The notes beneath the pieces were generated by a model, which had not been told where the DNA came from, did no database searches, and saw nothing but the letters and a program-made list of their open reading frames with translations. Shown here piece after piece: positions 1 to 64,000 of a stretch of DNA of 64,000 bases (within the stretch, counting starts at the first letter, position 1; each line of letters begins with the position of its first letter). The position numbers and the translations under genes are program-made. Location: the NCBI GenBank assembly GCA_951406725.2, contig OX597815.1:128278001-128342000 (forward strand), written 5' to 3'. This DNA comes from Octopus vulgaris (lineage: Eukaryota).

Positions 1-428
1 ATCGTAATCGATCAACATCAATGGAATTTGTAGCTGTGATACCAGTGCTGGTGGCACGTAAGAGAACCATCCGAATGTGGCCATAGCCAGCGTCGCCCTG
101 ACTGGCCTCTGTGCTGGTGGCACGTAAAAAGCACCATCCGATCGTGGCCGTTGCCAGCTTCATCTGGTCTCTGTGCCGGTGGCACGTAAAAAGCACCATC
201 CGATTGTGGCCGTTAGCCAGCCTCATCTGGCACCTGTGCCGGTGGCACGTAAAAAGCACCCACTACACTCACAGAGTGGTTGGCGTTAGGAAGGGCATCC
301 AGCTGTAGAAACACTGCCAGATCAGACTGGGCCTGGTGCAGCCTTCTGGCTTCCCAGGCCCCAGTTGAACTGTCCAACCCATGCTAGCATGGAAAGCGGA
401 TGTTAAACGCCGATGATGATTATGATGA
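1..428 (+). mobile_element. 3' UTR of an RTE-clade LINE (or RTE-tailed SINE) with ~58-bp tandem units and a (GAT)n tail
   Basis: Same sequence as the 3' ends of the RTE copies at 1504-4362 and 37600-38449 (tgtgccggtggcacgtaaaaagcacc units, gttggcgttaggaagggcatccagctgtagaaac, gatgatgat tail). Confidence 0.85.
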
Positions 429-484
429 TATATATATATATATATATACACACACACGCATACACACACACACATACACACATA

Positions 485-996
485 TCAGTATATATAAAAG
501 GCAGGTGGTGTGTGTGTGTTTGTGAATGTAATTTATGCACATCCACAAATTAGCACGCATGTTGCTCCAATTTTAGGAGGATATTCGTCATGATCCTAGC
601 TGTATTTTTACCAGAGGCACCAGCAAATAGCAGTAAAAATAAATTTTCAAGTCAGAAATCACCATTGTTTGCAAACAGGAGTCAAGTCCTCTTCTAGTGA
701 CGAGTAGGTTTTTGTTAAGACTTTTGTTGTTTTTTTTCCATCGAAGAAAAAAGTGTTTTGTTGATATATGGGAAAAACACACAAACGAACATGTATGCAT
801 ACAAAAAACATGTATACCATAGGTGTAATTACGTACATGTGTGTATGTGTGTGTTACCCATATATATATATATAAACCAATTCAACAGATTTCCCCCAAA
901 TTTGATGTTGATGTTACTTAGTTTGGTTTGAAATAAAGAACTTGATTAGCTTAATAACCCTAACTTAATCCTGTGCAAAGCCGGGTTATACTGCTA

Positions 997-997
<1 letters not shown>
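485..997 (+). mobile_element. Non-autonomous Helitron-like element
   Basis: Starts TC and ends with a short hairpin followed by CTAG|T. Homologous to 13428-14111. Confidence 0.6.
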
Positions 998-1039
<42 letters not shown>

Positions 1040-1040
<1 letters not shown>

Positions 1041-1275
1041 TAGCAGAGAAACCCAGCCCTGCTCTGGATTAAAATGGCATAAAGTTTCATTGTTTTACTT
1101 GTTTGGTTATTATAACCTGATTTCATTCGGATCTACTCGAGCCACATTTTAAGAGATGAAGAATTTTGCCCTAGAGGCCATACTTTTCAGTTGAACAAAA
1201 AGTTGCCATGCAAACTCAACAGCACTTTCAACATAGATGTACATATTTTCAGCTCAATCCAACCACATATGCACA
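1040..1275 (-). mobile_element. Helitron-like 3' end fragment
   Basis: Minus strand reads ...aatccagagcagggctgggtttctctgctagt (hairpin plus CTAG). The 5' boundary is approximate. Confidence 0.4.
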
Positions 1276-1425
1276 CATTATATATATATATATACGCATT
1301 ATATATATGCATTAAATATATATATATGTACACATCATATATACATATGTATACACATGATATATATGTATATATATATATATACACACATATATATAAA
1401 TATAGATATATATATACACTTTATA

Positions 1426-1471
<46 letters not shown>

Positions 1472-1503
1472 TTATATATATAAATTATATATGTATATCA
1501 TAA

Positions 1504-4362
1504 ATACCCCCCCCCCGGGTGAAGAATGTACCCCTCAGCATAGGCTAGTCATTAGTGACTTTAGGCTCAAGTCCAGAAGTATACCAAGAAGCAGACCAAT
1601 CCAAAAAAGAAGGATTTGGAAGCTAAAGAACCCTTCACATGGTCAGAGATTTAGGGACATCCTCATCAAGAAATTTGATAAGAGGGAGGAGGAGCTACAG
1701 ACATCGGACATAGAAGGTAGCGGGAAATTCCTATGGGACAGCTTGCTGAGTGCCACAGACCAAGTCTGTGGATGGTGCAAAGTCCCTTCCAGACCTAGAG
1801 TTATGTGGTGGTGGAATAGTACGGTAGACAAAGTCATTAGAGCAAAGAAATAGGCCTGCAAAGCCTGGAATGGAGTGGGTAGCAGGGAACTGTACCAGGT
1901 AGCCATAGGGAGGCTGGGTGGCAGGTATACATAGTCAAAGGCAAAACAGAAAAGAAGTTTGCCAATGTCCAGCAATGTGAGGACCAAAGAACTGAGGTAT
2001 TTCGGATTGCTAGACTGTGTGAGAGAAAATTGTGATGTCACAGGAGAGAAATGTGTCCGCATGGATGATAGTGCACTTGCTTTTAAGGATTCTGAAAAGA
2101 AAGAGGCTTGGAGAAGCCATTATGAAAGACTGCTGAATATGGAGAGTGAATGGGAAGAGGAGAGCCTGCCAAATGTCGACCCAGTATAGGGACCAGCTGT
2201 CCCAATAGACAGCTCCCTAGTAGATAAAGCAATTAAGGATGTGAAGCCAGGAAAAGCCCCCAACTCATCAGGAATCACTGCTGAGAGGCTTAAAACATCT
2301 GGTAGTGTGGGCTATGGCCTAGCCACCCACATTATAAACCAGGTAGTTCATGATGGAGTCATATCCAATGACTGGCGTAGCATCACCATAGCCAACTGCT
2401 ACAAGGGTAAAGGTGATGCTCTAGATAGAAATAACTACAGGGGTAGTTGGATCAGGTGATGAAGGACACAGAGAGGGTCATAGCCCATCTCATTAGGGAG
2501 AGAGTCTGCTTAGATGAGATGCAGTTCGGTTTTGTGCTGGGTAGAAGCACCACTGATGACATATTTCTGGTTTGACAACTGCATGAGAAATACCTAGCTA
2601 AAGATAAACCCTTCTACTTAGCTTTTGTGGACTTGGAGAAAGCCTTTGACAGGGTCCTCTGATCCCTTATCTGGTGGGCGATGGGGAAACTGGAGATTGA
2701 TGAATGGTTAATAAGGGCTGTACAGGCCCTATACAGAGAGGCCATTAGTAAGGTTAGGATTGATAATGAGTATAGTGAAGAATTCCGGGTAGAAGTAGGG
2801 GTCCACCAAGGTTCAGCCCTCAGTCCCCTTTTATTCATCATAGTCCTCCAGGCAATAACGGCGGAATTCAAGACGGGTTGCCTCTGGGAGCTCCTCTATG
2901 CTGATGACCTGGCTCTCATAGCAGAATCACTACCGGAACTAGAAAAGAAATTTCAGGTGTGGAAGCTAGGTTTAGAATCAAAAGGCCTTAGAGTCAATGT
3001 AGCAAAGACCAAAGTTGTACTAAGTAGGAAGGTGAACTCATCTCACACACCCCTTAGGTAGGTGGCCCTGCACAATCTGTAGAAAAGGTGTAGGTAGAAA
3101 CTCCATAAGATGTACCCAGTGTAAGTTATGGACACATAAGAGGTGCAACAACATCAAAGGAAAATTAACCGAGAAGATAGCTTTTGTGTGTGGCAGATGC
3201 ACAGGGGCAATAGACACCACAGATACTCAGAAAACAGATTCCATCACACTCTAGGGGGAGAAACTAGAAGTAGTTGATAGCTTCCGCAACCTAGGTGACC
3301 AAATTAGTAGTGTGGGTGGATGCTCAGAGAGTGTTACCACTAGAATAAGAATATCCTGGGCAAAGTTTAGAAAGCTTCTACCTATACTGGTGACAAAGGG
3401 TCTCTCGCTCAGAGTGAAAGGTAGATTGTATGACACATGTGTGCGAACTGCCATACTTCATGGCAGTGAAACATGGGCTGTGACTGTGGAGGACATGTGT
3501 AGGCTCGAAAGAAATGAAGCTAGCATGATCTGCTGGATGTGTAATGTCAGTGTGCATACATTACAGAGTGTAAGTGCTCTGAGAGAAATGTTGGGCATAA
3601 GAAGCATGGGACTTGGCGTGCAAGAGAGATGTTTATGTTGGTATGGTCATGTACTACGGATGGATGAGGAGAGATGTGTGAAGAAGTGCCACTCCCAAAC
3701 AGTTGAGGGAATCCAGGGTAGAGGTAGACCCAGGAAGACATGCAATGAGGTGGTCGAGCATGACCTTCAAACGTTGGCCTCACAAAGGCAATGATGAAAG
3801 ACCAAGACCTCTGAAGATATGCTGTGACTGCAAAGACCCAACAAATAAAGTGAGTTCATGGCTGTATCCTACACCAGCTTCACACAACCAGCCATAGCCC
3901 ATTCAAACTAACTTGGATCTCAGAATGGCCTGCTGTGCTTACCTTGGATTGTGGGGTGACCTGCTGTGCTTGAGGAGACCTATTGAGTCAAGTACATCAA
4001 TATCAAAATAAAAATCAAATGGTAATTGTAGTTGTGATACTCGTGCCAGTGGCACGTAAAAAGCAACATCCAAATGTGGCCAATGCCAGTGCTGCCTTGG
4101 CTAGCATCCATGCTGGTGACATGTAAAAAGCACCAACCAATCATGGCCATTGCCAACCTCCTCTGGTCCCTGTGCCGGCGACATGTAAAAAACCCACTAC
4201 ACCCACGGAGTGGTTGGCGTTAGGAAGGGTATCCAAATGTAGAAATACTGCCAGATCAGACTGGAGCCTGGTGCAGCCTCCTGGCTTCCCAGACCCCAGT
4301 CAAACCATCCAACCCATGCTAGCATAGAAAAACGAACGTTAAACGATGATAATGATGATGAT
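1504..4362 (+). mobile_element. 5'-truncated, decayed RTE-clade non-LTR retrotransposon (APE endonuclease C-terminus, RT, PHD finger, 3' UTR)
   Basis: ORF fragments: GEECTPQHRLVISDF (APE end), CYKGKGDALDRNNYRG, AFVDLEKAFDRV, GVHQGSALSPLLF, LLYADDL, LHGSETW, WYGHVLRM..GRGRPRKT. Many stops and frameshifts; (GAT)n tail. Confidence 0.93.
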
Positions 4363-4421
4363 ATGTTAGATCGTTAGCTCCTACACGCATTTTTTTTCTC
4401 TCCTTGTTTTTTTTCTGTGTA

Positions 4422-4460
4422 TCTTTCTGTCGAAGAGCGTAGGCTCGAAATGTAAAAGAC
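4422..4460 (+). ncRNA. Minimal hammerhead-ribozyme-like motif (variant core CUGUCGA), degenerate
   Basis: tcttt-CTGTCGA-a-gagc(gtag)gctc-GAAA-tgta-aaaga. Stems I and II pair; A6 is replaced and stem III looks CpG-decayed. Confidence 0.55.
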
Positions 4461-4557
4461 TTGTTCTATTTCTATTCCTGAGCTCCATACTAATACATTT
4501 GTTTGTTTGTACTCCACCTGCCTTCGATTTTTGTTTATTTTCGTAAACCTTCTCGTT

Positions 4558-4590
<33 letters not shown>

Positions 4591-4639
4591 CATACACACA
4601 CACATTATATATATATTTGTATATGTGTCAGTAGATCGT

Positions 4640-5075
4640 TAAAATTACCATCCGAGTGTGACCGTTACCAGGGACACTGACTGGCTCCTGTGCAGTGGCA
4701 TGTAAAAAACACCATTCAAGCGTGATCATTGCCAATGTTGCCTTACTGGCACATGTGCCGGTGGCATGTGAAAAACAACATTCAGGCCTGGTTGTTGCCA
4801 GTGCTGCTGGTCAAGCTCCTATGCAGGTGGCATGTAAAAACACCTTTTAAGTATGGTCGTTGCCAGTACCATCGGACTGGCCCTCATGCCAGTGGCACAT
4901 AAAAGCACCCACCACACTCTCAGAGTGGTTGGCGTTAGGAAGGGCATCAAGCTGTAGAAACTTTGCCAGATCAGATTGGAGCCTGGTGCAGCCTTCTGGC
5001 TCACCAGTCCTCAGTCAAACCATCCAACCCATTCCAGCATGGACAGCGGATGTTAGACGACGATGACGATGATGA
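4640..5075 (+). mobile_element. RTE 3'-UTR-derived repeat with tandem units and (GAT)n tail
   Basis: Homology to 1-428 and 4030-4362. Confidence 0.8.
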
Positions 5076-5682
5076 TATATAGACACATATATATATATAA
5101 ATTAACACAATAAATATCTGATAGATAATATCTGTTAACATGATTGTGCAGTGGTGGTTGGCGATAATAATTCCCCATTCAAAAAGACCTGTGGTGGGAG
5201 GATAGAACAGTGGTGGTGGGTGATAATAATTTACCATTGTAAATGATCTGTGGTGGAAATATTTAAACTTTTGCAGCTGTCAACGCTTTCTCTCTATAGA
5301 TACAGGCAGACGTACAGAGAGAGAGAGGTAGTGGAAGAGAGACAGAGATGGTGAAGGTAGAGAGGGAAAGAGAGTGGACACTGTCAAACGTCGTTATAGA
5401 GAGAAATTGCAGGAAAGAGAGAGATCAAGGAAGACAGGGTGATATCCGAAAGAGAGAAACGACAAACACTTGTCAAAGTCTGAGTTTTGGTGCCCTAGTA
5501 ACCACAGATTTTGAGATGGAGGTTTCTAACCTAGTCCAGTCACTTCCTTGCCTCATTTTACATGTCCCTGTAAATTTTCACTGCAATCTGATCATGCCTA
5601 AAGCCATTGAACCCTGCATAACTACTAAATGTGACACACAAACATACAACTTTTTGCCATTTCAATTTTGTATATATAGATA

Positions 5683-5775
5683 TACACACACACACACACA
5701 CACACACATACATGCATACATGTATACATACATACATACATACATACATACATACATACATACATACATACATAA

Positions 5776-5806
<31 letters not shown>

Positions 5807-5864
5807 CATACATACATACATACATACATACATACATACATACATACATACATACATACATACA
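5683..5864. repeat. (CA)n/(TACA)n microsatellite
   Basis: Seen directly in the sequence. Confidence 0.97.
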
Positions 5865-6426
5865 TTGTCATTGTCATAATTATGATTTTTTCTTTTTTAC
5901 AGCCATTTTACCATACTGGCAAGAACAAAACTTGTCAAGACAGATATCCTATGGCCAGATACTCATTGTTCCAAGAAATGTATTTTTGTTTCACTGGTCA
6001 TCACATGTTGAAAGCAATAAGGCCATTGCAACTACTGAAATATTACCTTCCAGAAAATTTAAGTAAGGACAATTTTTGATCAGGCAATATTAATGACAAT
6101 ACATTTAGGTGCCTATGTAGTCATAAGCAGACATGGACAACTTCTAGGTTCTCTCTGCTTTCATCCAGCAGAACATCAAAGACAAGACAGATGAAGGGAG
6201 AAAAGGTCTCACCAGCACTAGGCTGGTACTTATTTTCAATTGAATAGACCAAAGCAATGTGAAATGAAATGTCTTGCTTAAGGATACAAATTGCTACCCA
6301 GTCCAGGAATCAAATCCATGACTCATGATCATAAACCCAACAACCTAACCATTATGTAATGTACCTTCATACCAAATGAAAAAAGAAAAAAGTCCCCAGA
6401 AATACCTGTTCCCTGAAATACCTGTA

Positions 6427-6660
6427 AGGCGGTGAGCTGGCAAAATTGTCAGCACGCCAGGTGAATGCTTAATGGTTTTTCATCTACCGCTACGTTCTGA
6501 GTTCAAATTCTGCCGAGGTCAACTTTGCCTTTCATCCTTTCGAGGTCGATTAAATAAGTACTAGTTATGCACTGGGGTCAATATAATCGACTTAATCTGT
6601 TTGTCTGTCCTTATTTGTCCCCACTGTGTGTAGCCCCTTGTGGGCAGTAAAGAAATAAGA
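6427..6660 (+). mobile_element. tRNA-derived SINE, family B (aggcggtgagctggca head, gcctttcatcctttcg core)
   Basis: A/B-box-like head (gagttcaaattc). Related copies at about 23705-23880, 23895-24235, 26360-26582(-), 53950-54120(-), 54150-54300(-) and 61345-61545(-). Confidence 0.8.
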
Positions 6661-6968
6661 AATACCTGTTTCCCAGCCCTAGGATTCATAGAGCCAGTTA
6701 CTCAGTTTCCATGTTGTATAAGCCACCAAGATCACAACATTTTCCCCTGAACATGACACTAGTCTATTGCAGGGCTATCTTTTACAGCTGACTGGACAGA
6801 AGTAACATGAAATGAAGTGTTTTGCTCAAAAACACAACTCACTACCCAGTCAAGGAAATGAAACCATAATCCTGCAATCATGAGTGCAGTGCCCTATCTA
6901 CTTGGTCACATGCCTTCACTTCACATCAGTTACTACTACAGAATTCTATTTACTTTCTTAAATACTTT

Positions 6969-7170
6969 TCAACCTTTTAGTATTAAAACCAGCCATCTCA
7001 GACCCTGTTTTATGTTCAAGCTGACAAGATCAAACCTTTTATACCTACCTTAAAATATACAATTACTTCATTGAAATCACAAAGCTACAAAATAATGTAG
7101 GATAAATTCAAAACTATGTGAATAAATAAGTATTACATTTAACAAAGTAATCTGAATGCTAAAGAGTTAA
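6969..7170. mobile_element. Degenerate piggyBac-type MITE
   Basis: Ends (t)caaccttttagtatt ... aatgctaaagagttaa, i.e. eroded TIRs with TTAA. Confidence 0.45.
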
Positions 7171-7829
7171 GCATATAAGTAAATATTCATCTATCTATCA
7201 GAGCAGGCATGTGCAACCTGTCATGAAAATAAAAATCCTTAAGAAAGAACAATGAGGTTGACATCTCACATGTGTAAGTGTAATATATTTGAACCTATGT
7301 ATAGTCTATATGTAGTGAAGTCATTTTTATGTCTGTTTGTGGTGAAAACAGATGTTAGAATCAATTATATATATGCAGTTGGCATAATTACAATAGGTAA
7401 TATTTCAGTTTTACTGCAAATATTTAAGACAGGTGTTGCTTGATAAAAGCAAGAAGTAGCTCTTACAACATACAGTATACAACTGACTTGCTTTTCAGTG
7501 CAAACTGCAACAATTTCAGCTTAGTTTTACATCTGTTTTCTTGGCCTTTCATCCAGGCCTGGATTGATAAAATTTACTTTTCTCCTGTTAAACTTTATCT
7601 TGGATCTAGTCAAATAAATGCTCAAAAAAGCAGTATGAAAATAATGGAATTTCTCCAGTCTTTATGGTAGATGTCTACACTTGTATATTGTATTAAACTA
7701 TACATGCACTATAAGATATTATTTTAGGGCTGCTATAACTTAACTATACCTACACATGCATTCAATCAAGAGTATTCAAGTTGTTTGGTCAACTTATCTG
7801 CCTGCTCATTAAAAAAAACAAAGAACATA

Positions 7830-8160
7830 ATAATAACTAGCTTATTCTATACAATGCTCAGGTGCACTAAAACTCTTCAGAAAAGGATAAATAAGAAGAC
7901 AGAAAGCAGCAGCTTGTAGAATACAGAGAGACAACAATAATAGCCCAAAGTAAATGCAAAGCATACAGGATAAATTATGAAAAGACAGAAAAGTGTAAAG
8001 TAAAAGAGCCATAAAGAGGACAAAGCACATATGCATGTAAAAGTAGTGTTGGTGGATTTTGGAAAGCATGGAATTTTTGAAGGGTGAAGTGTTTTTACAG
8101 CTAACAACTGATGTGGGTAGTTTATTACATACTACAAAAATTCTAAAAAAAAATGTTTCC
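7830..8160 (-). mobile_element. CR1/L2-type LINE 3' remnant
   Basis: Shares tgcacctgagcattgtat, the (ATT) tail and ggaaagcatggaattttt with the CR1 fragment at 37010-37600. Confidence 0.6.
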
Positions 8161-8679
8161 AAAAATCATGGGTGCTGCACTGTTTTTGATTTTATAAGCA
8201 TGTCCATAAGTAGTATAGATATTGAATTCAAAAAGATAGCCAAAGTTGTTGTTGGAAAGATGGTGGATAATATAGTGGGCTTCTACAAAGTCAGCTGCTA
8301 GATATTGAAACTGTAGTGTGTTGATAAATACTTAGAAAAGCAAGTCATTCAAAATAGATTTTATTGAAAGTGGCTGAATACTCCACTAACACTTAAACCT
8401 TTCAAGCAGTCAACAGACAGAATCGGTGCGACAGAAAGTGACAAAGCTCCTTGAACTACAGATGTAGTAACTTCAGCAGGCTTCTTCACAGTTTTCGTCT
8501 ACCTAATTCCACTCACAAGACTTGGGTCAACACGAGACAATGATAAAAGACTCTTGTCAAAGGTAAAATGCAGCAGGATTGAACCTGTAACATCATGATT
8601 GCAAAGTGAACTTCTTAACCATCCAACCATCTACTCTTGTGTATACATTAATAACATGTATAATAATATAACATTTAAT

Positions 8680-9110
8680 AATAGCTTGACTCAACTCTAT
8701 GCAATTTAAAGTTTTGTAGGCTAGTTGAACAAACCTCACCTGTCCAGCACCTAGTGAGAGAAACAGGGTATAAGATAAATTTAAGATGGCTTCCTCATGT
8801 TAGGCTTCTATTGGTCAACTTGGGTCATGTGGTGTTATTGATCTGGAAGCTACATCAATTACTTTCTTTGTTGTTAAGACAGAATGTTGGTAGGTAGCTA
8901 GCTGTTGCCGCTATGTCTTGAAGCAATGATATGGTTTATTAGTGACATCAGCCATTCCTTTGATGCAACACATGGCAGAGTAGGGTGTTGTGGGTAAGCG
9001 GAGAATATACACTTTAGCAGAAACATCCTTTCCATAGAAGTAAGCAGATTTGGTGATGCTGGATTGAAATTTGATGGTGCTAGGTTTGATTGTCAGCATG
9101 GATGGGACGT
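8680..9110 (-). mobile_element. Possible highly decayed Penelope-like element coding remnant
   Basis: Weak resemblance of the translation (LPTTPY..IKGMADVTNK) to the PLE thumb/linker region. Inference only. Confidence 0.25.
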
Positions 9111-11049
9111 AATTTATATTGGTAACAGGGGTTAAGTACCATGCTTTTGTCTATAGAGCAGCCAAGCCTAAGGTGATATATCTGGATTGTCAGCTATTAA
9201 CAGAGTATAACTCTGGTGGTCACACTAATAACTGTCTTCATGAAATTGCATTGTTGTTTAAGGGAAAATTTAAGTCATATTTTAAACATTATTTTAAAAC
9301 AATATTAAAAAGAAATTTTAAAACAATGATTGAATGTGTGTGTGTATGTGCATGTGTGTGTGTATGTGTGTGTGTATGTGTGTGTGTGATCTGTGTGCAC
9401 ATGTACAGATGTGCATGTGAAATGAGTACTTGTGAATACAAAATTACTTGATTTTGCAATAGATAAAGCAAAACCATATGGGAATGATAGTTTCATATCA
9501 TAAAGGCATTGTGACCTTTGACTGAAAAATGAAGTATTTTGTTTCAAGGTAATTATCATTTGAACAAAAGAACACTGTTGTTTATGCTTTGTAAATATAA
9601 CATCCTTGAATTTCATCCTGGTTCTGAGAGTAACAGTGTTGGCTTCCAAGTGCTTTCAAAAAGAAAAAATTAATATGCACAAAAGCATACATGTACACAC
9701 AAACACACACTCACACACATGTACACACACTCATTCATTCAGAAGAGTAATGAGCAGCAAAATAGTAATAATGCTGTAGACAGGCAAAAGATGAAAGGAA
9801 GACAATGTGTGAGTGGACAGGTTGCAAGAATGTGAGTAGAGAGACGGTAGAGAGAGTGAGATGATGATATAAGCAAATCAGCAAGAAGTGGTTTAGTGGA
9901 GAGAAAACCATAGAGAAATTGAGAGATGTACAGCATTAATGATGATAACAAAAAAGGAGAGTAAAGGTTATTGGTGGTCTTTGATAGAAGTGAAAGATAA
10001 GTAGCTGGTTCAGAAGAGCAAAAACCATTGTGTAAAACAGTTCCAGTATCCTTGAAATGTGGGTAGTGCCAGATTATCAAATATGTCACTGCATTGGGCT
10101 TTTTTTTTTAACCAGGTCATCAAAATTATAAAAGTCAATTCAAGTTTCTTTGATCTTGATATTTGTATCGTCATGTAACTATTTGGTGTTTTGAATGGCC
10201 ATTAGTATATTCTCAGATCATTTTGCATGAAACCACTTAAATAATACAGCAATTTTTTCTAAATTTTTTGTTTTATTGTATTTCTTTTTAATGTTTGCCT
10301 TGCATCAACACCTTTACTTGTCTCTGAATCAGGATGAATTGCATTAACTTGTCCTTTTGCTTCTTAATATCATGAATTGTTGAAAAATCTGTTATATTTA
10401 TACTCAATAGCATTCCAGTTTTCACCTTTTTTCAAATACTTCATTATTTTAATATAAAAATTGAATGCCTTCTCTACACACTTGTCCAACTTTGTTTTTT
10501 TTTTTATTGACACTGGAAGACATTTTCACTAATGGATAGACACTGTGTAAGTAGATAAATGAAGTTACAAAACATTTAGGTACTGGCCACGCTTTTATTT
10601 TTTGACTTAAATGCAATCAATGATAGAATGATGTCAGTGACTAGTGATGGTACCAACAAACAAACAAAAATAATTGTTGAGAAGCAAAAAAAAAAGGCAG
10701 TTGGGTCTACCAGACTATTGGATACTATATTAATATAACTTTACTGTAGTAGCAGAACATGACTCAAAGTAGAGAAAAAGTACATCGGTGGACTAGTGGT
10801 TGCTTGTAGTGATTGTAACGAACCTTTGGTAATCAACTAGATTGATATTTCAGGTGCAGTCAGACTTTTTTATGGCTTAACCAGAAAGGTGAATGGTTGA
10901 GTGCCTATAACCAAGACTCATGAGATTGATACCGTTGATATCTAGCTTGACTATCTGTGAGTCAACATCTATAGGAAAAACGTGGATGGGGATTTAATTT
11001 CAAATGGCTAATACCTGAGTGACTGAGAGGAGTGAGACACAGTAATAAT

Positions 11050-11500
11050 GATGAGACAAAATGAGTATGAGTGCATTGGATTAGTTGAAGTAGAAGGGGC
11101 TTACAGTTTGTTAGTTCCAAGAATCAGGTTTTGTAGTAATTTGTGATAGAAAACCAGAAGAAAAAATGGTGAATCTACTGGGCAGTGTTTGTAGCATGCT
11201 GGTAAATAAATCTTCTGCTAGTCAGCTGAATAGCCTTCTTCAGGAATGCAACTAGCAGCAGTGTAGTTCCAGATATGTGAGTAGTACTCAAATATAGGCC
11301 TTACCCAAGCTGTGAAAAAAATTAATGATTGATAAGAAATTGAATATTTCATGGTCCTGAAAAGGAAACCTAGTCTATGGAATGTTGTTTTATCAATTTT
11401 ATACATGCAAACTCATCACATGAAACTGAGAAAGATTATGAGGATTAGTTTAACAATTTTTATGGCTAAGTTGTTCTGTGTTAAACATTCACATCAAGGG
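11050..11500 (-). mobile_element. Decayed CR1/L2/Jockey-group LINE 3' fragment
   Basis: LGFLFR...AWVRPIFEYYSHIWN resembles the conserved LINE C-terminal VRP.LEY.S.VW motif. Confidence 0.55.
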
Positions 11501-11558
11501 GTCTAGTGAAATATTGTTTTCTTAATAAGTGTAGTAATTATGGATTTTCAATTATGTA

Positions 11559-12700
11559 CGAGGGGCGTTCAATAAGTAATGCCCCTGACCCACTTCCCAT
11601 AGCAGTAGAGCAACGAAACTTGGCACAGTTATTAGTCTTTTTCTACATAGGAACCACCCAGAGTTACACATTTCTCCCATCGTTTGATGCGGCTCTGGAG
11701 ACCGTTTTTGTAGAAGAACCCAGCTTGGTCCTCCTACCTCAATGTGACTTCAGAAATCAAGGCTGCATCATCTGGGAAACGCTTTCCTTTCAAAAACAAC
11801 TTCATGATTGGGAAGAGGTGAAAATCAGAGGGTGCAAGGTCAGGAAAGTAGGGGGGATGGGGAGGAGTTCATAGCCATACGCCTGTGCTTCTGATCTGGC
11901 GATAAGCGAGTTGTGGACTGGAGCATTGTCCTGCAGGAGGAGGATGCCTTTGCTGATCTTGCCCCGCCTCTTGATTTTGATAACTTCTCTTAATTTCCTC
12001 AAAAGTGAAGCATAATAGGCTTCTGCAATTGTGGTACCCTTTGCCAGGAAATCTGTCATCACTACTCCGTCCTGGTCCCAGAAGACTGTGAGCATGACCT
12101 TGCCAGCGGAGGGCTGCACCCTTGCCTTCTTTGGAGGGGGTGAGTCACGGTGCTTCCACTGCATTGACTGGGCTTTGGTCTCTGGATCATCGTGATGGAC
12201 CCAGGTTTCATCCTGTGTAATCAGTCTTTTGAAAAATTTTGATTCATCTTCTTGGCACATCTCCAAATTCACCCTCGAGCACTCGACGCGTTCTTACTTC
12301 TGGAAAGGCGTGAGAAACCTGGGAATCCATCTGGCAGACACCTTTTGCATATGCAAATGGTCATGAATGATAGTTTCCACAGACCCGGTACTAATCTTGA
12401 CCTCATGGGCTATTTGGCGAATAATTATGCGTCGATCTTCCAAAATGGCAGCCTCAACTTGACGGACAGATGCCTCATCAATGGCAGAAGGGGGTGACCA
12501 GATCTGGGAGCTGTTTCCACAGAGTTCCGACCATGTTTGAATTCACGATGCTAGTGTTTTACAAGGTCATATGATGGGGCATCATCACCATAAGTTACTT
12601 TCATTTCATCAAAAGTCTCCCGTGGTGTGCGTCCTTTCAAATACAAAAACCGGATCACTGCTCGACACTCAACAGGCTCCATTTCACACTTGACTTCAGC
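11559..12700 (-). mobile_element. mariner (DD34D-type) transposon with a frameshifted transposase; only one TIR retained
   Basis: TA followed by TIR cgaggggcgttcaataagtaatgcc at 11557. Transposase runs from ATG at about 12682 (MEPVECRAVIRFL) through WIPRFL, ITQDETWVHH, LLQDNAPVH and PDLAPSDF. Confidence 0.92.
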
Positions 12701-13291
12701 TTTTGATGGAAGTCATTACTGTAGGAAATTCTGCAGGAAATCCAAATGCTGAATTACAGCCTTTACTTTTAGTTGCCATTATATAATTTTATATGCTTAA
12801 ATTATTACAGTTTAAATTCACGTAGGTATTTTTGTAAAATTATAATATAATTTAGCTCTGAAATAATCTGAAAAACAAAAGAAAATCATTTAACAAATGT
12901 ATACATTTTCTGAAAAAAATGAATTTAACACATATTGAAAAGTTGTAATTTTGCCATGTTGGAGGGGTACCTATCTACCAATTATTTCATATCCCAATGT
13001 TTTTGCTATTTTTACTTATCAGATGTTTTAAACACAGTTTCCACAGTGAAATACAATCAAATGTTTCATATCCATAAGCAATTTAGTACATATGTGTTAG
13101 AGATTATATGATTAATATAGAAAATTAGGGTATTTAATTGTGGTGGGGTGTATGTGAGTGATATGGAGTGGGGTGGGCAGTCACATAACCCTAATTTTCA
13201 TATATTCTATTTAAGATATTATTTGAAACTCTGCGCATACTGTGGAATTAAGGTCCCTTAAAAATAGTTGTGTTTCGACCACCTGCCACAC

Positions 13292-13332
<41 letters not shown>

Positions 13333-13354
13333 TTTATTAAAGCAGAAATATCAC

Positions 13355-13399
13355 AAAAACTGTTACTCAGATTCACGTTCCCGTTCATCAGACAGTTTT
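13355..13399 (-). ncRNA. Minimal hammerhead-like motif with a damaged GAAAC strand
   Basis: Minus strand: aaaactgt-CTGATGA-acg(ggaa)cgt-GAA.tctga-GTA-acagtttt. 8-bp stem I. Confidence 0.6.
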
Positions 13400-13427
13400 G
13401 TTTCGCATTTATGTGCTTATTCCAATA

Positions 13428-14111
13428 TCATAACTATAAAAGGCATGATGATAGTGTGTGTGTGTGTGTGTGTACGTGATTGTAATTTATGCACATCCAC
13501 AAATTAGCACACATGTCACTCAAATTTTAGGAGGACACTCGTCAACATCCTATCTGGGTTTTGTCAACTTATTTTTTTCCTGAGGCACCCGCGGATAGCA
13601 GTAAAATTCTATTTTCAGCCATAGCTTTTAGCCATAAAAAATATCAGCCAGAGCTTTTTGACGGTGTCTAACAAAAAAAAAAATAAGATGAAGAAAAGTG
13701 GAAGAAGGAGGCAGAGAGTTTCACAGGAATGACAAAGTGAGAGAGAGTAAGTGACGATGTTCGTAAAAAATAAAATGTAAAATGTTTTGTTTTTTCTTAA
13801 ACACAAGATATAGTGTTCAAATTCAGGATGTTTTTGAAAGACACTATATTTTATAATCATAGTATATATACTTTCTCACACAACAATTACAATATATTTA
13901 TTTTAAATCATTTATTTATTTTAAATCGTTCATCTTTCTCCCCACTCGATCTCTCACACACATTACTTTGGGTGCGAAAGAGTTTTGTTTTTATTTTACA
14001 CCAAGTAAAAAAGTGTTTTGTTGAGAGTCCATATGTTTGGTTTGAAATAAAGGACTTGATTAGCTTAATAATCATAACTTAATCCCAGACAAGGCTGGGA
14101 TATACTGCTAG
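13428..14111 (+). mobile_element. Non-autonomous Helitron-like element (same family as 485-997)
   Basis: Shared 5' block (tgtaatttatgcacatccacaaattagcac), 3' hairpin atcccag-acaagg-ctgggat and CTAG|T end. Confidence 0.65.
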
Positions 14112-14129
14112 TATATATATATATGATGA

Positions 14130-14196
<67 letters not shown>

Positions 14197-14213
14197 TATA
14201 TATATCTTGATGC

Positions 14214-14309
14214 TAACATAAGTTCCTTGTTTTTCCTGATGAGAAGGCGGCATAATGCACCCCTTATTCCTTCTTCGAAACATATGTCGAAAATAAAGGA
14301 ATTTTGTTA
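14214..14309 (+). ncRNA. Type-I hammerhead ribozyme with intact core (predicted cleavage after GUC at 14288)
   Basis: Stem I ttccttgtttttc/gaaaataaaggaa; CTGATGA 14236-14242; stem II gaaggcgg/ccttcttc; GAAA 14277-14280; palindromic ACATATGT stem III; GTC. Confidence 0.85.
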
Positions 14310-14509
14310 ATTCGTCGTTCAACTCCATTCTTTCATTTATTTGTATTTAAAAAAACACACAAATTTCCACACGATAGCACGTGATCTTTGCCCTAGGCAT
14401 GTAGCTTCAACCGTGTTTTTGCTGACGTGAATTTGCTACCCAGGTATCGGTTAACCGAATTATCCATAATAAGATAATTCATTCAACTACTCAATTATAT
14501 ATATATAAA

Positions 14510-14738
14510 TAATGAGGGAGATAAATTGAATATTAATTTAATTAATATCAATTTAAAACCAGTAGCCTAGCATACAAAAATCTGAAAAATCAGAGAAAAT
14601 TCTAATACATGTGTATATTTGAAGAGCAAAACCACTAGGTGGTCACCCATATGCTAGAAGTAGATCACCTATGATCGTAGGTGATCTACTTCTAGCATAC
14701 GGCCGACCACCTAGTGGTTTTGCTCTTCAAATATACAT
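14510..14738 (-). repeat. Fold-back element with ~60-bp arms and a family-specific tail (PLE pseudo-LTR-like)
   Basis: tatatttgaagagcaaaaccactaggtggtc...tagatcaccta pairs with taggtgatcta...gctcttcaaatata. The tail 14510-14580 is the reverse-complement homolog of 32815-32890. Confidence 0.8.
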
Positions 14739-14752
14739 ATATATAAATTATG

Positions 14753-15069
14753 AGCACTCTGTTGGTTACGATGATGAGGGTCCTACCTGATATGATCAAC
14801 GGAACAGCTTACTTGTGAAATTAACGTGCAAGTGGCTGAGCATTCCACAGATACATGTACCCTTAATGTCATTCTCAGGGAGATTCAGCATGACACAGAG
14901 TATGACAAGGCTGGCCCTTTGAAATACAGGTACTACTCATTTTTGCCAGCTGAGTGGACTGGAGCAATGTGAAATAAAGCATCTTCCTCAAGAACACAAC
15001 ACATTGCTGGGAATTGAACTCAAGACCTTATGATTGTGAGCTGAATGCCTGAACCACTAAGCCACGCAC

Positions 15070-15070
<1 letters not shown>
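14753..15070 (-). mobile_element. tRNA-derived SINE, family C
   Basis: tRNA-like head on the minus strand (ggcttagtggttcagg...gagttcaattcc). Related copies at about 6690-6915, 16890-17075, 32953-33285(+), 35650-35975 and 62835-63066. Confidence 0.8.
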
Positions 15071-15112
<42 letters not shown>

Positions 15113-15119
15113 GTATATA

Positions 15120-15634
15120 TATAATTTAATCATGCCAAGGGCCTATAATCCTTTAAGGGGTGTTTACATCCTAGTTCTCCAGTTTATACCAGTGTTCAGC
15201 GAAAACTAAATACTTTAGTTATGCATCAATGTATATTGGTATTTAAAATATTTATGAATGAGAAAAAGAAGAAAATGGAGAAACTGACATATAGACATCA
15301 ATTTATTCAAAGATATTAAAATCAATATAACATGAAATTTTTATCCTTACATCCATTTTCATATCCAATTAATTCAATTAGACACATCTGAGTCTGCCAA
15401 GGGTTGACCAACATAGAATGTAACTTCTTTCTGGAAGTTCTCCCTTGATGAAATAGGCAATTAACAAGTTTTAATACGAAAATTTTAATTTAACTTAATT
15501 TAATTTCATTTCTCTAATTGAATAAATTGGATATGGAAATAGCTGCAGAGATAAGAATTTCATATATTGATTTTAATACCTTTGAATAAACTGATGTCTA
15601 TACATCAAATTTCTCCATTTTCTTCTTTTTGTCA
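15120..15634. repeat. Inverted repeat with ~130-bp arms (15258-15388 / 15508-15634) in a (TA)n-flanked element
   Basis: aaaaagaagaaaatggagaaa pairs with tttctccattttcttcttttt. A second, truncated family member lies at 50320-50520. Confidence 0.75.
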
Positions 15635-16464
15635 TATATATATATATATATTTGCTTCCATCACTAGCTACATATTTTGATGAACTACATCTACAAACAT
15701 TATGATGGATCTCCAAGGCCCACCTCCTCAGAAACATCTGTTGAACTTATAACACCTTACTTCTTCCCCCTTTAATTTTCTCTGATGTTTGTACTCCGTG
15801 TAAGTTTGATCTATTAGTGTATAAATATACTTAAATATTCATCATCTGAAAACCTTCAGTCTTTGTTTTGTGTTTGCATGTATATATATATATATATATA
15901 TATGTATATCAAATATATATATATATATATATATTGTATATCAAACTCAAGCTATTATATTTAATTTGTTTATCCCCATAATTGCCTCTCTCTTTATATA
16001 TTTATGTGTGTGTGTCTTTGTGTTTGTGTTTGTTCCCCACCACTGCTTGACAACTGGTGTTGGTTTATTTATGGCCACTGTAACTTAGCAGCTCAGCAAA
16101 AGACACTGACAGAATAAGTAGTAGGCTTAATAAATAAAAGTACTGGAGTCACTTCATTTAGTTAAAAATTCTTGAAGACAGTGCCCCCAGCATGGCCACA
16201 GTCTAATGACTGAAGCAAGTAAAATATAAAAGATATCATGTTGGCATGGGTTGGATAGTGTAACAAGATCTGACAAGTTGGTGGACTGTAGCATGTTCCA
16301 GTGTCTGCTTTGGTAAGATTTTATACATTTGTTACCTGTCAACTATATTCAGAATTATTCTTAATTTAATTCACTATGAACACTAAGAAAAATAAGCTTA
16401 TGTCATTTGAATGCCACTGAATTTTTAAAATATAAGATTATTTAGAAATATTATTGTAATACTA

Positions 16465-16830
16465 ACCTCCGCCTTAATGAAGGCAGAGGTATTGTTTTCA
16501 GTTGTGCTTGTTTGTTTGTCTGTGGACAAGATATCTCAAGAACCATGGGATAAATTCAGATGAAACTTTCTGGGATGTTTGGCCTCATGACAGGCACAAA
16601 CTGATTAGATTTTGGGTTCAATTGGGTGCTGGACAAGGATTCGGGATTATTTTTCCGTTTCTTTTATTTAATTTTTGAGAGTGGTCAGGTTCATTTTTAG
16701 TATTCTCGTTTGTGAGAGCAGTTGAGTTTATTTCAGATATTCTCATTTTAAAAATCTCTGGCTAATCATTGAAAGAACATTGGTGTTGCCTTGGCGGAAG
16801 TTTGCACTCTCTGAGTGTTCTTGTTATTAA
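16465..16830 (+). mobile_element. Helentron-associated (HINE/DINE-1-like) non-autonomous element
   Basis: Sub-terminal IRs cctccgcc / ggcggaag, a (GTTT)/(GTCT) microsatellite and a 3' gcactctctgagtg hairpin. Inverted copy at 61590-61945. Confidence 0.6.
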
Positions 16831-17109
16831 TAGTATTGTCACAGTATTGACCAGACTATCAACACTGGTCACAATGTGCTTTGCTTTGTTTTATCTTTCA
16901 AATGATGCCACCCTGCTGGCTAGGCAAGCAGACCAACATTGTCCCTGAATGGACTGGAACAATGTGAAATGAAGCATTTTGCTCAAGAACACAATGCTTA
17001 GCTCATCAGAAAATTGAAACCATGATCTCAGGATCATGAATGCAACACCCCAAACCACTAGGCCATGCATCTTCACATCAGCAGTATTATAATATTGTAA
17101 ATTAGAAAT

Positions 17110-17162
17110 CACTATCGTCAGCATTGTTATCATCATCATCATTATCATTGTCATCATTTTTG

Positions 17163-17202
<40 letters not shown>

Positions 17203-17320
17203 TGTTATTGTCATCGTCATCATCATCATCACTATCATTATCATTGTCTCATTATTGCTGTCATCATCATTGTCATTATCATTATTGTACTTTTCATCGT
17301 TTTCATCATTGTCATCATTA
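17110..17320. repeat. (ATC)n microsatellite
   Basis: Seen directly in the sequence. Confidence 0.95.
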
Positions 17321-17496
17321 TTGGAAGAGTTGTGAATTGTGAATGTCAGTCAAATAAAAAAACCATAGCCATTATTCATAAGCAAGTATGACCTGATATC
17401 TTACACTGTATTTGGTTGATAAAATAAAGATCAGCCATGTATAAGAATTGATGGGTTTTGACAAATTGCCACTGTTCACACTGCTGGCCTAATTAC

Positions 17497-17502
<6 letters not shown>

Positions 17503-17591
<89 letters not shown>

Positions 17592-17620
17592 ATTGTTGTT
17601 GTTATCATTATTATTACTAT
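17503..17620. repeat. (ATT)n/(GTT)n microsatellite
   Basis: Seen directly in the sequence. Confidence 0.95.
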
Positions 17621-18165
17621 TCTTTTTAACTCCGGTTTTGTTGTAACTCCTGAAGTCTTGCATGCATAGGGAGCTTGCTACCTACAGCTTACTGTACCAT
17701 GCTATCTGTTCTTTACAGCTGTCTAATTCTTTCCTGATTATTCTGGCCATACCAAGGAGGCAAACCTTTTGTAACAGTTCTACTGGACACTCTATTTAAA
17801 TTTCCTTTATATTCCTCTTGATGCTTTCTGATATTGTCCCCAAGGGTCCAACAATTGGCACTAACTTAACCTTCTTCATTTTCCATAGTCAGATTATTTT
17901 GTACTTAACAGGACTGCACATATCAATCTTTTTGCCTTCCTTCATGACTACTTGTGGGCCAAAGAGGCATGCAACATCAACCATTAGGTCTGGTTTGTTG
18001 TGCTCTAGCGCCTCATCTATTTGGATAGGAAAATCCCACAGGATTTTGTGGGTCTCCAACTTTGCCACTCTCTGTGTTTTGTGCTCGTACAATGCCTTGC
18101 CTCTCTCTAGACCCTTACTTTTCACACAGCTTCCAGTGTAGTATTTCTGCTACCTCATCATGTCA
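17620..18165 (-). mobile_element. R4/Dong-like RLE retrotransposon 3' fragment
   Basis: KILWDFPIQID..HNKPDL...DVAC restriction-like endonuclease motif; flanked by (ATT)n. Confidence 0.8.
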
Positions 18166-18189
18166 ATTATTATTATTATTATTATTATT

Positions 18190-18680
18190 ATTGAGTGAGA
18201 AAGCAATGCATGACATCAAAATGACACTGGGGTAAAATATACGAAGCCCAGTATACCCATCATGACTACCTGTCTGATAAGGGTGCACTAGGCACATGCA
18301 TCACAACCATATGTGCACGACATAGTGATCTTATATCAAGATAAACAGCACATGACCTTGCAGGTGGGGTCCAGTTAGAATTTTCTTCTGGTCGAGTAAC
18401 CCATCCCACTCAAAAGGTCCCTGAATAAGGATTGTTTACAGAAGTTGATCGAAACACTGATGTTTCCAGAGGTGAATTATTCAAACAAACCCCAAAGAAT
18501 CCCTCTCAACATATGGCTATGATGCCCCCCAACTACTTCTGCATGTGATCAGAGATGTACATATCATCAGCCACTAAGGGACATGCTCAACTGGTTACGG
18601 TCAAACAACTGACAAGCAAATCTGTGGTATTGAGCAGAATATTTGCTGTAGCCCATATTTTATACCAAGACAAAACAATT
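18190..18680. repeat. Unclassified interspersed repeat inserted in (ATT)n
   Basis: Sharp boundaries between (ATT)n tracts and no convincing ORF. Class not determined. Confidence 0.4.
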
Positions 18681-18721
18681 ATTATTATTATTATTAATAA
18701 TAATAATAATAATAATAATAC

Positions 18722-18918
18722 TTTCTTATTGACTTGCATTTTATTTTATCTTCCAGCTGGATCTCAACCAGAGATATAAGGCATGCATATATTAGATTGA
18801 GAGAAACTTCCTGAGAACATAAGTGGTTGATATCAACACAATTTTTTAAGCCTCATACATTGTTGGTTTTTCGAGGATCTGCCCAAAAAACTTGTCACTA
18901 CCTTCCTTGATTATTTCC
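18722..18918 (-). mobile_element. R4/Dong-like extreme 3' fragment
   Basis: Minus strand encodes KIVLISTTYVLRKFLSI*, matching the C-terminus KIVLTGTSHVLRRALSL* of the adjacent element. Confidence 0.65.
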
Positions 18919-18944
18919 TTATTATTATTATTTTTATTATTATT

Positions 18945-21900
18945 TTTTTCTTCTTCTTTCAAATTTGCTTCCATTTCTTGCCGAGTGTCTTCTTGACTCC
19001 TAGGGCAAAGAAACTCATAGTATACATTGGTAGGCCATTAAACTAAACTCAATAGTACGTTAATTTTTTTTTTTTTAAGTTAAATTAAAATACATGGGTA
19101 GTAATAGTTCTCACAGCGACAATGCTCTTCTCAATACGTGTGATGTACCAGTTAAGACAATCTTTTGCACTTCTTGCAGGGATGGTAAGCCAGGGATTAT
19201 TCTCATATAATTTTCGGTTCCCTTCTTGATCATTCCTAGTGCTCCTATGATCACTGGTATTGTAACTGCCTTGAGATGCCACATTTTCTCAATTTCAATG
19301 AGCAGGTCTTTATATTTTCTGAGCTTGTCAAACTCTTTCGCCGAGATATTATGATCACAGGGGATGCTCATGTCGATCAATAAGCAAACTTTATTGTTTT
19401 GGTCTTTCACAACAATATCTGGTTTATTGGCTTTGATGGTTCAGTCTGTATGTACTGGAAAGTCCCACAGAATCGTTACATTTTCTCCTTCAGTTACAGC
19501 TTCAGGGTGGTGATTATACCACTTGTCGGCAGTTTTGATATTGTAATGCCGACTTATTAGCCAGTGGAGATATTGGCCAACTCTGTCATGTCTTAATTTA
19601 TACTCCACTGGTGCTAAGACTTTACATCCAGAGATTAGGTGGTCCACTGTTTCAATCATGTCGTTGCAGAATCGGCATTTTGGGTCTGCTCCATTTTTCA
19701 TCACATTGGCCTGGTAGTTCCGGGTTAATAGGCTTTGATCTTGAGCAGCCAGGATGAAACCTTCGCTCTCTGCTTTTAGCCCTGAGCTCCGTAGCCACTG
19801 ATGGGTTTGCTTCTGGTCAACATCAGCTTGTTTGCTACGGGCCACATATTTGCCATGCAGAGGTTTCTCCTCCCACCTATCAGCCAATTGCTTGTGCGCT
19901 TTTTTCGTTGCCAATATTTTCACCTTCTTTGCAACAATAGTTGCCGTACTTCCCTCGGATTGTTCGGTTTGGATATCCTGCACGAGATCAATAGCAAACT
20001 TTTTGCTTTCCTTTATGATAGAATGAAGCTTCTTTTGTCTCTCGTGATTTTCCACGAGCTTTAGCATCCAGTCATTCGTTATTTCAAGATATTTGGCCAG
20101 TCCAATTGTGGTTGTTTTGTAAGCTAGTTCAAATTGGATCAGGCCTCGACCTCCTTGGGCTCTGATAAGGTAAAGGCGATCTACGTCTGCCTTTGGGTGG
20201 TGCATCCTATTACAACTCAGCAGCTTGCGTATTTTCCTGTCTATATTCTTTACTTCACTCATATTCCAGTTCAACACATTGTAGCTATAAGTAACAACTG
20301 GAACTGCTAAGGAATTTATAGCTAACACCTTGTTACGTGCATTTAGTTCAGATTTCAGGACTGCACGAACTCTCCTATAACATTCCTTCTTGATCTTCTC
20401 TTTCATGCTTGCATGCTGAATACCAGAGCCTTCATTTATCCCTAAATATTTGTATGTTTGTTCTTGCTCAAGCTCTCTTATGACTGTGTCAACATCTAAC
20501 ACGACTGAATTTGTGGTCTTCACTTTCCCGTTCTGGAAAGTGGCCTTGGCACACTTCTCAAGCCCAAACTCCATCCCGATGTCATCGCTGAATGCTTTCA
20601 CAGTGCGCAATAGGCCTTCAAATTCATTATCGTCTTTACCATAGAGTTTTAAGTCATCCATATAAAATAGATGGCTTATTTTTTTATTGGCAATTTTATA
20701 CCCATACCCTGTTCTGTTTAATTCACTTGTAAGGGGTATTAGGGCTATGCAGAATATTAAAGGTGAAAGTGAGTCACCTTGAAAAATTCCACAGTTGATG
20801 TTTATATTTTCTGAGGCAAGTACTCCATTAGAGTGGTATAACTGGAGATTCGTATTCCACAACGACATATTGTGCTTCAGGAAGCTTGAAATCACAGGGG
20901 AAATTTTGAAGATGTCCAGCGATCTCAAGATCCATGGATGCGGTATACTGTCGAAAGCCCTTTTATAGTCAATCCATTAGGGGCTGAGATTTCTGCGCTT
21001 GTTGTGATAGTTCTCAAGGATCATACGATTAATTAGCAGTTGATCTTTGCATCCGTATGAGCCTCAGTGGCACCCTTTTTGTACAATGGGGAAAATATCG
21101 TTCTTCTCCATGAATGCATATGTTTCTCCGCCAGGATAGATGTTAGGATTTTATACGTGGTGGATAGACAGGTTATAGGACGATAGTTTTTTGGAAGGTT
21201 GGTTTCGTTATTTTTTGGGAGTGGGTAAGTAATACCACTTGCTAACCATTCAGGTGTTTTCTTTGGGTCTCTCATAATTCCATTGAGCAGCTGAACTAGC
21301 TTACCATGTGCGCATGGGAGTGATGCGAGCCAGAAATTTGGCACGCTATCTCTACCGGGGGATTTCCAATTATGGGCCTTCGTGAGTGCCTTTCTTAGGT
21401 CTGCTATTGTGATGTCTTTCCATGCTTGTTGTTGTAAATTTTGGTAGGATCCTTCTGTTTGTATAATCCAGTCTGCATTTATGTTGTACGTCTTCTTGTC
21501 ACTCCAAATCCTTTTCCAAAAGTTTTGAACTTCTTCCATGGGAGGGGGGTCTTTAATGGTTACTTTCTCCTTCCCTATTTCTCTGTAGAATTTTTTGGCA
21601 TTGGATGTGAACAGCCTATTTTGCTTGTAAAACTTGTTTCTCTTCTCAAATCTTCGTATTCTTTGGGCTTTTGCTTGGACTTTTTGTTTCAGCGTTTCTT
21701 TTATTGATACCAGTTCTTCTCTTGGTGAGGATCCAAATTTTCTCTTCATCTTTCTTCCTGTTTTAGATCTTACATAATTTCCACATATTAGTTCATTTAA
21801 TATTGATATTTCCCCTCTCATAAATTCAATCTCTTTTTCAATTTTACTTCTCCAGGTTTGATTTCTTCCCAGGTTTGGTTTTCTTTGTTTTTTCGGGGAC

Positions 21901-22010
21901 ATACAGCTGGTTTCAATTGCCCTAGCAGAAGCGTAAATAATTTCATTTAACTCAGTAAAATCAGGTTTTAATTCTTGTATTATTTCATTTGTTACATAGT
22001 TGCCAATTTT
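18945..22010 (-). mobile_element. R4/Dong-clade non-LTR retrotransposon (RT, CCHC, restriction-like endonuclease), 5'-truncated with few frameshifts
   Basis: ORFs 21033-21902, 19441-20928 and 19111-19410 carry KSPGRD, YRPITCL, GIFQGDSLSPL, YMDDLKLY, CRFC..ETVDHLISGC, RHD, KPDIVV..IDMSIP and K..KY. Flanked by (TAA)n. Confidence 0.95.
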
Positions 22011-22011
22011 G

Positions 22012-22097
<86 letters not shown>
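22012..22097. repeat. (ATT)n microsatellite
   Basis: Seen directly in the sequence. Confidence 0.97.
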
Positions 22098-22098
<1 letters not shown>

Positions 22099-23690
22099 TT
22101 ATGTTTGACTTTTGCTTTACATTTTTACAAGTTGGCTTCAAGTCTTAACCAGAGACCTCAAGAGACACAAGTTAGAAGTTTATGTTGGTGTTATGCCTAG
22201 GGTGCCATATATTTGGTTTTGTACGTAGTGTTGTTCAAGAGGATGTTTAAGAAACCATAAGAAAATTATGTGTTTGTTTCAAAATTTGAGATTGCATAGA
22301 AAGTATTTGCGTAGGATATGGGTAGTTCCCATGAACACTATATTTTAAATTTCTACCATTTTGCGGTTTCCTGGTATCTGACCTCAGTAGCAATGAGCCC
22401 CTTTTGCTATCATTCCCAGGGCACCTATGACAACAGGTATTGTTTTAGTCTTCAGGTTCCACATTTTGCTAATTTCTATTTCAAGATCTTTATACTTGTT
22501 CAGTTTTTGGTAGGTCTTGACAGATACATTTATATTGATTGCGACAGTCATATCAATGAGAAGGCATGATTTTTGTCTGAAGTCTTTCAATACGATGTCT
22601 GGCCTATTTGCATCTATCTTTCTGTCAATTTGAATGGTGAAGTTCCAGAGGAGTGAATGTGGTCATTTTCAAGCACTGGAGGTGGTTTGTGTTCCCACCG
22701 GTTTTTATCATGGGGAAAGTCTAGGTTTTTGTAAATTACCCAGTGAATATATTGTGCAGCTCTATCATGCCTGTTGAGATACTCTGTAGGTGCAAGAAGA
22801 CTGCACACGGAGGCAACATGATCAATAGTTCCATTTTGTTGTTGACACACATGACAGATTGGGGAGCTGCCGTTCTTTAATATGTTGACCTGGTAGTTCC
22901 TTGTAGGTAGGCATCGATCTTGAGCTGCTATGATAAATCCTTCTGTTTCAGATTTTAAGCCAGAAGCCTTTAGCCATTGATGGGTAAGGGTTTTGTCGAC
23001 ATTGACATTATTTTCTCTCTTTGGGTATTTGCCATTGAGAGATTTTTCTTGCCATTTATCAGTCAGCATATCTAAGGCAGCAATTTTAGCACGGGTTTTC
23101 ATGCACTTAGCTTTTTCTGTGCTTGTTTCCAGTAGTCTAATTCTGAGATTGTTGTATTTGGAATTCACTTAGATATTCCTTTGCCTGTTTTGTTACTGAG
23201 TATGATGCTTTCTTGTTTTAATGTTTTGAGACAAGTTTTAACATCCAGTCCTCAGAGTTTTTCAGGTAGGTGTCTAGGCCATCTGTGGCAATCTTCATTG
23301 TTATTGCCAGTTGTAAAAGTCCTTGGCCTCCCTCTTTTCTTGGCAGATAAAGTCATTCTATATCTGCCTTATGGTGGTGCATTCTATGCATTGTCAACAG
23401 TTCTTGTATTATTCTGTAAAGATTACATATTTCAGTAATTTACCAGTTAATGATATTGAAACTGTAAGTCACGACTGGTATGGCTAAAGCATTGATCACT
23501 TTGATCCTGTTTCTTGCATTCAGCTCTGTCTTAAGTATTGCTCTCACTTTGCAATAACATTCTCTTCTGATCCTTTCCCTCATCACTGAATGCCTGATTC
23601 CATCCCCTTCTCCGCTGGTATTTGTAGCACTTTTATGACATTCTGCTGATCAAGGTTAGTGTTAGATGTTTCTGTAATTTTTCCGTTATT
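22098..23690 (-). mobile_element. Older R4/Dong-like copy (post-RT region, CCHC, RLE)
   Basis: LKSETEGFIIAAQD, CHVC..IDHVASVC, RHD, RPDIV..IDMTV and IPVVIGALG. Confidence 0.9.
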
Positions 23691-23979
23691 ATTATTAATA
23701 TTATGGCAGTGGTGAGCAAAATGCATTTCATTCAACTTTATGTTTGAGTTAAAATTCTGCTGAGGTCATCTTTACCTTTCATCCTTTCAGGGTTGATAAA
23801 ATAAGCACTAGTTGAGGACTAGGGGTTAACTTATCCTCTGCCCTAAAATTGCTGGCCTTGTACCAAAATTTGAAACCATGATTATTATTATTAACAAGCA
23901 GGGGGGAATCATTAGCGCAGTAGATGAAATGATTGGTAGTATTTTACCTGTCGCTATGTTCTGAGTTCAAATTCCACCA

Positions 23980-24135
23980 AGGTTGACTTTACCTTTCAGG
24001 GTCAACTTTACCTTTCAGGGTTGACTTTACCTTTCAGGGTCGACTTTACCTTTCAGGGTCGACTTTACCTTTCAAAGGGTCAACTTTACCTTTCGGGGTC
24101 AAATTTACCTTTCCAAGGTCAACTTTATTCTTTTG
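23980..24135 (+). repeat. 19-bp minisatellite (gggtcgactttacctttca) x ~8 inside a SINE
   Basis: Seen directly in the sequence. Confidence 0.9.
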
Positions 24136-25261
24136 GGGACGACAAAATAAGTACCAGTTGAACACTGGGGTCGAAGTAATTGACTATCTCCCTCCCCCAA
24201 TTTCGGGCCTTGTGCCTATAGTAGAAAGGATTATTATAATAGTTAACAAAGAAAATATATAAAAGAAATCATTATTGCTGTTGTGATTGTTGTTCAGAAT
24301 TTTCCTCTCATGCCAAACTCTTCAAACACCACTTGAAAAGATGTGGGTGGAGAAAGAAGTGCTGCCTACCACTCATGAATGAAAATATATCTCTATTGCA
24401 CCTTGGGAAGTAGACATACTTCTTATGCAGAAAAGAAGTAAATATACATATGTTTACCTTATATGAACTAAGAATGTTGTAGGAATAAAAACAGGCTGAC
24501 AGAAGAATACAGACTTCATGTATAATAGATGTGCAGCCAGTACTGTCTTAAGCATGGGCACAGTGGTCAGTTGACTGGGTGCCTTACAAGCCTAGGGGCC
24601 AATTCTGATCCGTGTATGCTATGGCTAGTTATCAATAGATAAATATTAGAGAGGCCAGTGCATTGATTTTCCTGGGGGTGAGCAATAATGCTACTAAAGT
24701 GGAGTAGTCAGCAGTAAGCATATCCATGAAATAAGTTCTTTTCAATAATTGAAGGCTTTCTAGAAATATCTGATAGATTCTGTTACCTAGGTGACTAAAT
24801 TAGCAGTGAAGGCATGTATTTCAAAAGTATAGTAGCCACAGTAAGGATGAAATAGAAAAAGTATGGTGAGTTATTAGCTCTGCTGAGAATAAAGGTGTTA
24901 TCTATTGGAGTGAAGGGCAGATTCTATGTTGATTGTGTATAAAGTGCAATATTATACCTGGGAGTGAAAAATGTGAAATGAATGCAAAAGATGTGGGGAA
25001 ACTGGTAAGAAAAGTGGTAAACATGCTTCATTGGGTGATCATCATCATTTAAATGTCCACTTTTCCATGCTCACATGGGTTGGACAGAATTTGTTGAGGC
25101 CAATTTTCTGCAGTTGGATGTTCATATTGTGACCAACCCTCACCTGTTTCAAGTAAAGTGATATTTTCCCATGGCCTGACATGTTTTCATGGAAGATTGG
25201 AAATGAAAGACACCACTTGCATAGTGATGATACTTATCTACAACTGTCATGTGGTGTCAGG

Positions 25262-25289
<28 letters not shown>

Positions 25290-25293
<4 letters not shown>

Positions 25294-25668
25294 GCTGTGT
25301 GCTAAGTAGCTTGCTTACCAACCACATGGTTCTTGGTTCATTCCCACTGCATGACACCTTGGGTAAGTGTCTTCTACTATAGCCTCGGGCCGACCAAAGC
25401 CTTGTGAGTGGATTTAGTAGACGGAAACTGAAAGAAGCCCGTCATATCATCACCATATATGTATGTGTTTGTGTTTGTCCCCCAACGTCGTTTGACAACT
25501 GATAGTGGTGTGTTTATGTCCCCGTAACTTAGCGGTTTGGCAAAAGAGACTGATAGGGTAAGTACTAGGCTTACAAAGAATAAGTCCTGGAGTTGATTTG
25601 CTCGACTAAAGGCGGTGCTCCAGCATGGCCACAGTCAAATAACTGAAACAAGTAAAAGAGTAAAGAGT
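25290..25668 (+). mobile_element. tRNA-derived SINE, family A (head plus tail ending gactgaaacaagtaaaagag)
   Basis: gtggctgtgtg..ggttca.tcccactg head. Related pieces at about 8475-8630(-), 16010-16230, 29600-29750(-), 33695-34020, 34030-34200(-), 45775-45905, 51230-51750, 53418-53575(-) and 63125-63325. Confidence 0.82.
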
Positions 25669-25689
25669 ATATATATAATAAATATCATA

Positions 25690-26068
25690 GTCATGGCTGA
25701 TGCCAGTGTTGCATAACTAGCACCCAAGCTAGTGGCACACATAAAAAGCATTGTTTGAACATTGGACTTCATGGAGGTAGTGACAGATAACCAAGACCTT
25801 TGGTGATATACCATACTTGAGAAGACATGTCAAACCAAGTGAGATCATACTCATGGGTGATGCTGGTGTTATATAACTGGCACCCATACCAGTGACACAT
25901 AAAAAGCACTCACTACACTTTTTGAGTGGTTGGCATTAAGAAGGACATCCAGCCGTAGAAACCATGCCAAATCAGATTGGAACCTGGTGCAGTTCCCCAG
26001 ACAGTTTTCAGTTAAACCGTCCAACCCATGCCAGCATGGAAAACAGATGTTAAATGATGATGATGATG

Positions 26069-26070
<2 letters not shown>
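25690..26070 (+). mobile_element. RTE 3'-end-derived repeat
   Basis: gttggcattaagaaggacatccagccgtagaaac and a (GAT)n tail. Confidence 0.75.
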
Positions 26071-26126
<56 letters not shown>

Positions 26127-26141
26127 CTATATCTATCTATC

Positions 26142-26176
<35 letters not shown>

Positions 26177-26939
26177 ATATATTGTATAAAAGATCATGGA
26201 TAAAGCCAAAACAATGTGAAGTAAATGCAAGGTAAATTACAAGAAGACAAATATGTGAATTGATATAGACTTACCTTGTATTCAATATTTCGGGGTTATG
26301 ACTCCATTTTCAAGAGATTGATGAATGTTGCCAATGTGCATGTGTGCAAGGAGGTTGAATTATTTCTTTTCTACTCTAGGCACAAGGCCTGAAATTTTGG
26401 AGAAGGAGGCCAGTCAATTAGATCAACCCCAGTACACAACTGGTACTTAATTTATTGACCTTGAAAGGATAAAAGGCAAAGTCAACTTCAGCAGAATTTG
26501 AATTCAGAATATAAAGACAGACGAAATACCGCTAATCATTTTGCCTGGCATGCTAACGTTTCTGCCTGCTCACCACCTTATGAGGAGGTTGCATCTTGTG
26601 AAGGAAATGACAAAACATGGTATCAATTGGTAAGCCATGATGGAAAAGATTTATATAACCCATGGAAACATGGAATATCAGACATAAAATAATGATGATG
26701 ATGATCATGAAGATGATGTGAACGAGAGTGTTGAAGTTTGATGGCTAAATGAACCTAATCTGCTTTCAGCTGCAAGCCAATTCTTCAGTGCTTGAAATAT
26801 TTTTTACATTTTCTTTCTTGTGTTCTACGGCAAAGAATTATTATTGTTAACAAATACAACTCATCTCAGTTGATTGAAAACAAGGCATAAAGGTGAGAAT
26901 TCACTTGCAAAGAAAATTAAGAAAAGCCATTCAACTTAG

Positions 26940-26940
26940 T

Positions 26941-26976
<36 letters not shown>

Positions 26977-27013
26977 TTCTTTCTTCCTTCTTCCTTCTTC
27001 CTTCCTTCCTTTC

Positions 27014-27076
<63 letters not shown>

Positions 27077-27078
27077 TT
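26940..27078. repeat. (TTTC)n microsatellite
   Basis: Seen directly in the sequence. Confidence 0.95.
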
Positions 27079-27337
27079 GTGTAGTGCTCAAAGAAGTCTG
27101 TTTAAAATATAATATTAAGAAAATTTATATGCTTTAAATAAAGATCAGAAACAGTCCACACATCTCTTGATATGAAAAAAACAGAGTTGTCAGATAAATT
27201 CCTTTCTTTTTTTCCATTTATCTTAATCCTTTCCAATATTATTTAAATCAACAAAAAAGTATTTTTATGTATTTTGTAGATCTATTCTTCCTCTACAACT
27301 TTTGTTTATCAATACTAAAATTTGAATAAATTTTTTT

Positions 27338-27458
27338 GTTTTATTAGTTTCATTAGTTTTTAGTTTTTATTAGCGTTTTTATTAGTTGTTATTGGTTTTA
27401 TTAGTTCTTTATTAATTTTTATTAGTTTTGTTAGTTTTTTATTAGTTTTTCTTAGTTT
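27338..27458. repeat. Degenerate ~10-bp minisatellite (ttttattagt)n
   Basis: Seen directly in the sequence. Confidence 0.8.
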
Positions 27459-30400
27459 GTTCAAGAGGGAGAAGCTGTGTCGATGGCCTCTTTAGGTCTT
27501 TCAAGTTTAGTAAGATTGATGTCTTTAACATTTCACTTAAATTATCGTATTTTCCTGCATACAAGTTGAACTTTCCCAATCATGATTTACAGTTAAAAAA
27601 GGTAATCAATATAGCCAAAAAAGGTGAACTCCAAGACAATCTTGAAGGACTAAAGACTGCATGTGAAATGCAGTAAGATTTGGAAAGATGGCGACAGTGT
27701 TGGAATGTATACACTACATGCTTACACAAGATACTGCATGGACATGTATGCCAGAAAATAGGATATTGCAAGTTAGTGACTGCAGGGTGGAAATTTTAGA
27801 TGACAGACATTCTGGGAAGAAAAGATTAGACACAGTGAATAGTTTGGGGTATGGAGGTTAGACATAATATAGGTGGTGAGAGGAGAAGAGTTTAGTGTAT
27901 TGAGAGGGCCTGAGTGGAGGTGACCAACCAGTTCTGAAAATCAGGGATCGTTGCAGTAAAGGTAGAAAAAGTAGAGAGAGAGAGAGAAAGAGAGAGAGGG
28001 GAGATAGCATGTCTGTGTGCAAGTAGTTGGAGTGAGTTTGTGAGTGAATTCTTGCCCATCAGTTAAGAGGAATTTCTCTAGATTTTGTCGGGATGTCCGT
28101 GAGTGGCAGCAGCTGCATCCTGGATGTAGAAGCAATACTCCATTGTCAGAATCACCTGAGCTTTGTAAAGAGTCAATAATTGTTGGTGGACAAAGTCTTT
28201 TATGACTCTGAAGAGCAAGGATAGTCTTTGAGATCTTCACAATGTTAAAGATATGGGTTTGCCAGCTGCACACTGCTTATAATCAAGGGGGATGTAGTAC
28301 AATAATATTTTCTTCATATGTGCAGCAATTGTAGTTTGATTTGTTGTTGTTGAAGTAGACAAGACTGATGTGACTCTGTTGGACAATGTTTTTGAGGTCT
28401 CCATTCATGGTGTTAGTATGCAGATTCAACATGGTGTACCTAGGCTGCATATAAATAACAAGTGGTATCATCTGTGTTGGAGTGGGTATTATAGGAGGTG
28501 ACAGCCAGAAGGTTATAGAGGTATAGAAAGAAGAGTATAGGAGACAAAAGCAAACCCCAGAGTACACCACAGTTGATTAAGGTCAGAGAGAGAGAAGAGA
28601 AAGAAAAAGAAGGTGGAGAGAAAGACTGCAGGAGAATGAGGGAGGGAGGGAGGGAGGAGAGAGAGAGAGAAGAGCTTACTGAGTTTAAGGTTTTGGCTCA
28701 GGGATACATTGAGGATTATAAAAAGCAAAACACCAGGGTCAATGACCTTGTTGGGTTTAAGCAACTGGAAGTACTTCTGTAATTGGTGTGTATGCATATA
28801 TGGTAGTGAACCTGGTCATGTGGAGGAGACAGTTTAGGAGGAGACTTATCTAGTGAATGCAATTTGAAGTTGGGCACACAATGGGCAACAAATATAGAGG
28901 CTTTCTCCAGAGGGGTTCTGCACATGGAACTAGCTGTAAGACTCAAACAAAGAAGTGAAATTATTTTGCAGTTTTGTCATGCACTAACAAATTCTAGATT
29001 TAAACAAGAAATTCTGCAAACTTATCTACAGTTCTCTAATTATTTGTAAATTCTTTATTTTTCTGTAAATTTATGGCAACTAGACTATTGTAAAAGTTTT
29101 AGAAAATGCTTTCTCTCTGTATTAATAAAAATCTATATCACAAATGTTTTTTCCAGTTTCTTCATTTGAGGGCTAAAATGTAATAGGGTAACATTTATAT
29201 CTTAAAAAGGAACAATAATTTAATATACTTTACTTATGAAGAAAGCAAGTAATTTTCAATGTAAAATATATATACACAATAAATGAAAAATAACAAACCA
29301 TGTGTAATGAAAGAAAACCCTCATCATCATCATCGTTTGAAGATTCATTTTCCATGCTTGCATGGTTGAATGGACTTTACTGAGGTGGATTTTCTACAGC
29401 CAGATGCCCTTCTTGTCATCAACACTCACCTGTCTCCAAGCAAGGTAATATTTCTCCATTGCCAAAAATGGTTTTGCTAAATATTGGAAATGAATGATAT
29501 TGCTTGTATGACAGTGACACTCTTGTACAACTATCGCATGTTCACACACACACACACACACATACACATACACAAATACATATATATAAATATGCAACAA
29601 GCTTCTTTTGGTTTCTGTCCAACAAATCCTTTCGAAAAGCTTTGGTCATGCTGGGGCTATAGTAGAAGACACTTGTCCAAGGTGCCACACTATAGGACTG
29701 ATCCTGAAACTCTGTGGTTGGGAGGCAAAATTAACCACACTGCCATATCTACATGAATATGAAATTAATTTGAAAAATGTTCCCAGTGTTTCTTGTTCTA
29801 CAACATACATCTATTGATGACAAATATATCCAGTCCAACTTATCTCAGCTGATTTAATGCAAAAGGCAAAGGTGGGAACCAACACGTAGAGAAAATTAGA
29901 ATATATCTCACGTATTTCTTATTTTCTCATGCTTTTTTTTAAAGAGTGGATGAAAATACTTCTGAACAGAGTATAGCACACAAAGTAGGCCATCTAAAAC
30001 ATGGTGTCATAAAAGTTTATATGGTCTAAAACCAGCACTAGTGACAAGGTCATTATATAGTGAATACAATGAAATATTGATATACATCTCTGAAAACGTC
30101 ATCAACAAGTTCAAGCTAAACCTTAATGGACTGGTATTATTACAACAATGTTTTAGTAGGTTGTGGTCTAATTCAGGTTTTAAAAATCAGGGAATTTATA
30201 AATAGGTTTATGACGTTTGTAGTTTATATCTTAGATATGCTTGTTAATTTCTTGTTCTTCATTTATGTATTTAATAATTCTTAGTAAAGGTACATCACAC
30301 ATGTACAGATATATATTCTTCCAACTGCATTTTCTGCCTGTTATCAAGCAGAAAATGGAGTAAACCAGCGACTAGCTCATTAGAAACCCATAACAAAAAT

Positions 30401-30630
30401 TTATTACTGTTCACAAAATCATTTAATCTTTTACCTTACACTTCTTTCAGTCAAAATGCAGTGGCCATACTGGGACACCCCTTTATAGGGTTTAGTCAAA
30501 CAAACCAGCCCCAGTGTAAGTCCGGTATCTATTTTATTAGTCTCTTTTGCTAATTCATTAAATTCTGAGAATGTAAACTAACCATCATCAATTGTCAAAC
30601 AGTGGTTGGGACAAACACAACACAAACACA

Positions 30631-30687
<57 letters not shown>

Positions 30688-30699
30688 GCATACATACAT

Positions 30700-31255
30700 A
30701 TTATATGGGAAAAGGTTCTCATTGAAGATGAAAGGAAAGGTCTATAGAAATTGTGTGAGAGCTGCAATGCTGTATGAGAGTGAGATGTGGTGTTTGAGAG
30801 AGAGAGAGTGAAAGAGAGAGAGGGGGGAGAGAGAGAGATGGCTATTTTGAGAAGGGCTGAGAGACCAATGGTGAGAGAGATGTGTAACATGAGGCTGTTT
30901 GATAAGAGGAGGACTGAGGATGCTGGGGCTGGAGGAATCAGTGGAATGGCTGGCAAGGGTGATAGGAGTGCGGTAGTATGGGCATGTGTTGATGAGGGAT
31001 AGGGAGCATGTTCTGAAGAGGGTGCTAGAGATTGAGGTAAATGAACAGCAAAATCAAGGTAGACTGAGGAAAATGTAGAAGGGATAGGTGGAGGAGGAGA
31101 TTGGGAGGGTTGGCTTGAAAAGGAAGGATGTCTAAGACTGGACAAGATGGCGAGATGGTGTGAGGGCAGTTGCTATGGTATTAGGGTAGATCCGGCCACC
31201 CCTGTTAACGGGGACAAAACCCAGATTCAAAATGATGGATGATGACGATGATGAC
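30700..31255 (+). mobile_element. 3' fragment of a second RTE family
   Basis: FSLKMKGKVYRNCVRAAMLYESEMW, LRRAERPMVREMC and a (GAT)n tail. Confidence 0.85.
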
Positions 31256-31284
31256 ATACATACATACATACATACATACGTATA

Positions 31285-31320
<36 letters not shown>

Positions 31321-31324
31321 TATA

Positions 31325-31712
31325 TATCCAATCAAATGGAAATTGTAGTTGTGACTGATGTCAGTGTCACCTGATTGGCTCCCCATGCCTGTGGCATGTA
31401 AAAAGCACCATCTGAACATGGCCGATGCCACCACCACCCCGATTGGTTTCTGTGTCAGTAGTACGTAAAAAGTTCCACCCAAACATGGCCAATACCAATG
31501 CCACCTGACTGACTCCCATGCCAGTGGCACGTAAAAAGCATCCACTACACTCCTGGAGTGGTTGGTGTTAGGAAAGGCATCCAGCTTTAGAAACATTGCC
31601 AGGTCAGACTGGAGCTTGATGCGGCCTCCTGGCTTGCCGGTCCCCAGTCAAACCATCCAACCCATGCCAGCATGGAAAGTAGACGTTGAATGATGATGAT
31701 GATGATGATGAT
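31325..31712 (+). mobile_element. RTE 3'-UTR-derived repeat
   Basis: Tandem units, conserved tail and (GAT)n. Confidence 0.8.
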
Positions 31713-32256
31713 ATATATATACATGAGTCATCTAAGAGACCATAAGTCAGGGAAAAGATGCACTCATATATCTGTGAGTAGAGTGGGTATCTTATCTGAA
31801 GGGTACCATATATATCCATCTCGGCTGATCTTAGTAACTGGTTTTACACAAGGAAAACAATTGAGTGTTAGGTAGCAATCCAATTATATAACCTTTCGCT
31901 CATCAGAATTAACTGATATGGAAGGGAATATGGTAACTGCTCTCTATAGTTTGAGGTAGATTAGCACAGCCAGTCAGCAGTTACTGTGACAAAGATGGTG
32001 GAACGAAAAAGGGGCCTGGGGATTAATTTAGGAGTTATGTCTCTTTTTCTCAGGGACTTAGGTATATATAGCTGTGTTTGTTGGTCTGTTTTCTTTCTGT
32101 AAAGGATAAAGTCAGTGCGGTGTTATGCTAATGTGCTGTGTGTAATGTGTGTGTGTGTGTGTGTGAAGGGGTTGTGTTTATGTTGGGGTACAATTTGTGT
32201 GAAGGGTACGTGTTAGTGGGAGGCAGTTTAAATATATATATATATATATATATATA

Positions 32257-32890
32257 TACGTAAATATAAGAGAGTTACTGTTAAGTGGTTAACTCTAGTG
32301 CTAGAAATAGCTCCTTATTCTGGTATAGCCACCGAAGTTGTTTCCACAAAAGAAATAACATTACCTCCAGCATATGGAAAGCGATAAATTTAATATACTG
32401 CACTAAATAGTGTGTGCTGTACTCGTTTCCACTAAGTCTTACCATGCTTTTTGGCGGGGAAGCTAAATCACAATTATGTATGCAATCGATTGGACCGCAT
32501 GGGTATTTATCGCCCGTGTGGGTCTAATAAATTGTATTGAAAACAAATGCTGCTGATGATTTATAGATAAATATGTGAGTATAATTGCATAAAGAAACAA
32601 TTGTTGATAAAGATTATGTTGATAAAGAAACAATTGTTCAGCATTAATTTATCTTTTCGTTGTATTTCGCTTTCCATACGTTGGAGGTAATGTTATTTCT
32701 TTTGTGGAAACAACTTCGGTGGCTATACCAGAATAAGGAGCTATTTCTAGCACTAGAGTTAACCACTTAATGGTAACTCTCTTATATTTACGTATAAATT
32801 TGTATTGTCTCCCTGGTTTTTTATGTGCTAGGCCACTTGGTGTTAAACTGATGGTATTATTAAATTAATATCTAATTTTTCACCCTCATT
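32257..32890 (+). mobile_element. Penelope-like pseudo-LTR relic with an inverted 5' copy (arms 32257-32385 / 32667-32793)
   Basis: Near-perfect ~130-bp inverted repeat with a hammerhead in the spacer. Tail shared with 14510-14580; (TA)n on both sides. Confidence 0.7.
32546..32645 (+). ncRNA. Type-I hammerhead ribozyme motif with intact core and GUU site
   Basis: aatgctg-CTGATGA-tttat...ataaa-GAAA-C-aatt-GTT-cagcatt. Palindromic stem III; internal duplication of ataaagaaacaattgtt. Confidence 0.72.
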
Positions 32891-32895
32891 TATGA

Positions 32896-32930
<35 letters not shown>

Positions 32931-33290
32931 TGATGATGATGATGATGATGATGAAGGCACATGTCTCAGTGGTTAGAGTGGCAGACTTACAATTATGAAG
33001 TAGTGAATTCGATTTCCAGCTGGGGTGTGTGCTGTGTTTTGGAGCAAGACACTTTATTTCATTTAGTTCCATTTAACTCAGCTGTAAAAAAGAGTTGCAA
33101 CATCATTGGTGCCAAGCTGTATCAGCCTTTCCTTTTCCTTTGGATAACATTGGTGGCATGGAGAGGGGAGAATGGTATACATTAGAGATAGCTGGCCTTC
33201 CATAAACAACCTTGCCTGGACTTGTACCTTGGGGTAACTTTCTAGATGTAATCCCATGGTCATTCAAGACCAAAGGGGGTCTTTACTCAA

Positions 33291-33335
<45 letters not shown>

Positions 33336-34404
33336 TATATATTGAGTCGAACCAGGGACAGCTGATGAAGGGGAATATTCCTGGTATTGTTTGTCTTGTA
33401 CTCTGTTTTTTCGTTGTTAAAAAAAGTTTGTTTCCTAGTTTGTTTTTATGTTTTTGTTTCTCGTTGAGTTCTACATTTATTTGTGGTGTCCTGTACTCAT
33501 ATATATATATATATATATATATATGCATGTATATATACATGTAGATGTAGGTACATACATATATGTATGTATGTATGCATATATTTTATTTATTAAATTA
33601 TTGTATGACTGAGCGCCCTCGCGTCGTTTCTTTTCTCCATGTAAGTTTTTTTATATATATATATATATATGTGTGTGTATATATATATAGATACAGGTAT
33701 GACTGAGTGGTAAGAAGCTTGCTTCCTAAACACATTATTCCATGTTCAGTCCCACAGTGCAGCACTGGGCAAATGTCACCTACTGTAGCCTCATCAACCA
33801 AAGCTTTTGTGAGTGGATGTGGTAGATGGAAACTGGAAGAACCTGTGTGTGTGTCTTTGTATCTGCGTTTGTCCCCCACCAGTGCTTGACAACTAGTGTT
33901 GGTGTGTTTTCATCTCTGTGACTTAGCATGTCAGCAAAAGAGATCGATAGTATAAATACCAGGCTCTAAAAAAAAAATAAGCACTAGGGTCAATTCATTT
34001 GACTGAAAATTCTTAAAGGCACTGTAAGATATAGTATATGTATATATAAGGCTTCTTTTCAGTTTCGATCTACCAACTCTGTTCACAAGGCTTTGGTCAG
34101 TCCAGGGCTATAGTAAAAGACACTAGCCCAAGTTGTTATTCAGTAGGACTGAACCCAAGACCACATGGATGGGAAGCAAGCTTTTTAATCATACAGCAAT
34201 GCATGATAAAAATAAAGAGATATATTTCAGAACAGAAATGAAAGGACAGTCAGGGCCGGAATAACCGACTTGATCAAAAGATCAACAATAACAACAAACA
34301 CAACAACAATACACAAATTTTGAAAAGTTCCAAGTTCAAAGCCATATTATTTTCCTTATCTCTTATACTTCTATCTACTGTATTAGTATTAGTATTCTAT
34401 TAAT

Positions 34405-34554
34405 ACAGTTCTATATTTAAGAGATGAGGAATTATGTACATTATTTACCTTATTTACATTTGACGGATATTTGTCCTCATCTTGTTTGTTGTTAAGAGCG
34501 CGGGCTACTAATCTCAAGATTCCGAGTTCAATTCCAGACAGTGACCTGAATAAT

Positions 34555-34592
<38 letters not shown>

Positions 34593-34750
34593 CAACAATA
34601 ACAACATTGAAAAATACCTTAGGAATGAGAACCCAGGTTCGAAATTTCCCCAAGACACCTGACACCTGATGAAGGCTGGAGGGTATATCAGCCAAAACGT
34701 GTTAACAAGAAACAAGATGAGGACAAATATCCGTGAAATGTAAATTATGT
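34405..34750 (+). mobile_element. Fold-back element containing a tRNA-like head, (AAT)n and a degenerate hammerhead
   Basis: IR arms 34451-34495 / 34702-34745; B-box-like gagttcaattcc at about 34524; gacac-CTGATGA-a-ggctg..cagcc-aAAAC-gtgtt at 34661-34703. Confidence 0.65.
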
Positions 34751-35169
34751 AGTATTCTAATGTTCTTCACTCTTTCTGTACTGCTGCTTGTCATCACTTC
34801 TTCTCCCCTGTGCCACTTTTATTGACAATCATACATATCACCTTTTCAACTTGTATTCCCCAATGACTACCCCTCCACTCTTGTTTACCATTCACTACAT
34901 CCACCTTTATTTCTCTGACCATTTCTGACTCTCCTCACACATTCTTGAAACCACTACTTACCTACTCTTCCTATTCTTCTGTCCCTACACTCTCTTCTAT
35001 TCCATCTTCTTCTACCTTGAGGGGACATTCTTACACCTTATCACCAATATCTTTACATTTCTTTCAAATTCTACACCTATTACTCCTCCACACACCTATA
35101 TAACATGAGGTAGCCATGTATCTCTTCTACAGCAATAAACCTATTACTGTCCCTTCTATCATACTTTAA

Positions 35170-35389
35170 CCCTTTCATTACTGTATTTATTTTGAGATGT
35201 TCTGTGTTCCTTTCAATTATTTTAGATGTAACAAAGAATTTAGTAAAATAACTTAGTTACCATTAAGTTAGTGTTAGGAACATAAATTGTGACTAAGGTT
35301 TGGTGGAAGATTTTAATTCAAACTTTATGAAAACAAGACATTTGTACTACAGAGCCAGAGCCGGTTTCAGCCGGGTTGGTAACGAAGGG
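35170..35389. mobile_element. piggyBac-type MITE
   Basis: TTAA|ccctttcattac ... gtaacgaaggg|TTAA. Confidence 0.85.
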
Positions 35390-36012
35390 TTAAACTGCCA
35401 ACACATAGCATGAAACTGTCTCTCTTTCTACTAAACTCCCAGTCTTTTTAATGTTGCAATTTATATGCCAATTTGTGCTGATGAAGATTAACTCTCCACT
35501 TGTGATATAAACAGCATGGGAGTTTCTCTCATGATATCTACTGCAGTAAAGTTTTTTCTAACGTCCATATTTAAGAGGGGGATAAATATTACCTTTTGGG
35601 ATTAATACTACCTCTGTCGCATATATATAGATATAAGATCTATAACACCCTCTGGTCATGAATGACCATGGGATTGCACCTGGAAAGTTCCCCTCTGAGG
35701 CACAAGTCTAGGCAAGGTTATTTTTATATGGAAAACCAGCAGTTGTCCACACATACTAGCCTTCCCTCTCCACGCAACCAATGTCATCCAAGGGAAAGGT
35801 AAAGACCAATAGAGCTTGGCATCAGTGATGTTGTAACTCATTTCTATAGCTGAGTGAACTGGAGCAACATGAAATAAAGTGTCCTGCTCAAGAACACATC
35901 ACACAACCCTCTCTGGGAATCGAACTCACTACCTCATGATTGTGAGTCCAACATTGTAACCACTGAGCCATGTGTCTTTTTTTCTCATACAAATATATGT
36001 GTATTATAATCA

Positions 36013-36235
36013 TCATCATCATCATCATCATCATCCTCATTTAACATCCATTTTCCATTCTGGCATGGGTTGGATGGTTTGACTGAGAACTGGTAAGCTG
36101 GGGAGCTGCACCAGGTTCCAATCTGATTTGGCATGGTTTCTATGGCTGGATGCCCTTCCTAATGCCAACCACTCCAAGAATGTAGCAGGTGCTTTTAATG
36201 TGCCACCAGCACAGGTGCCAGTTATGTCAGTTAAC
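36013..36235 (-). mobile_element. RTE 3'-end-derived repeat
   Basis: Reverse complement of the conserved RTE tail, with (CAT)n. Confidence 0.8.
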
Positions 36236-36248
36236 ACTGACATATATA

Positions 36249-36484
36249 TTGGTTTGGTGCATGATTATTGCAGCTTTTTTTTCAACAAATTTTATTCAAC
36301 AAAAACAATAACATGTAACAAAAACATCTTTAAATTATTATTCTGGAGCATACTCACCTTCTACTTCAATTACTTCAATTGCTTCCCATTTGCTTGGCAG
36401 ACAGTCAGACCATCATTAAAAGATGTTTTTGTTAAATATTGTTATCGTTTTTGTTGAAAAAAGCCGCAATAATTATGCACCAAC

Positions 36485-36488
<4 letters not shown>
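36249..36488. mobile_element. mariner-type MITE
   Basis: TA|ttggtttggtgcatgattattgcagcttttt ... aaaaagccgcaataattatgcaccaacccaa|TA. The TIR resembles the Hsmar1/MADE1 type. Confidence 0.85.
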
Positions 36489-36528
<40 letters not shown>

Positions 36529-36529
36529 G

Positions 36530-36867
36530 GTAGGGGGCTCCAAAAGGGGTCTCAAGGAGTAACATCCCTGCCTTTCTGAGCTAGTTTTCCACCACATTTC
36601 TTAAAAATCATGGTAGAGGCCTTGGTCTCAGGACCACTCATATCTAGAAACTAAGGTTGGAGGTAAGCAAGAGCATGCTCCCTTTAGAAAATGCAGCTCC
36701 AAAAATGCCTCATGATAGCAAGGGAGAATGGGCACCAGCCAGCCCAAAGGTTGGGGTGGGATGCACCTGCCTACCTCAGTTGCTATGGCATTGAGGTAGA
36801 TCCAGCTACTCCTGTTAACAGGCACAAAACCCTGATTTAAAACACTGGATGATGATGATGATGATGA

Positions 36868-36870
<3 letters not shown>
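36530..36870 (+). mobile_element. Non-coding element ending in the 3' tail of the second RTE family
   Basis: 36779-36870 matches 31169-31255; no ORF. Confidence 0.7.
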
Positions 36871-36910
<40 letters not shown>

Positions 36911-37009
36911 AATGTATGTGTATTATTTCAATGTGAACAAATAACTTGGAAAAAATAAATAAATAGTTACCAAGTTAGCAAAAATTCACATAAGTACCAA
37001 GGATGTTAA

Positions 37010-37600
37010 ATAATAATGAAATTATTGTATACAGTGCTCAGGTGCACCACAATTTGTCAAAAGTGCGTGTAAAGCATATGCAGTAATGTAGAAATGCCTG
37101 GAAAGTGAACAGTGTATGAGTCAGATACATGCCTGCGTGTGTATGGAGGGGAGAAAATTAGGTGTAGTGTTGGCGAATCTCAGGAAGCATGGAAGTTTTG
37201 AAGGATGCAGTGCCCTGACAACTAACAACTGGTGCCTGCAGTTTGTTCCTTGCTTCAGCAACTCTTAGTGTGAAAAAATGTTTCTGAAAGTCATGGGAGC
37301 GGTGCTGTTTTCTGATTTTGTAAACATGTCCACGGGTGTTAGACAGGTGGAGTTTTAAAAAGTGCTCAGAGTTATTGTTTGTAAGATGGTTAATAATTTT
37401 ATGGGTGTCTGATAAGTCAGCCACCAGACATCAGAGTTTCAATGTATCCATGCCCTGGGAAGTAAGGCCTTCACAATATGGCAAAAGCCTGATGGAGGGT
37501 ATTCTCTTGGTTGCACGTCGCTGAACCGTTTCCAGACGATTAATATACTGGGCAAGATAGGGGTTCCAGACTGGTGATGCAAATTCCATAGCTATATAGT
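37010..37600 (-). mobile_element. CR1-type LINE 3' fragment
   Basis: EFASPVWNPY..RLETVQRRATK, NTRGHVYKI..FFTLRVAEARNKL and an (ATT) tail. Confidence 0.88.
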
Positions 37601-38449
37601 TCCTTGAGAGAAATGTTGTACCTAAGAAGCATCAGTTGTGGTGTGCAAGAGAGACGATTGCTCTGGTATGGTCATGTGGCGAGAATGAATGAAGATAGGT
37701 GTGTGAGAAAGTGCCAATCCCTAGCAGTTGAGGGAACCCGTGGAAGAGGTAGACCCAGGAAAACCTGGGACGAGGTGGTGAAGCACGACCTTCGAACGTT
37801 AGGTCTCACCATGGAAATGACTAGAGACCGAGACCTATGGAAGTATGCTGTGCGTGAGAAGACCCTGGCAAGACTAGTGAAGCCATAACCCGTGGCCCCT
37901 ACCTGGGACGTAGTCAGTCCACCTGTGCATACCTTCCTTCTTGTGACACTTGTGAAGACCTGTTGAGGCAAGTGAAAATCAAATCAAATCAAATCAAACC
38001 AAATCAAAATAGATGAACATCAATGGAATTTGTATCCTTGTGGTACCAGTGCCAGTGGCACATAAGAAAACCATCCGAACGGGACTGTAGCCAGTACCGC
38101 ATCGACTGGCCTCCGTGCTGTGGGCACGTAACAAACACCATCTGATCGTGGCCGTTCGCCAGCCTCGTCTGGCACCTGTGTCGGTGGCACATAAGAAAAC
38201 ACCGAAAACACCATCCAAGCGTGGCCGTCTGCCAGCCTCGTCTGGCACCTGTGTCGGTGGCACATAAAATCACCCACTACCCTCTCGGAGTGGTGGGCGT
38301 GAGGAAGGGCATTCAGCTGTAGAAACACTGCCAGATCTGACTGGCCTGGTGCAGCCTTCGGGCTTGCCAGACCCCAGTTGAACCGTCCAACCCATGCTAG
38401 CATGGAAAGCGGACGTTAAACGATGATGATGATGATGATGATGATGATA
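37600..38449 (+). mobile_element. 5'-truncated RTE LINE (ORF2 C-terminus plus full 3' UTR)
   Basis: RRLLWYGHVARM..GRGRPRKTWDEVV, (AAATC)n, tandem units and a (GAT)n tail. CpG-rich, so probably young. Confidence 0.92.
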
Positions 38450-38582
38450 TAAAGTCTCAGATAGATAGCCAGAGAGCTATCTACTTATAAATGTAGAAAT
38501 TCCAGGGTTTAGTGAAATGATTTTGTATAACATAGATAAATTAAGAAATGGAGTTAAACACAAGTGCTATTCAAATCTTTAT

Positions 38583-38810
38583 ACGTAAAAAGCACCATCC
38601 GTCCGTGGCTGTTTGCCAGCCCCGTCTGGCACCTGTGCGGGTGGCATGTAAAAAGCACCCACTACACTCACGGAGTGGTTGGCGTTAGGAAGGGCATCCA
38701 GCTGTAGAAACACTGCCAGATCAGACTGGGCCTGGTGCAGCCTTCTGGCTTCCCAGACCCCAGTTGAACCGTCCAACCCATGGAAAGCGGACGCTAAATG
38801 ATGATGATGA
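38583..38810 (+). mobile_element. RTE 3'-end-derived repeat
   Basis: Near-identical to 190-428. Confidence 0.85.
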
Positions 38811-39008
38811 TATATATATGGGGGTGTGCGGGCGCACATGTGTAGGTATGAACAGACACACTTACGTGAATACTATGAACTTTTTACCCCCTTACTTTAT
38901 TCCCTTGCTTAGTGGTCATTCGAATAGCTTTTTTGTCTTAATAACAGCCAATCACACAGTAATTTCCCTTTGTATAATGGTCATTTTTCATAGCATTTTT
39001 CCGATGGC

Positions 39009-39072
39009 TGGTTAATTGAAGAGATGGCGGCGTGGATTTCCACCTCAGCATCTGAAACTCGGAGTTTTATCA
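39009..39072 (+). ncRNA. Degenerate hammerhead-like motif
   Basis: ggttaa-TTGAAGA-gatg...catc-t-GAAA-ctc-g-gag-TT-ttatca. The C3>U change is uncompensated. Confidence 0.5.
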
Positions 39073-39199
39073 TGGCTAGTGAATAATTGTCACATTACAT
39101 TAACAGATAAATTCCTCTATTTACATAATATCGAAGTCTCTTTCTTTCTTTTGTTGTCTTACCATTTTTATCAATACATACATATATATATGGATGGAA

Positions 39200-39575
39200 G
39201 CACTCCGTCGGTTACGACGACGTGGATTCCGGTTGATCCGATCAACGGAACAGCCTGCTTGTGAAATTAACGTGTAAGTGGCTGAGCACTCCACAGACAC
39301 GTGTACCCTTAACGTAGTTCTCGGAGATATTCAGCGTGACACAGAGAGTGACAAGGCCGGCCCTTTGAAATACAGGTACAACAGAAACAGAAAGTAAGAG
39401 TGAGAGAAAGTTGTGGTGAAAGAGTACAGCAGGGATCACCCACCATCCCCTGCCGGAGCCTCGTGGAGCTTTAGGTGTTTTCACTCAATAAACACTCACA
39501 ACACCCGGTCTGGGAATCAAAACCGCGATCCTGTGACCGCAAGTCTGCTGCCCTAACCATTGGGCCATTGCGCCT

Positions 39576-39578
<3 letters not shown>
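39200..39578 (-). mobile_element. Well-preserved tRNA-derived SINE (family C variant)
   Basis: Minus-strand head ggaggcgcaatggcccaatggttagggcagc...ggttttgattccc (A/B boxes). The 3' body is shared with 14753-14930. Confidence 0.85.
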
Positions 39579-39626
<48 letters not shown>

Positions 39627-40709
39627 CATACGTATATACATATATTCATATCATCAGTGGATCAGTGCTATGTTTATATATGTGTGTGTGTATATGTATT
39701 TGGTAAATAAAAAGACTTGCAGTTTTTGAGTACTGAATTAAACTGGCCTATTCATTATAAGCAAGATCTGTACTCATTTGGTATCCAGACTGTTGACTCT
39801 TAAAATGAAACAATTCAATATTCAATGTTTGTAGAAAGACCTTGAACTAAGGAATATGGCCTGGAGAAAAATTTGAGTATCTTTATATTTTTGGGATTGA
39901 AATTATGTGGAGGAGGAGGAAAGAGAAGAGGGGGAGGGTTAAATTGCATAATTTTAGTTAATTTTTAGAGTACAAAATGGAAATATGGAAGCATTGCAGA
40001 TGAAAGCATTTTATGCTGGTTTGCTTTAATACGGTTTGCTTTTCTGTTTTGAAATCAATGAAGAAGTTATGTAGGTTGATATTAACCACTAACCTTCTCC
40101 TATAAATGTATATGGCCTTGTGCTTGTGTTAACAAACCATTATATTTATAACATTTCTATGTCAATTACTATGAATATATACTTCTCAATGTTGTTACCA
40201 TGGGAATTTCAAGGATTATGTTTTTTAGTCACACCAGAAATTAGCAGATTTATGTAAATTTAATTCAGGAGTAACATCATAGACATGGAACCTGCTTGAG
40301 CCAACTCTAAAGGAGAACAGCAGCAATAAGTAACTACAGTAATAGTGACGGCAGCAATTTTATCAGCTGAAGGATTATGTGTCGCAAAAAATCTCTGAAG
40401 ATTCACTGATTGGCGGTACTCCAGCATGGCCACAGTCAAATGACTGAAACAAGTAAAAGAATAAAAGAGTAAAGAGATTGAATTAATAACTAACTTCAAA
40501 CAAACATAAATAAAAAAAAAATCTATCAAATGTATAGAATATGTTTTCTCCTTTTATTTATCATCATCATTATCATAATTATCATCATTTAACATTTGTT
40601 TTATATGCTGGCATGGGTTAGATGGTTTCACTGGAACTAGTAAGCTGGAGAGTTACACCAAGCTCCTGTCTGTTTTGGCTTGGTTTCTATGGCTGGATGC
40701 TCTTCCTAC

Positions 40710-40776
<67 letters not shown>

Positions 40777-40784
40777 TATAAATA

Positions 40785-41192
40785 CAAGGTATGGTGAATA
40801 AACTATTGTCTAAAATACGCAAAAATGAAAATAACACTGACATCTCATTTTAACAGATTTATTTACCAAAATTACATAAAAATATTTTGAAACACTAAAG
40901 AGTAAATTTATTCAATAAAATCACCATTGGTTCCAACCATGGCCTCCAGATGACCTTGGAATTTCTTGCAACTCTTCTGGATGGTCTCCTTGTTTAAGTT
41001 TGTGAATGCCAGGCAGTACAGCATGTCATTTCCAAATTTCTGGCAGAGTGAATTGCGTCATAGTGCTGTTTTTCTCACAGATGGTGTCCAACTGACCCTA
41101 CTATACTGTGTAGTCGACAAAATCAAAAACAAACAAAGCACATGTGCAAAATTAAAAATATAAAATGGTGACAATTTACCCATTGCATCCTG
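40785..41192 (-). mobile_element. Internally deleted maT/Tc1-mariner element
   Basis: TA-flanked TIRs; both ends homologous to 51799-52628. Confidence 0.85.
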
Positions 41193-41194
41193 TA

Positions 41195-41900
41195 TATCAT
41201 CATCATTATCATCATTATCATCGTCATTTAATGTCTGCTTTCCATGCTAGCATGGGTTGGATGGTTTGACTGAGAGCTGGCAAGCCAGAAAGCTGCACCA
41301 GGTTCCAATCTGATCTGGCAAAATTGCTACAGCTGGATACTCTTCCTAATGCCAATCACTCCAAGAATGTAGTGGATGCATTTTATGCGCCACTGGCACA
41401 AGGGCCAGTCACTGCTGTACTGGCATCGACCACGCTTGATTGGTGCTTTTTACATACCGTCGGCGCGAGAGCTGATCAGGCAGCACTGGCTATGACCACA
41501 CTCGAACGGTGCTTTTTACGTGCCAAGGGCACGGGACCAGTCAGGTGGCACTGGCATCAACTACACTTGAATGGTGCTTTCTACATGCCACCAACATGGG
41601 TGCCAATGAGGTGGTACTATCATCAGCCATGACAATGACTTCTCTTGACACAACAGGTCTGCGCAAGCGCAATTTATTTCCCAATGATTGTAGGGTACTC
41701 TTTGATGGGCCAGTTATGCTACACTGGCATAGGTCACAATTAGGTCTCACTTGGCTTGTCAGGTCTTCTCAAGCACAGCATATCTCCAACAGTCTCGGTC
41801 ACTTGTCATCACCACTGTGAGGCCCAATGTTCAAGGGTTGTGCTTCACCACCTCATCCCAGGTCTTCTTGCGTTTACCTCTTCTACAGATTCTCTCTACT
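41195..41900 (-). mobile_element. RTE 3' end including the last codons of ORF2
   Basis: Minus strand encodes RGKRKKTWDEVVKHNP, followed by the UTR units and tail. Confidence 0.82.
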
Positions 41901-42268
41901 GTTAAGGTCGAAATATTCCCAGACTGATCAGGCAGTTTTGGCTTTTGCCATAGCCTTTCCATTGTGATTGGCCTGACTCAGCTGATTCCGGGTGTTGATC
42001 ACTCTCAGCATATATGTCTACACCATAGAAATCTATGGATGATTTAGCGAATTGCTAATGTGTATACAAATAATTTGTTTAGGCAGCAGTAAGAAAATGT
42101 ATACCAACAAGGAGAATTATAACTGTCATTAAATATGAGTCAAGATGTTGTAAACACCTAATTTATATATATTATATATTTGTATTGTGAAATTTGATTT
42201 AATACTAAATTGAATTTTTCCCTGTAAGTTTGGAGTTATACTTCCTAATATTATTATTATTATTATTA

Positions 42269-42360
<92 letters not shown>

Positions 42361-42609
42361 GTCATATACTGTCACATTGAGTTGACAGTATACGACCACT
42401 ATATCGCTTCACCACCGCTTATTTCTCTCTGAGACATTTAGAAATTCAATATTTCTAATATATATATATTGCCTAAGCTACCATGAAATGGAACTGAAGG
42501 CAAAACCACATGGTTGAAAGCAAAATGACCTTCATAAACTTACTGCCATGGTGAATACATACACACACATACATATGTATGTGTGTGTTTTTTTTTTTTT
42601 TTTTTTATG

Positions 42610-42654
<45 letters not shown>

Positions 42655-42657
<3 letters not shown>

Positions 42658-43119
42658 AAAATAGTAAAGTGTGACAGAATAAATGTTAAAAAATATATAT
42701 ATTTGTGTCAAAATGTCTGGAGAATATTGGAAAAATTTTTTCCTTTCCTTAAAATGACATAATTTTAAAATTTTAAAGAAATTACCGGTTTCGCGTGTAG
42801 CTTTTCAAATTTCTTGTGACAAGAAGAAGAAATTTCTTGTGTCTTTGATGGGCCAGTTATGCTACACTGCATAGGCCACAATTAGGTCTCACTTGGCTTG
42901 TCAGGTCTTCTCAAGCACAGCATATCTCCAACAGTCTTGGTCACTTGTCATCACCACTGGTCACAGAAATTTGAAAAGCTACACGACCGGTAATTTCTTT
43001 AAAAATTTTAAAATTATGTCATTTTAAGGAAAGGAAAAAATTTTCAATATTCTCAGACATTTATGTCGTTTTTATACTATTTTTATATATTCACCCACGT
43101 GCTTTACCAAACAAACTTT

Positions 43120-43120
<1 letters not shown>
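42655..43120. mobile_element. Fold-back PLE-like relic (arms about 42710-42820 / 42960-43062) with a captured spacer
   Basis: Inverted arms carry a hammerhead; the spacer duplicates 41699-41817; (TA)n on both sides. Confidence 0.75.
42776..42815 (-). ncRNA. Minimal type-I hammerhead with a U3:A8 compensatory core (UUGAAAA)
   Basis: Minus strand: aagaaat-TTGAAAA-gc(tacac)gc-GAAA-c-cg-GTA-atttctt. 7-bp stem I and palindromic ACCGGT. Confidence 0.72.
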
Positions 43121-43169
<49 letters not shown>

Positions 43170-45909
43170 TGTATGTATGTGTATGTACATACATACACAG
43201 ACACACACGTGCATATGTGAGAATGTGTCTGCATGTATGTTAGTGTGTATTTTAAACAGGTGTGTTTATATTGGCTATATTATACAGGTGCTCAAAATTT
43301 TGCTAAGTTTATTATTCACAATGTACATCATTCAAATGTTTGCTGTGCATGTGTGATTACATGCGTGCACAGTGATACTTACATGCATAGTTTCATGTAT
43401 ACACATATACAAATACACACACATATGCATGCATGATATACACATTCTGAACTAGTGGTTTTATCTAGAATATTCTATGACTATAATAATGACGATATAT
43501 ATTTTTTGTTTCTTGTGACAGCTTGTTTTGAAAAACAAATTAGTCATTTACTAATTTAACAAGGTTGTGCATGTTACTGTGTTTCAGGCCTATGAGATAG
43601 AATGGGAAGTAAACTCTCCTCATGCTGAGATTGCTACCAGGTTTCAAACTCAAGTCTAACCCCCAGTTCAGTTCACTCAAAATTTTTAATTCCTTTGAGA
43701 AAAATATGAATGCTATTATTACATCATCTAGTTCCTTCTTTATTGAATTGTAGATGAATGGGTGTGTAAGACATGACTGTCATCTCTCATGCAAATTAAA
43801 GGAAATGACGAATAAAAAGCATTCAATATAATATACTCTGATATGAGAAGATCCTATTTCTTTATAGCAAAGTAGAGAGACCCGCTTTGTTGAATTCCAA
43901 CTAATCTATACAGTGTCCTTCCTATATGTACACAATATGGCCTCACTCTCTCAATCATTGAGCAATAAAGTAAATAAATTCACCCAGACAGGATTTGATA
44001 ACTGTGTTGATAGGCTGGCAGACCACCACCTTATATATTGACAATTCATTTCTTTGTCAGCTTTACTACAGTCTTTGTGTGGCCATAACCCTAATAATAA
44101 ATTAAAGTTAAGAGTTAGAACAACTTATTGCTGTAAATAGATGTAATATTGTAAAACTTTTGAGTGTTTTGTTGTCATCTAATGCTGATTTTAATTTAGA
44201 TTTAAATTTATATTTTGCTTAGAAAGAGGGACAACCTCTGTCAAGCTGATTGTCTCCAGATGCACAACAGAAAAGAAGAAAAGAGAAGTTTCTCATTTAT
44301 GCTTCTTGGACTCCATATGCTAGAGTATTCACAATCATGACAGACAATAAAATGGCAGATTAAATGTTTTGCAGAGTTTTCATTTGTCTGTCCTTATTTC
44401 TTTATTCAGTTCCAGCTGATACTGATATTGTTTTTCATCTCGCAGTACCCAATACTATAATGTTTTAACAGTCAATTTATGATAAGTCTGTATAAACAGA
44501 AATTGTCCATTTAAAAGGGGCAATACAGAAACCATTGCTAGAGTTAACCTGGAAACGTTGATAAAGATGAATTTAGAAACACTATTGTTCCAAACGAACT
44601 ATAAAAGTATATGCAAATACAGAGAACTTTAAGAAAAAAAGGTGAAAAACAAGAACATAATCATTTTTTCCTGATAACCTACTCGAATATTTTTTCGTGT
44701 GCCACTGGCAGAAGTGCCAGTAAAGTGTTGCTGGTAACAATCACACTTGAATGGTGCTTTTTACGTGCCACTGGCACGGAAGCCAGTCAGCTGCTCTGAA
44801 AAGCAAATGAGGTGGTATTTTACAAAAATGGAGACTGACTGGGATCTTGCTCATCAAGTTTCCCAGGAGGATCCAGGAATAGACCAACAAATGATGAATG
44901 CAGCAACATTCTACAACAGCACATGCTTCCACATCTGACCTCATAGTTCCACTGGATCAGGAGTAACTTGGGCTAAACAGCAGCAACAACAACAACAACG
45001 ACAGCAACAACAAACAGCTGTAATATGCAAATAAAAATTTTTCAGTAACCTTTTCGTTTATCATACTAGGGCATAAAATGAATATAAAATTGTAAAAACT
45101 AAAACAAAACATGATTTTTCTTACCTGTCTTTCTTTAATTTTTTTCTTCTTTGTGTGAATTGAGAATTTCAGAACATACTGGAAATCATGTAAAATAACA
45201 TTGAAACATCATTTAAATGAACTTAAATTCACAAATAAATACATTATATGTATGTTGCTTATTCCATTAGAAATCAACAAAAGTTCTTCAAAAGATCACT
45301 TTATGAATAGGGCATCCATCATCACATTTCCCACCATTAAGCAACAAAAGAAATTTTTATATTTTGATTGGAAAATGGTAGCAGCTGTTCATTATTATTA
45401 TTTTTTTCCATTAAACCACAAATATACTCACAACTTCCTCCCCTACCACGAACACACACAAACACAGAGCTGTATGTATACATGTGTATGCACATACATG
45501 CACGTCTTAAGTGGGTTATTTTTTTCCCCCTTTCTTGCCCTTTCTCTTTGGTTTTTGTCTGTCAACAATTTGTTTTAATGCTCACTATGCTACAGGCTCA
45601 TGTTTTACATGACTCTGGAGTGATGAAAAATAAAGTCAACAAAACTAGAAACTGTAATGTATTTTGTCTCCCATTCTTCAGGCTTTTTTTAGTTACCTCC
45701 ATTATCATTTAGCTGGCTTTTCTCATGCTTTTAAGTTAAATTAAGTCATCCCCATAGCATTTCTGCCATTGTAGCAGTATGTTTGTGTGGTTGGGAAGTT
45801 CACTTCATAACCATATGGTTTTGGGTTCAGTTCCATTGCTGGGCATCTTGAACAAGTGTCTCCTACTGTCCTCAAGCCAATCATAGTCATACAAATGGAT
45901 TTTGGTAGG

Positions 45910-46265
45910 CATATATATATGTATATATATGTGTGTGTTTGTGTGTATGTATGAATGTGTGTGTGTGTTTATGTATGTATGTATGTATTATGTATGTGTG
46001 TGTTTGTGTATGTATGTGTGTGTATGTATGTGTGTGTGTGTATTGTATGTATGTATGTATGTATGTATGTATGTATGTATGTATGTATGTATGTATGTAT
46101 GTATGTGTGCATATATATGTGTGTGTGTGTGTCTAGTTCAGTTTCTGACCTAGATCCAAGGCTCCTTCATTGGAATTTCAACATCAACAACAGGGGATTT
46201 TTGTTTGTTTGTATGTATGTATGTATGTATGTATGTATGTATGTATGTATGTATGTATGTATGTG
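45910..46265. repeat. (TG)n/(TATG)n microsatellite interrupted by an R4-like 3'-UTR fragment (46130-46210)
   Basis: Seen directly in the sequence. Confidence 0.9.
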
Positions 46266-46269
46266 TGTG

Positions 46270-47520
46270 AGAGAGAGTTTTATTTAAGTTCTTCTTAAAA
46301 GAGTGTTCAAGTCAGTCACTAACAAAGCTACAAGACCTTTTGAGTTAAGAGAGTTCCTGGTGCTTGTAACTCTTAGTTGAGTTGGTGCATTGATTGTGTG
46401 CATCTATTCCCCTAAAGGATCTCAGATGGAGAATCTGTGGAATGTCTTACAAATCTTCAGTGTGCAAATAATAGATTGGGTTTGGAGAATCTGCATCAAT
46501 TTCTTTTGTGCTTTCTTTAAAAAATCCAGTATTTCTAGGTTTTTGTGTAAATTTGTTGGTACATAGCCTAATGCACTTAAAATGATAAGTACATACGGGA
46601 ATTCATAGTCAGGGTATAAGAATTGTAAATTCCACATTAGCTGACCATAAATCTTCTCTTTCTCCTGGATTTTTAATTGTAGATTCACATCCCCTGGGCA
46701 GCTGACCTCTACCACAGTGCATGACTTTTGTTCCCTGTTCCACTGAACAATATCAGGTCTGTTATGCTTGCACTGGATTGCTGTTTTTATTGCAGTTTTC
46801 CACCAGTATTACTTGTTTTTAAAGGTGTGATTACCTGCTGGTTCTGATATGCCTTTGATATAAATATCAGGTGAACCTTTCTGCAGATTGCATTGTAAAT
46901 AGCCTTTGCAATGATATCATGCCTCAGAGGCAGGTAATATATCAGACATTGTGAAGCAGCTGCTGATGTTATGGGTAATATCTTCCACACTGGTATAGCA
47001 AAGCTGACATTTTTTTTATCACAATGTGGAAGTTTGGTAGTATCTTTGTCCTTCTTGTTTATCAGGTATTTAATATCTATCTCCTGATCCTGGACAGAGA
47101 AGAGATATCCTTCTAGTTGGGATATAATGTATCTATCACAGAACCAGGAGAGGCCACTCTTCCTGTCAATGCTATTGTTGCCCTCTAATTTATAGGACAT
47201 GAACCCATGCATTGCTTTTTGTCAGTATGATGCCTGCTCTCAAAGATTCTGTTTGGGTTGCATGAGACAGTTGTATTGTCAGAGCCTGCACAGTAGTTCC
47301 AACAAACATACAAGGATGTGTTAAATACATCTTTGGGATGTAATTAACACAAACAAATTCATATTTGGAACTAGTGAAAAGTCTTGCATATTTTTACTAT
47401 TCCACTTACAGATTGCACTTGTAATGTACGAATTAACCAGTCGATTTCTCTCTGAAAATCCTAGTTTATCCAGATTCTCCTTTATGGATTTACTAACAAA
47501 ACCTAGTACTCCAATTATTA
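46270..47520 (-). mobile_element. Decayed R4/NeSL-like RLE retrotransposon 3' part
   Basis: EGYLFSVQDQEI, YYLPLRHD, KHNRPDIV..VEVSCP..EKEKIY and IILSALGYV. Confidence 0.85.
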
Positions 47521-47591
47521 TTGGTATGAATATGAATTCATAGTCTGGATAATGTATGTATGAATTTCAACAGCAAGAACAGGGTATTTTT

Positions 47592-47788
47592 GTATGTATG
47601 TATGCATGTATGTATGTATGTATGTATGTATGTATGTATGTATGTATGTATGTATGTATGTATGTATGTATGTGTGTGTGTATGTATGTATGTATGTGTG
47701 TGTGTATGTATGTATGTATGTATGTATGTATGTATGTATGTATGTATGTGTGTGTGTGTATGTATGTATGTATGTATGTATGTATGTA

Positions 47789-47819
<31 letters not shown>

Positions 47820-47858
47820 ATGTATGTATGCATGTATGTATGTATGTATGCATGCATG
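47592..47858. repeat. (TATG)n/(TG)n microsatellite
   Basis: Seen directly in the sequence. Confidence 0.97.
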
Positions 47859-47859
47859 T

Positions 47860-48630
47860 AAGTCATTATTCAATTTTATTTCAAGATTTCTTGCCAACAG
47901 AGAAAGAGCCAGTTTTGGTTTCCGTGCCAGTGGCATGTAAAAAACACCATCTCATTGTTGTCAATGCCAGCTCCTCTGGCTCCTGTGCCAGTGGCACGTA
48001 AAAAGCACCCAGTACACTCTCAGAGTGGTTGGCGTTAGGAAGGGCATCTAGCTGTAGAAACACTGCCAGATCAGATTGGGGCCTGGTACAGCCTCCTGGC
48101 TTCCCAGACCCCAGTCAAACCATCCAACCCATGCCAGCATGAAAAACGGACAGTAAACGATGATGATGATGATGATGATCCAAAGCTCCTTCATTGGAAT
48201 TTCAACATCAAGAACAGGGTATTTTTGTATGTATGTATGTATACATGCAGATTTGTATGTTTTGTTTTATGTATGTCTTCTCATGTATATACTTGCATAT
48301 CGAGATATGCTCATATATACTTAAATGATAAACTTCTGAAAAGTTTTACAGATTTTTACAGTTCCAGTGATGGCTTGAACCTGTAGTTTTTGAATCAGCT
48401 TTCTCCTTTCTGGTTTGGAGAAATTAGGTTTCTCAAAAATGGATATTTAGGTTACATATTCCAGTGCCCCAATGACTACAGGTATAAACCTAAACTTGTA
48501 ATCTGGATAGAGTAACTGTAAATTTCTCAATAGTTCAGCATAGGTGTTCTCATTTTCACTGAGCTTCAACTTTATTTTAACATCCACTGGGCAGCTGATT
48601 TCTACAACTGTACACAGTTTCTTTTCTTCT
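47860..48630 (-). mobile_element. R4-like RLE element 3' end with (TACA)n-associated UTR, split by an RTE-tail insertion (about 47920-48178, +)
   Basis: Minus strand encodes CTVVEISCPVDV..IPVVIGAL..KICKTFQKFII*. The UTR is uninterrupted in the copy at 49680-49800. Confidence 0.8.
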
Positions 48631-49561
48631 GTCTGTCTGTCTGCATATATGTATGCATGTATACATGAAAATATGTATTTATGTATGTGTGTATGTAAGT
48701 GTGCATGTGTGTGTGTCTCCTATCTACAAATCAACCAGATATTTCATGTCTTTAAGCTGTGAAAAAATATGCAATGCCTTACTTGAAAAACAGGTAAGGT
48801 TTTGTGTCAGAAAGGGCAGCCAGCTGTAACTCTATATCAAACGATATGTTTGTCTGGGTAAAGCATACATAGAAAAGGCAGATGTAGAATGAGCAAATAA
48901 ATAGACAAACATTTAGTTCCATATTTTATTGATTCTATCAAACTTACAACAATAATAGTAACTTCATCAATTACATTGATTTTGAACAGTAACGTAAGTT
49001 CATACTTTGACAGCTGAGCATAGTAAGTAAAATCAATTCTAGTATCTAACTGGTATTTATTTTATTGATCCCAATAGGACAAAGAGATAAAAGACAAAAT
49101 TGTCTTCAACAGGATTTGAAATCACAATTCAGAGTTATTCGAATAACATGAAAAAGAGTTTCTCATGATTATAGATATGATTTATTAGAGAGTGGAAGGA
49201 AATTACATGACTCTCTTTTTTTGCTTAGAAGATTGTCTATAAAAGGTGGGTTTTTTTTCTTTAATTGTCTATTGTACACCTGGGATATTTTCATAAAGTT
49301 CATGATGATGATGATGATCATATACACTTTCCCATCATTTTTCCATGCTGGCATGGTTGGACAGAGTTTATTGAAGCAGATTTTCTATGGCCAGATGCCT
49401 TTCTGCTGGCAATTTCCATCTGCTTTTGAGTAAAGTAATATCTCTCTATACCCAGACTTGTTTTTGCAGAATATTGGAAATAAGTGACACTGCTTGCAAG
49501 ACAGTGACACTCAGTTACAACAATTACAATGTTAAGACAAGGAAACACCAATATACACTCT

Positions 49562-49607
<46 letters not shown>

Positions 49608-49862
49608 TACATACATACATACATATGTACATACATACATACATACATACATACATACATACATACATACACACATACAAGCAAACAAACAAAAATCCCC
49701 TGCTGTTGACGTTGAAATTCCAATGAAGGAGCCTTGGATTTGGGTTAGAAACTGGTCCTTTCTCCATTGGGAAGAAATCTTGAAATAAACTGAATAATGA
49801 CATACATACATACAAACATATATATGTGTGTGTGTGTGTGTATACACACACACACACACATA

Positions 49863-50082
49863 TATGAAGAGGTGCTGAAAATTTGGTGGCTTTAAGGGTA
49901 TTGCAAAAGGCCTGGTTGGAAGTTCAATCTTCCAAGTTCTTTTACAGGGCTTAGAAAAACTGAAGGACTACTGTAATAAGTATGTGAATCTGAGAAGAGA
50001 ATATATTCAATAAAATTACAATTAACTGATCCTCTTGTATTTTCTTTTACTCAAAGCTAAAAACTTTCAGCATCTCCTTGTA
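49863..50082 (+). mobile_element. mariner-derived MITE retaining the transposase C-terminus
   Basis: TIRs gaggtgctgaaaatt / aactttcagcatctc, TA ends, and GLEKLKDYCNKYVNLRREYIQ*. Confidence 0.7.
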
Positions 50083-50195
50083 TACACACACACACACACA
50101 CATATATATACTGTGATTTAGCCCCAGGAAAACATCTTTTCCAGTTAGCTACCTGTAAGGGAGGTCATCACTCTCATCTCTAGCCTTATGTGATA

Positions 50196-50240
50196 CTCAC
50201 AGACCTAGGTTTCTGAGTAGTTATCTGTCCTCAGTGTGAG
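50196..50240 (-). ncRNA. Minimal type-I hammerhead (GUC site) with eroded stem II
   Basis: Minus strand: ctcaca-CTGAGGA-cagataactactca-GAAA-c-ctag-GTC-tgtgag. Confidence 0.7.
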
Positions 50241-50582
50241 GCAATCACTAGCTAATGATAGGACTGCCACATTATGTTGGCAAATAAACTTTACTATATA
50301 TATATTATATATATATATAATTGTATGAAGGACCTATAATCCTTTGAAGGATGCTAGCATCCTAGTTCTCTGGTTTATACCAGTGTTAAGTGAAAACCGC
50401 ATATATTAGTTTTGCATGGGTATATATAGGCATTTAAAACATTAATGAATGAGAAAAGGAAGAAAATGGAGAAATTGACATGCAGATATCAGTTTATTCA
50501 AAGATACTCAAATCTTCTATAGATTCAGGCTGACCAAAGCCTTGTGAGTGGATTTGGTAGACAGAAACTGAAAGAATCCCAT

Positions 50583-50615
<33 letters not shown>

Positions 50616-50773
50616 GTGTGTATATACATTTACGTGTGTATCTTTCTGTCTGTGGTTGCCCCCCCCACTAGAATAAGTACTTGGCTTACAAAGAATAAGT
50701 CCTGGGGTTGATTTGTTTGACTAAAGGTGGTGCTCCAGTATGGCCTTCTCCATTTTTAATATATATATATATA

Positions 50774-51040
50774 TATAATCAAAATAAGCAACAAGGATAT
50801 CCACAGGTAATGCAGTATGATCGTTTCATGCAACTCCATTTAATTGAACAATGCAAACATTACATCAATTTAAAATACAGAGCAATGAAGATTACATTAC
50901 ATCAATTTAAAATGCAGAGCAATCTTCATTGCTCTGCTTTTTGAATTGATGTAATGTTTGCATTGTTCAATTAAATGGGGTCGCATGAAACAATTGTGCT
51001 GCATTACCTCTGGATATCCTTGTTGCTTATTTTGATTATA
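50774..51040. repeat. Fold-back with ~120-bp arms (50774-50893 / 50921-51040)
   Basis: Direct complementarity; the 27-nt spacer duplicates part of the left arm. Confidence 0.85.
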
Positions 51041-51129
51041 ATTACCTCATTTTGAATTATATGGATAATACCATACTAAATTCTGGTGCTTTTAAGTACC
51101 ATATTCATCTGAATCTAAATTTTACTGAA

Positions 51130-51227
<98 letters not shown>

Positions 51228-51798
51228 TAGGAGTGGCCATGTGGTAAGAAGCTTGCTTCCCAAACATATGGTTCCAGGTTCAGTCTCACTGTGTGACACC
51301 TTGGGAAAGTGTCTTCTACTACAGCTTTGGGCTGACCAAAGCCTTATGAGTGGATTTGGTAGATGGAAACTGAAAGAAGCCTGTCATCATCATCATTGTT
51401 TAATATCTGCCTTCCATGCTGTCAAGGGTAGTATGGTTTGATAAGAGCTGGCCAAACTTCTGTAACTGTTTTAGCAAGATTTTTACAGCAGGGTGCCCTT
51501 CCTATCACCAACCATTCCGCAGAGTGATATACATGTCTGTATTTGTGTATCTGTGTTTGGCTCCCCATCATTGCTTGACAACCAATGTTGGTGTGTTTAT
51601 GTCCCCATAACTTAATGGTTCAGCAAAGAGACCGATAGAATAAGTACTAGGCTGACACAGAATAAGTCCTAGGGTCAATTTGTTCAACTAAAGGTGGTGC
51701 TGTAGTATGGCCACAGTCAAATGACTGAAACAAGTAAAAGAAATAAAACAAAAATATATATATGCAAAAAATAAAAGAATAAAAGGAAAAAGAATATA

Positions 51799-52628
51799 CA
51801 GGGTGCGATGGGTAAATTGTTGCCATTTTATATTTTTAATTTCATGCATGTGCATCGTTTGTTTTTGATTTTGTGGATTACACAGTATGGTAGGGTCAGT
51901 TGGGCCCCATCTGTGAGAAAAACAGCATTATGATGTAATTCACTTTGCCAGAAATTTGGAAATGACATGCTGTACTGCTTGGCATTTGCACCAGAATCTC
52001 CAATACAAGAGTGATGAAAATCAAATATCCAATCCACATAATGGCGTTTGGAGTGATCACTAGTGATGGCGACATTATGCATCCATTCATTCTCCCACAT
52101 GGCCTCAGACTCAACATGGAAGCCTACATCAAGTGCCTGGATGAAGATGTGCTGCTCTGGATCAAGAAGGTAGCTACCGGAAGATCCTATGTCTGGCAAC
52201 AAGACTCTGCACCATGCTATACAAGCAGGAGAACTTAGTCATGGTTGTCAGACAATTTTTGCGACCACATCACTCCTAACATCTCGGTACCTAACTCCCC
52301 AGGCTGCAACCCCCTTGATTATTATGTGTGGGATACAGTTGAGCGAGAGACCAACAAAACTCCTTGTAACACCAAAGATGAACTGAACGCAAGGATTATG
52401 GCAGCATTCACAAACTTAAACAAGGAGACCATCCAGAAGAGCTGCAAGAGATTCCAAAGTCATCTGGAGGCCATGGTTGAAACCAATGGTGATTTTATTG
52501 AATAAATTTACTCTTTAGTATTTCAAAATATTTTAATGCAATTTTGGTAAATAAATCTGTTAAAATGAGATGTCAGTGTTATTTTCATTTTTGTGTAATT
52601 TAGACGACAGTTTATTCACCACACCTTG
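51799..52628 (+). mobile_element. maT (DD37D) Tc1/mariner element, internally deleted with in-frame stop
   Basis: TA-flanked TIRs cagggtgcgatgggtaaatt / ttattcaccacaccttg. WQQDSAPC...NSPGCNPLDYYVW has 37 residues between the second and third D (counted by hand). Confidence 0.9.
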
Positions 52629-52813
52629 TATTTATACATGTCTATATATATAAACACACATACATACATACATACATACGTACATACATGCACACATACA
52701 AACAAACAAACAAAAATCACCTGTTGTTGATGCTGAAATTTCAATGCAAGAGCCTTGGATCTAGGTCAGAAACTGAACTAGACACATATATATATGCACA
52801 CATACATACATAT

Positions 52814-52894
<81 letters not shown>

Positions 52895-53338
52895 ACATAT
52901 GTAGGAAGAGCATACAGCTATAGAAACCAAGCCAAAACAGACAGGAGCTTGGTGTAGCTCTCCAGCTTACTAGTTCCAATGAAACCATCTAACCCATGCC
53001 AGCACGGAAAACAAATGCTAAATGATGATAAATAGGATGAAGATAATGATGATGATGATATATTTAAGTATAAGGTAAAATAAAAGGAGAAAACATACTC
53101 TATACATGTGATAGATTTTTTTTATTTATATGTTTGTCTGAAGTTAGTTATAATTTGATTTCAATTTCAATTTTGATGTCACTTACCTCAACAGGTCTTT
53201 GCAAGCAGAGTTTAGTGTCCAACGAAGGAAAGGTATGCATAAATGGGCTCTTTACACCCCTGGCATATATATACAAACTATATATATAATGTCTGTTTTT
53301 CATGTTATAATAAAAACAATTTTACATTAAACCAAAAG

Positions 53339-53415
<77 letters not shown>

Positions 53416-54479
53416 CTGGCTTCTTTCAGTTTCCATCTACCAAATCCACTCACAAGACTTTTGTTGGCCTGGGACCATAGGAGAAAACATTTGTCCAAAT
53501 TGTTACACGATGAGACTCAACCCAAAACCTTGAGGTTGGAAAGCAAACTTCTTAATCACACAGTCACGCCTGTATTTATAAAGTCACATTTAAGTTAAAT
53601 TTGGTTAGCCAAGAGGTTACAGTTGGTTGAATGAATTACTTGCATATCGGTCAGTATTAGTTGAAATACAAAGTAAAACCAGCAAAATTGAAGGGGGAGA
53701 AGAGAGTAATGCAACCGACATAGTCCTCTATTACTTTAACTTCTCTCATCTTACACTTTTTCTTCTTGTGTTTTGTTTTCCTTTTCTTTTTTTCATTTTT
53801 TTTAGTGGGTAGGATCGAAAATAGTGATGCCAATGTTTTTTTCCAAGCCCAAAGGGGATGTTATTATTTTATGAAATTCAAATATTAGTAATAGAGCAAC
53901 GTTATAGAGAAATGTGTAATAATAATGATGATGATGATGATAATTGTTGGACTGAAATTTGCGGTGTAGGTGTGGCCGATTATATCAATCCAGTACTTCA
54001 ATGATACTTCATTTTATCAACCCCGAAAGAACAAAATGTAATGTTCACCTCAGCGGGATTTGAACTCAGTATGTAGAGAGTCGAAAGAAATACTCCAAAA
54101 CATTTTGTCAGACTATATAACGACTCTAATCCTAAAAAAATTGTCCAATTTAAAAGTGGGGGACCAGTCAATGCCATCGGCTCCAGTATTTGACTGATAC
54201 TTTATTTTATTGACCTGGAAAGAATAAAAGGTAAAGTTAAACCCGGCGGAATTTGAACCCGGACCGTAAAGAGCCGAAAGAAATGCCGCAAAGCAATTTT
54301 TACCCTTATATTTGCTACAAAGATGGACAACGAATGAAGCATAACAACAAAGAAATTTCTGAAAAAAGGAAGTAAAAAAAAAATCCTTCACCCTAAAATA
54401 TTAATTTATTGCAGAATTTTCCGCCGACAAACACGAAATATCCATATGGAATTTATTTCTTATGTCGACACGACGATTC

Positions 54480-54575
54480 TGACGTAGAAACAGAACAAAC
54501 CAATTACAATTCAACACGCCATTGGCTGTCCTATTAAATCACGTGTGTTCAGGCCACCACTCCTTAGTGCCACGT
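54480..54575 (+). promoter_or_regulatory. PDI promoter with ERSE-like element, CCAAT boxes, ACGT cores and TATA-like box
   Basis: CCAAT-N9-ACACG 54500-54518 (ERSE consensus CCAAT-N9-CCACG), TGACGTAG 54480, ATTGG 54521, TATTAAA 54532, CACGTG 54540 and GCCACGT 54569. Confidence 0.65.
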
Positions 54576-54653
54576 TGAATGTTATTGCAGACATACATTC
54601 AAGTCTTCTCATTTTATACCCCTTCGTATTTACTAACGGCATCCGGAGGAGTC

Positions 54654-54801
54654 ATGAAGTCGTCTCTGATAGTTTTCGTCGCCTTGTTTTGTTTTTCTCA
54701 GGCCCTTGAAGGTGTTAAAGAAGAAGAAGGGGTCCTAGTATTAACGAAAGATAACTTTGAACAACTAACCCAAAAAATTAAGTATTTGATGGTCGAATTT
54801 T
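54654..54801 (+). CDS. P4HB: Protein disulfide-isomerase (P4HB/PDIA1-like), coding exon 1 with signal peptide
   Basis: MKSSLIVFVALFCFSQA-LEGVKEEEGVLVLTKDNF...LMVEF; donor T|GTAAGT at 54802, phase 1. Confidence 0.92.
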
Positions 54802-55945
54802 GTAAGTACTTCCCTGCTTTTGTTCTGTTGGGGTTTTTTCTTCATCTCTGCGTTTACTTTTTTTTCTTTTTGCTACCTTCTTGGAATGGTTGATTGTTGG
54901 ATCCTACGTTTTGTCTATCTTTCACCTTTTGATTGCCAAGCCATGCATGCATATATATACGCACACACGCCGATGTAGCATTATGAAATGCTATAGTATA
55001 TCTCCACATTTAATCTTCACTTTCTGAATGGTTGATTATCAGATGTGTATGTCATACACAATTGTACACACCCACACGTACTTATATATGTATATGTTCT
55101 AAATAAAAGAAAACCATCAACAAAAATCTAGTTACCTGTTTCAATTATATGGTTCAAATCATCGGCAAATGACTTATAAAAGAAAGAAAAAAAATGAATT
55201 GAAATGAAATAGTCTCGAAATTAATAGACACCCGATTGATATTTTATGCCTTAGTCACTTGCTTCTAGCAACTTAATTCAGATGCGTGCACGAAATATTG
55301 CTGACTCCTTAACTTTTATTTATCGAATTATTTGATCGTTTTAAGTAGAAAGAAAAAATACCAATAAGTGTCTTAATGCATCAAATATGATAAAATTGAT
55401 ATTTTTAAACATGCCTTTTCTATTTAAAATATTCCTCTTAACGTAGCAGATGTTTATTAAGTTGGCACTTTGTTTTCTTATTCCCTTCGTTTGACATATC
55501 TGTACACCAAGAAAATGGCTAAGTTGATGGTAAGGTCACTTGAATTGCTAAGTATTGAATCATTTCACTTTAGCTGCTCACCAGTTTCATTTGTACGAAA
55601 GAAAATGGAGCTCTCTCTTCTCTTTGTATAATATAAATGTATATAAACTTAGGAAAGGATTTTCGTTGATGATGAAAAATAAGAAATTAAGCGAGACAGA
55701 TGGAGGGTAAAAGAGGGGAAGGAAATAATTTCGATAAATGACTATTCCGAACAATCAAATCATTAAACTGAAATTTTGGTTTTATTCCTTAATCTATCCT
55801 GATAATTGAAAGTGTTTAAAGAAAATATTGAAATCAAGACAGCCATCACCTCGACATATTGATGCCTTTCGTTTAAGGCATGTTGGTTTAATCTGCAACC
55901 GATGTTATTACACTCTATAAATAATTTATATTCAATAGTTCGTTC

Positions 55946-55956
55946 CCACGTCATCA
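55946..55956 (-). promoter_or_regulatory. UPRE / XBP1-type site (TGACGTGG) in PDI intron 1
   Basis: Plus strand CCACGTCATCA is an exact UPRE consensus match in a CpG-retaining region. Confidence 0.45.
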
Positions 55957-57004
55957 GATATATTTTATGAAATGAAACAACTGCTGGATGTTTTCATTTC
56001 TATATTATAAAGCAATTTAACTTGTGCTGCCGGGTGTACGTTTATCTTGTCACTTCCGGTTGTCGATCATGCTTTAATTTTTGGGAAACCCTCCCCCTCC
56101 CCCAGTTCTCAGCTCCTGCAAAAGACCCTTCTCAAGTTACCAAATTGTATTTAGAAGATATTCTTTCCTTTTTACATTTGAATTCCGCTGTTTTTATTAT
56201 TGTAGAAGAAAATGGCAGGAGAATTAAATATAGCATTTTAGTTGTTCATTGTAGTTATATATGGACAGTGCGCTAAGGTGTCTCACTCTTTCTCTATATA
56301 TATATGCATATGTATGCACATAGAGGTATGGTAATGCAAACAGAAAAAATAAAACTCGAAATATGAGGTTTAGAGACTTTCGTGCGTTGGCATTTATCAA
56401 ACGTGCCAACGCACGAAACTCTCGGCCCTTGAGTCACTGTTCTGCTAAATATTGATATATAATGATTTACATAGGACATGTCATAAACTATATAACGATA
56501 AAAATAGTCGTTATATATAGTAGAACGGGTTCAAATTTTATCTTTTATTTTGGAATAGGCCTTTCGAAAGTTGATTATCAATATGTTAAATATGTATTCT
56601 TTGTAATATAAACTTGAGTCGTCTGCTCGAAATGCTTTGCAATAAGAACAGTTTTGATGTCAATTATATACACAGTAAATGACAATGGGCAGTGTTACTA
56701 TATATATATATATATACATACGAATGTTTGTGTGTGTGTATCCCTCCTTCCCACCCCCTGATTTCAGGCCACGTTGTCAGCTATCGCGTTTGTGGGAGTT
56801 ACAGCATCTGTTGAGTGGGGGTGCTTGATGTCGTGGCATTTGAATTCGATTTCACTCCCACTTATATATGTGACAGTAATTTTCACTTCTCGTTAATTAA
56901 TTTCAAATCGTATTTATTTTTGTGCATGTACGTTTCATTAGGTATGAATGTCACACGATTGCTTGACAGCCGTTGACTGAAACAATATATATATTTATCT
57001 ACCT

Positions 57005-57117
57005 GTGTATGTATGTGTGTGTGTGTGTGTGTATGTATATATATATGTGTGTGTATGTATATATATATGTGTGTGTATGTATATATATGTGTGTGTATGT
57101 ATATATATATGTGTGTG

Positions 57118-57168
<51 letters not shown>

Positions 57169-57172
57169 ATAT
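57005..57172. repeat. (TG)/(TA) compound microsatellite with a ~20-bp higher-order period
   Basis: Seen directly in the sequence. Confidence 0.9.
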
Positions 57173-58499
57173 AAATAAATGTAATTTTTTTTTCTTATTC
57201 TATATACAATCCAGTTGGAAAGCATTTAGTAATACTTTCGCGATTGTCTGGTTAGTCATCACGAACTCGTACGGAAATCCCTAGTGCAGTTTTAGGTACC
57301 ATTAGAAACGTTAACTTCTTCCGGCCTGTGTATATAAACCATATAAATTGTCTTGATATCTTTTAGATAGCCTACTTTATGCACTGCACCCAGTTCAGAA
57401 GTGTAGTCCCTCTGTTTTTGTTTTTTTTTACAAGGGTAAATGAAAGGAAAAAAAGATTAGTTTTTCTCAGCAAGCCCGTTCCCACCTTTGCTCTTTGTTC
57501 CATACCGACAGCGATAAGTTAACATGAATATATTTGTCGCCAATAGATCTATGTAGTAGAACAAGAAAGGCTGGGAAAACTTTAAAACAAAAACTCAAAT
57601 TTTAACCAGTAAGGCCAGTCCAGTAACAAATAGTTAGCAACATATGCTGTAAAAACTAGTGTTATCAGTGATTTTGAATACATTCGGAAGATTTATGTGT
57701 AGTAGTAGTGATTTTGAAAACAAAGTTGTATGATCAAAGGTCGAGTTCAGCAATTTAGAATATTGATGGGCGTGTAAACACAATGCTGCCCACTCGTGTT
57801 GAAAAGCAGCGCTTGTAAACATTACATTGTCATGTTTAAGGCTCACAAATATGAGAAAAAAGTGGATGCACAAAGATAATAATAGGGTTTCTCTAATTTT
57901 CTGCATACCACTTGAAGTATAGAATTCATTTACTAAAACTGAAAGTAGTTACACAGTGGTCAGCATTGCATACGTGTAAAAATATCAATTTTCGGTTTAC
58001 AACGTCAATATACACAAGGTTTGGATAAACGTTTTATGAAGAAAGAAAAAATGTATTCATGTTCATATACATATAAACCTGATCATCATCATCATTTAAC
58101 GCCCATTGTTCATGCTGGCATGGATTTGACGGTTTGACCAGGGCTGGTGAACTGGAAGGCTGCACTAGATTAGTCTGATTTGGCATAGTTCCTAACGTCA
58201 ACTACTCTGAGAATGTAATGGGTACTTTTACGTGTCACCAGCATAGCTGCCATTTGTGTAATACCTGTATCTGTCGCAGCTGCGATTTTGCTTGGCTTGA
58301 TGGGTCTTAAGCATGACAATGCCAAAGGTCTCGGTCATTTCCTCTCTGAGGTGCACACACACACACACACATACACACATTTATCTCTTGAATTGAAGTT
58401 CCTTTAGAGTATCTATCGCAGATGAGAGTGGATATTTTTACTGAAGTAAACCAAAAATAGCATATAAAGTACAGGACTAGCTGAAAGTGAGATACAGTG

Positions 58500-61250
58500 A
58501 ATTAATTTCTAGTTCAGCTTAAACAGGTTTTCAGCTGAAATGAGTTTTATATGGAGATTCTGTTGGTTCCTGCAGTGCTGACCTCTCAAAGAAAACAGGG
58601 TGGTGCAACTTGAGTTCTATGTGTATAGCCTTAGTGGGTGAGATAATTTAGGTTCCTGATTGGTTCAGAAAATCTGAAGGCAAACAATGAATGATTAAAT
58701 GTATGAAGGTTGTTTCATTAGCTCTTTCTTGATTGATGAGAAGCAGTGGTTAATTAGCATAATAAACAATAGGTAATGAAAACTAATAATACAAAAATCT
58801 GAGGAAATATGGCCAATAGCCAGCCCTTCACAAATTGACTTTTCATTGGGTGTGTTGTCTTTTTCTGGTCACTGAGAGAAAGAAGAACTGGCCTATTGGT
58901 AGTATATTGCGATACTAGCACATCGGTGGTTGCTGGAAGAATCAGAATAGTAGTCTTTAGTTGAGGTACTGTTGACATATTGTTCTCCAAATATTCTGTG
59001 AAGTTCTTCTCAACACCCTTGAACAATCATATCTTGTATGCTTTCTTGACAGTATTGCTGTGAACAAAAACATGCAGACATTTGGAGAAGTAGGTCTTGT
59101 ACTGTTGTCTACTATTGTCAAGTACTAATTACTAACACACTGCTCAGGTGTTCATAGTCTATAAACTTAGTTTGATGTGTCTGTTTTTGGCAGTAGATCT
59201 ATTAAGTGCAGTCCTAGTAATTTGATGATGTTACCATAGAGAAATTTGGCTGGGGTATATCTAATCTTTCATTCTGGAGTGTATACAAAGGAATACAAAA
59301 AGAAGATACTTATACCACTAAAGCAGTCTGCTTAAGCCTTTATTGTCAACTTGAGTTGATGAAGGAAATGCTCCACCACTGATAGCTACTGTATAAGTGG
59401 TGGCATAAGTTCACTTGCAGCCCAACAATTGTCAATTCTTTTAAGAAGTTAGACTTGAATGGTGTGCTGTAGCTGGAAATCTTGTTCTCTTTCAAGGCTT
59501 TAGTAACCATTTTGGCTGTAATGTCAACTAATGGGATCACCTCAGACTCTCTGGTGTACCTGTTAAAAACAAGTGGACATTAAGTATGTTATATGAAAGA
59601 GGAAGTATTCACAAGAGATGGATGTCTGTGTGTTCAAACCTCATGAGATGAAACAAAAGTGCCAAGTGATGCAGTTTCTGGCTTAGTCTTGAGAGTTTTT
59701 GTTCATTTTGCTTCAGATGAATTATGTTAATATCGACTTCTGTATGAAGTTGGTGCCTGGGTGTGACAAACAAAGGAGCATAGTAAAAACTTCACAATAG
59801 CACACTGTCCCAAAATATACTTGATTGATGGAGACATCATGCCAAATCCATCTAGCTGGAGAAGGATGCAGCACCTGCTAAAATGTCAGTAGTGACAAAT
59901 TCCATACATGACCAGCTGCTGTCTGATCAAAATCAATGTTAGTATTTACAGGATTGCAAAAGAATTCATGATGTTACTACTTTGCTAATCCCTCTTGGCT
60001 TATCTGCTGTCAGTTGTATACTGAGAAACATAGTTGAAGTGATGAATCTCTCTCTTACTGAATGGTAATCAAATCTGGATTTCTGGACATACTTTGTCAA
60101 CATGTCTATAGATAAAAAAAAAATGACCCTCCAACTTGTAATGAAATTATTCCCTACTAAGATAGGTAGCTAGCTATTCTCTTTCAAAAGTGTTGTCTCT
60201 GTTTTTGCTGAATGTGAACATTTGGAGAAAAAGACTGGCTGCTAGATGTCATACACCACCCATTCCAGTATCCTTAAAATTGCTTTGGAACTACCAAGAG
60301 TTTTTAGATGGGTATTCATGGTTATAGAGTTCCTTACCCCACAGAAATGGAGCCAATTTCCTTTGTCACTTTGATGTGTTAGTGGTTAAGAAGCATCAGC
60401 TTAATGACTATGAGTAGCATTACTGTACAAGGTACCACAAATACAGCCCTTACCCAACAGTGTTAATGGGGACAATTTCAGCAGATATGATGCCTTTCCT
60501 TGTCTATAGCCAGATATCACATGTTCAATCTATAACAGTGGAATAGCAAATGCAGCTACCATATGCAGACATGAAGACCACAAATATCAAATCCTAATGC
60601 CTCACTCCAGACCGGTTGAACATTGCAGAGTCCAAGTTTTAATCATATCATTGAAGCTACATGTGGTCTTCATGTCTGCATATGGTAGCTGCATCTGCTA
60701 TTTCACTGTTATAGGTTGAACATGTGATGTCCGGCTATAGACAAGGAAAGGCATCATATCTTGTTGAAATTGTCCCCATTAACACTGTTGGGTAAGGGCT
60801 GTATTTGTGGTACCTTGTACAGTAATGCTACTCATAGTCATTAAGATGATGCTACTTAACCACTAACACATCAAAGTGACAAAGGAAATTGGCTCCATTT
60901 CTGTGGAGTAAGGAACTCTATGACCATGAATACCCATCTAAAAACTCTTGGTAGTTCCAAAGTAATTTTAAGGATATCTTGCTAAGTGTGGTAATGGAAA
61001 AGTGGTTAACAGCCTGAAGTAACTTAGAAATGGGTTGGTTCTTACCATATAGCTGAACAGACAGTAGGATGGTCACTTCTACTCCATTGTTTGCTGTATA
61101 TATTGCTCTTCCTCTTGGTCACATAAAATGGGCAACTAGTTGAATAGATACCTTTATATGAACAGGAGTTGATGCAATTTCAAGCAGAGCTAGTATACTT
61201 AATTGGTATGGAATTATTGGATTTATGGATTTATGTTAACATGCCAGTAT
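58500..61250 (-). mobile_element. Heavily decayed Ty3/Gypsy internal region (protease, RNase H, integrase) in PDI intron 1
   Basis: Minus-strand remnants: RWVFMVIEFLTP..GANFLCHFDVLV (protease), QPVFFSK..KRE.LATYL..FHYKLEG and HFNYVSQYTTD (RNase H), RYTRESEVIPLVDITAKMVTKAL..ISSYSTP (integrase). Boundaries are approximate and no LTRs were recognised. Confidence 0.72.
60269..60976. repeat. Long inverted repeat with ~314-bp arms (60269-60582 / 60662-60976) and a 79-nt loop
   Basis: Direct complementarity with roughly a dozen differences counted by eye. Confidence 0.95.
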
Positions 61251-61589
61251 TGGAGATAAAATGGACTTTTTGACAGTTTTTAATCCCATAAATAAATAAT
61301 TTACCAGTTCTTGAGATATCTAAAGCCATTTGACATAATAGTTTTAAATTTTGGTAAAAGACTAGCAATTTCGGGGCATGGAGTAAGTTAATTACATCCA
61401 CCCCAGTGCTTAATTATTACTTATTTTGACTCTTAAAGGCAAAGTCAACCCCAGCAGTATTTGATCTCAGAACATAAAAGTGGAAGAAATGCTGCTAAGC
61501 ATTGTTGTCTGGCACAGCAACAACTCTGCCAGCTCGTTGCCATAAAAAGCTATTTTACATGATGTGCAGTCAGAAGCACCAAGAAAAAA

Positions 61590-61945
61590 TTATAATGAGC
61601 ACTCTGAGAGTGTAAACCTCTGCCAAGGCAACACCAACATCCTCTCAATGATTAGCCAGAGATGATTTTTAAAATAAGAATATCTGAAATAAACTTGACT
61701 GCTCTCACAAACGAGAATACTAAAAATGAATCTGATCACTCTCAAAAATTAAGTAAAAAAAACAGGAAAAATAATCCAGAATCTTTGTCTGGTACTGGAT
61801 TCCCAAATCTAATCAGTTTGTGCCAGTCACAAGGCCAAATATACTTGAAAGTTTCATCCAAATCCATCCACCAGTTCTTGAGATATCTTGTCCACAAGCA
61901 AATAAACATGACTGAAAACAATACCTCTGCAATTCTTATTACCTA
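61590..61945 (-). mobile_element. HINE/DINE-1-like element (family of 16465-16830)
   Basis: Reverse-complement homology over about 350 bp. Confidence 0.65.
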
Positions 61946-62154
61946 AAATTTAGCAGAAATTGAATTTAAAAATTGCTTCTTTGTATTTCTTATTTCTTTC
62001 ATTTTCAGTTGTAATGCTTTCACTATTTTCACAAATATGTTAATGTTTTTCTTTGTACTGTGCATATTATTCCCACGATCACGTTTAGATATCAGCATCT
62101 CCAGAATTGAATTGTGTTCACCTATTCATAATATAATAAAAATTTTTCATTTAG

Positions 62155-62349
62155 ATGCTCCATGGTGTGGGCATTGCAAAGCCCTTGCTCCTGAATATGT
62201 AAAGGCAGCTGGAGAGTTTAAAGATGATGAAAACTGTTATTTAGGGAAAGTTGATGCTACCATTGAAGTGGATTTGGCTGAGAAATATGAAGTTCGAGGC
62301 TACCCAACTATCAAATTCTTCAAGGAAGGAAAAATATATGACTATTCCG
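62155..62349 (+). CDS. P4HB: Protein disulfide-isomerase coding exon 2 (thioredoxin a domain); gene continues beyond the window
   Basis: Acceptor ttttcatttag|AT; the spliced T+AT gives Tyr, producing [34 protein letters not shown]. Donor G|GTATTT at 62350. Confidence 0.95.
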
Positions 62350-63069
62350 GTATTTCATTTTTCTAATATTTGGATTTGTGTAGCAACTATTTAACGTACT
62401 TGTGTTAACTTCATATAACTGAACACAAACCTAAGAGTTAGTTAATTCATTTAACTTGACATATTAGCAAAATCAGTATATGATGTATTAGCCATGCTAA
62501 TTATGAATATTTGAAACTAGCTAGGTTGAATTAAATCATCATTTAACATCTGTTTTCCATGCTGACATGGGTTGTACACTTTGACAGGAGCTGGCCAGTG
62601 GAAGAGCTGCTAGGCTTCATGTCTGTTTTGGCATGGTTTCTACAACTGGATGTCCTTCCTAACATCAATCACTTTACAGAGAGCACTGGATGCTTTTACA
62701 CACCACTAGCAGCAGTTCTTTTATATTGCACTGGCATCTACATACCTGCAAGGTTAAGAACCTTTGGCTTAAAAATGATGCAGGGGAGATGACTGTATAC
62801 AAGGACAATCACATATTTACTAAATAAATAATAAATGCGCCCTTTTAAAGCCTAGCCAAGCTCATGGGCCCGGTTTCCCAGTTTCAATGGCGTATGTGTT
62901 CCCCAGTCCATTGCAGCGTTACTCATTTTTGCCAGCTGAGTGGACTGGAGCAATGTGAAATGAAGTGTTTTGCTCAAGAACACAACACGTTGCCCAGTCC
63001 AGGAATTGAAATCACAATCTTACGATCATGATGCTGACACCTTAACCACTAAGCCACATGCCTCCACAT

Positions 63070-63123
<54 letters not shown>

Positions 63124-63519
63124 ATGTTTGTCCCCAACACTACCACTTGACAACTGGTGTTGGTGTGTTTATGTTCCCATAGCTTAGCAGTTCAGCTAAA
63201 GAGACTGATAGAATAGGTACCAGGCTTAAAAAAATTAAAAAGTACTGGAGTTGATTCATTTGATTAAAATCCTTCAAGGTGGTGCCCCAGCATAGCCTCA
63301 GTCTAATGACTGAAACAAGTAAAGGAACCCGCATTGAAATGGAAATAATGAGATGAGTACTACAGCCACTGTCTGACTTAAGTGAATCCTCTTTTTGAAG
63401 GAGAAAAATTAATGAGCACATTTACAGAAGATCATGTTTATTCTCTGTAAGTTAAACATTTAGTCACAGAAATTTCTTCTATCTTCCATCTCACAGAGAT
63501 ATCTTGACAAAGTGTGAAA

Positions 63520-63882
63520 TACCATGTTTTCTAGCATATAAGATGCACCTTTTTTCAAAAACATTCCCCACAAAAGTCACTCTGTGCCTTATATGCTGAT
63601 GGTCAAGCATTGGGTAGACTTGTTTAGTGTTATTAAGGATGGACAATACTGGTGATGATGGAGGTCAGGGATAGTATTTGGTAGTATTAAGGTAAAAATT
63701 GTAACTTAGCCTACCATAACAGCATACAAAAGGGCATCAGTGTAAAATTTCATGGCTTCTATACACGAAAAGGTGCGAGTCATTCAGCTAGGGGATTTGG
63801 GGTGAGCTGCAGTTTTTTTTTTCTTTTCGTAAATTATACCTGCCAAAATTGGGGTGCACTTTATATACCCAAAAATATGGTA
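63520..63882. mobile_element. Tc1/pogo-type MITE
   Basis: TIRs taccatgttttctagcatataagatgcacc / ggtgcactttatatacccaaaaatatggta with TA ends. Confidence 0.7.
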
Positions 63883-64000
63883 CATTAGCCATCATAAGAG
63901 CAACCGCCTTAGAATCATTGTTTCCACCTTCCTATGAAGCAGAGTGGTGTTGCAAAACTAATATTATTACATTATGTACAAGAAGGCTAGAATGATAGAC

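What the first reader, a model, noticed from the sequence alone, without database searches (positions are those of the whole stretch)
4363..51130. A dense, unannotated population of minimal hammerhead ribozymes in (TA)n-associated fold-back elements
Seen: nine type-I hammerhead motifs at 4422+, 13355-, 14214+, 32546+, 34661+, 39009+, 42776-, 42964+ and 50196-. They represent eight unrelated flanking-sequence families, since the two at 42.8 kb are one inverted pair. Most have a 1-2-bp stem III capped by a palindrome (ACATATGT, ACAATTGT, ACCGGT, ACCTAGGT). They occur in 200-650-bp non-coding units mostly bordered by (TA)n, several with an inverted partial copy of themselves. Established: Penelope-like elements (PLEs) carry such minimal, dimer-cleaving hammerheads in pseudo-LTRs and form inverted 5' structures. 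Inference: this genome hosts a diverse radiation of microsatellite-targeting PLE or retrozyme-like non-autonomous elements, and may supply many self-cleaving and dsRNA-forming RNAs. No intact PLE ORF is present in the window.
Basis: partly seen in the sequence, partly recalled or inferred. Interest (0 to 1): 0.82.

Follow-up and report, generated by a model that had tools for sequence, protein, structure and literature searches.

The report
Penelope-type hammerhead relics in octopus DNA
This stretch of octopus DNA holds several short repeats with self-cutting-RNA (hammerhead) motifs, two complete and most others damaged, that are likely the leftover ends or short parasites of Penelope-type jumping genes, a pattern already known in other animals.

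Summary
The window is octopus DNA (PDI exon 98% identical to Octopus bimaculoides). The hammerhead signal is real but smaller than claimed. Two of nine motifs pass a strict descriptor (14236+, 42808-; 0 hits in 300 shuffles). Four have an exact core, palindromic stem III and stem I (0.09 expected). Four more carry core lesions, and 39016+ is unsupported. Seven of nine lie within 350 nt of (TA)n against a 28% background, and 3 of 8 loci have an inverted partial copy. The best unit (14206-14495) is a high-copy family: 533-3551 contigs in three larger runs. No variant is listed across its hammerhead, other copies carry a longer stem II, and some show inverted truncated joins. This matches the published minimal hammerheads of Penelope-like elements, which occur mostly as single truncated copies in many animals, molluscs included. 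No link to an RT/GIY-YIG ORF, no tandem form and no cleavage could be shown. The idea of many self-cleaving RNAs is weak, because most copies are damaged and single. Verdict: new member of a known kind, not found reported for octopus, possibly at unusually high density.

The parts
14206..14495 (+). Best unit: 290-nt non-coding element between (TA)n tracts; member of a high-copy family; this copy lacks about 20 nt of stem-loop II at 14272/14273 and a second piece near 14467
14214..14309 (+). Complete type I hammerhead: extended stem I, core at 14236-14242, 4-bp G-C-closed stem II, second box 14277-14280, 8-nt palindromic stem III segment, predicted cut after C14288 (GUC)
   Evidence: no listed variant at 14206-14310 in four runs
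42776..42815 (-). Complete minimal hammerhead with U3-A8 core, 7-bp stem I, 2-bp stem II, 6-nt palindrome, predicted cut after 42783 (GUA)
42965..42998 (+). Inverted sister copy of 42808-; GAA of the second box deleted, so not a ribozyme
   Evidence: 111 nt at 92% identity, 42711-42820 vs 42960-43062
42842..42959 (.). Unrelated repeat inserted between the inverted pair (97% to 41699-41817; 78% to 37808-37880)
50196..50240 (-). Exact core, 6-bp stem I, 8-nt palindrome, predicted cut after 50202 (GUC); stem II does not pair
32546..32645 (+). Exact core, 7-bp stem I, 8-nt palindrome (GUU site); A-U-only stem II; internal duplication of the second box and palindrome
32259..32792 (.). Fold-back unit next to (TA)13: arm 32259-32384 is an inverted copy of 32667-32792 (97%)
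13354..13400 (-). Damaged motif: exact first box, 8-9-bp stem I, 3-bp A-U-closed stem II, A15.1 replaced by U; AATAAA and (TA)18 follow
4422..4459 (+). Damaged or variant minimal motif: A6 is U, extra A after 9, 4-bp G-C-closed stem II, 5-bp stem I; unit 4363-4557 ends in (TA)n
34661..34701 (+). Damaged minimal motif: exact first box, extra A, 5-bp G-C-closed stem II, G12 is A, stem I 3' arm lost
34446..34751 (.). Unit around 34666: inverted copy 34446-34495 of 34702-34751 (92%), B-box-like decamer 34526-34535, (AAT)n 34549-34601
   Evidence: ARAGORN and Rfam find no tRNA
39009..39072 (+). Doubtful motif: U3/G8 first box, extra base before second box, no clean stem I
   Evidence: not recovered
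54579..62351 (+). Context: first two matched exons of a protein disulfide-isomerase gene (54579-54815, 62157-62351); all nine motifs lie upstream of it

Best explanation
These short repeats carry type I hammerhead motifs, two complete and most others damaged, and are likely the 3' pseudo-LTR ends of Penelope-like retroelements (PLEs) or short non-coding elements that borrow PLE enzymes. Shown: the motifs, their excess over chance, the (TA)n neighbourhood, inverted partial copies, and the high copy number and hammerhead conservation of one family. Inferred from PLE literature: an RT + GIY-YIG enzyme encoded elsewhere nicks (TA)n, reverse-transcribes the RNA from its 3' end, stops early and often adds an inverted truncated copy, which leaves 200-650-nt units with one hammerhead. 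Inferred from anatomy: the 1-2-bp stem III cannot hold a monomer, so two motifs would pair through the palindrome and cut each other in tandem or multimeric transcripts of active source copies. The dispersed single copies seen here are mostly dead on arrival and decay.
For: Strict descriptor 2 vs 0 in 300 shuffles; exact core + palindrome + stem I 4 vs 0.087. U3-A8 core, extra base after 9, G10.1-C11.1, palindromic 15.2-16.2, U-rich upstream, opposite-strand pairs 100-700 bp apart and mostly single motifs are all described for PLE motifs (PMC4209133). Inverted 5'-truncated copy and (TA)n bias are PLE traits (PMC8557442); seen here at 3 of 8 loci and 7 of 9 motifs. Family 14206-14495: 20 of 24 listed runs, 10 studies, 4 organism labels hold it; 3551, 1986, 533 and 211 contigs laid; 4 of 6 listed joints change strand, 3 of them at 14206; 0 of 105 positions in 14206-14310 vary at 5% or more vs 19 of 185 elsewhere (p=2.5e-4, or 0 of 37 vs 19 of 145, p=0.015, on positions I judged well covered). 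Loose ends show a longer stem II in other copies, pairing 11 of 12 with 14243-14254 by eye, with one-sided G-U variants. Palindromes self-pair at -7.0 to -11.4 kcal/mol while monomer hammerhead folds lie 5-18 kcal/mol above the MFE for 14236, 42808, 50234 and 13391. O. vulgaris has 31 recently active Penelope-like families (PMC13282606).
Against: No PLE protein remnant in the window (300 of 397 ORFs scanned) and no contig links the tested family to an ORF (223 loose ends and 6285 pieces were not shown). Only 1 of 8 units was tested as a family. The last 40 nt (14456-14495) also show no variant, so detection is weaker near stretch ends and near this copy's deletions, which inflates the apparent conservation. 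Each strand-change joint rests on one contig. No two-sided compensatory change was seen. (TA)6+ tracts are common (45 in the window) and fold-backs without any hammerhead also occur. My scoring scan also ranked a TA artefact (14126) and a likely chance match (6705-) among its top six.
Confidence: 0.68

Rival explanations
1. The units are solo monomers of non-LTR retrozymes: tandem arrays elsewhere give circular RNAs by hammerhead cleavage and ligation, and these are reverse-transcribed and dispersed. This overlaps the best reading, since retrozymes are proposed to derive from PLE pseudo-LTRs, but it needs tandem arrays and circles.
For: Unit size of about 300 nt and low GC fit the 150-450-bp monomers of PMC7229834. 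Dispersed monomers are common in Xenopus (bioRxiv 2026.07.22.740005). Three joints at 14206 hint at a fixed start, as for a discrete unit. 14236+ has a long stem I with an internal loop.
Against: No tandem hammerhead unit in the window. None of the 6 listed joints goes back head-to-tail, although contigs show presence, not absence, and a (TA)n spacer could hide the join. Inverted truncated partners point to target-primed insertion.
Confidence: 0.2
2. The units are SINE-like passengers of a microsatellite-associated LINE (Dong/R4-type or RTE), with the hammerhead trimming the transcript, as in the Schistosoma hammerhead SINEs.
For: RT-bearing LINE remnants lie in the window (RVT_1 at 19444-20976 and 2663-3058; clade labels recalled from motifs). 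Dong-R4 has the most recently active LINE insertions in O. vulgaris. The 34.5-kb unit has a B-box-like decamer and (AAT)n before its motif.
Against: No hammerhead unit matches the LINE remnants of the window. The inverted-copy structure and motif type are PLE traits. ARAGORN and Rfam see no tRNA at 34.5 kb.
Confidence: 0.07
3. The weaker motifs (39016+, 4427+, perhaps 34666+ and 13391-) are chance look-alikes in AT-rich repeats, and only four or five are real.
For: One-mismatch tier at background, 2 vs 2.16. A motif scoring as well as 13391- and 50234- at 6705- overlaps an 11-nt direct repeat flanking another insertion; a half-motif hit lies in a PDI exon.
Against: 4427+ and 34666+ show the extra base after 9, a G-C-closed 4-5-bp stem II and the shortest stem III type, which my descriptor did not ask for together; 34666+ has an inverted 3' copy. 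This rival cannot cover 14236+, 42808-, 32553+, 50234-.
Confidence: 0.3

Closest known systems
Minimal type I hammerheads in pseudo-LTRs of metazoan Penelope-like elements (Cervera & de la Pena 2014, PMC4209133; read parts 1-2 of 4 and supplement 2 part 2 of 3)
   Same: Type I topology, 1-2-bp palindromic stem III, U3-A8 variant, extra base after 9, many unrelated families per genome, mostly single motifs, opposite-strand pairs; molluscs Lottia and Crassostrea are in its alignment
   Different: No ORF link shown here; 14236+ has a much longer stem I (5 + 7 bp and more) than the 4-5 bp typical there; no octopus in the supplement files searched (2 files; file 1 could not be searched)
EN+ PLE insertion structure (Craig et al. 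2021, PMC8557442; passages only)
   Same: 5' truncation, adjacent inverted truncated copy, (TA)n preference, hammerhead near the 3' end in canonical clades
   Different: Clade (Neptune, Poseidon, Hydra, Nematis) cannot be assigned without the ORF; Naiads lack canonical hammerheads
Non-LTR retrozymes (PMC7229834, passages; bioRxiv 2026.07.22.740005, parts 1-3 of 5)
   Same: About 300-nt non-coding unit with a type I hammerhead, dispersed monomers, proposed PLE origin
   Different: Defined by tandem units and circular RNA; neither seen here
Hammerhead variants with diminished stem III that cleave as dimers (Lunse, Weinberg & Breaker, RNA Biol, PMC5785218; title seen in a reference list, text not held)
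   Same: By title: small PLE-associated variants cleaving as dimers
   Different: I could not check whether octopus sequences are among them
Schistosoma SINE-like elements with promoter plus hammerhead (passage in PMC6765202)
   Same: The 34.5-kb unit has a B-box-like decamer upstream of its motif
   Different: No tRNA detected by tools; inverted 3' copy points to PLE-type insertion

Membership tests
PLE pseudo-LTR minimal hammerhead | Type I core (CUGANGA or U3-A8, GAAA, UH) with stems I and II | tested here: met
   Met by 2 of 9 in full, 4 of 9 without the stem II demand; not met by the other five
PLE pseudo-LTR minimal hammerhead | 1-2-bp stem III with palindromic segment | tested here: met
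   6 of 9 by sequence; self-duplex energies for three
PLE pseudo-LTR minimal hammerhead | G10.1-C11.1 pair and extra base between 9 and 10.1 | tested here: inconclusive
   G-C in 4 of 9 (14236, 42808, 4427, 34666); extra base in 2 of these
PLE pseudo-LTR minimal hammerhead | Family-wide conservation or covariation of the motif | tested here: met
   One family only: no listed variant in 14206-14310, longer stem II in other copies, one-sided changes only; coverage caveats
Penelope-like element | Terminal repeat flanks an RT + GIY-YIG ORF in autonomous copies | tested here: inconclusive
   No such ORF in the window; no genome held; contigs too short to link
Penelope-like element | Adjacent inverted 5'-truncated copy | tested here: met
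   3 of 8 loci; 4 of 6 joints in the tested family change strand
Penelope-like element | Insertion bias to (TA)n | tested here: met
   7 of 9 within 350 nt vs 27.8%
PLE pseudo-LTR minimal hammerhead | Cleavage as dimer, little or none as monomer | not testable with these tools
   Only fold energies; all listed runs are contigs
Non-LTR retrozyme | Two or more tandem units each with a hammerhead | tested here: not met
   None in the window; no head-to-tail joint among 6 listed (absence not proven)
Non-LTR retrozyme | Monomer of 150-450 nt | tested here: met
   290 nt here, about 330 with the missing pieces
Non-LTR retrozyme | Expressed as circular RNA | not testable with these tools
   No raw RNA reads offered
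Non-LTR retrozyme | Loop 1-loop 2 tertiary contact of canonical type I motifs | not tested
   Needs a family alignment, which I do not hold
Rfam hammerhead families | Score against the covariance models | tested here: not met
   No hammerhead hit

The most novel reading that the evidence does not exclude
Octopus genomes carry one of the densest hammerhead populations in animals, on the order of 100,000 complete motifs, in many short non-coding families moved by PLE enzymes. The 14.2-kb family is a discrete ~330-nt element with a fixed 5' start about 80 nt before the cut and a ribozyme kept by selection although its copies stand singly in (TA)n, so that cleavage would happen in trans between transcripts of separate copies; the 34.5-kb family adds a tRNA-derived promoter, and the 4.4-kb family may use an A6-to-U core.
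Probability: 0.2. Interest if true: 0.55.

Novelty: new member of a known kind. Interest (0 to 1): 0.3.

Why it matters
If the reading holds, it labels part of the unclassified short repeats of octopus (893 of 900 recently active SINE families in O. vulgaris are 'unclassified') as PLE-dependent and gives a simple motif for finding them. A young, high-copy family with a complete ribozyme is good material for the open question of what PLE hammerheads do. The biology of the motif itself is not new.

Tried and rejected
No genome is held for this window, so no genome-wide scan or family alignment. Exact patterns from the 34.6-kb, 4.4-kb and 14.2-kb units found nothing in metagenome, viral (30, 55) or prokaryote (54) contigs. 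Rfam gave only microsatellite-driven miRNA and other weak hits. No RNA holder listed; run X9 is a guessed RNA run and is not used as expression evidence. All runs are contigs, so no ends at the predicted cut could be looked for (table 6 empty). Summed contig depth is not used as a copy number. A tenth candidate at 6705- was rejected: its stem III and stem I arm coincide with an 11-nt direct repeat (6659-6669, 6415-6425) flanking a different repeat. 14126+ was rejected as a (TA)n artefact. Fold-backs at 14.6, 15.2, 50.8 and 60.3 kb have no credible core. The first PDI search, on short proteins, did not name the organism. Earlier findings of the scan had nothing by place or by sequence and nothing with both 'hammerhead' and 'octopus'. 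Literature: searches hammerhead+Penelope+octopus (4 listed), ribozyme+cephalopod (36, 25 of 30 listed), hammerhead+Octopus bimaculoides (45), Penelope+octopus+SINE (37), retrozyme+mollusc (67) showed no report on octopus hammerheads; the main text of the O. vulgaris repeat paper has 0 hits for ribozyme or hammerhead (its supplement not read); the giant squid paper lists 235 Rfam hammerhead-1 hits. Lunse et al. is not held, and supplements of the bioRxiv preprint and of PMC8557442 were not seen; repeat libraries may already class these families as Penelope.
Full report
Source and setting. The window is AT-rich, microsatellite-rich animal DNA. An exon at 62157-62351 is 98% identical to protein disulfide-isomerase 2 of Octopus bimaculoides and 92% to Argonauta hians; a second exon maps at 54579-54815. 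So this is an octopus; the species is not fixed. All nine motifs lie upstream of that gene, among LINE remnants, a mariner fragment and many short repeats. No genome is held.

Noticed in passing
window 34496-34601: A B-box-like decamer (34526-34535) and (AAT)n sit between the inverted copy and the hammerhead motif, suggesting a truncated tRNA-derived head on a PLE-type unit; ARAGORN and Rfam find no tRNA. The inverted copy starts one base after the predicted position 17.
   Followed up: partly
window 4427-4433: First box has U at position 6 in an otherwise tidy minimal motif; could be decay or a family-wide core variant.
   Followed up: no
window 60269-60976: 708-nt fold-back (90% over the whole, 215-nt arms at 97%) inside the PDI intron, not near (TA)n, no hammerhead core, no ORF.
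   Followed up: partly
window 14605-14744, 15248-15645, 50777-51037, 42358-42399: Further fold-backs beside (TA)n without a hammerhead; 15137-15323 matches 50328-50514 at 82%, and 14511-14580 matches 32818-32890 at 81%.
   Followed up: partly
window 19114-22124 (-), 22387-23168 (-), 46425-47221 (-), 48450-48719 (-): LINE with RT, zinc finger and restriction-like endonuclease motifs, in a few long frames between (TAA)n/(ATT)n tracts, plus older fragments; Dong/R4-type by recalled motifs.
   Followed up: no
window 1116-3800 (+), 37592-37885 (+): Broken LINE with RT and a PHD finger; RTE-like label recalled.
   Followed up: no
window 11805-12293 (-): Mariner-type transposase fragment (PF01359).
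   Followed up: no
window 41-260, 4043-4362, 4684-5078, 31368-31709, 38123-38782, 41205-41590, 47921-48176: Abundant repeat family with 62-67-nt internal tandem units ending in (GAT)n.
   Followed up: no
window 6399-6669: A repeat of about 240 nt flanked by an 11-nt direct repeat, with a third copy of the 11-mer; it creates a false hammerhead at 6705-.
   Followed up: yes
window 44960-45208 (-): Weak, below-cutoff Pfam match to XK-related proteins (E=0.0016); possibly an exon or chance.
   Followed up: no
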